From positions 32,001 to 96,000 of IMG/VR virus record IMGVR_UViG_3300016466_000859: a DNA stretch of 64,000 bases; one strand, written 5' to 3'. The notes under the pieces were generated by a model, which worked only from the letters and a program-made list of their open reading frames with translations, was not told the origin of the DNA and did no database searches. Source of the stretch: a virus. Of this stretch, positions 1 to 64,000 are shown piece after piece. Numbering within the stretch: the first letter of the stretch is position 1; each line of letters opens with the position of its first letter. A program made the position numbers and the translations under genes.

Positions 1-1
1 C

Positions 2-3000
2 ACGGATCTTTCGAGAGTTTCTGCAAGGCTTTATAAGAACCAATCGGAAATAAAGAAAACCAGAAGTTTTTCGGGCAACGGGGTTTATCTTGTCGCGAAA
101 TCGATGCGCACCGAATCTTCCGCAAAAATCAATCAGATGTCTCCGTTAAATGGATGGTTAGTGGGAGACTGTGTCTGGGCAGATAACATCAATCACGATG
201 GCCATTGGGGAGTTTATGAAAAAACTGATTCATGGAAATATCAAATTGAACTTCCTGTAGAAGCGTCAGACTTAGTAGGCGGGGATCGTTTCGGACATGC
301 AGTTAAAATAAATTCCCAACGAGATCTTATTGTGGTTTCTTCTCCGGAATCCGGAGAAGGTAATATAAAAACTTTTGTAAAGCTCACCTCAGGGGAATTC
401 AAGCAATCGTCCACTTTTAGACCGACTCTGTCGCTTGACACCGCTGGATTTGGTAAATCTGTCGATCTTGTTGACTATCGAGTAGCAGTGGGAGCACCTG
501 CCAGTGACAGCGATCGGGGTCGTGTGTTTGTCTATAACTTCCGTGCCGAAAAACAAAAGTTTGATCTACAAGTTCTTTTTGCTCCGGATGCAAACCCAGG
601 GGACCAATTTGGGCATTCGGTGTCACTGAGCCAAGATTCCCAATGGTTGTATATTGGTGCACCGGGCAAAGATACTGTTTATGTCTATCATTATGACACC
701 AGCTTAACAGAACTTGGCACACATGTTTTAACTACCGAACCGGGACAAACAGATTATGTCTTGGATTTCTCTGTTGCCACAGCAGAATCAATCAAAGTGA
801 TATCAGAGTTTGGGTTACCTGACTTGTTTATCGGCGATGGAGCCACCGACACCTTTACCTTGTCGGCAGGATTAGTAGGACGTCGACTGCAAGTCATAGT
901 AAACAATCAGCTAATGCTGGCATCGGATTATGTCGTTGACGGAGATACATTGACGCTGAACTCTGTGCCAAACAACGGTAATGTCATTGTGGTTCGAATC
1001 AATCAGCCAGTGTTGTTACAGCCCGGAGTTGATTACACAGTCACTGAGACCGGTGAGCTGAGTTTGTCCAAAGACCCCGGAACTCTATCGATTGAGGTGC
1101 AGCAGGCATATCACTATAAATTAGTTGACGAATTAACAGGCACCGCCGGAAGCCAATTTGGACATACAGTAAAAACCAACCGCGATGGATCAGTGATTGC
1201 AATCGGAGCACCTAACAAAACAATCATCAACGGGGAAACTACCTACAACAACACTGGTGCCGGGTACATTTACACTCGCCGAGTTGAGGAGCAATCTCTC
1301 AAGGCTAACCGAAGCACTTATATACCATCGTCGGTGTCGATGCCTTTTGTTGACTTGTTCGTCAATGGCGTGCTGTTACATTCGGGCACCGATTACACAT
1401 TGAATAACAATGAAATCTTGTTATTGAGTCCATACGAAGCAGGCCAGGCGCTGACAATAAGCACCGCTCAATTTGATCTCCTGCAAGAGATTTTGAGTCC
1501 CGATTTGGTTGATCAAGGAAACTTTGGATTTTCTTTGGACATGGATCACAATGCAAAATCGATCTACATTGGCGCCCCTAATTATTATGATTCAGTCTAT
1601 AGCCAAGGAAAAGTCTATAGATTTACAATGAAATCAAAGTATTTTGGAAGCTCGGTTTCGCAGCTAGAAAATCCAGTAATAACTGCTGGATCAACAATAT
1701 ATGTAAACCGGATTCCGGTGACATTTACCGCGGCCACCGACAGTGGTGATACCACAGCCGGATCGATGGCCATAGATATCAATCGTTTGCCCGGAATAAC
1801 GGCTGCTGTAGACCAAGACGGAAGATTGGCGATTTCTACGATATCAAAAGTCAGTAAAGATCTTCAGTTAACCCCGGCTGGCGACGATACACTAGACCAA
1901 ATCGGATTTGATGCGTATGTATTAGATCAAGAAATACTAGAACCCGACTTCAACGAAGGAGCGTTTGGCAGCAATATCGTGGTAGACAGTCAAGGGGAAA
2001 CTGTATCAATCACAGGAAAAAATTCTTCGTTGACACAATCAATTACTTTTGACAGTGGACTTGGAGTTGCTGGGACAACATTTGACATTGGCACAACATT
2101 GTTCAACAAAATAGTTAACGGCAGCGGGGCGGTCTATCTATATGAATTGATCGACAATGGCCTTTCCGGAATCGACAATACTGGTTCGTTGATTTTTGCC
2201 AACAAGCTTTCGTTGCGAGAAGTATACCCCGGGGATGAGTTTGGATTTTCGGTGGGATTGCAGAAAGATTCAATGGTTGTTTCGTCTCCGGGATTTGATC
2301 CTTTGCCGTTGCCGGATCAATTTGATTTAAAAGTTGAGAATCTCGACGAGCTGTCGTGGATCGGGGTTAACGCCTTGACCATTGGTACAAGAGTACTGGT
2401 GGTGTCAGACATCAGCAACCGAGGATCTTGGTCAATTTGGACCTACAATGGCGCACAGTCCACAGATTTTCGTACAAATTTTGTGCGAGATGCCGCAGGA
2501 GTGATTAAAAACACGGGATCGGTGCATTTGTACACCAATCCGTTGTCTAAGAAAATATGGAATCTCAAGCGCAAACAAGATCCGGTTGTGGATCTCGATT
2601 CTGTGAATCGACTTGTTATTTACAACCGTGACAGCAATACCATCATAGCCAATCTGGATTACATTGATCCTGCCAAGGGTAAGATACTGGGAATCGCTGA
2701 ACAAGATATAGATTTCAAGACCGAGTTAGATCCTGCGATCTACACCAACGGCACTTCGGAAGTCGTAGTTGATCAAGGCATGAGATGGGGCGAGCAGCAA
2801 GTTGGGATGATCTGGTGGAATCTCAGCAAGGTTCGATATCTCGATTATGAACAAGATGACTTGGTTTATAGGACCAAGAATTGGGGAGCAACCTTTCCGG
2901 GATCTGAAATCGAAATCTGTGAGTGGGTGTCGAGCTCGGTCCCGCCTGATCAGTACACGTCACGTGGCGGTTCAGGAACTCCAAAATACAACAATCAGGC

Positions 3001-6000
3001 CTATGTGGTTGACACAGTGATAGACTCCCAGTCTGGAATTTTGAATCCTCGCTATTATTTTTGGGTCACAGGAAAGCAAGATGTTTCGGTGAGCCGAAAG
3101 CGCAACAGTTGTGCCGCCATTGCCGACATCATTGAAAACCCCAACCTCCAAGGAGTTCCATATGCTGGCATGTTAAAGAGCAATGCTCTTGCGCTCTACG
3201 GAATCAACGATTATTTGTCGGGAACGAGCGTTGTTTTGCAAATTGATTATGCCAATGTACCTAACTCAAATGTCATGCATACTGAATTTGAATTGGTGCA
3301 AGAAAACCGACGAGAAAGCGAAATACCCAACAAGATAGTCAACAAAATGGTTGATAGTTTGGCTGGCATTGACCGCATTGGCAATGTGGTTCCTGACCCC
3401 ACACTCAAAGACAACGAGCGAGTTGGTATCTCCTATCGACCACGACAAAACATGTTCCGGGACCGTGCCAGAGCACTAAGGAGCGTGATCGATTTTGTCA
3501 ATCGCATATTTTTAGCCTATCCAGTAGTAAGGCAATTTAATACCAATGGATTCTTTGGACAAGATCCTGTTCCAACTTCCTCGGGCTACGATCGCAAGGT
3601 TTCCACAGTAGACGAGCTTGGGTACATCAATACCGATGAAATTGATGTTGGGTATCGTGTATTGATAGAAAATGATTCTACCAATGATGGACTTTGGACG
3701 GTCTGGCGATTTAACGGTGCTCGCTTTGTGTTATCAAGAATACAGTCTTACAAAACCGATTTATATTGGGAATATCGTAATTGGTATGCCGACGGATTCG
3801 ATCCGTCAACAAAAATCACTTACACCGTAGATTACGAAAAAGATATCGGAGCAATTAATTTGCGTCCCGGGGATATCATTGATGTGAGATATGATCAACA
3901 AGGGCAAGGTGTAACATATCGAGTGCAAGATGATTTTTCTCTGCTTATGGTTGCGTTGGAAAATGGCACCATACAATTTTTACCCAACCTCTACAATATC
4001 AACAACGACGGAATGGGGTTTGATTCGTCAAATTTTGACAATGTGCGCTACGATAAAACTCCCGGTGTTGAAATACGACAAATATTAGAATCGATACGCA
4101 AGGATATATTTGTAGGCGAATTCAAGCAAGAATTTAATCGCATGTTCTTTGTGATGGTAAACTATTTGTTGACTGAGCAAAAACACGTGGACTGGATATT
4201 TAAAACCAGCTTTGTAAATATCGTTCATAAACTGCGAAAGCTAGATCAATACCCCAGCTTCGTCCGTGACAATCAAGATTATTACATTGATTATATCAAT
4301 GAAGTTAAACCGTATCGCACACAGATACGAGAATATCTACTGAACTATGACGGCATTGATATAGTTGACGGTAATGTCAGTGACTTTGATCTTCCGGCCT
4401 ACTATGACAAAATATTAGATCAATATCGGACCCCTATTGGAGAACGAGCCGGCGACGAAGATTTATTATCCGGCGTAGAATATCGTGCGTGGAACCAATC
4501 TCACCAATTGGTAGTTGATCGTATCATTGTCGAAAATCGCGGATCGGGATACACCGTGATTCCAGAAATAACCATTGAGGGAGGCGGAGGCCGCGGCGCC
4601 AAAGCAATCGCAACCATTGATTTTGACGGGCTGACATCGATAGTAGTTACCGATCCAGGTCGCGGGTACACATCCACTCCTCGTGTAGTAATCAATGGCA
4701 ATGGGTCGGGTGCTGTTGCATATCCATTGATGAAAAATGTACACATAGGCAACGATCAACCGGGATATAACCTAGTACGATCATTGAATTCAGTTGTCAA
4801 ATTGGATCGTATCGCCTATGACACTCAGATACCCGCATGGACAGCCAATTCTGAAATTTTTTCAGATCGTGTTTCTTATCTCAATGACATTTATAAAATA
4901 AATGAGTCAAACATTTATGTTGTCCCAGTACAGTTGTCGGGCATCGAAACATTTGACGTTGAACTTATCTCAACATTCCAGGTAGAAAACACTGACCTTA
5001 CTCCATCTACAGTGATCAACATTAACAATGTTGAGGCTATGTTTGGTATTGATTATAGCATTAACATGGATGATAATACCATTACCCTGCTGGACCCCCA
5101 GTTAGAGGACGAGGTGTCTATACGGTATGTTGGTGATGAAGGTGAGGATCTATACGAATTATTCTTGGTTGAAACACCTCGAGTGTACCAACTCAATAAA
5201 TCTGCCAAAGGATATCTCAATGACCTAGAAAATATTGAGTACAGAGTCTATCTTGGAGACCAGCTCCAACCGATGTCTCGCTATGAATTTTCCGAAGACC
5301 TCAAAACTCTTGAATTTGTTGACTACCCCACCCCGGGTCTACAAATCAAAGTAAATGTTGAAAACGATGTAATATTTGCTGTTTCGCCCGAAGATGTACC
5401 TGGAGCGATCTACAACAGCGATAGCGACAGTTGGAGCACAATCATCGAAGGTAAATTGACACCCATTGGTGGTATTGATGACATCGCGATCGGACAGCGT
5501 GTGCGCGGTTCAGGAATCAATAATTTCAACAACACTGTTGTGGTGCAGGAAAAAGATACCGACAGTGGTACTGTAAGACTGCAAAGCGAAACAAAGACAA
5601 AAACCGTACGCGGACAATGGGAAGGCAAAGAGTGGATACCAGGCGAAGAAATAACCTATAGAGATCCGGCTGTCTTGGTGCAAGGAAAAAATACCATCGA
5701 ATTGTTATATTTCATTAGCCCAATTGTCACAGAAAGATTCTTTGACTATCGAATATTCACTCGAGTCAATGGTAACGAGGCAGGGCACGCCATTGACCGT
5801 GCTGTGGCCTACTATCAACCAGTTGAAGGCGGGGAAGGGCAAGATCCTTCCCAAGTAATCAAAGGTATCACATATCCTGGAGTCCGTGTACAAGGTCTTC
5901 CATTTGAACAAGATGAAGAATTGAGTTCGGTGTCGGCTCTCATTGATTCGCATATCTCTAGTCGGTATCGAGATATTGCGCTTGGAACCAGGCCCGAAGA

Positions 6001-6853
6001 TATCACGATCACAGGCGGTGCTTATGTAGATCTTTACAGCAGTCATGCTCCCGAAGAACTGGTTCCGGGCATTATCTTTGACAGTTTGAACATGCAAGTT
6101 TTCACCAAACCTATCACTCCTTGGAGTTCGGGTGATGATGAAAGATTCGTAGGTGATGGGTCTACCACGGATTTCGTCTATACAAATAACCTGCTTAGAA
6201 ATTCAAATGCTGTGATTTTAGTAGGAAATCGGCCAGCGACAAAAGGAATTGATTATGTATTTTCTGGAAATAAAATAGTATTTGAAGAAGCTCCGCAAGC
6301 CGGCAAAGAGATTCGTGTAGTGGGTTTTGAGGTCACCGGCAAGCCATTGGCCTATAGGGTCTTCCATGACATGGCCGAGGATCGCAATTATTATCGTATC
6401 GCAGAAGCATATTCAACTACGCTGACTCGACCACTGGCAATCACCGACACAGAGATACATGTGGCAAACGCATCAGTGTTATCTCCGCCAACAAGTCGAC
6501 AGCCCGGGAGGTTGTTTGTGGGCGGCGAAATGATCACGTTCCTAGAACTGGATACCGTTAACAATCTTGTAAAACGCATACGCCGCGGCGTCAACGGAAC
6601 CGGAGCACCTGCTCTGCATGCAACCGGGAGAAGAGTAGTTGACGCCGGAGAAATACAACGACTTCCTGGTCAGGCCGACACCACACGCTGGCTAAACTCC
6701 TCGACAGAGTTTGGGTTCCGCGAAATCGGAGATTTTGATTATACCGGATACGACGAAGAAGATTTCGACGTACTCATACAGATTTCTGATGCTGCGTTAG
6801 TTCCCACCGAACAAGCTCGATTCCTTGCAAAATCGCCAGGATTTAACCGTTGA
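2..6853 (+). CDS. Giant virion structural protein (baseplate/tail-associated) with FG-GAP beta-propeller repeats; 5'-truncated by the window edge
   Basis: The frame is open from base 2 (TDLSRVSARLYKN...) into the 2249-aa ORF. About seven FG-GAP-like motifs (DRFGHAV, GFGKSV, QFGHSV, QFGHTV, NFGFSL, AFGSNI, EFGFSV), GxGYT...ITIxGGGG repeats, located at the head of a tail-gene block. Confidence 0.7.
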   Translation, partial: TDLSRVSARLYKNQSEIKKTRSFSGNGVYLVAKSMRTESSAKINQMSPLNGWLVGDCVWADNINHDGHWGVYEKTDSWKYQIELPVEASDLVGGDRFGHAVKINSQRDLIVVSSPESGEGNIKTFVKLTSGEFKQSSTFRPTLSLDTAGFGKSVDLVDYRVAVGAPASDSDRGRVFVYNFRAEKQKFDLQVLFAPDANPGDQFGHSVSLSQDSQWLYIGAPGKDTVYVYHYDTSLTELGTHVLTTEPGQTDYVLDFSVATAESIKVISEFGLPDLFIGDGATDTFTLSAGLVGRRLQVIVNNQLMLASDYVVDGDTLTLNSVPNNGNVIVVRINQPVLLQPGVDYTVTETGELSLSKDPGTLSIEVQQAYHYKLVDELTGTAGSQFGHTVKTNRDGSVIAIGAPNKTIINGETTYNNTGAGYIYTRRVEEQSLKANRSTYIPSSVSMPFVDLFVNGVLLHSGTDYTLNNNEILLLSPYEAGQALTISTAQFDLLQEILSPDLVDQGNFGFSLDMDHNAKSIYIGAPNYYDSVYSQGKVYRFTMKSKYFGSSVSQLENPVITAGSTIYVNRIPVTFTAATDSGDTTAGSMAIDINRLPGITAAVDQDGRLAISTISKVSKDLQLTPAGDDTLDQIGFDAYVLDQEILEPDFNEGAFGSNIVVDSQGETVSITGKNSSLTQSITFDSGLGVAGTTFDIGTTLFNKIVNGSGAVYLYELIDNGLSGIDNTGSLIFANKLSLREVYPGDEFGFSVGLQKDSMVVSSPGFDPLPLPDQFDLKVENLDELSWIGVNALTIGTRVLVVSDISNRGSWSIWTYNGAQSTDFRTNFVRDAAGVIKNTGSVHLYTNPLSKKIWNLKRKQDPVVDLDSVNRLVIYNRDSNTIIANLDYIDPAKGKILGIAEQDIDFKTELDPAIYTNGTSEVVVDQGMRWGEQQVGMIWWNLSKVRYLDYEQDDLVYRTKNWGATFPGSEIEICEWVSSSVPPDQYTSRGGSGTPKYNNQAYVVDTVIDSQSGILNPRYYFWVTGKQDVSVSRKRNSCAAIADIIENPNLQGVPYAGMLKSNALALYGINDYLSGTSVVLQIDYANVPNSNVMHTEFELVQENRRESEIPNKIVNKMVDSLAGIDRIGNVVPDPTLKDNERVGISYRPRQNMFRDRARALRSVIDFVNRIFLAYPVVRQFNTNGFFGQDPVPTSSGYDRKVSTVDELGYINTDEIDVGYRVLIENDSTNDGLWTVWRFNGARFVLSRIQSYKTDLYWEYRNWYADGFDPSTKITYTVDYEKDIGAINLRPGDIIDVRYDQQGQGVTYRVQDDFSLLMVALENGTIQFLPNLYNINNDGMGFDSSNFDNVRYDKTPGVEIRQILESIRKDIFVGEFKQEFNRMFFVMVNYLLTEQKHVDWIFKTSFVNIVHKLRKLDQYPSFVRDNQDYYIDYINEVKPYRTQIREYLLNYDGIDIVDGNVSDFDLPAYYDKILDQYRTPIGERAGDEDLLSGVEYRAWNQSHQLVVDRIIVENRGSGYTVIPEITIEGGGGRGAKAIATIDFDGLTSIVVTDPGRGYTSTPRVVINGNGSGAVAYPLMKNVHIGNDQPGYNLVRSLNSVVKLDRIAYDTQIPAWTANSEIFSDRVSYLNDIYKINESNIYVVPVQLSGIETFDVELISTFQVENTDLTPSTVININNVEAMFGIDYSINMDDNTITLLDPQLEDEVSIRYVGDEGEDLYELFLVETPRVYQLNKSAKGYLNDLENIEYRVYLGDQLQPMSRYEFSEDLKTLEFVDYPTPGLQIKVNVENDVIFAVSPEDVPGAIYNSDSDSWSTIIEGKLTPIGGIDDIAIGQRVRGSGINNFNNTVVVQEKDTDSGTVRLQSETKTKTVRGQWEGKEWIPGEEITYRDPAVLVQGKNTIELLYFISPIVTERFFDYRIFTRVNGNEAGHAIDRAVAYYQPVEGGEGQDPSQVIKGITYPGVRVQGLPFEQDEELSSVSALIDSHISSRYRDIALGTRPEDITITGGAYVDLYSSHAPEELVPGIIFDSLNMQVFTKPITPWSSGDDERFVGDGSTTDFVYTNNLLRNSNAVILVGNRPATKGIDYVFSGNKIVFEEAPQAGKEIRVVGFEVTGKPLAYRVFHDMAEDRNYYRIAEAYSTTLTRPLAITDTEIHVANASVLSPPTSRQPGRLFVGGEMITFLELDTVNNLVKRIRRGVNGTGAPALHATGRRVVDAGEIQRLPGQADTTRWLNSSTEFGFREIGDFDYTGYDEEDFDVLIQISDAALVPTEQARFLAKSPGFNR

Positions 6854-6859
6854 TAAATA
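6854..6859 (+). promoter_or_regulatory. Putative T4-like late promoter core (TAAATA)
   Basis: TAAATA sits in the short gap between two structural genes. The same core recurs in intergenic gaps at 10108, 11648, 44204, 45798 (+) and 39438, 45709, 46831, 52481, 52531, 56725 (-). A 6-mer can also occur by chance. Confidence 0.45.
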
Positions 6860-6864
6860 ATATT

Positions 6865-7554
6865 ATGGAAAATAATCGCTCTCAGGACGAGATCAATATG
6901 GAAGATAAACACGCACAAACTCAGCCCCAACCCAATGATGTTGGTGGGGTGCATCTACAAGGACACATCAAAATTCATGATCCTGAATCGGGGGAAGTTT
7001 TTGTAGACAAACGCAACGCCATACATTACGAAAATATTTCTGAAGCCATAGCCTATAACTTGGCAAATAAAAATCAAGGATTCATATATGAAATGCATCT
7101 GGGCAACGGTGGCACTACTGTCAACGAAACCGGGGTAATAACCTATAACCCAGCTAATACCAATGCCCAAAACAGTTCCTTGTACAATGCCACCTACAGC
7201 AAGATCATTGATGATCTATCGGCGTCTAATAGAGATCCCTTGCGTAACAAAATGGAGATACGACACACTCCGGGAACGCCCTACACTGATATCTTGGTCA
7301 CCTGCTTGTTAGACTACGGCGAACCCGCTGATCAGGCGGCATTTGATACCACACAAGATCTCAGTGGATCGTATGTGTTTGACGAATTGGGTCTACGAGC
7401 CCGCAGTACCGACGGTACTGAAGGATTGACAACCACCGGTAAATTGTTAACGCATGTAGTTTTTCACCCAGTTCAAAAATCATTGAATCGACTGATACAG
7501 ATTGACTATACCGTGCGCATTCAGACCTTGACAAATCTCAGTGCGATTGGATAA
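6865..7554 (+). CDS. Putative virion/baseplate structural protein
   Basis: ORF lies between the giant structural gene and the tail fibres. ATG start at 6865 or 6898 (track starts at TTG 6850). Function inferred from context only. Confidence 0.55.
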   Translation: MENNRSQDEINMEDKHAQTQPQPNDVGGVHLQGHIKIHDPESGEVFVDKRNAIHYENISEAIAYNLANKNQGFIYEMHLGNGGTTVNETGVITYNPANTNAQNSSLYNATYSKIIDDLSASNRDPLRNKMEIRHTPGTPYTDILVTCLLDYGEPADQAAFDTTQDLSGSYVFDELGLRARSTDGTEGLTTTGKLLTHVVFHPVQKSLNRLIQIDYTVRIQTLTNLSAIG

Positions 7555-7560
7555 TGTGAC

Positions 7561-8751
7561 ATGGCCTATACCATAAACAAAAGCAACGGAGAAGTATTGA
7601 TAAGTTTGCCTGATGGCACACTTGATACTACTTTGGGTATTAACCTTGTGGGCAGAAATTATGTTGGGTATGGCGAACTCCACCAAGAAAATTTTGTAAG
7701 GCTGTTAGAAAATTTCGCCGATGATACTAGACCGTCTAGACCATTGGTTGGGCAACTGTGGTATGATACATCAATACAAGCTCTAAAATACTATAATGGT
7801 TCTACTTTTAAACCAATTTCAAACACCAGCGTATCGTCACAATCTCCTACCAACACGCAAGTTGGAGATGCTTGGTGGGATACTGCAAATCAAAAACTAC
7901 GAGTATGGAATGGTACCAGCTGGAGCGAGATAGGTCCTTTCGTCAACACATCTGGCTACACTACAGTCGATGATGCGAGGTCGTCGTTGAGTTTTGTAGC
8001 CGGGCGCGGAAACTATAACAGCTCAACAGGAACTTTTACGATACCCACCGACACCAGTCAGCTGATCAACGGCGCGGGTTACATCACTGTTGAACAGGCC
8101 AGAGACTCGTTAACATCGGGTACCGGTATTTCCTACAACAGAACCAATGGCAGTATATCAGTGAATCTGTCTGCTGGTACCGGAGTCACTGTTGTAGGAG
8201 AAAATATCTCCATTGGTCAAGACGTCAGCACCGACGCTACTCCGGCATTTGCTGGTATTGCCAAGTCCGGAAGTCCTGGAGTTGGTAACATTGGAACACC
8301 AGGAAATAGATTTGAAACAGTTTATGCAGAAGTTTTTTCGGGCACATCTACCACAGCACAGTATGCCGACGTGGCAGAAAGATTCCATTCTGACAAGAAA
8401 TATCATCCCGGCACCGTAGTGAGGTTAGGGGGGACTGCCGAAATTACCGCCGAGGATGAAGAAGCCAGTGATGAGGTTTTTGGAGTAATTTCAACAAGGC
8501 CAGCACACCTTATGAATGCCTCTGCCGGAACCAATGACACTCACCCCGCTGTGGCCATCAGTGGACGAGTACCGGTGCGTGTGGTTGGTACAGTACGTAA
8601 AGGACAACGTTTGATCAGTGCCGGCAACGGTGTTGCTCGAGGAGCGATGCCCAACGAAGTCACAGCACTCAACATCATCGGTCGTAGCCTAGAAGATAAA
8701 ACCTCCGACAGCGAAGGAGTTGTTGAAGCCATAGTACGACTCAATTCTTAA
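7561..8751 (+). CDS. Tail fibre-like protein with C-terminal Peptidase_G2-type intramolecular chaperone
   Basis: N-terminal anchor (LVGRNYVGYGELHQENFVRLLENFA...GQLWYD) shared with 10133 and 11680. C-terminus YADVAERF...GTVV...PAVAISGRVPVRVVG resembles the IMC autoproteolytic domain. Confidence 0.7.
   Translation: MAYTINKSNGEVLISLPDGTLDTTLGINLVGRNYVGYGELHQENFVRLLENFADDTRPSRPLVGQLWYDTSIQALKYYNGSTFKPISNTSVSSQSPTNTQVGDAWWDTANQKLRVWNGTSWSEIGPFVNTSGYTTVDDARSSLSFVAGRGNYNSSTGTFTIPTDTSQLINGAGYITVEQARDSLTSGTGISYNRTNGSISVNLSAGTGVTVVGENISIGQDVSTDATPAFAGIAKSGSPGVGNIGTPGNRFETVYAEVFSGTSTTAQYADVAERFHSDKKYHPGTVVRLGGTAEITAEDEEASDEVFGVISTRPAHLMNASAGTNDTHPAVAISGRVPVRVVGTVRKGQRLISAGNGVARGAMPNEVTALNIIGRSLEDKTSDSEGVVEAIVRLNS
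8551..8594 (+). repeat. 44-bp near-perfect direct repeat, copy 1 (copy 2 at 12997-13040)
   Basis: gtggccatcagtggacgagtacc[g/a]gtgcgtgtggttggtacagt; 43/44 identical, with the single difference synonymous (Pro CCG/CCA). Confidence 0.9.
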
Positions 8752-8766
8752 AGGGTCATTTGGCTC

Positions 8767-10110
8767 ATGTCGCAAGCAATAGTCAAATCAATATCGTCAG
8801 CAGGAGTCTTTGATATCACTGTGCCCGTGGGCTTCAAACCACGTGTCACATATCATCTATGGGGCGGCGGCGGCGGCGCCGGGGGACTTGATGGTAACGG
8901 ACCCGGTGGCAACGGAGCCGCCGGAGCTTACAGTACCGGAACTTTTACTATATCTACCGGAGACACGATACGAATTGCTGTCGGTGAAGGCGGAAGTGGC
9001 GGCGGGTCCAGTACCGGCGGCGGTTCAGGTCGGGGTGGCCGCAGCTTACAAGGCCATGGCGGCGGTCGTGGGGGCAATGCAGGAGGTTGGGGATGGAGTG
9101 GTGGTGGCGGTGGTGGCGGTGGCGCTTCCACCATCGCCCGTAACAGTTCTTTTATTGCTGTTTCAGGAGGTGGTGGCGGCGGCGGTGGCGGAAGTCATAA
9201 TAGATCTGCAGCTCCAGGAGAAAACTCACAGGTAACAGCTTCTGGTACTGCCGGACGCTCGGGCCAAGACATGCCCGGCGATGGTGGAGGCGGTGGCGGC
9301 GGCGGTGGCGGCCGCAACGGATACGGGCCAGTGTCAATAGTACCGATCTCTGTATATCCAGCACCATATCCTGTGTACCCTAGTTTTTTAAATGAACATG
9401 GGATATGGGACTCATCGCGTTCTTCGGGCTCATTTGATCAGACGTTCACTGTCAACTTTCCGGTGTCTGGAACTTACGTGTTCAGCGGCACTGCCGACAA
9501 TGCCTGTTATTTTTACATCGATGGATCATTGGTATTAAGCGGCAGCAACTGGGGACAGATCTATCGAGCATCAGTATCAGTTACGGCTGGATTTCACTCA
9601 GTGAGAGTGCTTGGTGTTAACTGGGGCGGCCCAGCCAGCATTGGGTTGCAAATAACGCAAGGCTCCACAGAAATATTCAGCACACGTCGCCCAGTGTCTT
9701 ACGGATCAGCAGTTGATGATGGCAACGGAGGTGGCCAAGGCGGAGCCTACGGCCCAGACAACAGCTACGGTGGTCGTGGTGGTTATACTGGTGCTGGTGG
9801 ACAGGCTGGCTCGGGCATATATCCATTGGGAACATCAAGTCAATATTGGGCATCTCCAGCCGGTATCGGTGGCAATGGCACCGGAGCGCCAGGCAAGCCC
9901 GGCCAAGCAGTGCTGATATTTGAATCGATTGGATTGGGTAAAACCAAAGTCGACGGTGAATGGCGCAACATAGAATCAGCTCTGATCAAGGTCAATGGAA
10001 CCTGGAGAAATATAACTGGTACTTGGGTAAAAGTCAACAATCAATGGCGAGAAATAGGTGGTTCTCCCAACAGTATAACAGTGATACAAAACAATCAACT
10101 TTACGGCTAA
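8767..10110 (+). CDS. Glycine-rich tail/adhesin protein with a PA14-like central domain
   Basis: Poly-Gly GGGGGGG tracts; central ADNACYFYIDG...GFHSVRV...NWGGPA segment resembles PA14-type domains; C-terminal KVDGEWR/KVNGTWR/KVNNQWR repeats. Confidence 0.55.
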   Translation: MSQAIVKSISSAGVFDITVPVGFKPRVTYHLWGGGGGAGGLDGNGPGGNGAAGAYSTGTFTISTGDTIRIAVGEGGSGGGSSTGGGSGRGGRSLQGHGGGRGGNAGGWGWSGGGGGGGGASTIARNSSFIAVSGGGGGGGGGSHNRSAAPGENSQVTASGTAGRSGQDMPGDGGGGGGGGGGRNGYGPVSIVPISVYPAPYPVYPSFLNEHGIWDSSRSSGSFDQTFTVNFPVSGTYVFSGTADNACYFYIDGSLVLSGSNWGQIYRASVSVTAGFHSVRVLGVNWGGPASIGLQITQGSTEIFSTRRPVSYGSAVDDGNGGGQGGAYGPDNSYGGRGGYTGAGGQAGSGIYPLGTSSQYWASPAGIGGNGTGAPGKPGQAVLIFESIGLGKTKVDGEWRNIESALIKVNGTWRNITGTWVKVNNQWREIGGSPNSITVIQNNQLYG

Positions 10111-10113
10111 ATA
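10108..10113 (+). promoter_or_regulatory. Putative late promoter core TAAATA
   Basis: Overlaps the stop of the 8767 gene, 20 nt upstream of the next ATG. Confidence 0.35.
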
Positions 10114-10132
10114 GAGCATAGGTGACATTGAG

Positions 10133-11638
10133 ATGGATATTTTTAAAACAAACGGTAATTTATTAGTCAGCATCGTAGACGGAACTATAAATTCCCAGGT
10201 TACTCCTTTGCAGTTGCCGGGAAGAAACGTGGCCGGATACGGGCAAATACTCAATGAGAACCTGGTACATCTACTGGAAAATTTTGCGGATTCCGCAGAA
10301 CCCACAAATGGAATCGTGGGCCAACTTTGGTTTAACACAAGCACCAATCAAATCAACATAAAAACCCAGCAGGGATTTAGGCCTCTCAACGTTGCTTTTA
10401 AAAGTGGTGTCACTCCTCTCAATCCAAACGTTGGCGAATTTTGGTGGAATACCTCCACGGATCAACTTAAAATCTACAATGGATCGACCTGGCGATTGGT
10501 TGGTCCTGACTACGAAAGCAGCTGGCAAGAGACCGGGTTTTCATCGGTTCGTATCGCAGACACCAGCGGTATCGATCACTTAATAGTTAAATTGATGATT
10601 GGCGGAGTAGAACGCATGATCATCAGCAAAGATGCCGATTTTGTACCATCAACTCCCATTGTGGGGTTTTCGACTATACGCACTGGAATCAATGTTTCTT
10701 CTCAATTAACCTCTTTTCGATTCCGAGCCGCAGCCGACGACAGCGCCTCACTGGGCGGAGTTGACGCCAGTAACTATCTGCGCAAAGATCAAGATTCTTC
10801 AGTATCGGCAGTTTATAATCTAGAAAACGGCTTCACTGTGGGCCCATCGTCGGGCTCTGAAATAACAGTTAGCGAAGTCAATCTAGAGCAACATCTAGTC
10901 ATATCCAATAGCGTACCATCATCGCGTATCGACTTCAGAGTCAATGTCAATGGATCTCAATCCACTTCGTTGACCCTGTTGCCCAATGGTGAAGTGCGTC
11001 TACTCAATGATCCCATTGAGCCCTCTGGAGCGGCCACTAAAAATTACGTCGATCAATTGCACGATGAACTGACCGCAGCGATTTACGATGCAAATACCGG
11101 GCTGTTAAGCTATCTGATATCTAACGTCGACGCTCTGTCGGAACGCATCGGTAACAATTTAGATAGCATAGAATCCATACAGGACGATATAGTAAACCTT
11201 GATGCAAAAGTTGACACCAAAGCCAACATAGCCTCTCCGGCGTTGACAGGAAATCCTACGGCACCTACCCCGGCGGTTTCCAGTAACGATTCCAGCATCG
11301 CCACCACAGAATTTGTGACCACTGCCGATGACAATGTCAAAATATATGTAGATGCAGAAATAGAGGCCCTGCAAAGCACTGTCACTGGTTTTATCAATAC
11401 TGGGTTGGCACTGAAGTCTCCGATAGCTTCGCCAATTTTCACCGGAAATCCATCTGCACCTACTCCATCGGTGTCAACCAATAATACGCAACTGGCCAAT
11501 ACCGCCTGGGTGCGCAGCGTGATACAAGATCGAAGCGAGCAGGCGGCGTATTGGCAAGGCAGTCGTAAATTTGTGAGCACATCTGATCCAACAAATGCCA
11601 CCGGGGATAATGGAGATTTTTGGTTTAAGTACCAATAG
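10133..11638 (+). CDS. Tail fibre protein
   Basis: Same N-terminal anchor domain as 7561 and 11680; two ASPxxTGNPxAPTP...xATTxFV-type tail-fibre repeats; ends GDFWFKYQ. Confidence 0.7.
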   Translation: MDIFKTNGNLLVSIVDGTINSQVTPLQLPGRNVAGYGQILNENLVHLLENFADSAEPTNGIVGQLWFNTSTNQINIKTQQGFRPLNVAFKSGVTPLNPNVGEFWWNTSTDQLKIYNGSTWRLVGPDYESSWQETGFSSVRIADTSGIDHLIVKLMIGGVERMIISKDADFVPSTPIVGFSTIRTGINVSSQLTSFRFRAAADDSASLGGVDASNYLRKDQDSSVSAVYNLENGFTVGPSSGSEITVSEVNLEQHLVISNSVPSSRIDFRVNVNGSQSTSLTLLPNGEVRLLNDPIEPSGAATKNYVDQLHDELTAAIYDANTGLLSYLISNVDALSERIGNNLDSIESIQDDIVNLDAKVDTKANIASPALTGNPTAPTPAVSSNDSSIATTEFVTTADDNVKIYVDAEIEALQSTVTGFINTGLALKSPIASPIFTGNPSAPTPSVSTNNTQLANTAWVRSVIQDRSEQAAYWQGSRKFVSTSDPTNATGDNGDFWFKYQ

Positions 11639-11647
11639 AATATGAGA

Positions 11648-11653
11648 TAAATA
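11648..11653 (+). promoter_or_regulatory. Putative late promoter core TAAATA
   Basis: In the 41-nt gap before the 11680 gene, followed by GGAG. Confidence 0.4.
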
Positions 11654-11679
11654 AACACAATATCGGAGATTTTTAGAAG

Positions 11680-13197
11680 ATGCCCTACACAATCACAAAA
11701 ACAGACGGTACAACTATCACCGTTGATGACGGCGATACTAATGATAACAGTACCAGTTTGACTCTAATCGGCAAAAACTTCCCAGGATATGGGGTGTTTT
11801 TGAACCAAAATTTCGTCAGATTGCTGGAAAATTTTAGTAGCCAATCTAGCCCCGACACAGTGACTGGAAGCCCAGCATTGCAAGGACAACTGTGGTGGGA
11901 CAAAAGCAACAAACTACTCAAGGTCTACCAAGGTACCGACTGGAAGGTGATTTCTAGCTCAATGAGCTCGGCCAATCCTCCAGCCACTGATGTACCCGGC
12001 GATCTTTGGTGGGACACCGGCAACAGCCAGCTCAAAGTCTATCCCGGCGGTGTGGGTGCAGAATGGGTTACCATCGGCCCAGCATTTACCACGGCCACAG
12101 GACAAACTGGTGCACTGGCAGAAAATATCGCTGATAACACATCAAATGCCAACAACCTGCATTCCGTGATTAAGTTTTACATCGACAGCGACCTGGTAGC
12201 GATACTGAGCCAAGATGCAGAATTTACTCCTGCATCTTCGTCGGCCGCTCCGGGGTTTTCTGCGATCAAACCCGGATTCAACTTGTCTACCGCTATCGCA
12301 GGTCTCAAGTACAATGGCACCGCCACTTCGGCAGACTCGGTTGGTGGAATAGATCCCACTAACCTGGCCAGAAAAAATACTACCAACATATTCACTTCAC
12401 AACAACAAATTTCCAACACTTCGGGCCTGGTCATTGGCGACAATCAGCTGCAATTAAAAATTGAAACCAACGCACCTGTCATTAGCAGTCTTCAGTCTGG
12501 TGCAAACCTAACATTGAATACCCCAGGCAACAGTGCTCAACTGGTTCTTAGGAGCACTGGATTCGTGGAAGTTTCCGCCAACGTTGCCTCCGGTTCTAGC
12601 ACCACTGTGGCGACCAAAGGTTATGTTGACTCTTTCTTTGATGCCACTGGTGCCAGCGCCAGTCTCCGGAGAGATGGTAGCATAACCGTCAATGGTGTGC
12701 TGCGCCCCGAAACGGCGGCCACTGGGACCATTGACATTGGCACATCAGGAGCGAGATTCCGTACAGTGTTCGCCAACACTTTCTCGGGTCAGGCCAGCAC
12801 GGCACTTTACGCTGACTTGGCTGAAAGATTTGAGTCCGATTCGACCTACGAACCGGGCACCGTGGTAGAGTTGGGCGGAGTGGCCGAAATCACTAAAGTA
12901 GGGGATGAATTAAGCGAAAACGTGTTTGGAGTGATAAGTACTAGAGCAGCATATCTTATGAATGCCGGAGTTGGCACAGACGAAACGCATCCGCCCGTGG
13001 CCATCAGTGGACGAGTACCAGTGCGTGTGGTTGGTACAGTGCGAAAAGGCGATCGTTTGGTTTCAGCCGGCAATGGTCTGGCAAGAGCAGCCACCCGGTC
13101 AGAGATCACTCCTTGGAATGTCATTGGACGTGCGCTAACAAGTAAAAATACACTAGACGAGGGCACAGTAGAAGCCATCGTCAAATTGAATTCGTAA
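11680..13197 (+). CDS. Tail fibre-like protein with C-terminal Peptidase_G2-type intramolecular chaperone
   Basis: Shared N-terminal anchor (LIGKNFPGYGVFLNQNFVRLLENFS...GQLWWD); C-terminus YADLAERF...PPVAISGRVPVRVVG...EAIVKLNS is paralogous to 7561. Confidence 0.7.
   Translation: MPYTITKTDGTTITVDDGDTNDNSTSLTLIGKNFPGYGVFLNQNFVRLLENFSSQSSPDTVTGSPALQGQLWWDKSNKLLKVYQGTDWKVISSSMSSANPPATDVPGDLWWDTGNSQLKVYPGGVGAEWVTIGPAFTTATGQTGALAENIADNTSNANNLHSVIKFYIDSDLVAILSQDAEFTPASSSAAPGFSAIKPGFNLSTAIAGLKYNGTATSADSVGGIDPTNLARKNTTNIFTSQQQISNTSGLVIGDNQLQLKIETNAPVISSLQSGANLTLNTPGNSAQLVLRSTGFVEVSANVASGSSTTVATKGYVDSFFDATGASASLRRDGSITVNGVLRPETAATGTIDIGTSGARFRTVFANTFSGQASTALYADLAERFESDSTYEPGTVVELGGVAEITKVGDELSENVFGVISTRAAYLMNAGVGTDETHPPVAISGRVPVRVVGTVRKGDRLVSAGNGLARAATRSEITPWNVIGRALTSKNTLDEGTVEAIVKLNS
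12997..13040 (+). repeat. 44-bp near-perfect direct repeat, copy 2 (copy 1 at 8551-8594)
   Basis: Direct comparison of the two segments. Confidence 0.9.
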
Positions 13198-13207
13198 GGA
13201 ATAAAAA

Positions 13208-14203
13208 ATGACATATTCGTCCGGTGGACTCATACAAGCACTAGATTACAATACATTTGTACAAGGTGGCGCATCAGTAAATCATTCCGTAGCAAATATC
13301 AACACCATATGGGGAGTAGGTACCGGAGACAAAGGATATGGACAAAGCACGACACTGTCCACGGTCACAGGTGGCAACGATCAAGTCACAGCCACCCAAT
13401 GGTCCACGTTGATCGCTCGTTTGAATTCCATGCTCACACACCAGAGTGGTGGTGGTTCGGGGATCACAGCTCCTACAGCCGGTACAACGATCGCATACCT
13501 TTCAGCTCTAGCAGGCAAAATCACCGACGCCAATACCAATCGTTTGTTGGCCAATGCCAATGGCACAGATGTTACAGGACAAGGATCTTCTACCAGCACC
13601 TGGAATACCAGCACTCCTACCACACACAGCTTTAGCCGTACCATAACTTTTAACTCAGCTGACAAAGCACGATACTTTTTCAATGCCGGTGGCAAGATCA
13701 TCATCAACTTTGCTGTCACTAACACATTGGGCAACAGCAAAGGCGCAGACTGGAAATCGTTCTTTGAGAGCAAAGTGGCTTCGATAGTGATCGGATCCAC
13801 CACCAATGGACGAACTGGCACCGGCGGCGGGTCGACCACATTGGCCACAGCATACGGTTATTGGAACGTGGGAACCAGCAATCGCACCATACTAGCCCTG
13901 ACATCCAACTCAGGCACAGCAGACTACGGTGGCAACACTCTGTCAGTGGGTCTCAAGACAAATGGAGTACAAGGTTCCAACGGCGATGTTGGCACAGCAC
14001 TGACCTTCCAAGTTGATCTCAACGACGTAGCTGCCGATACCAATACAGCACCAACCAACCCCAACCAACCTGGTGGTTCGGCTCCGGTTCAAGGTAACTT
14101 CGCAGACCAAATCAACATCGGAATCACTACCACATTTACTATCCGTCCTCCATCAACTGCCAACCTCACTGACACCTGGGGTTCTTCATACACCTACAGT
14201 TGA
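13208..14203 (+). CDS. Putative virion structural protein (Thr/Gly/Ser/Asn-rich)
   Basis: AAGGA RBS; last gene of the structural block before a terminator; beta-rich composition. Confidence 0.55.
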   Translation: MTYSSGGLIQALDYNTFVQGGASVNHSVANINTIWGVGTGDKGYGQSTTLSTVTGGNDQVTATQWSTLIARLNSMLTHQSGGGSGITAPTAGTTIAYLSALAGKITDANTNRLLANANGTDVTGQGSSTSTWNTSTPTTHSFSRTITFNSADKARYFFNAGGKIIINFAVTNTLGNSKGADWKSFFESKVASIVIGSTTNGRTGTGGGSTTLATAYGYWNVGTSNRTILALTSNSGTADYGGNTLSVGLKTNGVQGSNGDVGTALTFQVDLNDVAADTNTAPTNPNQPGGSAPVQGNFADQINIGITTTFTIRPPSTANLTDTWGSSYTYS

Positions 14204-14221
14204 TTGATTTAACCAAAAGAT

Positions 14222-14250
14222 CAAAAAAAGCGGCCCGGCCGCTTTTTTTG
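14222..14250. terminator. Rho-independent terminator (bidirectional-type palindrome)
   Basis: AAAAAAAGCGGCC-C-GGCCGCTTTTTTT: GC-rich stem flanked by A7/T7, just after the structural block. Confidence 0.8.
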
Positions 14251-14262
14251 TGATTGATTTCC

Positions 14263-14271
14263 TGTTATACT
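14263..14271 (+). promoter_or_regulatory. Putative extended -10 promoter (TGnTATACT) 6 nt before ATG 14278, suggesting a leaderless mRNA
   Basis: TGTTATACT-aacgaa-ATG with no Shine-Dalgarno sequence. Confidence 0.4.
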
Positions 14272-14277
14272 AACGAA

Positions 14278-14592
14278 ATGAGCGACACCAATAAACTAGT
14301 AGAAACTGTGAAGCAGGCCACCGATTATCAGATAAATCGGCGCATCCTCAGGGAAAAAATACTGACTGAGTTGCATGTCACCTATAATGGGGGTATGTTT
14401 TTGGTGACTCGGGATCTCATGAGTTTTTTATCCACGTGGCCTGATAATAGATTATTCATTGAAGATATCTATGAAACTCCCATTGAAGTGGACCGAAATG
14501 AATTATTATCGCAATGCCAACAGCGATATCAGGCTGTAATGAATTCGTGGCACCAACAACATGCCGAATTACGAAAAATTAGGAAACTCTAG
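14278..14592 (+). CDS. Hypothetical protein
   Basis: ATG at 14278 (MSDTNKLV); first gene after the terminator. Confidence 0.6.
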   Translation: MSDTNKLVETVKQATDYQINRRILREKILTELHVTYNGGMFLVTRDLMSFLSTWPDNRLFIEDIYETPIEVDRNELLSQCQQRYQAVMNSWHQQHAELRKIRKL

Positions 14593-15343
14593 AGGCGCGG
14601 TAATATTCGCCAACAACACCGATACAGTAGATTATCTTTCTATAGCTGAAACGAATGCCAGACTGATAGATCGACATCTAGGAATACCTACGACCATATT
14701 GACCACAGACACACATACTGGAGTCAACAGACGGTACGATGTCACTAATCAACGTGTGATCGAATGGAAAAATTTTGGAAGATCTCAGGCTCTAGACCTC
14801 AGTCCCTACGACGAGACACTGTTAATCGATGCTGATTATCTTGTATTAGATGATTCATTTGCCAAGGTCTTCGATACGCTCGGTGACTATGTGATACCCA
14901 ACAAGAATATCTATGTCACAGATCCTGATGCATGCGAAACCATGGGCGAATACAGCCTACCTTTTGTCTGGGCCACAGCGATATTTTTTAGGAAAACCTG
15001 TCGTGCTCGGGCACTGTTTGATATTGTTAAAATGATAGAAAAAAATTATTCCTATTATCGAACACTCTACAACATCAAGGACGGCAACTATCGCAACGAT
15101 TATGCGTTTGCCATAGCTCATTACGTGACCAATGGCTACGCTATATCTCGACGAGAATTCCTACCTTGGCCAATAATGACGATCCCCGGGGTGCTTGACA
15201 GCATTGATCTCGTCGACGGTAATCTTGTGATACGAACACCAACTCGTGCATATTTGTCTCCAAAACAAAGCATACACATACTCAGTAAAACCTATCTTCA
15301 GTCTACGAGATTTTTAAATTTCACGGAGCAAGCCCTTGCGTAA
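14561..15343 (+). CDS. GT-A fold glycosyltransferase-like protein
   Basis: GAVIFA..N...DY...YDETLLIDADYLV (DxD motif after a hydrophobic strand); paralogous to the next gene. Confidence 0.6.
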   Translation: MPNYEKLGNSRGAVIFANNTDTVDYLSIAETNARLIDRHLGIPTTILTTDTHTGVNRRYDVTNQRVIEWKNFGRSQALDLSPYDETLLIDADYLVLDDSFAKVFDTLGDYVIPNKNIYVTDPDACETMGEYSLPFVWATAIFFRKTCRARALFDIVKMIEKNYSYYRTLYNIKDGNYRNDYAFAIAHYVTNGYAISRREFLPWPIMTIPGVLDSIDLVDGNLVIRTPTRAYLSPKQSIHILSKTYLQSTRFLNFTEQALA

Positions 15344-16202
15344 AAATCCACATCAAGCACAGCAAGGGTTTCTGACAATAGCTCAGAATTCTCCCACTGT
15401 GGACTATCTACGGTTGGCATATCTACAAGCACTAAATATCAAGTACACTCAAAAAAACAATCTTTACGCAGTCATAGTAGATTCAGACACTCACAAGTTG
15501 ATCACAGATCAACATCGTCGAGTATTTGATTTTGTGATTGAATTAGAAGAAGATCAAGCACAACACCAAGATTGGAAACTCAGCAACGAATGGCAGGCTT
15601 TCTGGCTCACTCCTTTCAAAGAGACCATCAAACTAGAGTCTGATTTATTGTTTACTCGCAGCATCGATCATTGGTGGTATGCTCTGCAGCAGAAAGATCT
15701 GGTGTTGAGTCATGGTTGTAAAAATTATTTGCAGGAACCTTCGTTGGCCCGTAAGTATCGTCTTACATTTGATGAAACAGATCTTCCTGACGTCTATAAT
15801 GGTCTCATGTATTTTCGTTTTTCAAAAACTGCCAGTGACTTTTTTCGTCTAGCTAAAAATATTTTTTCGGACTGGACGTCGGTGAGGGATCAATGTTTGA
15901 CGAATTGCAGAGACGAGAATCCAACCACAGATGTTGTTTATGCTTTGGCAGCAGAAATCGTTGGAAGAGAGAATTGCACGATACCCAGCATGGATTTTGT
16001 AAACTTTGTACACATGAAACCGGGCATACAGAATTGGTCAGATTCGCAGAGCTGGCAAGACTATGTGATATCGGAATTTGATTCAGGAATGATACGAGTA
16101 AACAATATCAACCAATATCATCCATTCCACTACCAGGATAAAAGTTTTGCCACGCAAGAAATAATCGAGTACTATGAGCAACGAATTGCCGGCCCTGCTT
16201 GA
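15336..16202 (+). CDS. GT-A fold glycosyltransferase-like protein
   Basis: GFLTIAQN...DY...TPFKETIKLESDLLF (ExD variant), YNGLMYF, FVHMK; paralogous to 14561. Confidence 0.55.
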   Translation: MRKNPHQAQQGFLTIAQNSPTVDYLRLAYLQALNIKYTQKNNLYAVIVDSDTHKLITDQHRRVFDFVIELEEDQAQHQDWKLSNEWQAFWLTPFKETIKLESDLLFTRSIDHWWYALQQKDLVLSHGCKNYLQEPSLARKYRLTFDETDLPDVYNGLMYFRFSKTASDFFRLAKNIFSDWTSVRDQCLTNCRDENPTTDVVYALAAEIVGRENCTIPSMDFVNFVHMKPGIQNWSDSQSWQDYVISEFDSGMIRVNNINQYHPFHYQDKSFATQEIIEYYEQRIAGPA

Positions 16203-16533
16203 GGCTTTTGGAAATCTTCCATCGGTAGAATCGGCCTCACCCGAGTACCGATTATACTACAACGACGACGGAACTCCGTTGTCAATGAGTTCTGGTGACT
16301 TTCCTGACAGCGGCAAGTACATACAGATTCCTAAGGAAATCTACGATCGGCCCAATTATGCCGCTATGCGAGTAGTCAATGAGAAACTAATTTTTATTGA
16401 GAATGTACTGTACCATCAGCAGAGTCTACAAAAAGGCGGAGATCGTTTTCGCACAGTCAAAGGGCACGCCAATATTTTAGTTGACGAAACATATCAAGGA
16501 GAAACAGAAACATATGGCTTCAAGAATCATTGA
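16174..16533 (+). CDS. Hypothetical protein
   Basis: 119-aa ORF overlapping both neighbours in the operon. Confidence 0.55.
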   Translation: MSNELPALLEAFGNLPSVESASPEYRLYYNDDGTPLSMSSGDFPDSGKYIQIPKEIYDRPNYAAMRVVNEKLIFIENVLYHQQSLQKGGDRFRTVKGHANILVDETYQGETETYGFKNH

Positions 16534-17446
16534 TGTCGCCGACATAGATTGCATCTATCTCAGCTACGACGAGCCACAGAAAGAAGCGTTCTGGATCAAG
16601 ATACAGAACATGGTGCCTTGGGCCCGGCGTGTGGACGGAGTCAAAGGATCGGACGCCGCGCATAAAGCCGCGGCTGCCAAGTCAGACACAGACTTTTTCG
16701 TGCTGATCGACGGCGACAACTTGCCCGATGCCGACTTCTTTAACTTGCAGTTGGCCATCGGCGATGGCGAGGAAGATGCTGCCTTCCGTTGGAAAGCCCG
16801 CAATCACATCAATGGTCTCATGTACGGCAACGGTGGCATGAGCGTGTGGAGCAAACGGTTTGTCGAGGACATGCGCACACACGAAGCGTCAGATGGCACA
16901 GATCGCACAGCAGTGGAGTTCTGTTTCGAACCCAAATACTTTGCCATGCACAACTGCCACTCTACCACTTATCCCAATGGCAGTCCTTACCAGGCCTGGC
17001 GTGCCGGCTTCCGCGAGGGCGTCAAGATGTGTTTGGACAAAGGACGCCGGCCATCCATGCAAGAGTTTGACGACTCGGTGCAACGACGCAACTTCGATCA
17101 TCTCTGTATCTGGCAGAGCGTGGGCCGCGATGTAGAAAACGGCATCTGGGCCATCGCCGGTGCAAGGCTAGGTACTACTATGACCATGATACACGAATGG
17201 GATCATAGGAAGGTACAGGACTTTGACGAACTCAAGTCAATTTGGGAAGATTGTGTCAAAGATCTCGATCCCGAAGAATTGGCCGCCAAGGAAGGTCAAC
17301 TGTTACGCAGCCGTTTAGGCATGCCCATCGCGGAACTGGATGCAGAACAGAGCAGATTCTTCAAGCATCACTATTCCACAGGACACCGCAACTTGGACAT
17401 GATGACCAAAGAAATCGATGTTATCCGTAGGATCGAGGGTTGGTAA
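16514..17446 (+). CDS. GT-A fold glycosyltransferase-like protein
   Basis: IDCIYLSYDEP...RVDGVKGSDAAHKAAA..SDTDFFVLIDGDN (DxD); homologous to the C-terminal domain of the 31410 gene. Confidence 0.6.
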   Translation: MASRIIDVADIDCIYLSYDEPQKEAFWIKIQNMVPWARRVDGVKGSDAAHKAAAAKSDTDFFVLIDGDNLPDADFFNLQLAIGDGEEDAAFRWKARNHINGLMYGNGGMSVWSKRFVEDMRTHEASDGTDRTAVEFCFEPKYFAMHNCHSTTYPNGSPYQAWRAGFREGVKMCLDKGRRPSMQEFDDSVQRRNFDHLCIWQSVGRDVENGIWAIAGARLGTTMTMIHEWDHRKVQDFDELKSIWEDCVKDLDPEELAAKEGQLLRSRLGMPIAELDAEQSRFFKHHYSTGHRNLDMMTKEIDVIRRIEGW

Positions 17447-17685
17447 TGGCACAGGGTTCTCTCTGGAAGATAGTCAAGATCCTTCCCACAGACTACAAGG
17501 ATTATGGTGGCGAAATAGAACGTTGGGCAGACAGCAAAGAAGACTATCCTGACTGCTCATCGGGTTGTAGACATTGGTGGGCTTTAGATGCAGATTGGGG
17601 AGTATGCCGAAATCCTCGCAGTGCCAGGGCCGGGCTGCTGACCTGGGAACACCAGGCTGGATATGATTGCTGGGAACATGATTAA
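17446..17685 (+). CDS. Small Cys/Trp-rich protein, possibly metal-binding
   Basis: ATG overlaps the upstream TAA; CSSGC...WGVCRNP...EH...C motif. Confidence 0.55.
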   Translation: MAQGSLWKIVKILPTDYKDYGGEIERWADSKEDYPDCSSGCRHWWALDADWGVCRNPRSARAGLLTWEHQAGYDCWEHD

Positions 17686-17696
17686 AATTCATCGAA

Positions 17697-19112
17697 ATGG
17701 GAATAATGAATAAAGGTGATGAAGCGGTAGGTACAAAGAGCAAGTTTATGGCTTCAGCCGAGTGGATGCGAGAAAACCTCGGCGAAGGATTCTGCTTGGC
17801 CAAATGGAAACAAGTGAGTCTACACTTGCCCACCGGACTCAACAACTCCTGTTATCATCCTCCGTTGCATCACATTGATCCAGCACCACTCAAAGACAAT
17901 CCTGGCGCCCTGCACAACACCGAGCACAAAAAACAACAACGTGTGATCATGTTGCGAAACGAGCGACCCAGTGAGTGTCAATACTGCTGGAACATCGAAG
18001 ACACCGGCAATCTCAGTGATCGACATTATCGATCCGGAGAACCCTGGGCTGCCGATGACTATGAAGCTATCCGTGCCAGCACTGGCGCCGAAGACTGGAT
18101 TCCCAGTTATGTGGAAGTCAATTTCAACCATGCCTGCAACCTGGCCTGCTCTTACTGTAGTCCGCAGTTCTCCTCGTCTTGGCAAGCGGAAGTAGATAAA
18201 TGGGGAGCTTGGCCTACATCTACTCCGCACAATGCGCCCGAGCACTTCCAAGGACGCAATCGTCCTATCCCACACAGCCAAGAGAATCCCTATGTGGATG
18301 CGTTCTGGGAATGGTGGCCGCAACTGTATCCCCGACTTAAACATTTCCGCATGACCGGCGGTGAGCCACTCATGGATCGCAACACATACCGAGTTTTCGA
18401 TTACGTGTTGGCCCTGCCCAATCCCGAACTACACCTCAATGTCACGTCTAACTTTTCCGTAGAACTCAAATTGTTTGAGAAATATCTTGACTATGTGAAA
18501 CGCTTGTGCGGCACACAGATCGAACACTTCATGCAGTATGTGAGCCTCGACACCGGCGAGCCCCAGCATGCCGAATACATCAGGCACGGACTCAACTTCC
18601 GTCGCATGTGGGATTATGTGCATCGTTACTTGGATGAGATCCCTTATCGCAACAGCCTCACATTCATCATTACCATGAACAATCTGTCAGTGCTGGGCAT
18701 ACAACGGCAGTTGGAATGGATATTGGATCTGCGCCGTATGTATAGCAAGACCTATCAGCGTGTGTGGTTTGACACACCCTTGTTGCGGCAGCCTCGGTGG
18801 CAGAGCCTACAGATACTGCCCCCGGTCTATGCCGATCGTCTCGAGCGTGTGGCAGACTGGATGGAACTCAACATGGAAAGGCCCGAGGATCCCTTCCATG
18901 GCTTCAAAGACTACGAAGTGCAAAGGATGCGTCGCGACATCGCTTGGATGCGCGAAGGACAGAAACTGGATCACGATTACATCGTAGCACAGCGAGCCGA
19001 CTTCTATCGTTTCTTCAACGAACACGACAAGCGCCGCAGCACTGATTTTGAGCGCACCTTCCCTGAGATGCGTGAATTCTGGCAGGAGTGTAGATACCAT
19101 GCCCAACGATAA
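17697..19112 (+). CDS. Radical SAM protein with N-terminal twitch/SPASM-like domain (#1)
   Basis: FCLAKW...SCYHPP...CQYCW at the N-terminus; CNLACSYC; MTGGEP. Confidence 0.85.
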   Translation: MGIMNKGDEAVGTKSKFMASAEWMRENLGEGFCLAKWKQVSLHLPTGLNNSCYHPPLHHIDPAPLKDNPGALHNTEHKKQQRVIMLRNERPSECQYCWNIEDTGNLSDRHYRSGEPWAADDYEAIRASTGAEDWIPSYVEVNFNHACNLACSYCSPQFSSSWQAEVDKWGAWPTSTPHNAPEHFQGRNRPIPHSQENPYVDAFWEWWPQLYPRLKHFRMTGGEPLMDRNTYRVFDYVLALPNPELHLNVTSNFSVELKLFEKYLDYVKRLCGTQIEHFMQYVSLDTGEPQHAEYIRHGLNFRRMWDYVHRYLDEIPYRNSLTFIITMNNLSVLGIQRQLEWILDLRRMYSKTYQRVWFDTPLLRQPRWQSLQILPPVYADRLERVADWMELNMERPEDPFHGFKDYEVQRMRRDIAWMREGQKLDHDYIVAQRADFYRFFNEHDKRRSTDFERTFPEMREFWQECRYHAQR

Positions 19113-20184
19113 ATTCTGTGTAAGACCTTTCATGCACAGTCTCGTTGACACTGCCGGCAGGTTCCGAGTATGTTGCCGTATTGATTCAAAATCCGGATAT
19201 AACATCAATAAACACACAGTCAAGGAATGGTGGAACAGCGACTATCTCAATGACATACGTGATCGCATGCGCCAAGGCAAAGATTTACCCGAGTGCTGGA
19301 GATGCCACAAACAAGAAGAATACGGTGCCACAAGTTTTCGAGAAACCAGCAATCAAGAATGGCCCGATATCGGCGATGTAGTAGATTTCCCCATTGATTG
19401 GGAGATACAAATCACCAATCTTTGTAATTTAAAATGCATGATGTGTAATCCTTGGTCCAGCAGCCAAGTCCTAGTTGAGGAAAACAAAATATTCGAAGTC
19501 AACTGGGACCAAAAAAATTATGATTGGGATGAATCATCGGCAGATAAAATCAAAGCTATATTTGAGTCAGGGAACAGCTTCGTGATACGCGGAGGGGAAC
19601 CCTTTATGGTTCCGTGGCTCAAAAAACTGGTGAGAGAAATTTCCAGTAGAAAAAGTTTTTTGATCAATACAAATGCCACTCGATTTGATAGAGAATGGTT
19701 TGATATTTTATCGGGGCATGATATAAGAATGAGTGTCAGCATAGATGCGGTCGGAGATCTAAATCACTATATTCGCTATCCCAGCAAATGGCAAGATATA
19801 TTGGATAATTTAGATGTGATGAGAAAGTTACCTGGAGCCAATGTGTTCTTGAACACCTGTGTCCAAAATTTAAATGTGCTACATTTAGATAAACTGATAA
19901 ACTGGGCATTCTCGCAAGGTTTATTTGTAAATCTCGATGTATTAACTAGTCCAAAACACTTTCAGCCTTCGTGTTTGCCCGTAGAATTAGCAGAGTCGGC
20001 CAAGAATAGACTGTTATCTGTTGACGATTCGAACTCTCGCGGGCTTAACGGAATAGTTAACCTTTTGTCTAGTCCAGATACTTCACATTGGGATGAATTT
20101 GTCAAGCATGTTCAGATTAGAGATAGACATCGTGGTGTAAATGTAGTAAACTATGTACCCGAGATGGAGCCATATTTTGCCTAG
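19099..20184 (+). CDS. Radical SAM protein with N-terminal twitch domain (#2)
   Basis: FCVRPF...CC...CWRC; CNLKCMMC; GGEP. Confidence 0.85.
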   Translation: MPNDKFCVRPFMHSLVDTAGRFRVCCRIDSKSGYNINKHTVKEWWNSDYLNDIRDRMRQGKDLPECWRCHKQEEYGATSFRETSNQEWPDIGDVVDFPIDWEIQITNLCNLKCMMCNPWSSSQVLVEENKIFEVNWDQKNYDWDESSADKIKAIFESGNSFVIRGGEPFMVPWLKKLVREISSRKSFLINTNATRFDREWFDILSGHDIRMSVSIDAVGDLNHYIRYPSKWQDILDNLDVMRKLPGANVFLNTCVQNLNVLHLDKLINWAFSQGLFVNLDVLTSPKHFQPSCLPVELAESAKNRLLSVDDSNSRGLNGIVNLLSSPDTSHWDEFVKHVQIRDRHRGVNVVNYVPEMEPYFA

Positions 20185-21529
20185 ATCACCCAACGAAACA
20201 GATTTAGAATTCCGCAAGCGAGTACTTGATTCTAAGAGCGCCAGCTTCTGCGGAGCCAAGTGGTACAACGCTACCATATGGTTGGGCTCAGGCATGACCA
20301 CGAGCTGCCATCACCCTCCGGCACATTTTGTTCCTGTGGAAGCCATACAGCGTAATCCCAAGGCCTTGCACAACAGTGACGAAAAGAAAAACGATCGGGC
20401 GATGATGCAACGGGGAGAACGTCCACCCGGCTGTGAATACTGCTGGAAGATCGAAGACATGGGTCGCGATGCTGTTTCAGATCGTGTCTATAAAAGCGTA
20501 ATCTACACCGACGAGGAACTCAATGAAGCATATCTACTACCCACCGCTGCGGACGCAAATCTACGCACTCTCGAAATCAGTTTCGACCGCACTTGCCAAT
20601 TGGCTTGTAGCTACTGTAATCCTGCTTTCTCTAGTACATGGGTTAAGGACATTCGAACCCGAGGGCCTTATATCGACCTCGTTAGTGATGGTAGGAATCA
20701 CTTCACTCATGATCACGCTAGTGCTCAGCTTTATCGATATGGTGAAGTCAATCCGTATATTGAGGCATTTTTCCGCTGGTGGGAAACCGACCTACATAAG
20801 ACGCTTAGAGAGCTACGAATCACCGGTGGCGAACCACTCATGTCCGGCTACACCTGGCAGCTCATTGACTGGTTCAAACAGAACCGTGGAAAGAGCTCCA
20901 CACGGCTAGCCATCAATTCAAACTTGGCCATGGATTCGGAAAAGATCCAAGAACTCCTAGACGCTTGTGGAGGCATTGAGTTGGATATCTATACTTCCAA
21001 CGAGGCCCTACATTCGCAGGCCGAATACATCAGAGACGGACTCCAATGGGATCAATGGCAGACCAACATGCGTTTGTTGGCCTCCAGTGGTAGGCTGCGT
21101 GGCTTACACAACATGTGTACTATAAATGCCCTGTGCTTGGAAAGCCTGCCCGAGTTCCTGGACTTCCTGATAGAGATGAAACAGGAGTTTGGCAGAGACT
21201 TTCCCAATTTTACGTTAAATATCTTGCGTTTTCCGTCGTTCCAAAGCCCCTTGGTGTTGCCCGACGATATCCGTGAGCATCACAAAGGGAGACTGGTTGA
21301 GTGGATGGTCCGACACAAAGGCTACAACTATCTACATCAGCATGAAATCAATCATGTACTAAGATTGATCGATTATCTAGATGTAGTCAAAACTCCGCAC
21401 CGTGAGACTTTTGAGCGCCCGGCCTTGCACAACGACTTCCGCAAGTTCTACGAGCAATACGATCAGCGTAGGGGTAAAAATTTCTCTGAGACATTTCCCG
21501 GTCTAGCCGATTGGTATACAAAACTATGA
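20153..21529 (+). CDS. Radical SAM protein with N-terminal twitch domain (#3)
   Basis: FCGAKW...SCHHPP...CEYCW; CQLACSYC; ITGGEP. Start uncertain. Confidence 0.85.
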   Translation: MYPRWSHILPRSPNETDLEFRKRVLDSKSASFCGAKWYNATIWLGSGMTTSCHHPPAHFVPVEAIQRNPKALHNSDEKKNDRAMMQRGERPPGCEYCWKIEDMGRDAVSDRVYKSVIYTDEELNEAYLLPTAADANLRTLEISFDRTCQLACSYCNPAFSSTWVKDIRTRGPYIDLVSDGRNHFTHDHASAQLYRYGEVNPYIEAFFRWWETDLHKTLRELRITGGEPLMSGYTWQLIDWFKQNRGKSSTRLAINSNLAMDSEKIQELLDACGGIELDIYTSNEALHSQAEYIRDGLQWDQWQTNMRLLASSGRLRGLHNMCTINALCLESLPEFLDFLIEMKQEFGRDFPNFTLNILRFPSFQSPLVLPDDIREHHKGRLVEWMVRHKGYNYLHQHEINHVLRLIDYLDVVKTPHRETFERPALHNDFRKFYEQYDQRRGKNFSETFPGLADWYTKL

Positions 21530-22857
21530 GTGACACCAAAGAATTCTACAACAAGGGCTACGACTACAACAGTCGTGCTCCTTATTTCGCAGATCGAAAA
21601 GATCTTACTCCCGAGGAATGGCGCCGATTGACCGAGAGCGATACATTCTGTATGTTGCCATGGGTACACATGCATGCCTTTCCTGATGGACGTGCTTATC
21701 CTTGCTGCCTCAGCGACTACTGGCATCCTGTAGGAGACCTGCGCAAGAACACCATGGAGGAAGTCTGGAACCAGGACGCTTATCGGACCATGCGCAAAAA
21801 CATGTTACAGGACAAACCCTGTAAAGAATGTACCAAGTGCTACGAGCAAGAGAAGGCCGGATTCTTCAGCATGAGATATGATGCTAACAGGAACTACGGG
21901 CATCATATCGCAGAAGTAGATCAAACTGCTCCCGACGGCGAGCATCCTGACTTCAAGATACGCTATTGGGACGTAAGGTTCAGCAACCTTTGTAATATGC
22001 GATGTCGCAGTTGTGGTCCCATCTTTAGTTCGAACTGGTTCAACGATCATGTCAAGATGTATGGCGTAGTTCCTGATGTGCTCAAACGTCCCATGGCCCG
22101 GGTGGAATACACCACCGGCGACGAAGATGGCATGCTGGCACAGATGGAGCCGCATGTTCCTTATCTCGAACAAGTCTACTTCGCGGGCGGCGAACCTTTG
22201 ATCATGAAAGAGCATTACTACATGCTGGAGAAGTTGATTGAAGCCGGTAAGACTGATGTAAGACTGATCTACAACACCAACTTCTCAGAACTACGCTACA
22301 AAGACAAGCATGTGTTTGAGTTCTGGAAACACTTTAAGACAGTCAACGTGGGCGCCAGCTTGGATGCTTCGGGCACTAGAGCCGAACTCATGCGCAAAGG
22401 CACCCAATGGTCACAGACTGTTGATAATCGCCGCAGGATGATGGAAGAAGTGCCGCACGTGGATTTCTACGTCAGCGCCACGGTATCATCGATGAACGTG
22501 CTACACGTCTTAGACTTCCATCGTGAGTGGAGTGACCTGGGATTGATACAACCCAAGGATTTCAATGTCAACATCTGTCAAAGTCCCGAGTGGTATAGGA
22601 TCGACATCTTCCCCGAAGAGTTCAAGAAATCAGTGATCGAACCCGCGTACCGTCGACACATTGAATGGTTGGATCCACAAGATACATTGCGCCGTGCCAC
22701 TACCGGATTCGAAAGCGCCATCAACTTTATGTTGAGCACCAATAACAGCCATTTGCTTCCACGCTGGCGAGAAGAAACAGACAAGTTGGACCATGTCCGT
22801 GGCGAAGATTTCTGGGCCACTTTCCCTGAACTAGGAGTGTTACGTGACGCTACCTAA
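21526..22857 (+). CDS. Radical SAM protein with N-terminal twitch domain (#4)
   Basis: FCMLPW...PCC...CTKC; CNMRCRSC; FAGGEP; ATGA overlap with the previous stop. Confidence 0.88.
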   Translation: MSDTKEFYNKGYDYNSRAPYFADRKDLTPEEWRRLTESDTFCMLPWVHMHAFPDGRAYPCCLSDYWHPVGDLRKNTMEEVWNQDAYRTMRKNMLQDKPCKECTKCYEQEKAGFFSMRYDANRNYGHHIAEVDQTAPDGEHPDFKIRYWDVRFSNLCNMRCRSCGPIFSSNWFNDHVKMYGVVPDVLKRPMARVEYTTGDEDGMLAQMEPHVPYLEQVYFAGGEPLIMKEHYYMLEKLIEAGKTDVRLIYNTNFSELRYKDKHVFEFWKHFKTVNVGASLDASGTRAELMRKGTQWSQTVDNRRRMMEEVPHVDFYVSATVSSMNVLHVLDFHREWSDLGLIQPKDFNVNICQSPEWYRIDIFPEEFKKSVIEPAYRRHIEWLDPQDTLRRATTGFESAINFMLSTNNSHLLPRWREETDKLDHVRGEDFWATFPELGVLRDAT

Positions 22858-24058
22858 GACTATATGTATGCTACCTTGGATGAGCATCGAGACTTCGCCA
22901 ATGGGAACAGCGAGACCGTGCTGCTTGGCTGACGAAGAAATCACAGATCCCAACGGAGAAAAATACGATCTCAATGTCACAACTTTGCGCGAGATCTATG
23001 ACAGCGAATACATGCAGAATCTACGACGTCAGTTCCGGCAGGGCAAAAAGCCTGCTACCTGTAATCGTTGCTGGGAAGAAGAGGCCGCCGGCCGCACAAG
23101 CAAACGTATACACAGCCAAGTACGACTCAAAGAATTGTACAAACAAGTGGATTGGGAGAACGATAAGCCAGACCAACTGTGGTTTGTGGATCTCAAACTC
23201 GGAAACATCTGCAATCTCAAATGTCGCATCTGCGGATCCTGGAGTTCTAGCAAGTGGGCCGAAGAAGAGATGAACTACTTGCCCAAGACCGTGGACAAGA
23301 AAACACACATCGCTTACACATGGCTCCGGCAAGGACAATGGCCCAGGAAGACCGAGACGTTCTGGGACGACCTGCGCAGCCTGCTGCCTAACATACGCTA
23401 CTTTGAGTTCACCGGCGGGGAACCATGGCTGATCCAGGAACACATTGACCTTCTCAAGTTTGCAGCTGACTCTGGTGACAGCCATCACATCGATATACAC
23501 TACAACACCAATGCCACCCAGTGGCCCAATGATCTCGTTGGCGTATGGAAACACTTTGGTCGTGTAGACATCGCATTCAGCATCGACAACGTGGGTGAGA
23601 GATTTGAATATGAACGTTTTCCTGCCAATTGGATCAAAGCCAACGAGATCGTAGACGCTGTGCATGACTTACAGAAAGCCAACACCAATATCACTACCCA
23701 ACTGTGTTTCACACTGAACATACAGAACGTCTACTACCTCGACGAGTTGCTGGCTTGGGCCGACACCAAAGGTTTTGGTAATGTTTATTTTAATATGTTG
23801 CACAGTCCCAGCAGGATGAGCATACAGTCAATGACACCACAGGCGCAGGAGTTGGTGATCAATAAACTGCAAAGCGTCCAGTGGCGATCCGAATACCAGC
23901 GTGAAGTCGACAATGTCATCAACTTCATACGCAACGGATCGGGCAGCGACGGACGAGAATTCTGTAGGCTCATGAAGCAGACTGATGCTTATCGAAAACA
24001 GGATTTCCGTGTAACACACGCCGAGATTGCCGAGGCCATGGGCTATGAAGAAACCTGA
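22844..24058 (+). CDS. Radical SAM protein with N-terminal twitch domain (#5)
   Basis: ICMLPW...PCC...CNRC; CNLKCRIC; FTGGEP. Confidence 0.88.
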   Translation: MTLPKTICMLPWMSIETSPMGTARPCCLADEEITDPNGEKYDLNVTTLREIYDSEYMQNLRRQFRQGKKPATCNRCWEEEAAGRTSKRIHSQVRLKELYKQVDWENDKPDQLWFVDLKLGNICNLKCRICGSWSSSKWAEEEMNYLPKTVDKKTHIAYTWLRQGQWPRKTETFWDDLRSLLPNIRYFEFTGGEPWLIQEHIDLLKFAADSGDSHHIDIHYNTNATQWPNDLVGVWKHFGRVDIAFSIDNVGERFEYERFPANWIKANEIVDAVHDLQKANTNITTQLCFTLNIQNVYYLDELLAWADTKGFGNVYFNMLHSPSRMSIQSMTPQAQELVINKLQSVQWRSEYQREVDNVINFIRNGSGSDGREFCRLMKQTDAYRKQDFRVTHAEIAEAMGYEET

Positions 24059-25349
24059 ACATCGCCCCGATACCTTGTGCATGGCTCCATGGACCCACAC
24101 ATACTTGAGTCCACAGACCGAGCGTCGTATGTGCTGTGCCAGTCGTGAGCCTGCACAGAACTTCCAGCAATATATTGACACGGCCGCAGGTACCGGCCGA
24201 TACATTCCCATCACTTTGGAAGAGCATTGGAACGGCGAGCACATGCGAAGCGTGCGCCGCAGGATGATGAAGGGTGAGACTTTGCCTGAGTGCGATGTAT
24301 GTAACAGCAAGCTCTTGAACACAGATGTTTACCGTAGCTATTTTAATCATCTTTTCGGACATAAGTACAATAGCATATGGGACTTGACAGATGAGTCGGG
24401 TCACACCACTATGCGGCCCGTGAGTTGGGATTACAGGTTTTCCAACTTGTGTAACTTCAAATGTAGAACCTGTGGAGACATGTTAAGCAGTGCTTGGGAA
24501 AGCGAGCAACGCCAACACAACATGATCGATTGGACCAACCCCAAAAATCAGTGGATGGTTCCTGATATCAAAAAACAGATTGAACGTTTTCAAAATGAAC
24601 AGGTAGAGGCCGAGTTTTCACAGGCCGTTGAGGAACACCGAGTCGAGGAAGTGTACTGGGTAGGCGGCGAGCCGCTCATGTACGAACAGCATTGGCGATA
24701 CATGAAACGTATCGTGGACTTGGGAGATGGACAAAATGTTTACGCTAGATACAACACAAATCTTAGTCGCGTCGACTATCGCGGCATCAATTTGTATAGG
24801 GATATTCTTAGTAGGTTACGGGATTGGCAAATCTGTGCAAGCATCGACGGATCGGGCCGAATTGGAGAGTATATTCGAACAGGTCTTGATTTTGGTAAAT
24901 GGCTTGAGAACTTCAAGCAAGGAATTGAGATCAGTAGTCACCGCCGCCAGATGCGTCTTGACTTCACTCTTACACTCCCGGGTCTCTTCGAAGTTCGACG
25001 GATGACACAGCTCGGGCGGGAACTGGGTGTTGACACGTTGGCCAAAGTCATATTCAGTTTCTCGCCTGACATCATACTCAGCCCCTCGGCATTGCCCAGA
25101 GAGCTATTGGAACCTTGGTTAGACGAACTCATACCTGACACACATGGGGCTATGCAGGACTTATTGGTACAACTAAAATCCCGCCCCACGTTCCAGGAAC
25201 AGTGGCCCGATCAATGGCAAGCAGGTCTTGCAAAAGGCAAAGCCCGTGTGTTAAAATTAGAAGAAATAAGGAATGATCGATTTACCATGGACGACATACT
25301 CCGTGAGCGTCCGGCGATACACCAATGGTGGAGAAACATAGATGTCTGA
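24045..25349 (+). CDS. Radical SAM protein with N-terminal twitch domain (#6)
   Basis: LCMAPW...MCC...CDVC; CNFKCRTC; WVGGEP. Confidence 0.88.
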   Translation: MKKPEHRPDTLCMAPWTHTYLSPQTERRMCCASREPAQNFQQYIDTAAGTGRYIPITLEEHWNGEHMRSVRRRMMKGETLPECDVCNSKLLNTDVYRSYFNHLFGHKYNSIWDLTDESGHTTMRPVSWDYRFSNLCNFKCRTCGDMLSSAWESEQRQHNMIDWTNPKNQWMVPDIKKQIERFQNEQVEAEFSQAVEEHRVEEVYWVGGEPLMYEQHWRYMKRIVDLGDGQNVYARYNTNLSRVDYRGINLYRDILSRLRDWQICASIDGSGRIGEYIRTGLDFGKWLENFKQGIEISSHRRQMRLDFTLTLPGLFEVRRMTQLGRELGVDTLAKVIFSFSPDIILSPSALPRELLEPWLDELIPDTHGAMQDLLVQLKSRPTFQEQWPDQWQAGLAKGKARVLKLEEIRNDRFTMDDILRERPAIHQWWRNIDV

Positions 25350-25539
25350 ATTTTTACAAACTCTATCTCGTATGTGGAATACCGTACTGACTAATATCGC
25401 AAACACCAGTCTTGAAACTTGGATGATATTATTAGGTATATTTGCGATCTGGGCGGTGTTTGCTTTTTTCATTGTCAGAGATCATCTTAAAAATCCTGGA
25501 AAATACAACGATAGTGATAAATTTATACCACCTTATTAA
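25342..25539 (+). CDS. Small single-pass membrane protein
   Basis: 65 aa with the hydrophobic stretch WMILLGIFAIWAVFAFFIV; abuts both neighbours. Confidence 0.55.
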   Translation: MSEFLQTLSRMWNTVLTNIANTSLETWMILLGIFAIWAVFAFFIVRDHLKNPGKYNDSDKFIPPY

Positions 25540-26610
25540 ATGAAAAAAATCAAAGTGGTGTTGAGAGATCCTCTCAACAAAAAACACGAATTTGACTATA
25601 ATATAGAAGTCGATCAACACGCCATGGCCGTAAGATGGTATGACGCCTTGCGGGATCTTGTACGCAATAATAATTACCTAGAAAAGAACTTTTGTTTTTT
25701 GGGATTTCCCGACACGGCCAGAGACCTTGGATATCTCTGCAAAGAATTAAACTGGGCCAAAGATCGTATCAATGAGTTTTTTGATGATTACAAAATCGAA
25801 GAAGACTATTCTCTCGACACCATGCGGCACGGATTAGATCCCAATCAAAATTTGATGAATGTGTTGCACAATCATTTTGAGGTATTGCAGGGAACAGTAT
25901 GGGGACTCAGTGATTATTACAAACGAGCTGATTACGAAACCAAGTTTGCTATAAGGCAATTAAACAATATCTGCCACGAAGCAGAAAGCCTTATGCTGAG
26001 CCAACGCAAGCAGGTTGAAGCACCAGAATGGGTGCGTCCGAGCCAGATCACTACTTTCCTCAACTCTCCGAGATTTGAATACCCAGCAGAGCATAAAAAA
26101 ATATTCGATGAGACCCGATACGACAGGACGTTTGGCACGGTATATCAGCACTGGACACAGATCGGAAAAACTCTCTATGAAGTCTACATCGACGAAGGAG
26201 GAAAAGATATAGATCGTGCCACGTGCGAAGCTATCACACATTTAAGATATTACTCCGGAGAATTTGATATCGAATGGGCACGAGATGTCACTTATGGCGG
26301 CGAATATCCTTGGCACACAAAAAGAATGACTGGATTCCGAGAATGGTTGTTACGCAACGGATTTGACCTCGACAATGTTGAATATAATTACGGTTACCAC
26401 AGTGTGGGTCAGGTCAATCTCAAAGAAAGTTTTGGCACCGATGATTATCTAGTTGTCTGGAGTGTGTTAGGACAGCACCTTGATATCTACAAAATAGAAA
26501 TGGAAGATATCACGACTGTCTACGATTATTGTTGGACCGACACCGACTATTATCAACAACAGATTGAAAGATTGCGACCGGGTTATGACTATAGTAGCAG
26601 GAGGTTGTAG
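25540..26610 (+). CDS. Hypothetical protein
   Basis: 356-aa ORF in the operon; no family recognised. Confidence 0.65.
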   Translation: MKKIKVVLRDPLNKKHEFDYNIEVDQHAMAVRWYDALRDLVRNNNYLEKNFCFLGFPDTARDLGYLCKELNWAKDRINEFFDDYKIEEDYSLDTMRHGLDPNQNLMNVLHNHFEVLQGTVWGLSDYYKRADYETKFAIRQLNNICHEAESLMLSQRKQVEAPEWVRPSQITTFLNSPRFEYPAEHKKIFDETRYDRTFGTVYQHWTQIGKTLYEVYIDEGGKDIDRATCEAITHLRYYSGEFDIEWARDVTYGGEYPWHTKRMTGFREWLLRNGFDLDNVEYNYGYHSVGQVNLKESFGTDDYLVVWSVLGQHLDIYKIEMEDITTVYDYCWTDTDYYQQQIERLRPGYDYSSRRL

Positions 26611-27157
26611 TTTCGTCTGGGGCAGTGAATTGCCCGATAGCCCACACGGTGGGGTCAACGGATACAGCAGGTCCACTTTTCCGGCCCTGTTAGCCAAAGA
26701 CAGTTATGTGTGTTTGGCCTATCCGGGCATAGGAAATCGTGAAATATCAAAACGTGTCAGAGATTATCTAGTCCGTGCGAGAACAGATCAATTGATCGTG
26801 ATGGTATGCTGGACTTGGCCCGGCAGAGATGGAACTATAAACAGCAACGATGCTATATTGGATCTACAGAGGTATCTCGAACACTACAAGATACCCTATA
26901 TTTTCACCTGCGCAGATAATTGTATAAAAACAGACAATGCAGAGATAAAGTGGGAAGAATGGTTTTGGTTTCCACCCGGTGACCCGCCTTACCAGACATC
27001 GACCCCGAGAGGTTTTTACCAGTGGGCTCGCGAAAATAAATATCTAGTAGGTCCCGAACATCATCCGCTAATTGAAGCGCATCAAGATGCTGCCAAACTA
27101 ATCCAAGGAAAATTCGATGAATTGGTTAAAAAGATTGATAAATCGCGTCAAAATTGA
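26585..27157 (+). CDS. SGNH/GDSL-like hydrolase or acyltransferase fold protein
   Basis: AGGCSFVWG (block I Ser), PGIGN (block II), C-terminal HP..EAH. Confidence 0.55.
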   Translation: MTIVAGGCSFVWGSELPDSPHGGVNGYSRSTFPALLAKDSYVCLAYPGIGNREISKRVRDYLVRARTDQLIVMVCWTWPGRDGTINSNDAILDLQRYLEHYKIPYIFTCADNCIKTDNAEIKWEEWFWFPPGDPPYQTSTPRGFYQWARENKYLVGPEHHPLIEAHQDAAKLIQGKFDELVKKIDKSRQN

Positions 27158-27218
27158 AATACAATATCGCAAGAAACTCAAAGAGATGCGCAAGCGAGAT
27201 CCGTTTATCTACAAATGA
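27117..27218 (+). CDS. Small basic protein (33 aa), not in the ORF track
   Basis: MNWLKRLINRVKIEIQYRKKLKEMRKRDPFIYK; its TGA overlaps the next ATG (ATGA at 27215-27218). Confidence 0.55.
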   Translation: MNWLKRLINRVKIEIQYRKKLKEMRKRDPFIYK

Positions 27219-27769
27219 TATTGGTAAATGGTGACAGCTTCACAGCCGGCGAAGAAAGCACCGTGGCATGGCCAGACCTTGTTGCTGATACAGTAAATAT
27301 AGCTACACCAGGAGCCGGCAACGATCATATAGTTTCCAGCACGATCGTACATATTGAAACTTATGGGAACATCGATCGTGCTATAATAGCTTGGACTACT
27401 CCACATCGCATAACAGTCAGTGGAAAGCATCTCACTCCCACTAGCCAAAAAAAATATGGTAAGCTAGTCGACGAAGTGTTTTGCGATTGGGATGAATCGT
27501 GGGCTTGGCGACAGTTTCATGCTTCTGTGGCAGCATTGCATGGTTATCTTGAGCACAAAAGAATACCACATTTCTTTGTGAGCACGTTTGGCATACCAGC
27601 TAATACCATCCGCGAATGTATATATTGGATGGAGTGGGGCACCGAAGGTATGATAGAATGGATGGGCGACTGCCCAAAAGGTCCCGGTGGGCACCCGCTG
27701 GAACTTGGACATCAACGAATAGCAGGAAAAATCAATGAGTATATTAGGAGTATCGGCTGGGTTTCATGA
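27215..27769 (+). CDS. SGNH/GDSL-like fold protein
   Basis: VNGDSFTAG, PGAGND, GHPLELGH. Confidence 0.6.
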   Translation: MILVNGDSFTAGEESTVAWPDLVADTVNIATPGAGNDHIVSSTIVHIETYGNIDRAIIAWTTPHRITVSGKHLTPTSQKKYGKLVDEVFCDWDESWAWRQFHASVAALHGYLEHKRIPHFFVSTFGIPANTIRECIYWMEWGTEGMIEWMGDCPKGPGGHPLELGHQRIAGKINEYIRSIGWVS

Positions 27770-29264
27770 TGCCGCAGTGAGTCTAGTAGACAGCTCGGGG
27801 AATATTTTATTCGCCGGACACAGCGAACGTTACAGCAAAATTAAAAACGACGCCAATATCTGTTCAACATTGTTGGCAGACATACCTACCAAGGTAAATC
27901 ATATAGCATATTATGAAAAGCCTTGGTTGAAACAATTACGTCAGCTCTATTCAGGGCAGGGCGTTGAGTGGAAAAAGATAGATACCGAGACTATACTCAG
28001 GGCACAGCTCGGAGAGTGGATCACTCAACAAATACCCGGTATCAATATATTCCAGGAAATTATGTTCGATGATGACATTCCATCGATCAGCAGCCACCGT
28101 CATCATCTCAGCCATGCCGCGGCCGGCTTTCAAACTAGTCCTTATCAAGATGCCACTGTGGTAGTCTGTGACGCCATTGGCGAGTGGGACACAACATCGA
28201 TCTATCATGCCTACTACGATGATCTCGGTATCGCTAGATATAAAAAACTTTGGTCACAGAAATATCCACACAGTCTGGGCATGTTCTATTCGGCGTTTAC
28301 TAAACGTGTGGGACTACGACCCATGGACGAAGAATACATACTCATGGGCATGGCGGCCTGGGGTAAGAATATTTGGTTTAATCGTATCTACGATGAACAA
28401 ATCAAGGACATCGCCAACCTCACATTCAAGAACAATCTGCACCTGGGAGTTGACGACAATTACCTTGATATTGCCACCAACGAAGATATTGCTGCCAGTG
28501 TACAAGAGATCACTGAGTGGGCTGTTTGTAGGATCATGGAACGGGCTCGCACTTTAGGGAAAAGTGAAAATCTAGTTTATATGGGAGGAGTAGCCCTCAA
28601 CTGTCTTGCCAATCGGCTCTTGGGCAAGTACTATTCCAATATCTGGATCATGCCCAATCCCGGCGATGCTGGAAGTAGTTTAGGAGCGGCTGCTTTGGCG
28701 TACAAACGAAAATTAAATTGGCAAGATGCCTATCTCGGACATGTAATTTCGGGACCTTATCCGGTCAAAGGCTTGCTCGATGAACTATTATCAGCTAAAA
28801 TAGTAGGCGTGGCGTCTGGTGCCGCCGAGTTTGGACCACGAGCATTGGGAAATCGTAGCCTCCTAGCTGATCCCAGAGAAAAAGATATAAAGGATCGTGT
28901 CAATGAAATTAAACAACGTCAACGATTTAGACCCTTTGCCCCAGTCATACTGGCTGAGATGGTGGATGACTACTTTGATATGCCTCCTGGCTGGGTGGAT
29001 AGCGATTATATGCAAGTTGTCGCTCGGTGCCGTCATCCTGAGCTTTACCCTGCTATATGTCATGTTGATGGCACCAGCCGAGTACAGACGGTACCAAAGG
29101 ATTCAAGATCGGGCATCCGACAACTCTTAGAGCAATGGTATGTGATGACTGGGTGTCCTATGCTGTTAAATACATCATTGAACATCCGCGGAGAGCCAAT
29201 GGTCAACGATCGAGTTGATGCCGATCGGTTCGAGAAACTTTATGGAATAAAGGTGATATCATGA
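27735..29264 (+). CDS. Carbamoyltransferase, NodU/CmcH family
   Basis: ILGVSAGFHDAA, HHLSHAA, DAIGE, GGVALNC, PGDAG, EFGPRALGNRS, KQRQRFRPFAP, LLNTSLN. Confidence 0.92.
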   Translation: MSILGVSAGFHDAAVSLVDSSGNILFAGHSERYSKIKNDANICSTLLADIPTKVNHIAYYEKPWLKQLRQLYSGQGVEWKKIDTETILRAQLGEWITQQIPGINIFQEIMFDDDIPSISSHRHHLSHAAAGFQTSPYQDATVVVCDAIGEWDTTSIYHAYYDDLGIARYKKLWSQKYPHSLGMFYSAFTKRVGLRPMDEEYILMGMAAWGKNIWFNRIYDEQIKDIANLTFKNNLHLGVDDNYLDIATNEDIAASVQEITEWAVCRIMERARTLGKSENLVYMGGVALNCLANRLLGKYYSNIWIMPNPGDAGSSLGAAALAYKRKLNWQDAYLGHVISGPYPVKGLLDELLSAKIVGVASGAAEFGPRALGNRSLLADPREKDIKDRVNEIKQRQRFRPFAPVILAEMVDDYFDMPPGWVDSDYMQVVARCRHPELYPAICHVDGTSRVQTVPKDSRSGIRQLLEQWYVMTGCPMLLNTSLNIRGEPMVNDRVDADRFEKLYGIKVIS

Positions 29265-30097
29265 CACAGCGTATTTTAATAATGGGTCTACCCGGTGCCG
29301 GTAAAACTACATTAGCACAAACCTTGAAAAAGTATATTGAAGAAAATTCAGCATTTTTCCAGCCGCAGGCCGAAGCCCTGTACGGCAGTTATGCCACAGT
29401 GGAGTGGTTCAACGCCGATGAGGTAAGAAAGCGATTCAATGACTGGGATTTTAGCCACGAAGGACGCATACGTCAAAGCCACAGGATGCGCGAGCTGGCC
29501 GATAAAAGCAGTGCAGATTTTGTCATTTGCGATTTTGTGGCTCCACTGATTGAGATGCGACACAATTACAAGGCCGATTGGACGGTATGGGTTGACACTA
29601 TCGATCAAGGTCGGTTTGAAGATACCAATAGAATGTTCGCAGAACCCGATGTTTATGATTTTCGCATCACGGAAAAAAATGCAGAGAAATGGGCGGCATT
29701 TATAGGCGAGCACATATTAGAAAATCGACGGAGACCAGTGTTTGACTGGCGTCGAGAAACCGTGCAGATGTTGGGTCGTTGGCAACCTTGGCACCCGGGC
29801 CATCGTGCTTTGTTTGAAAGGCTGATTGCACGCACAGGACAGGTAGTGATACAGATAAGAGATGTTCAAGGCTGGCAAGGCAGCAATCCCTTTGATGTTA
29901 ACCAAGTCAAAGGATTTATTAAAAGAGACCTTGATCCACTCTATCAAGGTCAATTTGAAATAATGCTGGTACCCAATATCGTACACATTGGTTGGGGAAG
30001 AGGTGTTGGATATACCAGTGGCGAAGAAACATTTGACGAAAGCATCACGGACATCAGTGCCACAAAAATTCGTAAAGCCATGGGCTATGACAAATGA
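29261..30097 (+). CDS. Adenylylsulfate-kinase-like P-loop domain fused to an HxGH nucleotidyltransferase domain
   Basis: GLPGAGKTT, NADEVR, GRIRQ, DFVAP (CysC-like); C-terminal GRWQPWHPGH. Confidence 0.75.
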   Translation: MTQRILIMGLPGAGKTTLAQTLKKYIEENSAFFQPQAEALYGSYATVEWFNADEVRKRFNDWDFSHEGRIRQSHRMRELADKSSADFVICDFVAPLIEMRHNYKADWTVWVDTIDQGRFEDTNRMFAEPDVYDFRITEKNAEKWAAFIGEHILENRRRPVFDWRRETVQMLGRWQPWHPGHRALFERLIARTGQVVIQIRDVQGWQGSNPFDVNQVKGFIKRDLDPLYQGQFEIMLVPNIVHIGWGRGVGYTSGEETFDESITDISATKIRKAMGYDK

Positions 30098-30312
30098 TCG
30101 ACACCAAGAAAAGAAGTCTAGTAAAGACCTTGAGCTGGAGGTTAACCGGTAGCTTTGCTACCTTCTTGATATCTTATCTCATTTCGGGAAACTTTGCGAT
30201 CGCTTCGTCGATTGCAGCCGTGCAGATAGTGGCAAACACGATACTTTACTATCTACATGAAAGGATCTGGGATCGCATCAATTGGGGCAGGAAAGGCACC
30301 AGTTTAAATTAG
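30094..30312 (+). CDS. DUF2061-like small membrane protein
   Basis: RSLVKTLSWR...YYLHERIWDRINWGR. Confidence 0.75.
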   Translation: MIDTKKRSLVKTLSWRLTGSFATFLISYLISGNFAIASSIAAVQIVANTILYYLHERIWDRINWGRKGTSLN

Positions 30313-31411
30313 ACTTTAATTCTTGCCATGCTCGATTCAACAGCTCTCCACTTTCCAGGAGCCTGTAATTGTGTTCCAATGTGTCTCGCATTTCATGCAA
30401 CAGGTTGGTGAGTTCACGGTCGCTGAGTGAACATATGTTTTTTACTATCTCAACAACAGCTTGTAGGCGATGGATGGGATTTTGTATCTGGTCATAACTT
30501 TCATCCCACCAACGATCAAACGTTCGGAATCCATAACTTTTTAAATAGGCAAGATTGTTGGCCGGTGCAAGCAGAACAAACGGTTGTCGTGCGATAATGG
30601 GCTTGAATATTTTTTCTGTGAGATGATGCTTTTGATCCCAGTAGCAGGTCTCTGTGACGATGTGCAAGAAACTTTCCATGTTTTCTCGTACGGCGCCTAA
30701 GGTCATACTACCATTGGGTATTGCATCCTTTCCCGAGTCAATCCTGAGAGGAAAATCCACTCCGTCTAAATATTCTGCGCATCGATAGGCATAATCTTGA
30801 TCGATTTTATATTGGTTGATAGACTGTTGCAGATTATCTCGGTAATGTCCATATATCGGACACGAATCACTGTAGCTGATGTGTCCTTGATCAATTAGGC
30901 CAGCCGCGGCCAGCTCGGCTACCAATATGCTACGGTAAACTCTGGCGCCTCCTGTGAGTCTGTTAAATGTAATATATTTTTTCCTGACTTCTCGCTGCAG
31001 GGGATCTTTGATTGAAGCATCAAAACGATAACCACGATACCAGTCCGAGGCAGCAAACACATGAAAAAACGAATAGCAGTCTTGGAAACGATACCGCATC
31101 AAAAAACGATTTTTATCTTGACTTTCTTGTTCGGTATTAAGTAAAATAACACGTTGATCTGTGATGTTTAATTCTTGTAGTATGTGATCAAACAATTGAT
31201 TGTTGAACCCCCAAATCAAAGGTTCCTGATCATAACAAATGATCAATGGTCCGCGTTGTTGAGGTCCAAGATCTGGACGATCATCGGCTAATATCTCGAT
31301 GTTGCTGGGATCAGTACTGCCAAACGGATAAAGATAAACCAGCCTGGGGTCGTCGCATAAAGTTTTAGCGTACTGCCAGATATTGTGGTAGTGATTATGG
31401 ATATTATACAT
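30278..31411 (-). CDS. Putative glycosyltransferase-related protein (GT-B/GT10-like C-terminus)
   Basis: IVTET...HLTEKIFKPI...PF...LKSYGFRTF..WDESYD; the only inverted gene in the + block. Confidence 0.5.
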   Translation of the reverse strand: MYNIHNHYHNIWQYAKTLCDDPRLVYLYPFGSTDPSNIEILADDRPDLGPQQRGPLIICYDQEPLIWGFNNQLFDHILQELNITDQRVILLNTEQESQDKNRFLMRYRFQDCYSFFHVFAASDWYRGYRFDASIKDPLQREVRKKYITFNRLTGGARVYRSILVAELAAAGLIDQGHISYSDSCPIYGHYRDNLQQSINQYKIDQDYAYRCAEYLDGVDFPLRIDSGKDAIPNGSMTLGAVRENMESFLHIVTETCYWDQKHHLTEKIFKPIIARQPFVLLAPANNLAYLKSYGFRTFDRWWDESYDQIQNPIHRLQAVVEIVKNICSLSDRELTNLLHEMRDTLEHNYRLLESGELLNRAWQELKSNLNWCLSCPN

Positions 31412-33638
31412 GTTTGATGTTTTTTATTTTGGATCAAAGCCAGGCTTGTTTGAATATGAACAGCCAGCCAGTGATCTAGATGATGCTGCCAGGAAGAGCA
31501 GGACTCGACTCTGCTGGTATATTTATGGTGGCAACGATTACACAAATTTTGATTTCGATTGGCGGCCGGCTCCTTGGGAGCAAGATTTCATACAAGTATT
31601 TCCCAGTCAATGGCAACGCGACGGTGGTGTTTATCTTGTAAATCCACAAACCGTGCATGCCCGGCAGTGGAAATTCCAAACTAGTCAATGCATCACTAGA
31701 TTGCCTTGTCGAGAAAACTGGACCATCCCTGACAACATAGATGAAAAGTCCGTGGACTTCAGCTGGCATCCAGACCCAATAGATCCACCTTACATCTATC
31801 ACTTTCCCAGCGAATGGCAATCTAGTTCGGGGTTGATGTATTCTGTGCCAGGCGCAACCGAAGTTAGATTTGAAGACACAGTGCCCGGGGAATCTTTGTC
31901 GAAGGTCTTGGATATCTTTTTTGTAGATCATTACAACAATCAAAGCGTCACACGGTGGGAAAAGTTATCTGCAAGATATCCACATGCACAAAAGATACGT
32001 TTCGCCAACAGTCAGCTTGATACCATCCGGCGCTGTTGTAATCGTGCCAGTACCAATCGCTTTTGGGTGATATCCAGTGAATGTGTCTATGATGATTTTG
32101 ATTTTTCATGGCATCCTGAATCTTGGCAAAGGTCGATGACTCATGTTTTCGGTAGCCAATGGCAAAAGTGGTCTGCGACATTTCTGATCAATCGCGCAGA
32201 ATTTGAACGCAACTCGAAGTGGGCTCAAACTTTAGAAGAGTTTCCTAATCTCAATTTTGTCAGCGACCAACCAGTGATCATTCCCGACGATCTCTATGAC
32301 ATCTACTATGTGGATTACGGCAACCAAGAAAGCCAACCTCAGTTATCGAGTCTGAGGATAGATCATCCCAAAATTAAAACTACGAGATTCGTGGATAACT
32401 ATCTCGACACTCTCAAGCGTATTATGACCACAGCCGAGACTGAATATGTTTGGGTGATATCTAGTATTTGCGACTATTCCACGTTTGATTTCTCTTGGCA
32501 ACCTGAACCTTGGCAAGCAGAAATGGTACATGTGTTTGCCAGCAACTCAGAAAAGCGCGGGGATACGTTTTACATACATGTCGAGTCATTTAAGAAACAA
32601 ATGGCCGATCTAGAGATATTGGATTGGTTCAATGTCATCAACTATACCAACGAACAATGGGTAAAGCGTTTTCCAATGCCAGTGGTTGAGTACAACTCGG
32701 ACAGCCTAGTTGATGCAGTGAGAGTTCATGATTTCGGACCCAATATCTATGTCAAGTTCTTGCACGATAACAATGGAAACATAGATTATACTCCTTGCAT
32801 CTGGCGGGCCAAAGATCGCGCGGTACACAGCATCAGCAAAAACAATGCCACAGCTCTAGTACCCAGAGATGTCAAGCAGTACCCTTTGATCCAGATGTAT
32901 GATTATCCAGAAATAGACAAAACCAAACAAACCATGTTGCTGGGCAGGCCGTTAGACGTGATATTCATCAGCAACGGCGAAACCGAGGCTGAGCGGTGGT
33001 ATAAACACCTTGAAGATATACTATTCGACAAGTATACTGGAGAAATACGGCCCAAGAGAGTCATGAATGTTGACGGACGTACTCAGGCCTATCAAGCAGC
33101 CGCAAAAGCCTCAGAAACAGACTGGTTCTTTGCCGTGTTTGCCAAATTAGAGGTGGTTCCCACTTTTGATTGGTTCTGGCAACCCGACTATTTCCAAGAA
33201 GCCAAGCACTACATCTTCAATGCCCGCAATCCTGTAAATGGCCTGGAATATGGACACATGGGTGTGATTGCCTATAATAGAAGATTGGTCCTGGAAACCA
33301 ACGACCCTGGCCTGGACTTTACCTTGAGTCGCGCACACGAAGTCGTTCCTGTGCTTTCGGCTGTGGCGCACTTTAACTCTGATCCTTGGATGACCTGGCG
33401 CACTGCATTTCGTGAAGCACTCAAGCTCAGACATTACTTGCAGGAATCTCCCACAGTGGAAACCGAGTATAGATTGGAAACTTGGTGTACAAAAGCAGCA
33501 GGAAACAATGCCGAGTGGAGCCTACGAGGTTCCAATGATGCAATCGAATATTATGAACAAGTGCAAGGACATTTACCAGATCTCATGAAGAGTTTTGATT
33601 GGGCCTGGTTACGAGAAAGATTCAACGATGGCTTATAA
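31410..33638 (+). CDS. Large protein with about four tandem GT-A-like repeats
   Basis: Repeated W..S...Y..FDFSWxPxxW(Q)....HVF units; the last unit aligns with the 16514 gene. Confidence 0.6.
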   Translation: MFDVFYFGSKPGLFEYEQPASDLDDAARKSRTRLCWYIYGGNDYTNFDFDWRPAPWEQDFIQVFPSQWQRDGGVYLVNPQTVHARQWKFQTSQCITRLPCRENWTIPDNIDEKSVDFSWHPDPIDPPYIYHFPSEWQSSSGLMYSVPGATEVRFEDTVPGESLSKVLDIFFVDHYNNQSVTRWEKLSARYPHAQKIRFANSQLDTIRRCCNRASTNRFWVISSECVYDDFDFSWHPESWQRSMTHVFGSQWQKWSATFLINRAEFERNSKWAQTLEEFPNLNFVSDQPVIIPDDLYDIYYVDYGNQESQPQLSSLRIDHPKIKTTRFVDNYLDTLKRIMTTAETEYVWVISSICDYSTFDFSWQPEPWQAEMVHVFASNSEKRGDTFYIHVESFKKQMADLEILDWFNVINYTNEQWVKRFPMPVVEYNSDSLVDAVRVHDFGPNIYVKFLHDNNGNIDYTPCIWRAKDRAVHSISKNNATALVPRDVKQYPLIQMYDYPEIDKTKQTMLLGRPLDVIFISNGETEAERWYKHLEDILFDKYTGEIRPKRVMNVDGRTQAYQAAAKASETDWFFAVFAKLEVVPTFDWFWQPDYFQEAKHYIFNARNPVNGLEYGHMGVIAYNRRLVLETNDPGLDFTLSRAHEVVPVLSAVAHFNSDPWMTWRTAFREALKLRHYLQESPTVETEYRLETWCTKAAGNNAEWSLRGSNDAIEYYEQVQGHLPDLMKSFDWAWLRERFNDGL

Positions 33639-34872
33639 TCCCAAAACCTGCATCGCTCCCTTTATGATGACTACCATTGACCCGTGGGGCAATCAAAGTC
33701 CTTGCCCAATCATCGGTGGCGGCCTCTGGAATTTCAAAGATACTCCGTTGCAACAGCGATGGACCGGACCCGAACTCACTGATTTCCGGCAAAAAACACT
33801 GGAAGGCGAAGAGTTACCGGCGTGTCACAGATGTTTCGACGCAGAAAAGGTAGGCACTTATAGTCTACGCAAAGTCACATGGGATCCAGAACAAGATCCT
33901 GAAGGTAAAACCACTTCGGTATTGGGATTAAAATCTCCCAGGGGAATACCGATGACACCAAAAATCGTCATGATGGAGCCTTACTACAAAAAAGGCCCCA
34001 TGCAGATAGCACTAAAGATCAGTAACATCTGTAATTTACGATGCCGTACCTGCAACGGCAAAGACAGTTACTTGTTCCACCGAGAAGGCCATCACTATAA
34101 CGAAAAGTATAGCCTCAATGAGAAATGGTATATCGAAGGTCCCAGTGAAGGTGTAGAGTGGACCGATCAACAGATCGACGAAATAATTGAACACTCGGCA
34201 AATCTGCGACGTCTAGAAATCTACGGTGGAGAACCACTCATTGACAAAAAACTTCCTGCCTTGCTTGGCCGCCTGATTGAGTCTGGACAGAGCCGATACA
34301 TAGATCTCAACGTCAGTACCAATGTCACGAGATTCCCCAGTCAAGAGTGGATCGACATGATCTCGTACTACAAGAGCTTCAATCTCAATCTCAGCATCGA
34401 CGGGGTAGGTCAACAGTTTGAATATCTACGACACCCTGCTCGTTGGCATCGAGTTGAGGAGAACATACACAAATTCACTGAACTGTTTGGCCGCTACGAT
34501 CATTTCTTTTTGCTGCCTACAGTGACCGTGTCGACCATGAACATCTACTACCTGCCCGAATTAGTCACTTATCTCGAAACGACCACAGGAGTGTTCCCGC
34601 ATCTCAATCTTGTGATGCATCCTTACTGGTATCGTATCAGCAACATACACTCGACGGTCAAACAACACATAGTAGAAAAATTGGAATCCAGCGGCATCCA
34701 TCAATTATTACCTTACGCCGAATATATGAAATCAAATGCGTGTAGCATGAAAGCATGGGAAAAGTTCAAGTTCTGGACTCATGCCATGGACGAGTATCGC
34801 GGTGAGAGTTTTGCTGATGTATTCCCTGAACTACACAGGATCATGCTCGATGCTGGTGAGGGGTTATCTTAG
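33628..34872 (+). CDS. Radical SAM protein with N-terminal twitch domain (#7)
   Basis: CIAPF...PCP...CHRC; CNLRCRTC; IYGGEP. Confidence 0.85.
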   Translation: MAYNPKTCIAPFMMTTIDPWGNQSPCPIIGGGLWNFKDTPLQQRWTGPELTDFRQKTLEGEELPACHRCFDAEKVGTYSLRKVTWDPEQDPEGKTTSVLGLKSPRGIPMTPKIVMMEPYYKKGPMQIALKISNICNLRCRTCNGKDSYLFHREGHHYNEKYSLNEKWYIEGPSEGVEWTDQQIDEIIEHSANLRRLEIYGGEPLIDKKLPALLGRLIESGQSRYIDLNVSTNVTRFPSQEWIDMISYYKSFNLNLSIDGVGQQFEYLRHPARWHRVEENIHKFTELFGRYDHFFLLPTVTVSTMNIYYLPELVTYLETTTGVFPHLNLVMHPYWYRISNIHSTVKQHIVEKLESSGIHQLLPYAEYMKSNACSMKAWEKFKFWTHAMDEYRGESFADVFPELHRIMLDAGEGLS

Positions 34873-35970
34873 GTATTCGTGGATGCCGTCAATGACTGTT
34901 TCAACTTCTGTGTCAGTCATTTCAGGATATATGGGAAGGCTCAAAGCCTCTACCGAATGTGCGTGCCCGGCACGAAACACCTCGCTGGCATAATCCACAT
35001 AATCTTGTGCCACTGGATATTCATAGAGAGGTATTTCGTAGTGTATGCGTGTTTCAATGCCCAGTGACTTTAGATGATTCCTAATACCATTACGCTCGGC
35101 AGTTCTTATCACGTATTTGTGCCATGCACTTGTTGTTTCGCGATCGGGTAATATAGGATCTACCCATTCCATCAATTCTTGCGTGTAAAATTCAGCAATC
35201 TCTTTTCTGCGCTTTTGCCAGGCATCAAAATATTTTAGTTTGACGATCAGCTGTGCGCATTCAATTTCGCTCATTTTAGAATTGGTTCCGGTGGAATAGT
35301 ATTCACTGGCCTTGCCATTGTTTTTGATGTCTAACAGTCTGGTGTACATGTCAGAGTCATCGGTAAGTATCATTCCTCCTGAACCATAGGCCGGCAGATT
35401 TTTAGTGGGATCAAAACTCAGCACACTGATGTCTCCCATTTTTCCGGACGGAATACCATTCCTAGAAGCACCAAAGCTCTGTGCGGCATCTTCAATGATG
35501 GGTATGTGCTCATTAAAGAATGAGGTTTCTAATCTCAGTTTATCGTAATCAACACAATTACCGAAGATATTCACATACATGACTCCACCGACTCCGGTGC
35601 CTTTGAGTGCATAGTCCAGGCTTTCGAAGTCTAGTAGTGCGCGGTCATCGACATCGCAGAATCTGGGTTCGTTGTTGGCCATGAACACAGAGTTAAGAGT
35701 GGCCACAAAACTCACAGTGGGAATCAGTATTCGAGTTTGATTTAACCCCAAAGCCATTTGAGCAAATATCAAAGCTTGGCTACAGGAGTTCACTGTTACG
35801 GCAAATCGCCTTTCGCAACGCAAGGCGATGGCTCGTTCAAATTTTTCTGTGTAAGGTCCGTCGAGAACCTGGCCCGAACTCCAGACTCGATCTGCTACAT
35901 CTAAAAGTTCTTCTCGGAGATTGTTATACTGTCTTTGAAGACCAGTAAACAGAATTCTTGAGCCACTCAT
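34864..35970 (-). CDS. DegT/DnrJ/EryC1/StrS family PLP aminotransferase (NDP-aminosugar)
   Basis: IIEDAAQSFGA, SFDPTKNLPAYGSGG, NSKMSE, LSLPIYP. Confidence 0.9.
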   Translation of the reverse strand: MSGSRILFTGLQRQYNNLREELLDVADRVWSSGQVLDGPYTEKFERAIALRCERRFAVTVNSCSQALIFAQMALGLNQTRILIPTVSFVATLNSVFMANNEPRFCDVDDRALLDFESLDYALKGTGVGGVMYVNIFGNCVDYDKLRLETSFFNEHIPIIEDAAQSFGASRNGIPSGKMGDISVLSFDPTKNLPAYGSGGMILTDDSDMYTRLLDIKNNGKASEYYSTGTNSKMSEIECAQLIVKLKYFDAWQKRRKEIAEFYTQELMEWVDPILPDRETTSAWHKYVIRTAERNGIRNHLKSLGIETRIHYEIPLYEYPVAQDYVDYASEVFRAGHAHSVEALSLPIYPEMTDTEVETVIDGIHEYLR

Positions 35971-36892
35971 AGTATCTCTGGAATCCTTCCTCAATGTCTA
36001 CTTTGGGATCAAACCCAAAATCTCTGCGAGCTGCATCAATACAGAGTGCGCCTCTGCTGGGAAAATCTGCATCTTTGTCTCGCACTTCTACCTGGCCTTG
36101 GCCCGCGATTTTTACCGCTAGATTGGCCGCATCTAAAAGACTCCATGAATGACTTTTGGTGATGTTGTAGATTTTGTTTTTCACGGTAGGGCTTAATGCG
36201 GCGGCCACGATTCCGTCTGCGGCGTCGCCTACATAAGTGAAATCCAATGTTTCTGCGGCGCCGTTGACCTTGAGTGTTCCGCCACGCATGGCGGTAAGCA
36301 GGAACTTGGATATTACTCGATCTTCCACATCTAATTCACCGTATACCGCAGAAGGGCGTATGATCACGTGATCAAAAAAGCCGCGGCGAGTGTAATCACG
36401 CACCAGCCATTCGCCGGCCAGTTTCATAATACCGTATTGCCCTTGTGGCCGGCACGGGGCATCTTCCTGCACGTTATCTGTGAAGTCACCATAGACCATG
36501 CTAGACGAGATATAGATAAATCTACCTACATTGTGTTTCTTAGCGGCCTCCAAAAGATTTAGCAGACCTTCGCTCATAGCTCGACTGCCGATCATGGGAT
36601 TTACATTGACCACTTTCTGTCTGGGAAAGCTGGCCAGATGTATGATCATTTCTGGTTGGTAATAGCGCATCATCCAGTCGATGCCATCGGCATCTGCGAT
36701 ATCGATACGATGTATTCGGTCCGTGTTGATTTTTTTCATGCGTTCCGCAACAAGATAATCCAGCTCAGACTGCGGCACGAGACCATAGTTGGTACGGGTG
36801 TCGGTGACAGAAATTTCATGATTTTGGCACTCCAGTCTCTGGACTACATTGTGTCCGATCAATCCCAATCCGCCTGTTACTAATATTTTCAT
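35924..36892 (-). CDS. NAD-dependent epimerase/dehydratase (NDP-sugar)
   Basis: ILVTGGLGLIG, SSSMVYG, YGIMK (YxxxK). Confidence 0.9.
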   Translation of the reverse strand: MKILVTGGLGLIGHNVVQRLECQNHEISVTDTRTNYGLVPQSELDYLVAERMKKINTDRIHRIDIADADGIDWMMRYYQPEMIIHLASFPRQKVVNVNPMIGSRAMSEGLLNLLEAAKKHNVGRFIYISSSMVYGDFTDNVQEDAPCRPQGQYGIMKLAGEWLVRDYTRRGFFDHVIIRPSAVYGELDVEDRVISKFLLTAMRGGTLKVNGAAETLDFTYVGDAADGIVAAALSPTVKNKIYNITKSHSWSLLDAANLAVKIAGQGQVEVRDKDADFPSRGALCIDAARRDFGFDPKVDIEEGFQRYYEWLKNSVYWSSKTV

Positions 36893-37800
36893 ACCGCCAT
36901 CCTTGCTTTTATTGGTTCGTGGCTTTGATAGTCAACTAATTTTATGTCTTCCATAGTAAATTTGCCAATGTCTGTGATATCGGGATTGAGCCAAAGTTGT
37001 GGGGCAGGCAAGGGTTCACGTGCCAATTGTTCTTTTACCTGCTCTATATGATCTAGGTATATGTGTGCGTCACCGAGTACATGAACAAACTCCCCTACAC
37101 CCAGACCGCACACTTGAGCTATCATATGAGTCAGCGTGCTGTAGCTCGCGATGTTAAAGGGTACACCAAGAAACATATCACAACTTCTCTGATACATCTG
37201 GCAAGATAATTTTTTATCTTTGCCGACATAAAATTGCGCAAACATGTGACACGGCGGGAGTGCCATTTCATCGAGTTCTCCGGGGTTCCAAGCGGTGATC
37301 ACATGTCTACGACCAAACGGATCGTTCTTTAATCCATCAATGAGGTTTTTTAATTGATCAGTTTCTTTGATGTGTACTGAACCGTGCCGATTATAAAGTG
37401 TGCCAAACTCGTCTTTGAATGTTTCTGCTTTGTGGGAGATCGGCGTACGCCATTTACGCCATTGCACACCGTAGACTCGACCTAGATCGCCCTCATACTG
37501 GGCCTTTGACTTCCAATACGGAGCCATGGCGTTTGGAGTCCAGATGGTGACGACACCATCTCGTGTACCATGTGTGATTTCGGCCAACCTGCGCTCGTCA
37601 CCGCTGCCTTCGATCATCCACAGCAGTTCTCCCAGCATGCTTTTCCATGCTAGTTTTTTAGTGGTCACCGCTGGGAAATTTTTTGCCAGATCGTATCTTT
37701 GCTGTAGCCCAAATAAACTGATCGTTCCAACTCCGGTGCGGTCATCTCTGACCTCACCTTCATTCAATACTTGTGAGAGGGCGTTTAAATATGTTTTCAT
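36889..37800 (-). CDS. thyA: Thymidylate synthase
   Basis: DRTGVGT, ELLWMIEG, MALPPCH, YQRSCDMFLGVPFN, DAHIY. Confidence 0.97.
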   Translation of the reverse strand: MKTYLNALSQVLNEGEVRDDRTGVGTISLFGLQQRYDLAKNFPAVTTKKLAWKSMLGELLWMIEGSGDERRLAEITHGTRDGVVTIWTPNAMAPYWKSKAQYEGDLGRVYGVQWRKWRTPISHKAETFKDEFGTLYNRHGSVHIKETDQLKNLIDGLKNDPFGRRHVITAWNPGELDEMALPPCHMFAQFYVGKDKKLSCQMYQRSCDMFLGVPFNIASYSTLTHMIAQVCGLGVGEFVHVLGDAHIYLDHIEQVKEQLAREPLPAPQLWLNPDITDIGKFTMEDIKLVDYQSHEPIKARMAV

Positions 37801-38278
37801 ATTTTAGAAAACTGCAAGAAAAATCAGGACTGGTATCACAGCGTTTGACCTGGAAACCCGATAAAAATTCTTTGACCTGTATCCTCACATCGGCTCGATA
37901 TTGACCTTTAAATGTGGTAAGATAGGCATAGTCTAGATATGGTTGTGCAGACATTATCACATCGGGCCCGCCTAAAACAAATATATGCTGATTGGGATGA
38001 GATCGTTGTATCGTTGATAGAACTGATGGGATCTCTCCATTGACCGGTCTTCCGTATATGGGAAGATTGTTTGGGCGATTGGTCAGCACATAACAGATAC
38101 GACCCGACAGGGGTTTTGGGAACTTGGGATCATCCCAAGTTTTTCTTCCCATGACCACCACATGTCCCATGGTGAGATCTTGGAATCGTTTCATATCATG
38201 TTTGTTATGAGGCCAGGGCAATGTACCACCATTGCCCATGGCTCCGTTTATGTCGGTAGCGAATATGGCATTAATCAT
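37760..38278 (-). CDS. folA: Dihydrofolate reductase
   Basis: MGNGGTLPWP, DMKRF, VVMGRKTW, PLSGR, VLGG; adjacent to thyA. Confidence 0.92.
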   Translation of the reverse strand: MINAIFATDINGAMGNGGTLPWPHNKHDMKRFQDLTMGHVVVMGRKTWDDPKFPKPLSGRICYVLTNRPNNLPIYGRPVNGEIPSVLSTIQRSHPNQHIFVLGGPDVIMSAQPYLDYAYLTTFKGQYRADVRIQVKEFLSGFQVKRCDTSPDFSCSFLKYENIFKRPLTSIE

Positions 38279-38282
38279 ATAA

Positions 38283-38624
38283 TCAGAGGTTTTTTAATAT
38301 TCGATCAGTGACTGGTTGCACAGTCTTGGCCACTTTTTCAACACTGATCATGAAGTCAACATCTTCAATGATGTCGTCTAATGTCTCGAGTTTTTCGTTT
38401 ATGGTTCTTTCTAGGAACTCGGGATCATTGCCTTCGGAGATCAATTGTTCGATGTCAAGGGTTATCTCTGTGCCGTCAGACAAGTTGATCTTGATAAAGT
38501 CGATGCAATGCAAGGGTACTTCTTGTTTCTCTACGTCCTTGATTATGCGTTCCCATATCTGTTTGCGTGTGATATTAAGACGCGACTGTTTGCTTTTTCG
38601 TTGTTTTTTTGGATTTGGGGGCAT
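38283..38624 (-). CDS. Hypothetical protein
   Basis: Probable ATG at 38624 (MPPNPKK); basic N-terminus, acidic body. Confidence 0.55.
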   Translation of the reverse strand: MPPNPKKQRKSKQSRLNITRKQIWERIIKDVEKQEVPLHCIDFIKINLSDGTEITLDIEQLISEGNDPEFLERTINEKLETLDDIIEDVDFMISVEKVAKTVQPVTDRILKNL

Positions 38625-39162
38625 TTTGTGGAGCAAGCGTGTTCGCTTCTTTTTCGAGTCTTTCTGCTTCGGCGATGAGTCTCTTTGCTTCAAGTTTCAT
38701 CTTAGTGGCTTGGTCCAAACGTTGTTTGGCGAGGTCAGTGTCATTTAAAACCTGTCCTTGGTCGTTTTGCGGTACGACCGGATCTCCGAGATCTCTCCCC
38801 ATGGGCTCGCCAGATTTGATCTGTTTTATCAAAGAGTTGAGTTTGTCGAGCTTGATGTCTTCGTTGGAATTTGATGTTGGGGTTACAGTAACAGTATTGG
38901 TGGCCACACGAGTTAAAAATCCTCCCACGTGCAGGCTAGACAAAATACTAGTTCCGTCAGCCATTATGGTTCGGAATAGCACTTCATTGAGTTCGTTGCT
39001 GGACTGCCCTACATCACTTTCGAGGCACTTCATCATTTCATCGTGCAACAGCGACGGCAACGAATTGGGGTAAGTGATCAATGCATGATCGTCGTCTCCG
39101 GGCAATTGCCTAAAGACTATGACAACCTTTTGGTTACTGTGTTTTCCTACGTGTTTTAACAT
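38575..39162 (-). CDS. Hypothetical protein
   Basis: AAGGAG RBS before ATG 39162 (MLKHVGKH). Confidence 0.65.
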   Translation of the reverse strand: MLKHVGKHSNQKVVIVFRQLPGDDDHALITYPNSLPSLLHDEMMKCLESDVGQSSNELNEVLFRTIMADGTSILSSLHVGGFLTRVATNTVTVTPTSNSNEDIKLDKLNSLIKQIKSGEPMGRDLGDPVVPQNDQGQVLNDTDLAKQRLDQATKMKLEAKRLIAEAERLEKEANTLAPQNAPKSKKTTKKQTVAS

Positions 39163-39406
39163 TTGATTTCTCCTTGGGTGCTTGATCATCGTTTGATGTT
39201 TGCGGGGTTGGTTGGTTTTCGGTGGAAGCCTTGATCACACCTGATGCTTCTAGGAAAGCTCGTAGTCGGTCGTGCAGTCCGCCGACATTGGCCATTTCGT
39301 CGGCTCGTATAGCTCCACGTTGAGACACAACTTGTATGATTTGGAACATCAAGAGTAGGTCTTGTACACCAAGACTTGGCCCTTGTGATTGAACATTTTC
39401 TTGCAT
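39134..39406 (-). CDS. Hypothetical protein
   Basis: GGAG RBS; upstream TAAATA at 39438-39443 (-). Confidence 0.6.
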   Translation of the reverse strand: MQENVQSQGPSLGVQDLLLMFQIIQVVSQRGAIRADEMANVGGLHDRLRAFLEASGVIKASTENQPTPQTSNDDQAPKEKSNVKTRRKTQ

Positions 39407-39446
39407 TGATTTCTCCAGCAGATTTAAAATATATAGATATTTAATG

Positions 39447-39474
39447 CCTTGGAAAAGGCCAAGGTATTTTTTTT
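39447..39474 (+). terminator. Possible terminator hairpin oriented for + (antisense) transcription
   Basis: CCTTGG-AAAAGG-CCAAGG followed by TATTTTTTTT. Confidence 0.35.
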
Positions 39475-39477
39475 AAG

Positions 39478-39777
39478 CTACCAATCGTGCCGATTAGAGT
39501 TGACTGTATCTAGAACGAGTGCAAAAAAACTAGCTTCTCCGGGAGATTCAAATGCCGCTACTTTGGAAAAGCCGATTTTTCCATCTGTGTTTTGATGATA
39601 CATGTCTCCGAAATAAAATCTACTGCTAGAGTTGGTATAAATCCAATCCAATATAACTTTTTCGTTGACTCTGAGATCAAACGTCACAGGAGAAAAATGC
39701 GGAGGGCAATGGTGCAATCTCCGCAATCCAAAAACTTCTAAGGGATTTATCTCACGATTTGCCAGAGACATTGTCAA
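39478..39777 (-). CDS. Hypothetical protein
   Basis: 99-aa ORF in a contiguous minus-strand run. Confidence 0.55.
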   Translation of the reverse strand: MTMSLANREINPLEVFGLRRLHHCPPHFSPVTFDLRVNEKVILDWIYTNSSSRFYFGDMYHQNTDGKIGFSKVAAFESPGEASFFALVLDTVNSNRHDW

Positions 39778-40075
39778 CGATGGTCAGTTTAAAATCACTG
39801 TTGGTTGGCTGTTCGATGACTATTTTGTTCACCATCAACTCTTCGGCTCTCGATCTAAAACCTTCTACCAAATCAAATTGCCGAGAAATAGTGGCAATTT
39901 CGACTGCCCGAGCAAGATCCTCTAGTGCCGTTTCTAAAACCATGATACGCTGTACAGCAGAATCTAAATCCTCGGGAGCGTTTAAGAACTTGGGCGCAGG
40001 AAGCTGGATACCATCCAGCTTGTCGAGGATTTCTTTGGTGGTTGTTTCGTCTAGTATCGGCTGTGGGGTGGTCAT
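39752..40075 (-). CDS. Hypothetical protein
   Basis: 107-aa ORF in a contiguous minus-strand run. Confidence 0.55.
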   Translation of the reverse strand: MTTPQPILDETTTKEILDKLDGIQLPAPKFLNAPEDLDSAVQRIMVLETALEDLARAVEIATISRQFDLVEGFRSRAEELMVNKIVIEQPTNSDFKLTIVDNVSGKS

Positions 40076-40084
40076 AGATTTAGT

Positions 40085-40948
40085 TTACTTGAAAGAATTG
40101 AAAAAGTCTAGACTACGTTGCATCGAATCTTTGGTCACTTGTTCATGATATCGATATGTGTGAGAACTTCCATTGGGTGCTACTTTTAAGAAACCGTCCA
40201 TCCCTTTACAGTCCCAACAATGGGTGGCTCCGGGGTAAACATGCCAGTCAACCTTGACCTTCTTTTCGATGATCTGTAAGGTAGGAACGCATCGGTCAGC
40301 GGGCGTCTCGGGATCATCGGCTCCCATGAGCCAGATTACTGGAATGTTAGTATCGTTGAATAGATAATTTCCGCCTCTTCCGTAATCGCAGCCACCGTAT
40401 AGACCTCCCACTGCTCTGGGCCGCAATCGTCCATTGGCCACTTGTTTATAGACATCCTGGCTAGCGGCTAGACCTCCTACCATGGTTCCTAAACTAAACC
40501 CAAACGTAAAGATTCGATTTTTATCTACACCAGGCATTTTGCTGAGATGCTCCACAGCATCATAGAGATCCTTGACTAGGCGTCCTTCGGCTACAGTTCG
40601 ATTACGAGAACCCGAACAATTTTTTCCGGCACTCCTGGGTTGATAATGATCGACCACCAAAACAGTATATCCGGCGTCAACGAATACCTTAGTCCAGATT
40701 TTTAAATCATCTTCGCTTCTGGCATGTATTCCAGAACAGGCTGGTAATAGTACCATTCCTGGTCCGGGCTCTTGGGTTTTTTTTGAAGGTAAAAAAACAG
40801 AATTACGGATCGATTTTGATGAGTCAAAAGCAACAGCCGCATTGGCAAATTTTAAATCTTCACCAATGGTAGCTTCACGACCATAAAAGGCCTGTGCTGA
40901 AAGTGATGCAACCAGCCCTAGTCCAAAAACCAATGATTTGATTTTCAT
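40085..40948 (-). CDS. Dienelactone-hydrolase-family alpha/beta hydrolase with signal peptide
   Basis: MKIKSLVFGLGLVASLSAQA signal peptide; GFSLG nucleophile elbow; GADD and YPGATH triad motifs. Confidence 0.8.
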   Translation of the reverse strand: MKIKSLVFGLGLVASLSAQAFYGREATIGEDLKFANAAVAFDSSKSIRNSVFLPSKKTQEPGPGMVLLPACSGIHARSEDDLKIWTKVFVDAGYTVLVVDHYQPRSAGKNCSGSRNRTVAEGRLVKDLYDAVEHLSKMPGVDKNRIFTFGFSLGTMVGGLAASQDVYKQVANGRLRPRAVGGLYGGCDYGRGGNYLFNDTNIPVIWLMGADDPETPADRCVPTLQIIEKKVKVDWHVYPGATHCWDCKGMDGFLKVAPNGSSHTYRYHEQVTKDSMQRSLDFFNSFK

Positions 40949-42198
40949 TTTTTTGCTGCCTCTTCGTAGTGAGCCCAAATACCAAAGGGCGGTTCACAGC
41001 CGGGATTGCCTTTGATGATCCAGACAGTATCGCAGTATAACTCATCTCCCCATGATCCAAACGGGAAACCGTCGGTGAACATAATGAACTTTTTAGGTTC
41101 GATGCCTTGCTCTTTCATAAAGGCCCAATTGGCTTCAAAGTCCGTGCCACCGCCGCCCTGTGGCTCATAGGCCATGATGTCTTCCAAATTGTCGGAAGTA
41201 AACACCTGCGGATTATAGACTTCGGTGTCGAAACTCCACACATGGATGCGATACTCGTCATAACTGTCCATGATGCCTTTGATCTCGGTCAGGAACGCAC
41301 GGATGTCTTCGTTGCCAATGGATCCCGAGGTGTCGATACCGATACAGACATCGATGGTCTCACCGGGTTTCATGCCAGGCAGGATGGCATCTTGATGCCA
41401 TCCTTTACGACTGGGCCGAGCAAAAGTAAAATCTGATTTGATTGTAGAGATGATTTGTTGCTCCAAGAGCTCTTTCCAACCAATCACCGGAGCAGTGAGA
41501 TCTTTAATCAGGCGTTTGACGCCGCTGGGAACATTACCGGCTCCGCAAGCCTGTGCGGCTTGAAGAACAGCCTGTTTGATTTCGTCTCGGATCTCTTTCT
41601 TTTCTTCATCACTGAGTTTTGGACGGCCGCCTTTGCCGTCTTTGTCGCTGTCGTTACCGTCACCCTTGCCATCGAGGTGTTCGTCTAATACTTGTTGCAC
41701 CAGCTCGTCAATGCTGATTTTATCCGCGTCAGCCATTAATGCATCGTAGACTTCTTCGGCACTCATGCCACGATATTTGCTGTCGTAAAGTATGGGCACT
41801 ACAGTGATGCGCTCACCTACTCGTTGTTCTAACAAGTCAGCGTTGACACAATAATCGTCGGCGATGTTCCAAATTTTAGGATCACGATCGCCGCGGCGTC
41901 CCATATGGTCATAGACGGCATGGAGAACTTCGTGACCAAATAAGAATTCGGTTTGCTTGAGCGGAAGGCTCTTGATGAATTCGGAATTGTAATAAAACCT
42001 ACGTCCGTCGGTGGCAGCAGTGGGACACCAGTCGTCGGCATTGACGAGATTCATGCGGGTGGCTAGGTTGCCGAAAAAAGGACTACGAAGCAAAAGTCCA
42101 ACTCGCGCCGTGATTAATTTTTCACGAGCTTCTGCATCCACTCGAGGATTGGTAGTGGTCTGGCTCTTGGATCGTTCTGCTAAGGTGGTATCGCTCAT
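40945..42198 (-). CDS. DUF2201-type metallopeptidase-like plus VWA domain protein
   Basis: TAATDG, HEVLH (HExxH), DTSGS MIDAS, GGGGTDF, FTDG. Confidence 0.85.
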   Translation of the reverse strand: MSDTTLAERSKSQTTTNPRVDAEAREKLITARVGLLLRSPFFGNLATRMNLVNADDWCPTAATDGRRFYYNSEFIKSLPLKQTEFLFGHEVLHAVYDHMGRRGDRDPKIWNIADDYCVNADLLEQRVGERITVVPILYDSKYRGMSAEEVYDALMADADKISIDELVQQVLDEHLDGKGDGNDSDKDGKGGRPKLSDEEKKEIRDEIKQAVLQAAQACGAGNVPSGVKRLIKDLTAPVIGWKELLEQQIISTIKSDFTFARPSRKGWHQDAILPGMKPGETIDVCIGIDTSGSIGNEDIRAFLTEIKGIMDSYDEYRIHVWSFDTEVYNPQVFTSDNLEDIMAYEPQGGGGTDFEANWAFMKEQGIEPKKFIMFTDGFPFGSWGDELYCDTVWIIKGNPGCEPPFGIWAHYEEAAKK

Positions 42199-42224
42199 CG
42201 AATGCTCCTTACTGTATATCTTAT

Positions 42225-42253
42225 ATTATACGAGAACGGGAATTATCGGTCAA
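42225..42253 (-). promoter_or_regulatory. sigma70-type early promoter TTGACC-N17-TATAAT
   Basis: Exact spacing; upstream of the VWA gene. Confidence 0.8.
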
Positions 42254-42260
42254 TTGGACG

Positions 42261-42299
42261 AAAAACGGGGGACTTATGCGCCCTGATGCGCGGCCCCCG
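42261..42299 (-). terminator. Putative terminator after the AAA+ gene
   Basis: On the minus strand, a CGGGGG...CCCCCG stem with an inner GCGC/GCGC pair, followed by TTTTT. Confidence 0.55.
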
Positions 42300-42318
42300 A
42301 GCCCGTGACGGCTAGACT

Positions 42319-43422
42319 TTACTTACCGCTCGCGGCAATGATATACTTGCCGAATCGCTGATGAAACTCGTCGAAGCTTTTCATCTTGCCAGGCACCATG
42401 GGTAGATTGTAAGTGGTTAGAGCCACTCGCGCACCCATGACCACCAGCTCGGTGGTAAAGTTATCCATCATGAACCGCAGGAAGTTGTCGGCTTGAGCGT
42501 GCCAATCGGCAATTTTGCCGTTGCCGAGTTTTTTATGTTGCTCCTGAAGCTCATAGCACATGGAAACTGTCAACGAGTACATGGCACTGACTTCTTTGAT
42601 TTTGAGCTCTTTGACTTTACCGGCTAAAACTTCTTCAGGATTGGGCATCTGACTCGACACTTTGCGGTGAGCCATGAACTTGACTGCCAGACCCTCGCCC
42701 ACGGTACCGGCGATTAGATCAGTGAGTTCGGCATCGCTGGTTTCGTCATCGTCGAGAAAATCTGACACGAAACTCCATGAGCGCGGAGTAGCAAAACTAC
42801 GACTGGCTGAACGCGGATCAAAATCCATGAGGTCCTGCTTGGCAAAGCTCAAATAACCAACCACGTCCTTGTGGACCTTTTTGTTGACAGCCCATTGTTG
42901 CCAGCTGTCAAAGTCGGATCGCACTTCTAAGTGAACGAAACGGTTGGCCAGTGGGGTGGGCATGCGATAAGAGATACCTTTGTCGCTTTCACGATTACCT
43001 GCAGCCACCACTACTACATTGTCGGGCAGGATATACTTGCCTACTCGACGGTTAAGAATCAACTGGAAGGCAGCACCTTGCACAGCAGGCACGGCCTGGT
43101 TCATCTCGTCTAGGAACAGCACGATGATGGGATATTGTTCAGCCATCTCTCGGGTAGGCAAGTCGATGGGAGGAGCCCAATCCATGAGACCGGTGTCCTT
43201 GTTGAAGAATGGGATACCACGAATGTCAGTGGGCTCCATCTGACCCAAACGCAGGTCGATCATCAAGCCACCCATTTCGGAAGTGAGATCGGCGATTAGT
43301 TCACTCTTGCCGATTCCGGGAGGACCCCAGAGGAAAACAGGACGCTTCTTCTTAAAGCATCGAAGCACACGGCTTCGGGCTTCACTGGGGGTAACAGTAC
43401 GATTTTCACTTACACTCATCAC
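42319..43422 (-). CDS. MoxR-like AAA+ ATPase
   Basis: GPPGIGKS Walker A, LFLDE Walker B, AAGNR, LANRF; paired with the VWA gene. Confidence 0.88.
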   Translation of the reverse strand: MMSVSENRTVTPSEARSRVLRCFKKKRPVFLWGPPGIGKSELIADLTSEMGGLMIDLRLGQMEPTDIRGIPFFNKDTGLMDWAPPIDLPTREMAEQYPIIVLFLDEMNQAVPAVQGAAFQLILNRRVGKYILPDNVVVVAAGNRESDKGISYRMPTPLANRFVHLEVRSDFDSWQQWAVNKKVHKDVVGYLSFAKQDLMDFDPRSASRSFATPRSWSFVSDFLDDDETSDAELTDLIAGTVGEGLAVKFMAHRKVSSQMPNPEEVLAGKVKELKIKEVSAMYSLTVSMCYELQEQHKKLGNGKIADWHAQADNFLRFMMDNFTTELVVMGARVALTTYNLPMVPGKMKSFDEFHQRFGKYIIAASGK

Positions 43423-43459
43423 GGGTTCCTTAAAAAGTTCGTTGTTTCAGGGTATAACT

Positions 43460-43488
43460 ATTGTAAGACATCAGTGATTTCAGGTCAA
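43460..43488 (-). promoter_or_regulatory. sigma70-type early promoter TTGACC-N17-TACAAT
   Basis: Exact spacing; upstream of the AAA+ gene. Confidence 0.75.
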
Positions 43489-43500
43489 CCACGGCACCCT

Positions 43501-43556
43501 ACTAGAAAGAGCCCCAGCGAAGTATCCAGGCGAATTGCAGGACCTAGTGGCCGGGG
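43501..43556 (-). other. Candidate structured RNA (pseudoknot) in an intergenic spacer
   Basis: CCCCGGC/GCUGGGG, ACUAG/CUAGU and GUCC/GGAU pairings in interleaved order; G-U wobbles favour the minus strand. Confidence 0.35.
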
Positions 43557-43567
43557 ATTTCTAAGAT

Positions 43568-43834
43568 CTAACAGAATTCGTAAAATTTCACGTTGGGATC
43601 AATGCTCTTGAGTTGTTGAGCACAACGGGTTAACATACGATACTTCTGCTGGACCACTGAGCTAGGTAATTCGCCATCGCAGGTCAAGTTCTCTGGGCTC
43701 AGTGAGCAGTCGATGTCATCGGCGATCTGCTGTCGGTCCTGGGTATTGAGCAGGCTCAGTGGCTTCTGCTTGAATAGGGCACGGATCTGATTACGCTGTT
43801 CCACATACTGCTCTAATGTCTTGATGTTCATCAT
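43568..43834 (-). CDS. Hypothetical early protein
   Basis: AAAGGAG RBS and its own sigma70 promoter. Confidence 0.65.
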   Translation of the reverse strand: MMNIKTLEQYVEQRNQIRALFKQKPLSLLNTQDRQQIADDIDCSLSPENLTCDGELPSSVVQQKYRMLTRCAQQLKSIDPNVKFYEFC

Positions 43835-43861
43835 CGCTCCTTTTATTTACTGTATGAAATA

Positions 43862-43890
43862 ATTATAGCAAAACGGGAATTTTGGGTCAA
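43862..43890 (-). promoter_or_regulatory. sigma70-type early promoter TTGACC-N17-TATAAT
   Basis: Exact spacing; the spacer shares AATTCCCGTT with the 42225 promoter. Confidence 0.8.
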
Positions 43891-43937
43891 CCACCCAAAA
43901 ACATGGTGTTTTTGGTGTTGTTTTTTCGCAACATTCA

Positions 43938-44105
43938 TTAATTCAGCATGGTAGCGAACATGACCAGGAATTTCCAGGCCGAAGTCACGCAAACCACCGC
44001 TAGTCCAAATATAAAGCCCACAACAGCGGTCACGGTATTGGGGAAAAAATACAGCAGAGATCCCACGATCACGGCCCATGTTCCAAAGTAACCTATAGCA
44101 TACAT
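43938..44105 (-). CDS. Small hydrophobic membrane protein (early)
   Basis: AAAGGA RBS before ATG 44105; about 55 aa, two hydrophobic segments. Confidence 0.6.
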   Translation of the reverse strand: MYAIGYFGTWAVIVGSLLYFFPNTVTAVVGFIFGLAVVCVTSAWKFLVMFATMLN

Positions 44106-44133
44106 GGTATTTCCTTTGAGATAATATACCCAT

Positions 44134-44162
44134 ATTTTACCTAAAATGGAATTTCTGGTCAA
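44134..44162 (-). promoter_or_regulatory. sigma70-type early promoter TTGACC-N17-TAAAAT
   Basis: Exact spacing; spacer contains AAATTCC. Confidence 0.7.
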
Positions 44163-44296
44163 CCATAAAATGCTTCAGTTTGCTATATCGTAGTAGTAGA
44201 TCATAAATATATTGACGGTGTATACTCAATGAATGCCGGCAAAACACCACATTGATTAGACGCTATCATTTATATAACTCCAGGAGAAATAAAACA

Positions 44297-45265
44297 ATGG
44301 AAAAAAGAACTCTACGTTGGGTCCTAGCCCACGAACCAATCGAGATCTTCATTCGTGCCGCGGAAAAATTCGCCAAATCTATCAGTGAGAAGACCAACGG
44401 TGCCATCAGCATCGATATCATGACCGCTGAACAATATGGCAAAAAATATCATGGCATGGACAAGGTCGACACACAATATCGCTACGACCTCATCAAGCAC
44501 TTAGAATCCGGTGAACTTGAAATGAGCCAGATGTACACAACCACATTGGGCACACACTACGACCAGCAGTTGCTGGCCTTTGATATGCCCTACATTTTCG
44601 CCGATCACGATCACGTCGCTCGTGTGCTGGACGGTGAAATCGGTGCTGGCCTGCGCAAGAGTCTCAGCGAAAAGACCAACATGGCTTCGTTGGCCTTCAC
44701 ATACTCGGGTGGTTTCCGTGTGCTGCCTTCGGCCAAGAAAATCACCAGCATCACAGAGCTCGCAGGCGAAAAGGTCCGCGTTGGTAGCCCTGTTTCCCTA
44801 GAAACATTCAAGGCTCTGGGTTGCGAAGCCGTCGACGGCATCATGATCGAAGAGTTGGGCGAAGCCATTGGCGACGGTCGTATTGTTGCCGGTGAAAGCA
44901 CATACCCACGTCTCTATGGTACCGAGCAGAACATCGCTCCTAGCAAAACTGCCAAAGCGGTGATCAACACCGAGCACAGCCTGTTCCTGACAACCATCCT
45001 CATCAACAAGGACATCTGGAACAGCTTTGATGCTGAACTCCAACAGTTCATGCTGGAAGCCGCTCACGAGGCTGCTCTAGAAGAGCGCAAAGAAGCACTG
45101 GCCGACATCAAGAAGAACCAAGCTCGGTTGGCCCAAGACGGTGTTGAAGTGGTTGATCTGCCTGCCACAGAAATCGACCTGTTCCGCAACAAAACAGCAG
45201 TGGTCTATGACGTACTCGCTGACATGTTCGAACCCGGTCTGATCAGCAACATCAAAAACGCCTAA
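44297..45265 (+). CDS. dctP: TRAP transporter substrate-binding protein (DctP family), no signal peptide
   Basis: AGGAG RBS before ATG 44297; FDMPYIF.D.DH, GFRVL, L.GEKVR, E...A...G; upstream TAAATA at 44204. Confidence 0.85.
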   Translation: MEKRTLRWVLAHEPIEIFIRAAEKFAKSISEKTNGAISIDIMTAEQYGKKYHGMDKVDTQYRYDLIKHLESGELEMSQMYTTTLGTHYDQQLLAFDMPYIFADHDHVARVLDGEIGAGLRKSLSEKTNMASLAFTYSGGFRVLPSAKKITSITELAGEKVRVGSPVSLETFKALGCEAVDGIMIEELGEAIGDGRIVAGESTYPRLYGTEQNIAPSKTAKAVINTEHSLFLTTILINKDIWNSFDAELQQFMLEAAHEAALEERKEALADIKKNQARLAQDGVEVVDLPATEIDLFRNKTAVVYDVLADMFEPGLISNIKNA

Positions 45266-45282
45266 TAGGTGTTTTGATAAAG

Positions 45283-45308
45283 AAAAAGCCCGCTTCGGCG
45301 GGCTTTTT
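45283..45308. terminator. Bidirectional Rho-independent terminator
   Basis: AAAAAGCCCGC-TTCG-GCGGGCTTTTT between convergent genes. Confidence 0.9.
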
Positions 45309-45325
45309 GTTGGCTGCTTTACTGA

Positions 45326-45619
45326 TTACTCAGCGGCTTCTGCTTTGGCAGATTTCTTGGCAGTCGTACCAGGTACTTTGAAGAACTTGGCAAGATCAAA
45401 GTTGGTAGCTTCGTTGATGGCATTTACGGTTTCCTCTGTGAGGCGTGTGCTAATTTCGTTAGCGACTTTGACGGCGCTCTTGGTGTAGGCAGTCTGCCCA
45501 TCAATAAAACCATTTAACGCTGCCTTAATACCGTCGTGTTGTACGAACGTACCGACAACAGTTTTCTTGGCGTTCTGTACTTGGTCGATGTAAAAGTCGG
45601 GGGATACATTGTAAAACAT
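45326..45619 (-). CDS. Phasin-like helical protein (tentative)
   Basis: AAGGAG RBS before ATG 45619; about 97 aa, amphipathic and Ala/Lys-rich tail. The family call rests on overall resemblance only. Confidence 0.4.
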   Translation of the reverse strand: MFYNVSPDFYIDQVQNAKKTVVGTFVQHDGIKAALNGFIDGQTAYTKSAVKVANEISTRLTEETVNAINEATNFDLAKFFKVPGTTAKKSAKAEAAE

Positions 45620-45626
45620 TTGCTTT

Positions 45627-45645
45627 CTCCTTGTAGTTAAGCGAG
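45627..45645 (-). promoter_or_regulatory. ROSE-like SD-sequestering hairpin
   Basis: CUC-G-CUU/AACUAC/AAG-GAG: the UYGCU motif pairs with the SD with a bulged G. Confidence 0.55.
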
Positions 45646-45708
45646 TTTGGTTACCTTGACCCGCACCGTGCGGCATCTTGGTTTACTGCATTCTTTTGAT
45701 TGTAACAT

Positions 45709-45727
45709 TATTTATATTGCGGTGCAA
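45709..45727 (-). promoter_or_regulatory. T4-consensus late promoter TATAAATA abutting a TTGC-N3-GCAA inverted repeat (PhaR-box-like)
   Basis: Plus-strand tatttata at 45709-45716 and ttgcggtgcaa at 45717-45727. Confidence 0.5.
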
Positions 45728-45833
45728 CATATAATATGCCCACTTTACAGATCAGTTTTCCCAAAAAAAATATTTTCACGGTCATGACATGACCTAGTAA
45801 ATACTACACTAATCGATTAGGAGATTTTTCAAA

Positions 45834-46112
45834 ATGGAAATTATCATCATTGTAGCAATTCTTGCCGGTCTCGCTTTTTTTCTGTTCCGTGGCTTTGACG
45901 CCAACAAAGACGGTAAAGTGACCTTTGACGAAGTCAAATCAGCTGCCGATGCCAACAAAGACGGCAAAGTTGATGCCGAAGATGTCAAGGTTGTGGCCAC
46001 TAAGGCCAAAGCAGTTGCTAAAAAAACAGCCGCTAATATTGGTGCCAAAACCAAAACTGCTGTCAAAAAAGCCACTGCTAAAAAACCTGCCGCTAAAAAG
46101 ACAGGCAAATAA
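45834..46112 (+). CDS. Small membrane-anchored protein with two EF-hand-like loops and a Lys/Ala-rich tail
   Basis: N-terminal TM; DANKDGKVTFDE and DANKDGKVDAED; KKATAKKPAAKK; AGGAG RBS; TAAATA at 45798. Confidence 0.7.
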   Translation: MEIIIIVAILAGLAFFLFRGFDANKDGKVTFDEVKSAADANKDGKVDAEDVKVVATKAKAVAKKTAANIGAKTKTAVKKATAKKPAAKKTGK

Positions 46113-46144
46113 TTAGCAGACGAAACAGTAGGATACGTAGAAGG

Positions 46145-46169
46145 AAAAACGGGCCGTCGGCCCGTTTTT
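46145..46169. terminator. Bidirectional Rho-independent terminator
   Basis: AAAAACGGGCC-GTC-GGCCCGTTTTT between convergent genes. Confidence 0.88.
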
Positions 46170-46543
46170 TATTGGCTAAGATTGTCCAGGTATTGTTTTA
46201 GGTTGCCGCCGTATAGACTCAGCATAGTGGCTTCTTGTTCCTCAAACACCAAGATCTTCTTTCTTTTACCGAACAAGAAATACACACTAGGGAAATGTCG
46301 TTCCAGTTGCAGGATATTGCCGTTACTGAGAGGTTCGGTGAGTTCATAGGAATAATACCGAAGTTTCAGCTCCTTGGCCAGGAAAGTGTAACCTTCCATG
46401 GTAAGGCTGAGGCTGTTGGGATCTGTGGGGTTCGACCAAATTCGCAAACGCAGTTCACGTTGGCTTCCTTGAGAGCCCGACATCTCCCAGAATATCTTGG
46501 TCAGTTGTGTCTGGGTGAAATTCTTAGGGGTAGATTTGGTCAC
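46169..46543 (-). CDS. Hypothetical protein
   Basis: Probable GTG start at 46543 overlapping the upstream stop; start uncertain. Confidence 0.55.
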   Translation of the reverse strand: MTKSTPKNFTQTQLTKIFWEMSGSQGSQRELRLRIWSNPTDPNSLSLTMEGYTFLAKELKLRYYSYELTEPLSNGNILQLERHFPSVYFLFGKRKKILVFEEQEATMLSLYGGNLKQYLDNLSQ

Positions 46544-46811
46544 CGGCTTTGAGCAAGACCACTGTGAATTTGTCGGTCTTGAACAGGGTGTTGAGTTTTT
46601 TGGCCAGGTTAATGGCATGTCCGGGATTAGAGAACGAAACCTTTTTGTATTTGGGCCCCGGATAAGAAACTAATATGTTGTGAGTTTTTAAATTAATGGG
46701 TTTTCCGTCAAAAAACACCGCCCAGATTCCTTCACTACTGAGTACCTGATCACTCTTGTAGGAAGATTTATTGACATGTTCAATGATAACGGTAGGCTTT
46801 GGTCTAGACAT
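46524..46811 (-). CDS. Hypothetical protein
   Basis: MSRPKP...SFSNPGHA..LAKKLN; upstream TAAATA at 46831. Confidence 0.65.
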   Translation of the reverse strand: MSRPKPTVIIEHVNKSSYKSDQVLSSEGIWAVFFDGKPINLKTHNILVSYPGPKYKKVSFSNPGHAINLAKKLNTLFKTDKFTVVLLKAGDQIYP

Positions 46812-46855
46812 ATTCAGTTCTCGTGTCTTTTATTTATCATCAATAAGTATGTAGA

Positions 46856-47077
46856 TTAAAACTTACCACCGTCCATTTCAACGTTGATCCGAGAATCCTC
46901 AACCTTTACCTGAAGTTGAGAAGTTAACTCACTGACAAGAGACAGCAAGGCAAAGATATCCGCATGTAGATTTCTAGCATCTGCGGCAGAAAGATTGAGA
47001 TCTTTGTGCCCGGTTTGGTTCATGACCTTGACACGGTCATTGAAAGATTTTATGTGTAGTCCAGGATTATTGTTCAT
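46856..47077 (-). CDS. Hypothetical protein
   Basis: 73-aa ORF overlapping the upstream gene. Confidence 0.55.
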   Translation of the reverse strand: MNNNPGLHIKSFNDRVKVMNQTGHKDLNLSAADARNLHADIFALLSLVSELTSQLQVKVEDSRINVEMDGGKF

Positions 47078-47546
47078 TTTTTTGTTCCTCTAAGGCTTGC
47101 CGCATGCTATCATGATCTTGAAAGGGCCCGAGATACTCGTAGCGGTTTAGTGTGATCAGTTTGGGGCTAAATTCCTGTATCCAGTTGTCGCCATGTTTTA
47201 TGAGATAGTACCCAGCACAATAATAACTTTTGCTTTTTTCATTGAGACTGTAAATTGGCAGTTGGCGTTGCAGATTGAATATTCCTTTGTATGGCACATG
47301 CCGGCATGGAAATCCATATAGCTCTTTGAGCTTGGGTTTTTTGAGATCTTTGGTTGCTTTTGATAGTTTGATATTGTACTGTCGCTTGATGGCGATCATA
47401 CTGGGAAAATACTGCCGGGCCTGATTTTTAACAAATGCAAATCCGCCATCCTCCTTGGCCTGGATGGTGGCTACAGGTTTTCCTTCCTGCTCAACTACCC
47501 AAAATTTGTTTTTGACTACTGGAGTCGCAATCAATTGATCACTCAT
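47067..47546 (-). CDS. Hypothetical protein
   Basis: 159 aa; ATGA overlap with the exonuclease stop. Confidence 0.6.
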   Translation of the reverse strand: MSDQLIATPVVKNKFWVVEQEGKPVATIQAKEDGGFAFVKNQARQYFPSMIAIKRQYNIKLSKATKDLKKPKLKELYGFPCRHVPYKGIFNLQRQLPIYSLNEKSKSYYCAGYYLIKHGDNWIQEFSPKLITLNRYEYLGPFQDHDSMRQALEEQKNEQ

Positions 47547-48532
47547 GGTTGATATTCCGCTGATAAGAAATCCACATACTGTTGTACATTGTCACTGATG
47601 CGATTGAGTTCATATTTTCCGCAGAACTTCAAGAATTTGGTACCTACCTGCCCGACATTCTTACCCACAGAGTTTTCTGCGATAGTCTCTGCGATTTTGA
47701 TCTTGATGTCGTTGGGCTGTGCAGTGAGATCTACTAGTGTGCGATTTCTCTCGTAATCGTCCAGAACTCGATGCTCATCACCGTTGTGATCGGTCCATCG
47801 TTGAAGCATGAGGTTGTTCCAGTTAAACCCTTTCTTGCCACGATCTTCGTAGGCCTCTTGAAGACCCACTTTGTTTTTGCTGCCTTTGGTCCTGACACCG
47901 GGATAGGCAGAAAACACATTGTCAGTGGGATCACCGCGCATGCATTTTTCAAACAAGATCCACTGGGGGTCGGGTATCTTTTTGGGCTCCTTGGTCTTTT
48001 TATCGATCACAGGCTTGCCCTTCTTGTCAAAGATACCTTCAATGGTGTGTAGCTCGTCGGCGATGCCGTTGTACTGATTGACATTGGCGGCCAGTAATTG
48101 ATGGAAGTCAGTGTCACTGCTGACGATGGTATGGTGATCGTCGGGGTGGCTCTGTATCCATCCTGCGATCAGGTCATCGGCTTCGAGTTCGGGATGCCGC
48201 AATACCGTGCAGTTGGTCTTTTCGTACAGGAAGGTCTTGAGCTCGTCGAAGGCTTCCCAAAAAAGACGATCTTCTTCTTGTTCGCTTTCGGTGAGCGCGG
48301 CCCTGGCCACGGCACGATTCTTTTTGTAAGGCTCGTAGAAGTCCTTGCGCCAACTGCGCCCTTCTAGGCAGAACACCACATGGTCGGCTCGTTGTTCTCT
48401 CCATGCTTTGGCCACGCTACTCAGCGTGACATGTACAGCGAAACCCAAACGGTCCCAGGTGTCCGATTGTCTATGGGCCGCGTGGCGTGCGCGGAAGAAA
48501 GTATTAGCGGTGTCTACGATCAGATATCTCAT
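47543..48532 (-). CDS. 5'-3' exonuclease / T4 RNase H (FEN-like)
   Basis: YLIVDTAN, EGRSWRK...YK.NR, EADDLIA, SSDTDF.QL, GDPTDNV...GV (H3TH). Start at 48532. Confidence 0.9.
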   Translation of the reverse strand: MRYLIVDTANTFFRARHAAHRQSDTWDRLGFAVHVTLSSVAKAWREQRADHVVFCLEGRSWRKDFYEPYKKNRAVARAALTESEQEEDRLFWEAFDELKTFLYEKTNCTVLRHPELEADDLIAGWIQSHPDDHHTIVSSDTDFHQLLAANVNQYNGIADELHTIEGIFDKKGKPVIDKKTKEPKKIPDPQWILFEKCMRGDPTDNVFSAYPGVRTKGSKNKVGLQEAYEDRGKKGFNWNNLMLQRWTDHNGDEHRVLDDYERNRTLVDLTAQPNDIKIKIAETIAENSVGKNVGQVGTKFLKFCGKYELNRISDNVQQYVDFLSAEYQP

Positions 48533-48549
48533 AGAGTAATAGTAGCAGT

Positions 48550-49266
48550 TTATAATAAACGTGTCAACTCTGGATATAACCGTTTGGCCCAAGCCGCATG
48601 CGCATCTGCACCAAAATGATAAGATCCTGTTTTAACAGTAGAGAATCCATTTTTGGTCAACCAATCGTGGTATGTTTCGGATCGTTCATATGGACCAATA
48701 AAACAACCTTCCCAATCTTTTTGTAGATGTATCAGGTTATCCTTGCAAGAGATATTATTGAATTGAGAATAGCAATTGAAAAACAGGTGCGGGATATCTA
48801 ACGTGTTGAGATCTTGATGTAGATTCCATATCTTTTCGTGCCATTCAATTTCTTTGTTTTCCCACTGTACTCGATCTTGATCAATCACCCATTTGCGATA
48901 TCGATCAAGCAGGGCCATTGGCACAGTATCATGTCCGCTTCCGTTTACTTGCCACCAACGATGGTCATAGAACCACTCTTCTCTTTCCCACGTAGTCCAT
49001 CCGATCACCACGGCCTGTGGTCTGTGGGTTTTCAGATATTCTCGAGTGGTCCTTAATATCCTGTCATTGCTGGCTGCAGATTCAGAGTCGTTATATCTAT
49101 TCCACCCCAATTCTTCGGCTAACTTTGTGCCCCAACACACAGCTTCGTTATCAGGATGTGGTTTTCTACCCATGTGCCAATATTGACTATCGTCTTCGGC
49201 GAAAGCATGAGAATTAACAGCTTCTGCTCCAGCGGCGTTGCTGTCTCCGTTGATGTAAAGTGTCAC
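48550..49266 (-). CDS. SGNH/GDSL-like fold protein
   Basis: INGDSNAAG, SAASND, HFGADAH; paralogous to 26585 and 27215. Confidence 0.6.
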   Translation of the reverse strand: MTLYINGDSNAAGAEAVNSHAFAEDDSQYWHMGRKPHPDNEAVCWGTKLAEELGWNRYNDSESAASNDRILRTTREYLKTHRPQAVVIGWTTWEREEWFYDHRWWQVNGSGHDTVPMALLDRYRKWVIDQDRVQWENKEIEWHEKIWNLHQDLNTLDIPHLFFNCYSQFNNISCKDNLIHLQKDWEGCFIGPYERSETYHDWLTKNGFSTVKTGSYHFGADAHAAWAKRLYPELTRLL

Positions 49267-49649
49267 GACACTGATTTTTTTCCGCCGCCGAGATCTTGTG
49301 TATCGCTTCTACGAGTGGTGGCATAGTTGGCCTCCCACTGCTCGTAGTTTTCTTGTACAACATTACGGCAAACATCTTGGAACCAACGATCTACGATCAC
49401 CGATTCGTCTTCGTTGGGCTTGCGTTGATACCCTGCTCGTACAAGATTAGTGATAAACTTATCGTTCCAGTCAAGTTCAAAGGCGCCGTTACCGATGTCA
49501 TTGGGATCAAGTTCCACTGACACTATAGAGATGTAAGGCTCTCCTTTTTCTGTGGCCAACTCTTTGGCAGTTTTCTTTGCTTTTTCAATTTTTTCTTTAG
49601 ATTCCGCAGATTTTGCGGATTTTTTCTTGAATCTATCAAACAGCCCCAT
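49263..49649 (-). CDS. Hypothetical protein
   Basis: 128-aa ORF overlapping its neighbours. Confidence 0.6.
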   Translation of the reverse strand: MGLFDRFKKKSAKSAESKEKIEKAKKTAKELATEKGEPYISIVSVELDPNDIGNGAFELDWNDKFITNLVRAGYQRKPNEDESVIVDRWFQDVCRNVVQENYEQWEANYATTRRSDTQDLGGGKKSVS

Positions 49650-49911
49650 TGTTGGGTCCTTTCAGCATTAAGATTAATCCTTCATCTCTGTGCAGCCATC
49701 GAGTCTCTACGATAGGTTCGCCAGGCCCGGTCCACGTGGCTTCGGCTCTTACTGCCAGACCCCAGATTCTGCGGTTAGTGCGATAACATCGACGTGGCCA
49801 TAAGCTCCAACGATATTCGAATCGCGCCCGGCGTTCAAAATCGTTCTGGTCAGCCAAGAGCCTTATGGCGCGATCTAGGGTGCTTTCTATGGCCCACATC
49901 AAGTACCCCAT
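49636..49911 (-). CDS. Hypothetical protein
   Basis: Probable ATG at 49911 overlapping the queE end; the track's upstream extension lies inside queE. Confidence 0.5.
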   Translation of the reverse strand: MGYLMWAIESTLDRAIRLLADQNDFERRARFEYRWSLWPRRCYRTNRRIWGLAVRAEATWTGPGEPIVETRWLHRDEGLILMLKGPNNGAV

Positions 49912-50792
49912 TCGTTGCGCCAGATATCGACTTGAAGTCGGGGACTGTATCGCCAACCTCTCTCCATGGCCAGTCTGGCCACTTCCTGTGTGTTTAAATT
50001 GTAGACCTGTGGGACGCCGCCGGCAGGCATGAGATATATGGGTCCACCAAAGCCGGCCTCTCGGTATTCTGTGACCGCTCGTTCGGCGTCCTCTACATCC
50101 TGGCGAGTAGCCACAACGAACTTGAGATAGGTGTAGCCCACCATCTCGTACTCTTTGACCACTTTGGGATTGATGGCCGTCTCCCAACTCTCTCCTGAGC
50201 AGGGCAGTTTGGGACTCACAGAGAAGGTGAGTCTGTCATAATCACGACCATGTCGAGTAAATTCTTCAAAGAAATAATCTCGAACCGCAGGATACAGTTC
50301 TTGGCTGCCATTGGTTTCAATGGTGACATCACGTAATCCTTTCTGTCGGAGAAGATCTAGTAGAGCGGGATACAGTTGCTGATAACCCAGAAATGGTTCA
50401 CCGCCGGTGATGATAAAATGCACTTGGTCGCTGAAGTCTTGATCCCACTTTCCTTGGGGCAATAGTGCGTGGATTTCGTCAGCGATGGCATCGACATCGG
50501 CCTGTTTATTGAATCTCTTGAACTCGGGGTAAATTGATGCATAGGTATCGCAACCTGTGGTCACAAGTGGCAAGTCTTTGAACTCTCGATATCGTTCAGG
50601 ATCCTGCTCTACCATCCTAATGATGTCTACTACTTCGGGATTATGACCTTCGATGTTCTCATCACGTGGCCGCCCAAATTTCCGGCAACGGAAGTTACAA
50701 CCGTATGTGCGAAAAAAGATACTGGGCACACCGGCCCATTTGCCTTCGCCTTGTAGGCTGTAGAAGATTTCAGTGTAAGTGATTTTTTCCAT
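49899..50792 (-). CDS. queE: 7-carboxy-7-deazaguanine synthase (radical SAM)
   Basis: EIFYSLQGEG, FFRTYGCNFRC...GCDT, ITGGEP, IETNG, SVSPKL, RYSPRLQ. Confidence 0.9.
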   Translation of the reverse strand: MEKITYTEIFYSLQGEGKWAGVPSIFFRTYGCNFRCRKFGRPRDENIEGHNPEVVDIIRMVEQDPERYREFKDLPLVTTGCDTYASIYPEFKRFNKQADVDAIADEIHALLPQGKWDQDFSDQVHFIITGGEPFLGYQQLYPALLDLLRQKGLRDVTIETNGSQELYPAVRDYFFEEFTRHGRDYDRLTFSVSPKLPCSGESWETAINPKVVKEYEMVGYTYLKFVVATRQDVEDAERAVTEYREAGFGGPIYLMPAGGVPQVYNLNTQEVARLAMERGWRYSPRLQVDIWRNEWGT

Positions 50793-51133
50793 CAATGATT
50801 CCTTTTGCCTTGGAACACACAATTGAACAACATATGACTATCTCCATCGTTTATGACTCTATGAAAGGCCCCATCGGGGATCAAGACCACATCACCGGGA
50901 CCCACGGCAAACGGCTCATCGGTTTCTTCGCCTAAGATCATGTGACCGCGTCCCTGTACAAAAAAGTATACTTCTTCCTGCCCTGCATGTCTATGACCAC
51001 GAGTTTGTTTTCCACGATACAGCCATGTAGAACTCAGCACGAGGTTATTGAGGTCTCGGTTGTCTTTGAGTCGATAAACCTCATTGTCTTTGACGACGTC
51101 GCCGCCGACGTCATGTATGTGATATTTCTTCAT
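50792..51133 (-). CDS. Cupin domain protein
   Basis: GHRH...EEVYFF..G.G, V.PGDVVLIP.GAFHRV.N. Confidence 0.85.
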   Translation of the reverse strand: MKKYHIHDVGGDVVKDNEVYRLKDNRDLNNLVLSSTWLYRGKQTRGHRHAGQEEVYFFVQGRGHMILGEETDEPFAVGPGDVVLIPDGAFHRVINDGDSHMLFNCVFQGKRNH

Positions 51134-51518
51134 CTAAATATCTCTTTAGTTCTTTGTCTGTGGGCTTGACAGTGTAGTTGTTTTTGAAAAAGATTTCATA
51201 TGAATCCGACCCGTATTTGCCGATGCCATACAACATTGTAGCATCTTGTTTGTCCCAAGTCAAATAGTCCCGACTCATGCCCATCAACCTTTGATAGCGC
51301 ACATTGACCATCCCCAAGGGCTTTAGGATGCTTTTGACAAACTCTTCGTCGGCATCCAACAATGCATGAGGATTAGGGAACCAAAACAGGAATTCGGGCA
51401 AAGTCATTTTGACTGGCTTTCTCCCTGTTTGGTTCAGCATGATCACTCCTACCATGTGTTCCCACTCGTTGCGTATCTGTTGTTGTACCATCAAATCATC
51501 GCGCAAAGGTTCGAACAT
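51111..51518 (-). CDS. HhH-GPD superfamily DNA glycosylase-like protein (MBD4-like)
   Basis: VIMLNQT, LKPLG, LYGIGKYGSDSYEIF helix-hairpin-helix. Confidence 0.7.
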   Translation of the reverse strand: MFEPLRDDLMVQQQIRNEWEHMVGVIMLNQTGRKPVKMTLPEFLFWFPNPHALLDADEEFVKSILKPLGMVNVRYQRLMGMSRDYLTWDKQDATMLYGIGKYGSDSYEIFFKNNYTVKPTDKELKRYLDEEISHT

Positions 51519-51520
51519 CG

Positions 51521-51895
51521 TTAATCCTTTTTTGATAGAAACGGTGTTAGATTGGGAGGAATCCATCCCTCGGGTTTGAGTACTTTGCCATCCTCGCGCT
51601 TGCGTACCTTACCGGTTTCGCTGTCGATTTTGGCAAAGTTGGTACGCATGACTTCGTTCCAGGCGGCTTCGGCGTCCATGCCGGCAGAATGTATGGCACC
51701 AATGGTGACGACCAGTATATCGATCAATGCGTCGAGTTGCTCAACAGCATCGGCATCTAGTAAGGCATTTATAAGCTCTTGGTGCTCTTCTTTGATCAAT
51801 TTGAGATACATGTTGTATTGATCGACATTCCAGCCTTTTACTGTTTGATCGCAGGCTCGCATGAACCGCTCTTGGTCTTGGAAAGGGTTGGTCAC
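51521..51895 (-). CDS. MazG-like/all-alpha NTP pyrophosphohydrolase
   Basis: LIKEEHQEL, EQLDALIDILVV, EV.RTNFAK, REDGKVLKP. Confidence 0.85.
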   Translation of the reverse strand: MTNPFQDQERFMRACDQTVKGWNVDQYNMYLKLIKEEHQELINALLDADAVEQLDALIDILVVTIGAIHSAGMDAEAAWNEVMRTNFAKIDSETGKVRKREDGKVLKPEGWIPPNLTPFLSKKD

Positions 51896-51898
51896 TGT

Positions 51899-52435
51899 TT
51901 ATCCTTCGTAAATTGCAGAATTACCAGCATGTTCAAATACTTCCACCGATCTCAATTTGACATCTTGGCCCACAGGGTAGCGTGGCTCGAATGTTTCAAT
52001 ATGGTCGTTGCCTTTCATTAGGCGATAAGGTTGACCGGTTTGGAAGCAATGCAAGATACGAGCCATCTCATGATAGGCCAGTTCTGCGAATTTTTCGCAG
52101 CCCACTGCATCTACCAGCCTGATGTCACAGATGCCGCCGCGATCTTGTAGACCCAATGCGGCCAAGTCTTGGAATTTTTGCAGATGAGGATCATCTCGCG
52201 CAATCACTAATGTGTGATCGAACATGTATTCCGACCACTCTTTGAAAGCCTTCAGTCCACCGAAGTCCATAACCCAATTGCGACTATCAAGGGTAGCAGA
52301 CTCAAATACAAGACGAATGCCAATGCTATAACCATGCAATAGGCTGCAATGACTGTGAGTGCTACGCCATTGACGGAAACAACATGAAAGGCCTCGGTCA
52401 TTGCCATAAGTTTTTGTTGATACATATTTTGCCAT
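51899..52435 (-). CDS. queD: 6-carboxy-5,6,7,8-tetrahydropterin synthase
   Basis: HSHCSLLHGY, WVMDFG, FDHTL, CEKFAE, VFEH; AGGAG RBS before ATG 52435. Confidence 0.88.
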   Translation of the reverse strand: MAKYVSTKTYGNDRGLSCCFRQWRSTHSHCSLLHGYSIGIRLVFESATLDSRNWVMDFGGLKAFKEWSEYMFDHTLVIARDDPHLQKFQDLAALGLQDRGGICDIRLVDAVGCEKFAELAYHEMARILHCFQTGQPYRLMKGNDHIETFEPRYPVGQDVKLRSVEVFEHAGNSAIYEG

Positions 52436-52442
52436 CTCTAGT

Positions 52443-52512
52443 CTCCTGTGTAAAATGAGCAAGTTTGATGGCATGCAGAATATTTAGAGTGGGATGAATG
52501 CCTGAGTCCACT
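52443..52512 (-). promoter_or_regulatory. Structured queD 5' leader: H-type pseudoknot plus ROSE-like SD hairpin (candidate cis-regulatory RNA)
   Basis: AGUGG/CCACU and GGCAU/AUGCC interleaved stems, then CUU-G-CU...AG-GAG; TAAATA upstream at 52531-52536. Confidence 0.4.
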
Positions 52513-52545
52513 GGGATCATAATAGACGTATATTTATCGTCTGTG

Positions 52546-53364
52546 CTAGTCCATGAAAAATCGCTGGTACCATGGCAGCATTTCGGTCTGATAATCTACT
52601 TCTATGTCCTTGAGTTGATTGTACACGATCTTTTTAGTAATATCAAGTCGTTCTTGTTTAGTTTTTGCTCCTAAAACCACCACTATGAAGTTGCGATTGT
52701 TTTTTTCCACCATGAGTGCCACACACCACCCCGCGGCTGACGTAAATCCGGTCTTAGAAATAACGATCTCGTCGAACTCAAACAGCAAAGGACGATTGGT
52801 ATTTTCCAGTTCGATGGTGCGAACACGCTGCCGAAGATTGATGTCAAACAGAACCTGTTTCTGCACCGAAGTCTCTACTATAAAAGGATACAAAGCCGCG
52901 GCCTTGATCAATTCTATCACTTCTCCTGCAGTGGCACGATTATTGGCACTTAGGCCCGACGCATCTTCGAATCGAGCGGTAGCCATGCCCAATTTCTTAG
53001 CTCGATGATTCATGGCTCGTATAAAAGCCTTCTCGCCACCAGGGAAATCAGCGGCCATGGCATCAGCGGCACGGTTGTCGCTCCTGATCAGCATGGCCCG
53101 CATGATGTCACGTCTTGTGTGCAGACCGGCTGGCAACTTTCCGCCAGGTTTGATTACAATATAACGATCTAAGTTGCGATCATGATCTAGAGCTATCATG
53201 GCTGTCATGATTTTGGTAATGCTGGCAATGCTCCTGGGTATGTTGGAGTTATTGCCCATTATTACCTCACCGCGTGTGGTGTCATATAAAATCACCGACG
53301 AATCGCGTGTCTGTGCTGACGCTGAACTAAAAACGACAAATAATAAAAATACAAAATATTTCAT
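52546..53364 (-). CDS. D-alanyl-D-alanine carboxypeptidase/endopeptidase (peptidase S11) with signal peptide
   Basis: SITK (SxxK), SDN (SxN), KTG; N-terminal signal peptide. Confidence 0.9.
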   Translation of the reverse strand: MKYFVFLLFVVFSSASAQTRDSSVILYDTTRGEVIMGNNSNIPRSIASITKIMTAMIALDHDRNLDRYIVIKPGGKLPAGLHTRRDIMRAMLIRSDNRAADAMAADFPGGEKAFIRAMNHRAKKLGMATARFEDASGLSANNRATAGEVIELIKAAALYPFIVETSVQKQVLFDINLRQRVRTIELENTNRPLLFEFDEIVISKTGFTSAAGWCVALMVEKNNRNFIVVVLGAKTKQERLDITKKIVYNQLKDIEVDYQTEMLPWYQRFFMD

Positions 53365-53753
53365 GGTTTCTGATAATCAGATTTTCGATAATTGGCTTGC
53401 CCGGGAATCACGCCACGCACACCACCCACCGGATCTTCTACATCGCCTTTTCTGCGAGGAATTAAATGTATGTGTGGATACATGACTGTCTGCCCAGCAG
53501 ATTCTCCCATGTTCATCCCGATATTAAATCCATCACATTCGTTTCGATCTACCATGATCTGCCCTTCTAGCCAGGCTTCATAGAGAGTACTCATCATTGA
53601 TACCGGATCTATGTTCTTTGGTACAAATAACAGATGTCCTTGGGTAACAGGATACCGATCGCGAAACACTATATAAGTCATGCCATCTCGAACCCAATCA
53701 TCCCAAGGAATGCGGCCTTGATTTTTAGCTAGATAATAATTGTCATGTAACAT
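53361..53753 (-). CDS. HIT family hydrolase
   Basis: YPVTQGHLLFVP, AGQTVMYPHIHLIPR. Confidence 0.9.
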   Translation of the reverse strand: MLHDNYYLAKNQGRIPWDDWVRDGMTYIVFRDRYPVTQGHLLFVPKNIDPVSMMSTLYEAWLEGQIMVDRNECDGFNIGMNMGESAGQTVMYPHIHLIPRRKGDVEDPVGGVRGVIPGQANYRKSDYQKP

Positions 53754-53755
53754 GT

Positions 53756-54280
53756 TTATATCCTAATGTGTTGTTTTTGGACAAATACCTCTTTTACTAG
53801 ATCGATTGATTCATGGAAGTGTATGCTAAACCATATCCTAGATTTGTCATTGAACACTCGGTGATATTGAGTGATGTTGATGATGGTTGGCAACATGTTT
53901 TTACCAGTGTAGTAAAAATCATTTTTATCATCGGGATCATAAACCACTCCCACAGCGTCATTTTTGTGTAACGGATATACTAGGCTAGCTTGCCCGTTTT
54001 TGATGCTGTCGCGATGTCGAGGTACATCGCGGCTGCTGTAACAGATAGTAGCAGGAGTGAATGTGAGCTCAGGCAATGCTGTATGGAATCGTTGTTGCAG
54101 GTCTTCGGTTTCTGGCAAACCACCCATGACAAAGAAATCTTCGCTGGGGCCACTCTTAGAGATCCAGCCGCCGCTGGGAATTTCTGCCACTACACTGGCA
54201 CCATTTTCGTATAACACATGATCACGATACTTGTTGGTTTTGATAAATTCTTCGGCTATGCCGGTGATTTTTTTAATCAT
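53756..54280 (-). CDS. Putative 2OG-Fe(II) dioxygenase-fold protein
   Basis: HRD (HxD)...YHRV...RIWFS pattern. Probable ATG at 54280. Confidence 0.5.
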   Translation of the reverse strand: MIKKITGIAEEFIKTNKYRDHVLYENGASVVAEIPSGGWISKSGPSEDFFVMGGLPETEDLQQRFHTALPELTFTPATICYSSRDVPRHRDSIKNGQASLVYPLHKNDAVGVVYDPDDKNDFYYTGKNMLPTIINITQYHRVFNDKSRIWFSIHFHESIDLVKEVFVQKQHIRI

Positions 54281-54330
54281 TGGCTCCCACTCGTAATCAA
54301 TGTAGATCGCAGGATGGAATCCCAACAGCA

Positions 54331-54912
54331 TCACACATGTTCCTCGTTGGGATTCCAGCGACACCACCATTCTTCCCAGGGAAACACGATCCATTGTGGA
54401 TCTTCGAACTTGTTAATGGTCTCAGCGGCATAGTTGGGATGCAATGTGCTTTCGCTGCTTTCGTTGTCATAGAGCACTGCTACACGCACGTTTTTGCCCC
54501 AGACCTCGGACCAACGTGGGTGGTTGGGCAAACATCCACTGGGCCAATCTTTTTTTATCCAATTCAGCGTGGCACCTGAATCATTGATGTCATCTACGAT
54601 CAAGATGTTTTTGGCGTGTAAGGAATAATCAAAATCGGCCAAGGTCTGTTCTTCCTTTGGTACATAACCAAATGCGTCTTCGGCCATCCAAAGATTGCTC
54701 TCACAATCTCCGTCCTCGCCGCCGTCGCGTAACTTTACCTTGAGAGTTTCCATGGGACGATCGAGATACTGGCTTATCAGATTGGCCGGAGTCAGTCCTC
54801 CTCGAGTGATACCAACCACATAATCGGGCACCCATTGATCCAACCACATTTGACGGATCAATTCTTGAACTTGTCGTTGGACATCGTTCCAACTCACATA
54901 GACTTTTTTCAT
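54331..54912 (-). CDS. Type I phosphoribosyltransferase (purine PRT-like)
   Basis: VVGITRGGL, ILIVDDINDSGATL, WIVFPWE. Confidence 0.88.
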   Translation of the reverse strand: MKKVYVSWNDVQRQVQELIRQMWLDQWVPDYVVGITRGGLTPANLISQYLDRPMETLKVKLRDGGEDGDCESNLWMAEDAFGYVPKEEQTLADFDYSLHAKNILIVDDINDSGATLNWIKKDWPSGCLPNHPRWSEVWGKNVRVAVLYDNESSESTLHPNYAAETINKFEDPQWIVFPWEEWWCRWNPNEEHV

Positions 54913-55298
54913 CGCTTCAATGTCTCCCAGACCTCGCGCTTTTCGTGTAATTCTTTTTCCTTTGCACGGTATTCATCGCCGATCTTGCGTAGTTCCTCAA
55001 ATTCTTTTTCAAGGTCAGGATCAAATTTAATCAAACTCAGTTGTCGACGAATTCCTTCTAGGATTTCCATGAGGCTGTGCTCACCGATCTCGATGTCGGC
55101 GTTTTCGCCCGTGAGTTTGATTTTCGCACCACCGTTGAGTGTGGTCAATGCTGTATCAGTGAAAGTCCATGGTCCCGAGGTACCGTCAGTGACGGTGACA
55201 GTGCCGGGATAAGGGGTAGCCGGCAAAGTCACTGACATGTTGCCGGCAGCGTCAGTGGTCCACACTGGCGGCAGCACGTTGTTGGAGGTATTGATCAT
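54909..55298 (-). CDS. Hypothetical protein
   Basis: 129 aa; C-terminal coiled coil. Confidence 0.55.
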   Translation of the reverse strand: MINTSNNVLPPVWTTDAAGNMSVTLPATPYPGTVTVTDGTSGPWTFTDTALTTLNGGAKIKLTGENADIEIGEHSLMEILEGIRRQLSLIKFDPDLEKEFEELRKIGDEYRAKEKELHEKREVWETLKR

Positions 55299-55722
55299 TG
55301 CGTATCCATTTGTTGTTGACTAGGAATCCCCATTCTCGAAGTTGTGGCCCAGGCATGAATAGTGTCCAAGCAGTTACACCGGGAACCAGTTCAATGCGAT
55401 GATAAGAACGAGATGAGCAAACACGGAAATGGCCAGGGCCGCGCCAGTGTCGAGTTTCTCCGACCTGTAGGCCTTGCGAATCGAACTCAGGAATCCATTC
55501 ATAATATCCTCCCTTGAGTATCAGAGTAGCGTAAGGCCATGGATGGTCATGCACGTCATCGGGATCTGACTTAAGAAATTTGTGAACGAATATATTAAAG
55601 GGGAACCACTTTCGGTCTCGAAGGAAAACATAATATCGCTCCAGATAAGGTTCTTGGTCAGCACGATCCATGATCACTCTATGGCGACCCAGTCGTGTCA
55701 TGATCCTTTTAAGCAACGGCAT
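55252..55722 (-). CDS. Cupin-fold protein
   Basis: HDHPW...LILKGGY.E, YHRIEL, WTLF. Confidence 0.7.
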   Translation of the reverse strand: MPLLKRIMTRLGRHRVIMDRADQEPYLERYYVFLRDRKWFPFNIFVHKFLKSDPDDVHDHPWPYATLILKGGYYEWIPEFDSQGLQVGETRHWRGPGHFRVCSSRSYHRIELVPGVTAWTLFMPGPQLREWGFLVNNKWIRNDQYLQQRAAASVDH

Positions 55723-55921
55723 TTTTGAGGTTTTCGCCAAGTGAGTGGATCTGTTCGCTGGTGAGGAAAAAATTGTAACTGCTTTCTTGCGTCTTTTCTC
55801 CGTCGTCGTTGTATTGTTCTCCGGTGAATACCAGATGCTTGAGATCCGCTGGTGCGGCACAGTCGGCAACAGTGACTCTTAATTTGAAACTTGGATGATC
55901 TTTAGCTAGGAAGGTTTTCAT
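55709..55921 (-). CDS. Hypothetical protein
   Basis: Probable ATG at 55921. Confidence 0.5.
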   Translation of the reverse strand: MKTFLAKDHPSFKLRVTVADCAAPADLKHLVFTGEQYNDDGEKTQESSYNFFLTSEQIHSLGENLKNAVA

Positions 55922-55931
55922 AATTTCTCTC

Positions 55932-56666
55932 TTATCTGGGTGCAAAGTCTTGTTGTAGTTTGATATTGTCCATGAACTCTTTTTTTACAGCAGGATCGGT
56001 TTGGAAAGCGCCATGCAACACTGTGGTCTGGGTGAGGCTGGAATGTGCCATGATGCCGCGATTTTCGCAACAGCCATGCGTGGCCTGGATGTAAACTCCC
56101 ACGTCTTTGCTATCAGTGGCCCGCATGATCTCGCGTGCGATGTCGTTGCAGAGTTCTTCTTGCAAGGTACCACGCCGGCTGCACCATTGTGCGATACGAG
56201 TGTATTTGCTCAATCCAATCAGTTTTTCTGCAGCCAGAATGCCAATATAAGCAACGCCAGAAACGGGTTGGTGATGATGACTACACATACTACGAATTTC
56301 ACTACGAACCACAAGCATGCCTGTGTAGCGGTCCTCGCTGTCATTAGGAAACGCTGTGCAATCGGGTGCTGGATCATATCTACCTTCCATGATTTCATTA
56401 TAGTACATCTTGGCCAGGCGGCGGGCGGTGCCCTTGGAATTTGGATCGGTCTCACGATCGATCAAGAGACGATCCAACACCAGCTCGAACGCTTCGGTGG
56501 CTTCATCGATCAAGACCTTCTTCATCTCGGGATACACATAGTCCGAGATGTTGTCTCCAGCCCAGAAGCGTTTTCCCTGTGATCGCATGTTGGCCCGGAT
56601 GGCGTCGCTGAGGTATGTGCCTTTGCTGTCTTTGGGCTGTGCGTATTCATTAAATTTTACTGTCAT
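55932..56666 (-). CDS. folE: GTP cyclohydrolase I
   Basis: SMCSHH, IGLSKYTR, RGTLQE.L, ATHGCCENRG. Confidence 0.95.
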   Translation of the reverse strand: MTVKFNEYAQPKDSKGTYLSDAIRANMRSQGKRFWAGDNISDYVYPEMKKVLIDEATEAFELVLDRLLIDRETDPNSKGTARRLAKMYYNEIMEGRYDPAPDCTAFPNDSEDRYTGMLVVRSEIRSMCSHHHQPVSGVAYIGILAAEKLIGLSKYTRIAQWCSRRGTLQEELCNDIAREIMRATDSKDVGVYIQATHGCCENRGIMAHSSLTQTTVLHGAFQTDPAVKKEFMDNIKLQQDFAPR

Positions 56667-56713
56667 AATTTCTCCGAGTTATAGGCGGTGGATCGCCGGG
56701 TATGATACTACTG

Positions 56714-56742
56714 ATTATAGAGTATATTTAGGTCGCTGTCAA
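56714..56742 (-). promoter_or_regulatory. Perfect sigma70 promoter TTGACA-N17-TATAAT with TAAATA nested in the spacer
   Basis: Plus-strand attata at 56714-56719, tgtcaa at 56737-56742, tattta at 56725-56730. Confidence 0.85.
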
Positions 56743-57317
56743 ATTATACGAATTTTTCTAAGGTCCGGATATGTTTTAGGTTGTGGTTGGTTGTTGTGAG
56801 TTCCTAATATCGTTAAACCGATCTCTGCTTCTTCGGGTGTAGGACGATAATGATATCCGATTTCGAACACCTGTTGATCTTGCCATGGTGATATGTCTAG
56901 ATCTCTGCCATCGTATCTTTGTCGTATGACCTTTTGGTAGAATCGTTCATCGTCAGTGAGTATGGCTCCGCCACGACCTATCTCCAAAGGCTTGTCGAAT
57001 CCAAAACTCAAACATTGTAGCATGCCGGGACGATACATGTTTTCCCGTAACAATCTCGCCGAATCCCATATCCTTGACCCGTGAAATTGGTATTCACCGA
57101 TCCATTCTTCGTCGAGGTGTTCATATCCGATGTCAAGACGTCGTAGAATCATAGGTACACTGAGATAAGTGTAGGCCGTGAATCTCACAAATTTAGGTCG
57201 ATCATAGCGGAAACACAATTCAAGTGCGTGCGTACAACAATCTGTCATGATCACATAAGGTGCACCGGTATAGTTGGCCAATGCTTGTTCGAAGTCTGCA
57301 ATGCTGTTAAATGACAT
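56739..57317 (-). CDS. Short DegT-like PLP-dependent protein
   Basis: FEQALA.Y.G....TDCCTHALEL, DSA, LSFGFDKPLEIGRGGAILTDD; only 192 aa. Confidence 0.7.
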   Translation of the reverse strand: MSFNSIADFEQALANYTGAPYVIMTDCCTHALELCFRYDRPKFVRFTAYTYLSVPMILRRLDIGYEHLDEEWIGEYQFHGSRIWDSARLLRENMYRPGMLQCLSFGFDKPLEIGRGGAILTDDERFYQKVIRQRYDGRDLDISPWQDQQVFEIGYHYRPTPEEAEIGLTILGTHNNQPQPKTYPDLRKIRII

Positions 57318-58305
57318 CTCGTTGATACCATTCCCATGCGTGTTCGATCATTTCATATAAATCGTATCGGGGCCGCCACGAAGAATCGCGCATGAGTTTG
57401 TTAGCCGAAGCAGTCAATAACGCAGGATCGCCTTCGCGCCGCGGTCCGAATTTTGGTGGCCAATGTGTGCCAGTCACTTGTTCGGCGATCTTGACTACAT
57501 CGAGATTGCTGGCGCCTTGGTTGGTGCCGATATTATAGACGCCGCACAGTCCTTCCTCGATGGCCACGCGGATTGCAGAAGCGATGTCAGCGACATGTAT
57601 GTAATCTCGCACACAAGTACCGTCGGGTGTAGCAAAATCGTCGCCGTTGACAACGAATTCTTTTTGATTGATCACTGACTCAAGATAACGAGCAATGATA
57701 TGCGTGGCGGCTTTTTCCTGTCCGTGCCGGCCCTGGGGATCGGCGCCACACACATTGAAGAAACGGAAAGCGGTATACTTGATGCCATACGCTCTCGCAT
57801 AATCAGCAAGGATCTGTTCAAACATAAGTTTGCTGTGTCCATACGGCGAGATGGGTACCGTAGGACCATCTTCATTGAGTGGAACAACACTGGGATCGGG
57901 ATTGCCGTAAGTGGCTGCTGAACTGGCAAAAATGAAATGTGCATCGGGTTGATACTTGCGCACGACGTCTAACAAACGTATAGATCGAGCAACATTGTTT
58001 TCGTAATACTCGCTGGGATCGGTCATTGATGGCCCCACGAGACTGGTGCCAGCACAATGAACTATGATATCGGGTCGACATTCGACCACGAAATCCAAAG
58101 TTTGATCGCTGTCGAAACTAGATTCAATGGTCGAGGACCAGGCTTGGCTGATTGGCCTACGTCGGCGATCTACTCCTATGACGGTATAGCCATGGTCGAT
58201 GAGTTCTAAACCAACTTGACCCCCAATATACCCTCCAGCACCAGTGACCAATGCGGTCTTATCAATACTTCGTTTCACTGGTATGCTTTCGATAATCTCT
58301 TCCAT
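57307..58305 (-). CDS. galE: UDP-glucose 4-epimerase-like (GalE)
   Basis: VTGAGGYIG, SSAATYG, PYGHSK, FRFFNVCGA, DGTCVRDYIHV.DIA, RREGDP. Start uncertain. Confidence 0.85.
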   Translation of the reverse strand: MEEIIESIPVKRSIDKTALVTGAGGYIGGQVGLELIDHGYTVIGVDRRRRPISQAWSSTIESSFDSDQTLDFVVECRPDIIVHCAGTSLVGPSMTDPSEYYENNVARSIRLLDVVRKYQPDAHFIFASSAATYGNPDPSVVPLNEDGPTVPISPYGHSKLMFEQILADYARAYGIKYTAFRFFNVCGADPQGRHGQEKAATHIIARYLESVINQKEFVVNGDDFATPDGTCVRDYIHVADIASAIRVAIEEGLCGVYNIGTNQGASNLDVVKIAEQVTGTHWPPKFGPRREGDPALLTASANKLMRDSSWRPRYDLYEMIEHAWEWYQRDVI

Positions 58306-59440
58306 CACGCAGGAATCGTTGGCCACTGCCTTCCAAGATGTCGCAGATACGATCGATGGTTCCATCGTTGTAATCGGAGATGGCACCCATCCTTGGATGC
58401 GGTGCTTCCAGCAAGGGTTTGAGTTTGTCAATGGCATCATCTAAACTCCAAGGGACATAGAGACGGGTATGATCATTAGCAAAAGTCTCAGGAAAACTAC
58501 GGTACGCAGGGTATAGAACATTGCAACCAAGAGTGTCTGCTTCCGAGACTGTGTTGGAAACCCAGTCTTGGAGGGCGCAATTAAACAGCACACGACTATC
58601 ATTGAGTAGAGCGTAGTAATCATTTTTCTCTAGATCCTCGTGCAAGGTCAGCATGCCATGGGCCTGTAGATCTCGTGTGCGTTGCATATAGCTGTCGTTG
58701 TTGCTACGGAGCTTGGCGCCTGAGAAGATGGCGAACTCCACGCCTGAATCAGGATAACGACGATGCCACTCTTCGATGATGTCCATGTAAAAGTCAGGTT
58801 GCTTTTCTTGATCCCAGCGAGCGGCAAAACCCACTCGTCGAGCACGGTCCTGGAAAGGCTTTAGTTCGCCTGGCACACGGCCACGCACTTCGTCTTTGCC
58901 AAAGGCAAGTCCGGAGATATTGTAGATTGGGGCTTCCCAGCCAGCGATTTTCATGTGTGCCACCATCTCTTCGTTGGTAGCCAGGACCATGTCTACGAAT
59001 GAGTCCACCATCTTTTCATACGTTGACATCCATTTGCCCATGCCCCAGACATGAACGAAGTCGTCGGGATCGATAGTTTGTGCAAGACAACGAACGGCAA
59101 TACGAGGGCGGAGGGCAGGATCGATTTGATCCATAATGTAAGGCAAGCTCTCGATACCGGGCTGGAACATATCTTCAAAATAGATGACATCTTCTCCTGT
59201 GACTTCTCCGGCCTTCATTTTCTTGACGAGATTCATGAGCTGGCTCATACCAAAATAGGTACGCCCGTGTGCATCCAAGACCTGTCCTGTGACGATGGCT
59301 TTGTCGTTGCTGAGCGTCTCACCGGGCACGATCTCATAATCAATACCTCGACGCTCGAACACCGCCCGATTCCACTCTTGTAGTTGAAGAGTGTACCGAG
59401 CTTTGTAGGGCTCTAAGCCCATGTACCAAAGTTTTCTCAT
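58262..59440 (-). CDS. GT-B fold glycosyltransferase (GT4-like)
   Basis: FAARWDQEKQP, YYALL..SRVLFNCALQDWVSNTVSEA (D-x7-E), GC..LYP. Confidence 0.8.
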   Translation of the reverse strand: MRKLWYMGLEPYKARYTLQLQEWNRAVFERRGIDYEIVPGETLSNDKAIVTGQVLDAHGRTYFGMSQLMNLVKKMKAGEVTGEDVIYFEDMFQPGIESLPYIMDQIDPALRPRIAVRCLAQTIDPDDFVHVWGMGKWMSTYEKMVDSFVDMVLATNEEMVAHMKIAGWEAPIYNISGLAFGKDEVRGRVPGELKPFQDRARRVGFAARWDQEKQPDFYMDIIEEWHRRYPDSGVEFAIFSGAKLRSNNDSYMQRTRDLQAHGMLTLHEDLEKNDYYALLNDSRVLFNCALQDWVSNTVSEADTLGCNVLYPAYRSFPETFANDHTRLYVPWSLDDAIDKLKPLLEAPHPRMGAISDYNDGTIDRICDILEGSGQRFLRDGRDYRKHTSETKY

Positions 59441-59715
59441 CGATGATTGTTCCTGTTATTCCACCCACCTTCGCGTTTTTCAAAACGTGGTTTGTTGGGA
59501 TCACGCGGTTTCCAATACCACATGTCGCGGGCCCAACCTTTGGTGGCTTTGCGTTGCAGTTCTCCCCAGGGACCGTACTCTTTGTAGAGTTTGGCTTCAT
59601 CAAAGGGGTGACCATGCTCCACACAAAATGCACGATATTGGTCGAGGTCGTCGAAGATCTGGTCAACCTCGGGCTTCATTTTAAGATATTTTTCCAACCA
59701 CTTGGGATTAGACAT
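59437..59715 (-). CDS. Hypothetical protein
   Basis: 92 aa; AAAGGA RBS. Confidence 0.6.
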   Translation of the reverse strand: MSNPKWLEKYLKMKPEVDQIFDDLDQYRAFCVEHGHPFDEAKLYKEYGPWGELQRKATKGWARDMWYWKPRDPNKPRFEKREGGWNNRNNHR

Positions 59716-59735
59716 TGCTACTTTCCTTTTTAGTA

Positions 59736-60230
59736 TTAAACAGAAAGGGTTTGAGGACGGTGAGTTTCGTATTTGATGAGGCAGCCGTTCTCACCATCTT
59801 CGGCAACCTCAATCCAGACGCTACGGCCAGGATACTTTTGCGCGATCTGTAAATACAGATCGTCGGCGATCATTTCGCAACTTTTGTAGTTGAGTTCTAG
59901 TACTGAATTTTGATTATGGGAAACGGCCCGATCACGCAAGACATCGGATCCTGCGGAGTTGGTGTACAACGACAAGAGCCAACGCTTGAACTGGATGAAC
60001 TCGATGTCCCGGTCGTTGTGGAACACAGAGATCCACACCCGGAAATGGAAAATATGGCGATGAGGACTAGCAAGGAACGAAACATCATATTCATCTCCTG
60101 TGGCCAACCGGGGATCGGTAGCGGCTGCAGGGTATTTATGAATACCTTCTCGTTGAAAAGTGACCCAGATCTTTCGATCTGCAACATCTACGATTCGATC
60201 TATTGTTTCTCTTTGTTGTTGTGTGATCAT
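59736..60230 (-). CDS. QueD-like T-fold protein (DpdL-like, candidate CDG decarboxylase)
   Basis: GIH...LASPHRHIFH...DIEFIQ...SCEMIA...EDGENG; lacks the QueD CxxxHGY motif. Confidence 0.6.
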   Translation of the reverse strand: MITQQQRETIDRIVDVADRKIWVTFQREGIHKYPAAATDPRLATGDEYDVSFLASPHRHIFHFRVWISVFHNDRDIEFIQFKRWLLSLYTNSAGSDVLRDRAVSHNQNSVLELNYKSCEMIADDLYLQIAQKYPGRSVWIEVAEDGENGCLIKYETHRPQTLSV

Positions 60231-60277
60231 GATTAAATTTTATGTGATTTTCTATTAGATGTCAAACTTCTTGGACG

Positions 60278-60610
60278 CTATAGATGTTCTTTTTTCGCTA
60301 GGGTTTTTAGGATTTGGAGGCGTTCATGAGCTTCTTGTAATCCAGGATGTTGGCGACACAATTCTTCAAATTCCCGATCTTCTCGCATTTTCTCTCGCGC
60401 CCACTGCATGATCTCTTCGGCTTCTCTGTCTAGACCTATTTCAGCATGTCCACCGAAGTCCATCCAGTTGGAACCGTCATACACTTCCGTGCGATTGTTC
60501 TGTGTGTTATACCTCAGCATACCTGCGCTTTGCTGGTTCCCTACATAAGGACTAGCAGGACTGGCATTCACACGTATCCAACGGCTGTCTGAAGACATGG
60601 TGCGGATCAT
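60278..60610 (-). CDS. Hypothetical protein
   Basis: 110 aa; ATGA overlap with the upstream gene. Confidence 0.6.
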   Translation of the reverse strand: MIRTMSSDSRWIRVNASPASPYVGNQQSAGMLRYNTQNNRTEVYDGSNWMDFGGHAEIGLDREAEEIMQWAREKMREDREFEELCRQHPGLQEAHERLQILKTLAKKEHL

Positions 60611-60945
60611 GATTGCCTCATGGATTCCATGGTTATGATCTTGCCCAATTCTAAGTTGAAATCCTGCTCGTCGGTGATGATGTAACTGCGATCTTCTGAA
60701 CGATCTGTTTTACGATCGTAGATCCGGAAGCTGACCACAAAGCCGCCGATCATTTTCTTGATACCAATGCGTAGACCGTCGTTCCAGGGAGTGACGTCTT
60801 CTTCTATGATGCCTCGCCCTGCCAGTTTGTTTATAGCAGTTGATGACTGAAGAGCAGGTTCCGCACTGTCACGATTTTCCCAGGCCCACTGCCACTTGCG
60901 GAAGAACCATCTATCAATCCATTTCATTATCATTATTCTCTCCAA
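60607..60945 (-). CDS. Hypothetical protein
   Basis: 112-aa ORF in a contiguous run. Confidence 0.55.
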   Translation of the reverse strand: MERIMIMKWIDRWFFRKWQWAWENRDSAEPALQSSTAINKLAGRGIIEEDVTPWNDGLRIGIKKMIGGFVVSFRIYDRKTDRSEDRSYIITDEQDFNLELGKIITMESMRQS

Positions 60946-61502
60946 TAGTTATCGCCATCGGGATATTGGCTGTCCAACACCTGAACTTCTTTGTCACGAA
61001 CCACCTCGTCTTTTTCGTACTGGCTCCAATCTGTAAATCTATCTCGCGGCATCAGGTCTCTGAGTTCATGCACCCATACACCAGGATTGGTGGCAGCGAA
61101 GTCTCGATCATCGATCTTTACACAGGTATTGTAGTTCCAAAGTTTTGTATAAGGGATGGGCACCTTGATGATGGGAATGAATCGATCACGTTCACACAGA
61201 CCACCTTCATGAAATTCTTCTACATACTGGAAAGGAATGTCTAGGCTACACCAGTATCCGCGATCCAAGAATGTCATAATAACATTTTCCCAACCGGTAT
61301 GGTCGGCGTCGGTCTTGGGTTGATAGCTGTCGTTGGCACCAAAGAAGATGTGCTTTATACTTCGATCGTGGGTGAGATATTGCTCGATTTTTTCCTGTGT
61401 ATGATAGCCCACTACAAACAAGGTATCCATTCCAAAAGCAGGAGTGTGTTCCACTTCCTGTCCATAGAAAAAATCAATGTCGTTGTGTCCTTGCCTATCC
61501 AT
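60933..61502 (-). CDS. Hypothetical protein within the deazaguanine cluster
   Basis: EVEHTPAFGMDTLFVVG, HIFFGANDSY, KIDD.DF.ATNPGVW; probable ATG at 61502. Confidence 0.65.
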   Translation of the reverse strand: MDRQGHNDIDFFYGQEVEHTPAFGMDTLFVVGYHTQEKIEQYLTHDRSIKHIFFGANDSYQPKTDADHTGWENVIMTFLDRGYWCSLDIPFQYVEEFHEGGLCERDRFIPIIKVPIPYTKLWNYNTCVKIDDRDFAATNPGVWVHELRDLMPRDRFTDWSQYEKDEVVRDKEVQVLDSQYPDGDNYWRE

Positions 61503-61701
61503 GTCGTCCCCAATTGATCCTGTTCCAAATTCGTTCATAAAGATAATAACTAGACATCCAAATCATGTTCATTATCACAGTAGGCAAGATAGCCTGGCTC
61601 CAGCTTTGGCCAGTTATCAGCAACATGGTATAAGTGCTGACTATGACCCAACATCTATAGATCACTGTCTTGACTAGAGTTCGTTTGTGACTATCGGTCA
61701 T
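61495..61701 (-). CDS. DUF2061-like small membrane protein
   Basis: HKRTLVKTVIYR...YYLYERIWNRINWGR; paralogous to 30094. Confidence 0.72.
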   Translation of the reverse strand: MTDSHKRTLVKTVIYRCWVIVSTYTMLLITGQSWSQAILPTVIMNMIWMSSYYLYERIWNRINWGRHG

Positions 61702-61900
61702 CGTCAAAATCTAGAGTCTCTTGATCATGTTCCCACTGCTGACGCTTTAGTTTAGCGATTTCATCTTTTAAATGCAACTTCTTTTTCTTCAAAGTCTGTA
61801 TATGTTCATCCGAATACTTGCCGGACTTTTCCAATTTAGCGATCTGATCGTCCAAGATCTTATGAGACTCTTCCAGGTGTTGTATGCGTCTTTCAAACAT
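61691..61900 (-). CDS. DUF465/YdcH-like coiled-coil protein
   Basis: LEESHKILDDQI...LKKKKLHLKDEI; GAGGAG RBS. Confidence 0.75.
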   Translation of the reverse strand: MFERRIQHLEESHKILDDQIAKLEKSGKYSDEHIQTLKKKKLHLKDEIAKLKRQQWEHDQETLDFDDDR

Positions 61901-63530
61901 CAGTGTTCTCCTCGAGTTGGTGTAATTTGGATTCATCGAGCCCGGGCTCTTCTTCGTTTTCTTCTACAGCATCAAATAACTCATTGAACTTGGTGTTGGC
62001 ATTTTTGGTTTTCTTTCCTTTAAAACCACGTGTGCCCACGATCTCCATCCAGTACGTGTCATAGCGTTCAATGATGCCCTCGGCTGTAGCCCGGTCCGGT
62101 GAAGAGAATATCGCTTCCACGATGTCCTCGAAGTAAGCGTAATCTCCTCCGCTACGACGCATCATGGCCGGATGTTCTCCGGCATCAAAACGCCTGTTGG
62201 CTTCTTGTACTGCTGTGAGATGCATCCAAACATTGTGAGCCATCAGCAAGCAATAGCTGAAGCTATCCCAGCTGGTCTTGCCCCATTTACCATTTTTATT
62301 TGTGTCGGGTAAAACATCATACATGTCGGGATCTTGAAAGTTCTTCTCATCAATGACAACTCCGGGTTTGGGCACTCCGGGCCGGTAGATGCAGACATCC
62401 TTCATGCGTAACAAGTCGCTGACAGGACTGTCTTCCCATCGGGGGTAGATACCATCAGCCACAACTCCAGCACTCCACGGGCGTGTGTCTGTGGCGTATC
62501 GTTTATCGTCAGCTGACGGAGCCATACGATAGCTCCATTTGGCATCATTTTCAAAGACATTTTCAAAGTAGACCTGCCCATTGGCAGTGGCTAAAAATGG
62601 ACTAGCGCAGTCAAAAGAGATAGTAAATCTTGGATTCACATACTTGCGGATGGCTCTTTGTATTACTGTGAGCAATACTGCCCATTCTAGTTTACTTGTG
62701 CCCAGGAAGTGCATCCAATCGTGTCGTCCTTCCTGTAGGAGATTGTCATAACGCAGGGCCACCAAGCGTCTCAGTACCAGATGTACGTCGCACATGTTTT
62801 GACCTCCCATGGCCCAACCGTCGAAATGTGTGTCAGGATATTGAATGGGGTCGCAATAGTGTTTCATGATTTCATACCACTCATCTGCTGACTTGTGATT
62901 GTCGCCTTGCAAGACATTAAGAAATCGAGCGCCACCATTCTTGACACCCTTGCGATTGGCCATAAAGTATTCGTTGTTGAACTTGGTAGCGGCCACTGCT
63001 TCTGGAAGTGTTTTGATACCACAAGCCTGTGATGCTTTTTTATCATGGATGACCCAGGTAGGAATATCAAGAATCATACCGTAGTCGGCGATACCATCCA
63101 GCCATTTTAACACGGCGTCACGTTTCTTCTGTGCCCGTGGACAACCTGATCCCGCCTTCCAGTCACCTTCCCATAGGCCTTTGGCGATCTGGAACCCGCC
63201 CGAGTCACCAAGGATCAGGGTGTTGGGGTCACGATTGCGAACCATGTCCTCGCTCCAGTCCTGCTTGGTGAGATCAAGGTTGGCATGTCCGCCCGAGTAT
63301 AGGCTCCAACGATACGGAAAAAAACTTTTTTGTGCGTTAAGCCAGTTCAGTTCTTCCATGTCCTTCATGCCTGGAGGAAACCTTGCAGGATCCACATAAG
63401 GACCATTCACAGGGTCGCGTTGCTTGCCTATGAACGTGGCATAGAACCCTGAAATCGCCGGCAAGAATACTGCGTAGTCGTTTTGTTTAGCTGTGAGATT
63501 ATCTTGCGACACTGGATATATTTCTTTCAA
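61893..63530 (-). CDS. TGT-fold guanine transglycosylase (DpdA-like or tRNA-guanine transglycosylase)
   Basis: GDSGGFQ, MILDIP, NVLQG, GWAMGG, HFLG, SFDCASP; flanked by deazaguanine genes. Confidence 0.8.
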   Translation of the reverse strand: MKEIYPVSQDNLTAKQNDYAVFLPAISGFYATFIGKQRDPVNGPYVDPARFPPGMKDMEELNWLNAQKSFFPYRWSLYSGGHANLDLTKQDWSEDMVRNRDPNTLILGDSGGFQIAKGLWEGDWKAGSGCPRAQKKRDAVLKWLDGIADYGMILDIPTWVIHDKKASQACGIKTLPEAVAATKFNNEYFMANRKGVKNGGARFLNVLQGDNHKSADEWYEIMKHYCDPIQYPDTHFDGWAMGGQNMCDVHLVLRRLVALRYDNLLQEGRHDWMHFLGTSKLEWAVLLTVIQRAIRKYVNPRFTISFDCASPFLATANGQVYFENVFENDAKWSYRMAPSADDKRYATDTRPWSAGVVADGIYPRWEDSPVSDLLRMKDVCIYRPGVPKPGVVIDEKNFQDPDMYDVLPDTNKNGKWGKTSWDSFSYCLLMAHNVWMHLTAVQEANRRFDAGEHPAMMRRSGGDYAYFEDIVEAIFSSPDRATAEGIIERYDTYWMEIVGTRGFKGKKTKNANTKFNELFDAVEENEEEPGLDESKLHQLEENTDV

Positions 63531-63999
63531 TTAATTCGTAATCGGGCCAAAACCATTTCTCTAAATTGTATCTATAAAATTGATTGTGGTCAATCATGTA
63601 TTTCAATAGATCTTGCAATTTTTGTTTTTTATGGGATTCGTACGAATCTTGGCTTGAGCTGTTTTCGTTGTAAATCACAGCATTATGATATCCAAGGCTG
63701 TGCAGGAAATCAACAAATCGTTGATTAAAATGCTGATCAATCAGAAACCACCGGGAATCAGCGAGGTCAATGCCGTGTAAAAAAATCGCCTGACGGTCTG
63801 TGTGATCGTCAAAACTCATACGATCAAATAGCAATGCCAGACCGAGCTTCTCTCCCAAAATCGGTAAGCAATCATATTCCATCGGAGAAACGATATCGTC
63901 AATGGTGTCTTGGTGATACATCATTAGATATTCGCTCATTCCGCTGACCCAACGAGAAACTGGATCACGCATAATGACTATCTTCTTAGAGCGAGGAAA
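63499..63999 (-). CDS. Sulfotransferase-like protein, 5'-truncated by the window edge
   Basis: Frame open to the window end (FPRSKKIVIMRDPVSRWVSG = 3'-PB RDPxxRxxS-like motif); later FDDHT..Q. Confidence 0.55.
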   Translation of the reverse strand, partial: FPRSKKIVIMRDPVSRWVSGMSEYLMMYHQDTIDDIVSPMEYDCLPILGEKLGLALLFDRMSFDDHTDRQAIFLHGIDLADSRWFLIDQHFNQRFVDFLHSLGYHNAVIYNENSSSQDSYESHKKQKLQDLLKYMIDHNQFYRYNLEKWFWPDYELIERNISSVAR

Positions 64000-64000
64000 G

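Follow-up and report, generated by a model that had tools for sequence, protein, structure and literature searches.

A QueC-less 7-deazaguanine gene module with a candidate glycosylation branch in an uncultured giant phage

The window (the whole 64,000-nt stretch of phage DNA analysed) contains a gene cluster that we read, at even confidence, as a DpdL-type 7-deazaguanine DNA-modification module that lacks QueC and has a built-in glycosylation branch. The parts of this reading differ in strength. The cluster very probably serves deazaguanine modification of DNA, and its glycosyltransferase (GT) probably belongs to the deazaguanine pathway; that a sugar is finally carried on the DNA base is possible, with the balance tipped slightly against it.

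The deazaguanine genes and their relatives

All of the named deazaguanine and sugar genes lie on the minus strand between positions 49899 and 63530, as an earlier note on this DNA had described, and so do all other features located below. The cluster occupies the replication block, between PolB and RNase H. The source phage is uncultured, giant and from freshwater. Conservation was counted over 81 related loci, few of which extend downstream as far as the accessory genes. In these relatives the conserved core consists of a 545-aa TGT-fold protein, a DpdL homologue, the GT, GalE, a half-length DegT-like protein, FolE, a HIT-family protein, QueD and QueE. The order DpdA-u201-DpdL-GT-GalE-DegT-FolE-HIT-QueD holds wherever a related locus is long enough to contain it, with variable inserts. 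QueC was found neither in the phage record nor in relatives that are 95–98% complete. Six genes extend the earlier list: those for a purine phosphoribosyltransferase (PRTase), a HIT protein, a MazG-like protein, an HhH-GPD protein, an S11 D-Ala-D-Ala carboxypeptidase and a DUF465 protein.

The TGT-fold, DpdA-like transglycosylase (61893..63530) is the most widely conserved member of the cluster. Its open reading frame encodes 545 aa, although translation probably begins at the GTG at 63512, for a protein of 539 aa. Sequence searches of Pfam, NCBIfam, PHROGs and the PDB returned no match, but the fold named in the earlier note is borne out by a structure model (pLDDT 90.6) whose best 50 Foldseek matches are all TGTs and which aligns with TGT structures at Z 18–19 over approximately 306 residues; the nearest solved folds are tRNA TGTs. 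The protein carries the motifs DSGGFQ and FDCASP. Residues D109, S110, G112, D155, H274 and D307 are invariant across 49 homologues, as are the aspartates of DSGG, LD.P and FDC. The profile of the family misses the DpdA3 of CP220, and it connects with the ACP17/BUDD-type DpdA by hhalign only, at 96.8% probability. The next gene in nearly all relatives encodes u201 (60933..61538; 78 of 81 loci), for which Atlas yields no known fold, and a homologue of which adjoins DpdA in Acidovorax phage ACP17 (HMM E 1.4e-19). A small DUF465 protein (61691..61936; PF04325, 46.6 bits) is present in 25 of the 81 loci.

The second T-fold protein of the earlier note is real, and is a homologue of DpdL (59736..60230; phrog_17812), a QueD paralogue and proposed decarboxylase of 7-carboxy-7-deazaguanine (CDG). 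It has the LxxxHRHxF motif, its tblastn match falls inside phiST CGPG_00067 (which is DpdL), and it is 47–58% identical to the proteins of ACP17, PA5oct and Phosso. FolE, or GTP cyclohydrolase I (55932..56666; PF01227, 134.5 bits), and the QueD/PTPS-like T-fold enzyme (51899..52474; PF01242, 48.7 bits) are likewise upheld; the latter has CxxxHGY in place of CxxxHGH. For the QueE-like radical SAM CDG synthase (49899..50822) the support is divided: its own matches to QueE models (45–51 bits) fall below cut-offs of at least 200, but it is 29–31% identical to QueE of PA5oct, BUDD and Ahp1, and the PA5oct and Phosso orthologues carry the QueE annotation. The HIT-family nucleotide hydrolase or transferase (53361..53753; PF01230, 36 bits) is encoded between FolE and QueD in most relatives.

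Two phages provide the closest comparisons. phiST, the only chemically characterised DpdL phage, carries plain 2'-deoxy-7-deazaguanosine (dDG) in its DNA, and its gene set consists of FolE, QueD, QueE, a MazG-like protein, DpdL and DpdA3 (Cui, Hutinet et al., NAR 2023, PMC10516641). The present locus resembles it in having FolE, QueD, QueE and a DpdL with LxxxHRHxF but no QueC, in a TGT-related transglycosylase adjoining polymerase genes, and in a MazG-like gene, which is beside DpdL in phiST and nearby here. The two differ in that phiST has no GT, GalE, DegT-like, HIT or u201 homologue, and in that its DpdA3 is 259 aa rather than 545 aa. The Pseudomonas jumbo phage PA5oct (Wroclawvirus) has a 540-aa transglycosylase orthologue (33% identity) within EST35_0316-0322, followed by a GT homologue, DpdL (49% identical), an epimerase fragment, a PRTase and QueE, and flanked, as here, by PolB and RNase H. 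FolE, a full GalE, the DegT-like protein and HIT are missing from this locus, whose genes are annotated as hypothetical except for QueE. An unidentified modified G is reported in PA5oct DNA, which resists cleavage at G-containing restriction sites and is attacked by a modified-G-sensing nuclease (PMC12191111).

Sugar genes and their linkage to DpdL and DpdA

The GT gene (58262..59440) gives weak Glyco_trans_1 matches that are under the Pfam cut-off, and the GT-B assignment of the earlier note is sustained by a structure model that matches MshA, PimA, OtsA and BshA (GT4-type) at Z 20–22. The listed structural matches are GT4-type small-molecule GTs; T4 glycosyltransferases are not among them, and tetrahydrobiopterin glucosyltransferases are (9v0l, Foldseek rank 32; 5ze7, Z 19.6). 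Identity across the related clade is 64–93%, and the BUDD homologue clears the Pfam cut-off (45.7 bits). Residues resembling donor-binding ones are invariant in the family, and its acidic character (pI 5.2–6.0) does not suggest a DNA-binding enzyme.

GalE, a UDP-glucose 4-epimerase (57307..58305), is confirmed by TIGR01179 (277.4 bits, against a cut-off of 262.3), and probably starts at 58305 or 58278 rather than at 58440, given that relatives are 314–330 aa long. The DegT-like protein (56739..57317) does match PF01041 (44.7 bits), but it has just 192 aa and covers positions 164–235 of the 360-position model. It retains the SFxxxK lysine motif and is 192–209 aa in the 21 relatives examined. 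A small protein, u92 (59437..59715; 38 related loci), overlaps the start of the GT gene by 4 nt at its end. By ORF coordinates the DpdL, u92, GT, GalE and DegT-like genes overlap or are separated by gaps of at most 20 nt, and they are preceded by a predicted sigma-70-like promoter (60237..60265; TTGACA-17-TAAAAT, 11 of 12 matches). Another such promoter is predicted ahead of FolE (56742-56714; 12 of 12).

The earlier note had proposed examining the gene neighbourhood of the GT. Among 50,697 phage records, matches to the GT family occur in DpdL-bearing phages only, the sole exception being a weak partial match (E 0.04) in Ochrobactrum phage vB_OspM_OC, and the homologues always adjoin DpdL or DpdA, across four different gene orders. 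Seven cultured phages show this arrangement (PA5oct, ACP17, BUDD, X1, BCSR5, Phosso and BUCT-ZZ01), and in further IMG/VR loci with a BUDD-type GT, DpdL is at most 1.5 kb away (4 of 4). BUCT-ZZ01 has two GTs side by side, an arrangement suggestive of glycan building. Synteny inside one phage clade is expected anyway, so it is the distant lineages that carry the weight. On these sequence comparisons we regard the GT-deazaguanine gene linkage as well supported, and the sugar-decorated deazaguanine of the earlier note is thus plausible, though not by the reasoning from an oxygenase paired with the GT.

Accessory genes

The accessory set (the cupins, the 2OG-like protein, the purine PRTase, and the MazG-like, HhH-GPD and S11 proteins) is rare or absent among the related loci retrieved. 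Of the two cupins named earlier, the Cupin_2 protein (50792..51133; PF07883, 48.3 bits) is secure; at 1e-5 it has no match in the 81 related loci, and one 24-residue match was seen at a locus end. The second, cysteine-dioxygenase-like cupin (55252..55869; 4 of 81 loci) rests on a single PHROG match (phrog_4786 'cysteine dioxygenase', E 6e-37). The possible 2OG-Fe(II)-type oxygenase (53756..54394; 1 of 81 loci) has an Atlas lead, with 2OG-FeII_Oxy_3 and Asp/Arg hydroxylase as the nearest named clusters (0.94), but no family match; its start is probably internal. All three are accessory inserts, and the proposed oxygenase-GT pair finds no support here.

T4 alpha- and beta-glucosyltransferases and other phage DNA GTs act on 5-hydroxymethylpyrimidines. 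The present phage is comparable in having a GT-B enzyme near base-modification genes, with restriction protection as the presumed purpose, but here the acceptor would be a purine analogue and not hmC or hmU. ThyA is canonical and is the sole thymidylate-synthase-family match in the phage record, where no separate hydroxymethylase was seen. For a parallel pyrimidine glycosylation pathway, no enzyme that would make the acceptor was found.

The purine (xanthine/guanine-type) PRTase (54331..54912; PF00156, 47 bits; NF006613, E 1.9e-12) is found in 1 of 81 loci and recurs in other lineages. The MazG-like (PRA-PH) pyrophosphatase (51521..51895; PF01503, 41.6 bits; 6 of 81 loci) is encoded between DpdL and the GT in 6 relatives, and the gene for the small HhH-GPD protein (51111..51566; PF00730, 28 bits; 6 of 81 loci) directly follows FolE in 6 related loci. 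The S11 D-Ala-D-Ala carboxypeptidase (52546..53364; PF00768, 135 bits; 1 of 81 loci), with a signal-peptide-like N-terminus, is probably unrelated to the module.

Proposed pathway and competing readings

From the known families, FolE, QueD and QueE would convert GTP to CDG, and the DpdL homologue would convert CDG to 7-deazaguanine, as proposed for phiST (PMC10516641). Judging by its fold, motifs and context, the 545-aa enzyme would then put the deazaguanine base in place of guanine in phage DNA; where a PRTase is present, its simplest role would be to return the released guanine to GMP and GTP. The remaining steps are suggested by gene linkage. GalE would provide a UDP-hexose 4-epimer, and the GT, predicted to be co-transcribed with DpdL, would move the sugar onto the deazaguanine, either as the free base before insertion or in DNA afterwards. 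Virion DNA bearing hexosyl-7-deazaguanine would thereby be shielded from restriction.

Mannosyl- and galactosyl-queuosine occur in eukaryotic tRNA. Huimycin and dapiramicin are also glycosylated 7-deazapurines, and the GT HuiG acts on the free deazapurine base (bioRxiv 10.64898/2026.04.15.718813). The present module shares with these systems a FolE, QueD, QueE core and a nucleotide-sugar GT for a 7-deazaguanine-derived base. Those systems, however, depend on QueC and yield secondary metabolites or tRNA bases derived from preQ0 or queuosine, whereas the module has no QueC, includes a transglycosylase and sits in a DNA replication setting.

To our knowledge, C7 of 7-deazaguanine offers no obvious hydroxyl or amine handle, which counts against a sugar on the base. 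It is consistent with an unlikely but substantial alternative, in which the product is plain dDG as in phiST and the GT assists the pathway without depositing sugar on DNA, perhaps through a short-lived glycosyl ester of CDG on which DpdL then acts, or perhaps as a non-catalytic partner of the transglycosylase. phiST reaches 100% dDG without any GT, the GT is acidic, and DpdA with DpdL from the GT-bearing ACP17 failed to yield dDG in E. coli (PMC10516641), so that a missing helper is plausible; this failure also counts against the decarboxylation proposed for DpdL. Against this, an operon with its own GalE points to stoichiometric use of sugar, PA5oct retains an epimerase fragment, BUCT-ZZ01 has its two adjoining GTs, and the donor-site-like residues of the GT are invariant.

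A pre-replicative, tubercidin-like route at the nucleotide level is improbable. Here the PRTase would couple PRPP with the deazaguanine base, the dNTP would be produced by kinases and ribonucleotide reductase, MazG-like and HIT proteins would clear dGTP, and PolB would incorporate the analogue, leaving the TGT-fold enzyme a minor part. The PRTase gene is beside QueE in the present phage, PA5oct, BUCT-ZZ01, L098 and L109, MazG-like genes adjoin DpdL in this clade and in phiST, and tubercidin clusters do without QueC and use a PRTase and a decarboxylase along with CDG (bioRxiv 10.64898/2026.04.15.718813). However, three 95–98% complete relatives keep the rest of the module without the PRTase, the transglycosylase is the most widely conserved component, and guanine salvage accounts for the PRTase equally well.

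Still less probable is that the GT, GalE and DegT-like protein serve glycosylation of virion proteins or the host envelope and cluster here only through shared early expression. Such a role would relieve the difficulty over acceptor chemistry, but the GT family keeps to DpdL or DpdA in unrelated phages with rearranged gene orders, and its predicted promoter is shared with DpdL.

Cyanobacterial biopterin glucoside is a precedent for a glycosylated pterin. We nevertheless consider it very improbable that the product is such a pterin, made from FolE/PTPS, or that the target is tRNA (queuosine-like, possibly glycosylated), as the earlier note had allowed: tRNA TGTs are the closest solved folds and 9v0l and 5ze7 are among the GT matches, but dozens of other GT-B enzymes fit at least as well as the latter, pterin glycosides leave QueE and the transglycosylase without a role, the module is in the replication block, and it is DNA that is modified in DpdL phages (PMC10516641) and in PA5oct (PMC12191111).

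In the searchable literature we found no description of a sugar-bearing purine in DNA. A GT that travels with deazaguanine genes, both in this phage and in several unrelated ones, predicts that such a base may occur.

Gene content and layout of the module

The second T-fold protein of the module (59736-60230, minus strand; 164 aa) is a DpdL homologue. It reads L-ASP-HRH-I-F and fits LxxxHRHxF in place of QueD's CxxxHGH, which is the signature by which Cui et al. told DpdL from QueD (PMC10516641). Searched with tblastn, it matched within CGPG_00067, the DpdL of Cellulophaga phage phiST (E 2e-6), and matched phage ACP17 more closely (E 2e-35), while the family HMM recovered phiST with E 8.9e-17; identities to the proteins of ACP17, PA5oct and Phosso are 47-58%. 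The gene is accompanied by FolE, QueD and QueE, without QueC, and no QueC above cut-off was found in the source record or in the relatives that are 95-98% complete. Taken together, the signature, the homology and the absence of QueC indicate that the module is, as judged from its sequences, of the QueC-less DpdL type. The sole chemically characterised member of this type is phiST, in which every dG is replaced by 2'-deoxy-7-deazaguanosine (dDG); the activity of DpdL as a decarboxylase of 7-carboxy-7-deazaguanine (CDG) is a proposal only, and heterologous tests failed (PMC10516641).

The remaining base- and sugar-synthesis genes of the earlier note are of unequal standing: FolE, the QueD-like protein, GalE and one cupin are clear, and QueE, the DegT-like protein, the second cupin and the 2OG-like protein are weaker. 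FolE (55932-56666, minus strand) and the QueD/PTPS-like protein (51899-52474, minus strand) gave clear family matches, and GalE passed an equivalog model (TIGR01179; 277.4 bits against a cut-off of 262.3), with its true start placed at approximately 58305 or 58278 because its relatives are 314-330 aa long. The QueE-like protein (49899-50822, minus strand) matched five QueE models at 39-51 bits, far under their cut-offs, and is orthologous to the annotated QueE of PA5oct, BUDD and others; it contains CxxxC, a long insert, and then CDTYA. Here the insert, of about 44 residues, seems to move the third cysteine of the radical SAM cluster motif out of its usual place (CxxxC ... CDTYA). The QueD-like protein is unusually long (191 aa) and has CxxxHGY where QueD has CxxxHGH; its relatives fall into two identity classes, at about 74% and about 40%.

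The DegT-like protein (56739-57317, minus strand) is only 192 aa long and aligns with no more than positions 164-235 of the 360-position model, so that it falls short of a full-length fold-type I PLP aminotransferase (about 360-400 aa). The short length is conserved among 21 relatives (192-209 aa), and the SFxxxK lysine motif and the N-terminal helix motif are kept. Missing are the entire small domain and some 55 residues of the large one.

The source record in IMG/VR, of which the window covers bases 32001-96000, measures 130,947 bp and has a completeness estimate of 37%, and relatives of 331-354 kb that are 95-98% complete indicate that it represents part of a freshwater jumbo phage genome. 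A PolB gene lies upstream of the module, past the window end, and a 5'-3' exonuclease/RNase H gene (47543-48592) lies downstream, which places the module inside a replication block. All genes of the finding, which the earlier note placed on one strand, are densely packed on the minus strand (49899-63530). The order DpdA-like, u201, DpdL, GT, GalE, DegT-like, FolE, HIT, QueD (u201 being a conserved protein at 60933-61538, minus strand, and GT the GT-B protein) is constant in every sufficiently long locus among 80 related ones, and the inserts between these ordered core genes differ from locus to locus. Megablast of the module region against phage records gave zero matches.

A sigma-70-like promoter with 11/12 consensus matches stands ahead of the DpdL gene, and the four genes after DpdL, which encode u92 (a small protein; 59437-59715, minus strand), GT, GalE and the DegT-like protein, overlap or almost abut. 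A further sigma-70-like promoter with 12/12 matches (TTGACA-17-TATAAT; 56714-56742, minus strand) occupies the 72-nt gap ahead of folE, with a TAAATA box (56725-56730, minus strand) nested within it, and two more TAAATA boxes (52481-52486 and 52531-52536) directly precede queD. The combination of sigma-70-like promoter and TAAATA boxes suggests that the base-synthesis genes may be expressed both early and late.

The putative transglycosylase and its predicted fold

The transglycosylase (545 aa; 61893-63530, minus strand) matched nothing in Pfam, NCBIfam, PHROGs or the PDB sequences, even when a profile of 49 sequences was used, and its TGT (tRNA-guanine transglycosylase) fold is visible from the predicted structure only. 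The Pfam TGT family (PF01702) did not match the protein, a six-frame search of the record at E<=1 was likewise empty, and just one of the 49 homologues matched PF01702, weakly (E 0.088). In the AlphaFold model (pLDDT 90.6), the TGT (beta/alpha)8-barrel is present: the best 50 Foldseek matches are all tRNA-guanine transglycosylases (probability 1.0), and VIA superposes the model on 2ash_A with Z 18.8 and rmsd 4.3 over 306 aligned residues. Bacterial, human and archaeal TGTs tie as structural matches (VIA, Z 18-19, about 306 residues).

The sequence contains the motifs DSGGFQ and FDCASP, and residues D109, S110, G112, D155, H274 and D307 are invariant among the 49 homologues, which share 26-81% identity. 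The TGT-type aspartates in the DSGG, LD.P and FDC motifs, which serve catalysis and substrate binding in TGTs, are all kept in the family, and we take these to be the equivalents of D102, D156 and D280 of the Z. mobilis TGT. As for the TGT zinc site (CxCxxC...H), the conserved columns of the alignment with the 49 homologues, read as sequence columns only, hold no invariant Cys or His cluster.

Close metagenomic homologues number more than 6,500, the family comprises 929 clusters at 50% identity, and the branch abounds in freshwater metagenomes. Its profile found nothing at E<=10 in CP220, a Campylobacter phage with DpdA3, and tblastn gave no match in phiST or CP220. By hhalign against a set containing the DpdA proteins of ACP17, BUDD, BCSR5 and phiST, the family aligned to that of ACP17 with 96.8% probability. 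We file the protein as a putative DpdA-like enzyme of the TGT superfamily, in an unnamed branch.

Genes for 7-deazaguanine synthesis accompany the family in the window, in PA5oct, in Vibrio phage 2.275.O and in the distant related locus L098. The PA5oct orthologue is 33% identical and lies near QueE, and that of Vibrio phage 2.275.O adjoins QueF, a YhhQ-type transporter, QueC, an amidotransferase and FolE, with QueE likewise there; these two contexts lend independent support to a deazaguanine role. For the neighbouring u201, the Atlas search yielded no fold.

The glycosyltransferase and its linkage to DpdL

By gene linkage, the glycosyltransferase (58262-59440, minus strand) is part of the DpdL deazaguanine module. 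Its identity across the related loci (64-93%) is comparable with that of the transglycosylase (73-88%), and in L098 it is still 66% identical where the transglycosylase has dropped to 39%. In a tblastn search of 50,697 phage records, the only matches besides one weak, partial match (E 0.04) were in the DpdL-bearing phages BUCT-ZZ01 (66% identical), ACP17, PA5oct, BCSR5, BUDD and X1. The family HMM added Phosso to the carriers, and with it each copy was found to adjoin either DpdL or the transglycosylase, the genes being arranged in four distinct orders; the same HMM found no member in phiST, CP220, RHph_I1_18, Ahp1 or Vibrio phage 2.275.O. DpdL also lies within 1.5 kb of a BUDD-type glycosyltransferase in all four of the IMG/VR loci that were fetched, and IMG/VR scans with P0135 and the PA5oct glycosyltransferase as queries returned no loci.

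The predicted structure (pLDDT 78) has the two Rossmann domains of a GT-B fold, and its nearest folds are the retaining GT4-type enzymes MshA, PimA, OtsA and BshA (Z 20-22). The match to MshA has Z 21.9 and rmsd 4.5 over 342 aligned residues, and PimA, OtsA, BshA and TarM tie behind it (Z 20-21). T4-type or other DNA-acting glycosyltransferases are absent among the 50 matches listed in each of two structure searches, which does not in itself exclude that family. The protein scores 18.5 and 17.2 bits against Pfam models of the Glycos_transf_1 type, under the cut-offs of 25-27; the BUDD homologue, tied to the family by HMM (E 2.4e-22), reaches 45.7 bits with Glycos_transf_1, above the cut-off of 26.4. 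Residues R208, K213, D292 and E300 are invariant among 20 family members, and in our reading of the sequences would correspond to the GT4 donor-binding motifs R-x4-K and acidic-x7-E of the C-terminal domain. The computed pI is acidic; we set pI aside as an indicator of a DNA acceptor, as it is uninformative.

Two cultured phages carry additional genes around this core. In PA5oct, EST35_0320 (L005:15416-15934; 172 aa) corresponds to no more of an epimerase/dehydratase than its NAD-binding half, and its neighbours are DpdL on one side and a PRTase of 144 aa on the other. Both this fragment and the PRTase, which lie between DpdL and QueE, are annotated as hypothetical. In BUCT-ZZ01 (L108:7010-8353), a cultured freshwater cyanophage of Synechococcus, a second glycosyltransferase and a PRTase are present, and the compact order is QueE, PRTase, x, QueD, FolE, second glycosyltransferase, ACP17-type DpdA, DpdL and the 66%-identical glycosyltransferase.

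Accessory genes, proposed pathway and significance

Several genes were missing from the earlier note. Family matches, all on the minus strand, identify a xanthine/guanine-type PRTase (54331-54912), a HIT protein (53361-53753), a MazG-like PRA-PH pyrophosphatase (51521-51895), a small HhH-GPD protein (51111-51566) and an S11 D-Ala-D-Ala carboxypeptidase (52546-53364), and a DUF465 protein has a clear family match. Among the genes already listed, the Cupin_2 protein (50792-51133, minus strand) has a family match, the second, CDO-like cupin rests on a single PHROG match, and the 2OG-like protein (53756-54394, minus strand) has no Pfam, NCBIfam or PDB match, being an Atlas feature lead only (0.94).

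Few related loci extend downstream as far as these genes, and the counts are to be read accordingly: among 81 related loci, the CDO-like cupin was present in 4, the MazG-like and HhH-GPD proteins in 6 each, and the PRTase, 2OG-like protein and S11 peptidase in a single locus each. Cupin_2 gave no match at 1e-5 and, at the end of one locus, a match of 24 residues. With 2OG-like and cupin genes this rare, the pairing of an oxygenase with a glycosyltransferase, from which the earlier note had argued, has no conserved oxygenase behind it. The parallel base-glycosylation route also entertained there fares no better, since a hydroxymethylpyrimidine acceptor is not evident; ThyA is canonical, carrying the Asn and PCH motifs, and glycosylation of hmC or hmU was set aside. 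The PRTase is absent from three relatives that are 95-98% complete, and we therefore discarded it as a sign of an obligatory nucleotide-level pathway.

Other genes lie in or near the module. PolB and the transglycosylase have between them a class I SAM methyltransferase (L001:4107-5042, minus strand, in the record's own locus), which 78 of 81 related loci share; its neighbour, a radical SAM/SPASM-like protein (L001:3010-4110, minus strand), recurs in 20. Either could be a tailoring enzyme for base or sugar. The HhH-GPD protein (151 aa) has a G-I-G-K hairpin and, about 20 residues on, an Asp, which by sequence resemble an active EndoIII-type site; its gene directly follows FolE in six relatives, and in Phosso an annotated 'glycosylase' stands just ahead of DpdL. 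Host END nucleases sense modified bases through an inactive EndoIII domain, and by analogy the HhH-GPD protein might act as a counter-measure or else assist in repair. The S11 carboxypeptidase, between HIT and QueD, has a signal-peptide-like N-terminus, and the closest relative, L056, is the only other locus to have it. Its substrate is probably host peptidoglycan, and it probably has nothing to do with the module.

Farther upstream, at L001:8797-14530 (6.8-12.5 kb past the window end), there are three tandem pairs of an unknown partner and a PP-loop-type enzyme of about 390 aa. The three enzymes are 38-45% identical to one another and present in only four related loci; one of them matches QueC at the level of the PP-loop only (E 0.013), and no homologue was found in PA5oct, Phosso, Vibrio phage 2.275.O or CP220. 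For these reasons we treat them as accessory and reject them as QueC- or RoyL-like CDG amide ligases of the module, 7-12 kb away. Divergent QueC homologues (RoyL) ligate amino acids to CDG, and by this analogy the enzymes could be linked to deazaguanine tailoring, an unsupported possibility.

In the pathway that we propose, FolE, QueD and QueE would convert GTP to CDG, in keeping with established family functions, and DpdL would convert CDG to 7-deazaguanine, as the literature proposes. The TGT-fold enzyme would then swap G in DNA for the deazaguanine base, a role suggested by its fold, motifs and context, and the PRTase may be read as a recycler of the released guanine. From gene linkage, GalE would provide a UDP-hexose epimer and the glycosyltransferase would put the sugar on the base or on the modified DNA. 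The product might be a hexosyl- (probably galactosyl-type) 7-deazaguanine in DNA, made via DpdL and a dedicated GT4-like enzyme and installed by an unnamed branch of 520-600-aa TGT proteins; we put this forward tentatively, as a reading that falls somewhat short of an even chance.

No description of a glycosylated deazaguanine in phage DNA was found in the literature searched. To our knowledge, every sugar-bearing DNA base known so far is a pyrimidine, and none of the deazaguanines known from DNA carries a sugar. The nearest chemistry is that of huimycin and dapiramicin, in which a glycosyltransferase decorates a free deazapurine, and the tubercidin route comes close to the module in that it dispenses with QueC and draws on CDG, a PRTase and a decarboxylase (bioRxiv 10.64898/2026.04.15.718813). 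DNA of PA5oct withstands cleavage where the site contains G, and a nuclease responsive to modified G attacks it (PMC12191111), which fits the model and does not reveal a sugar.

The prediction is checkable in at least seven cultured phages, of which BUCT-ZZ01 is a convenient test organism, and the glycosyltransferase and u201 are candidates for the factors left out of the failed dDG reconstitution. If true, it would describe the first glycosylated purine of any genome and the identity of the modified G in PA5oct, a therapeutic jumbo phage. With a glycosylated deazaguanine, DNA hypermodification would gain a new class, and the finding would bear on the evasion of restriction and CRISPR and on the type IV and END-type systems by which hosts detect modified G; it would also affect the sequencing of such genomes and phage therapy, for which PA5oct is a candidate.
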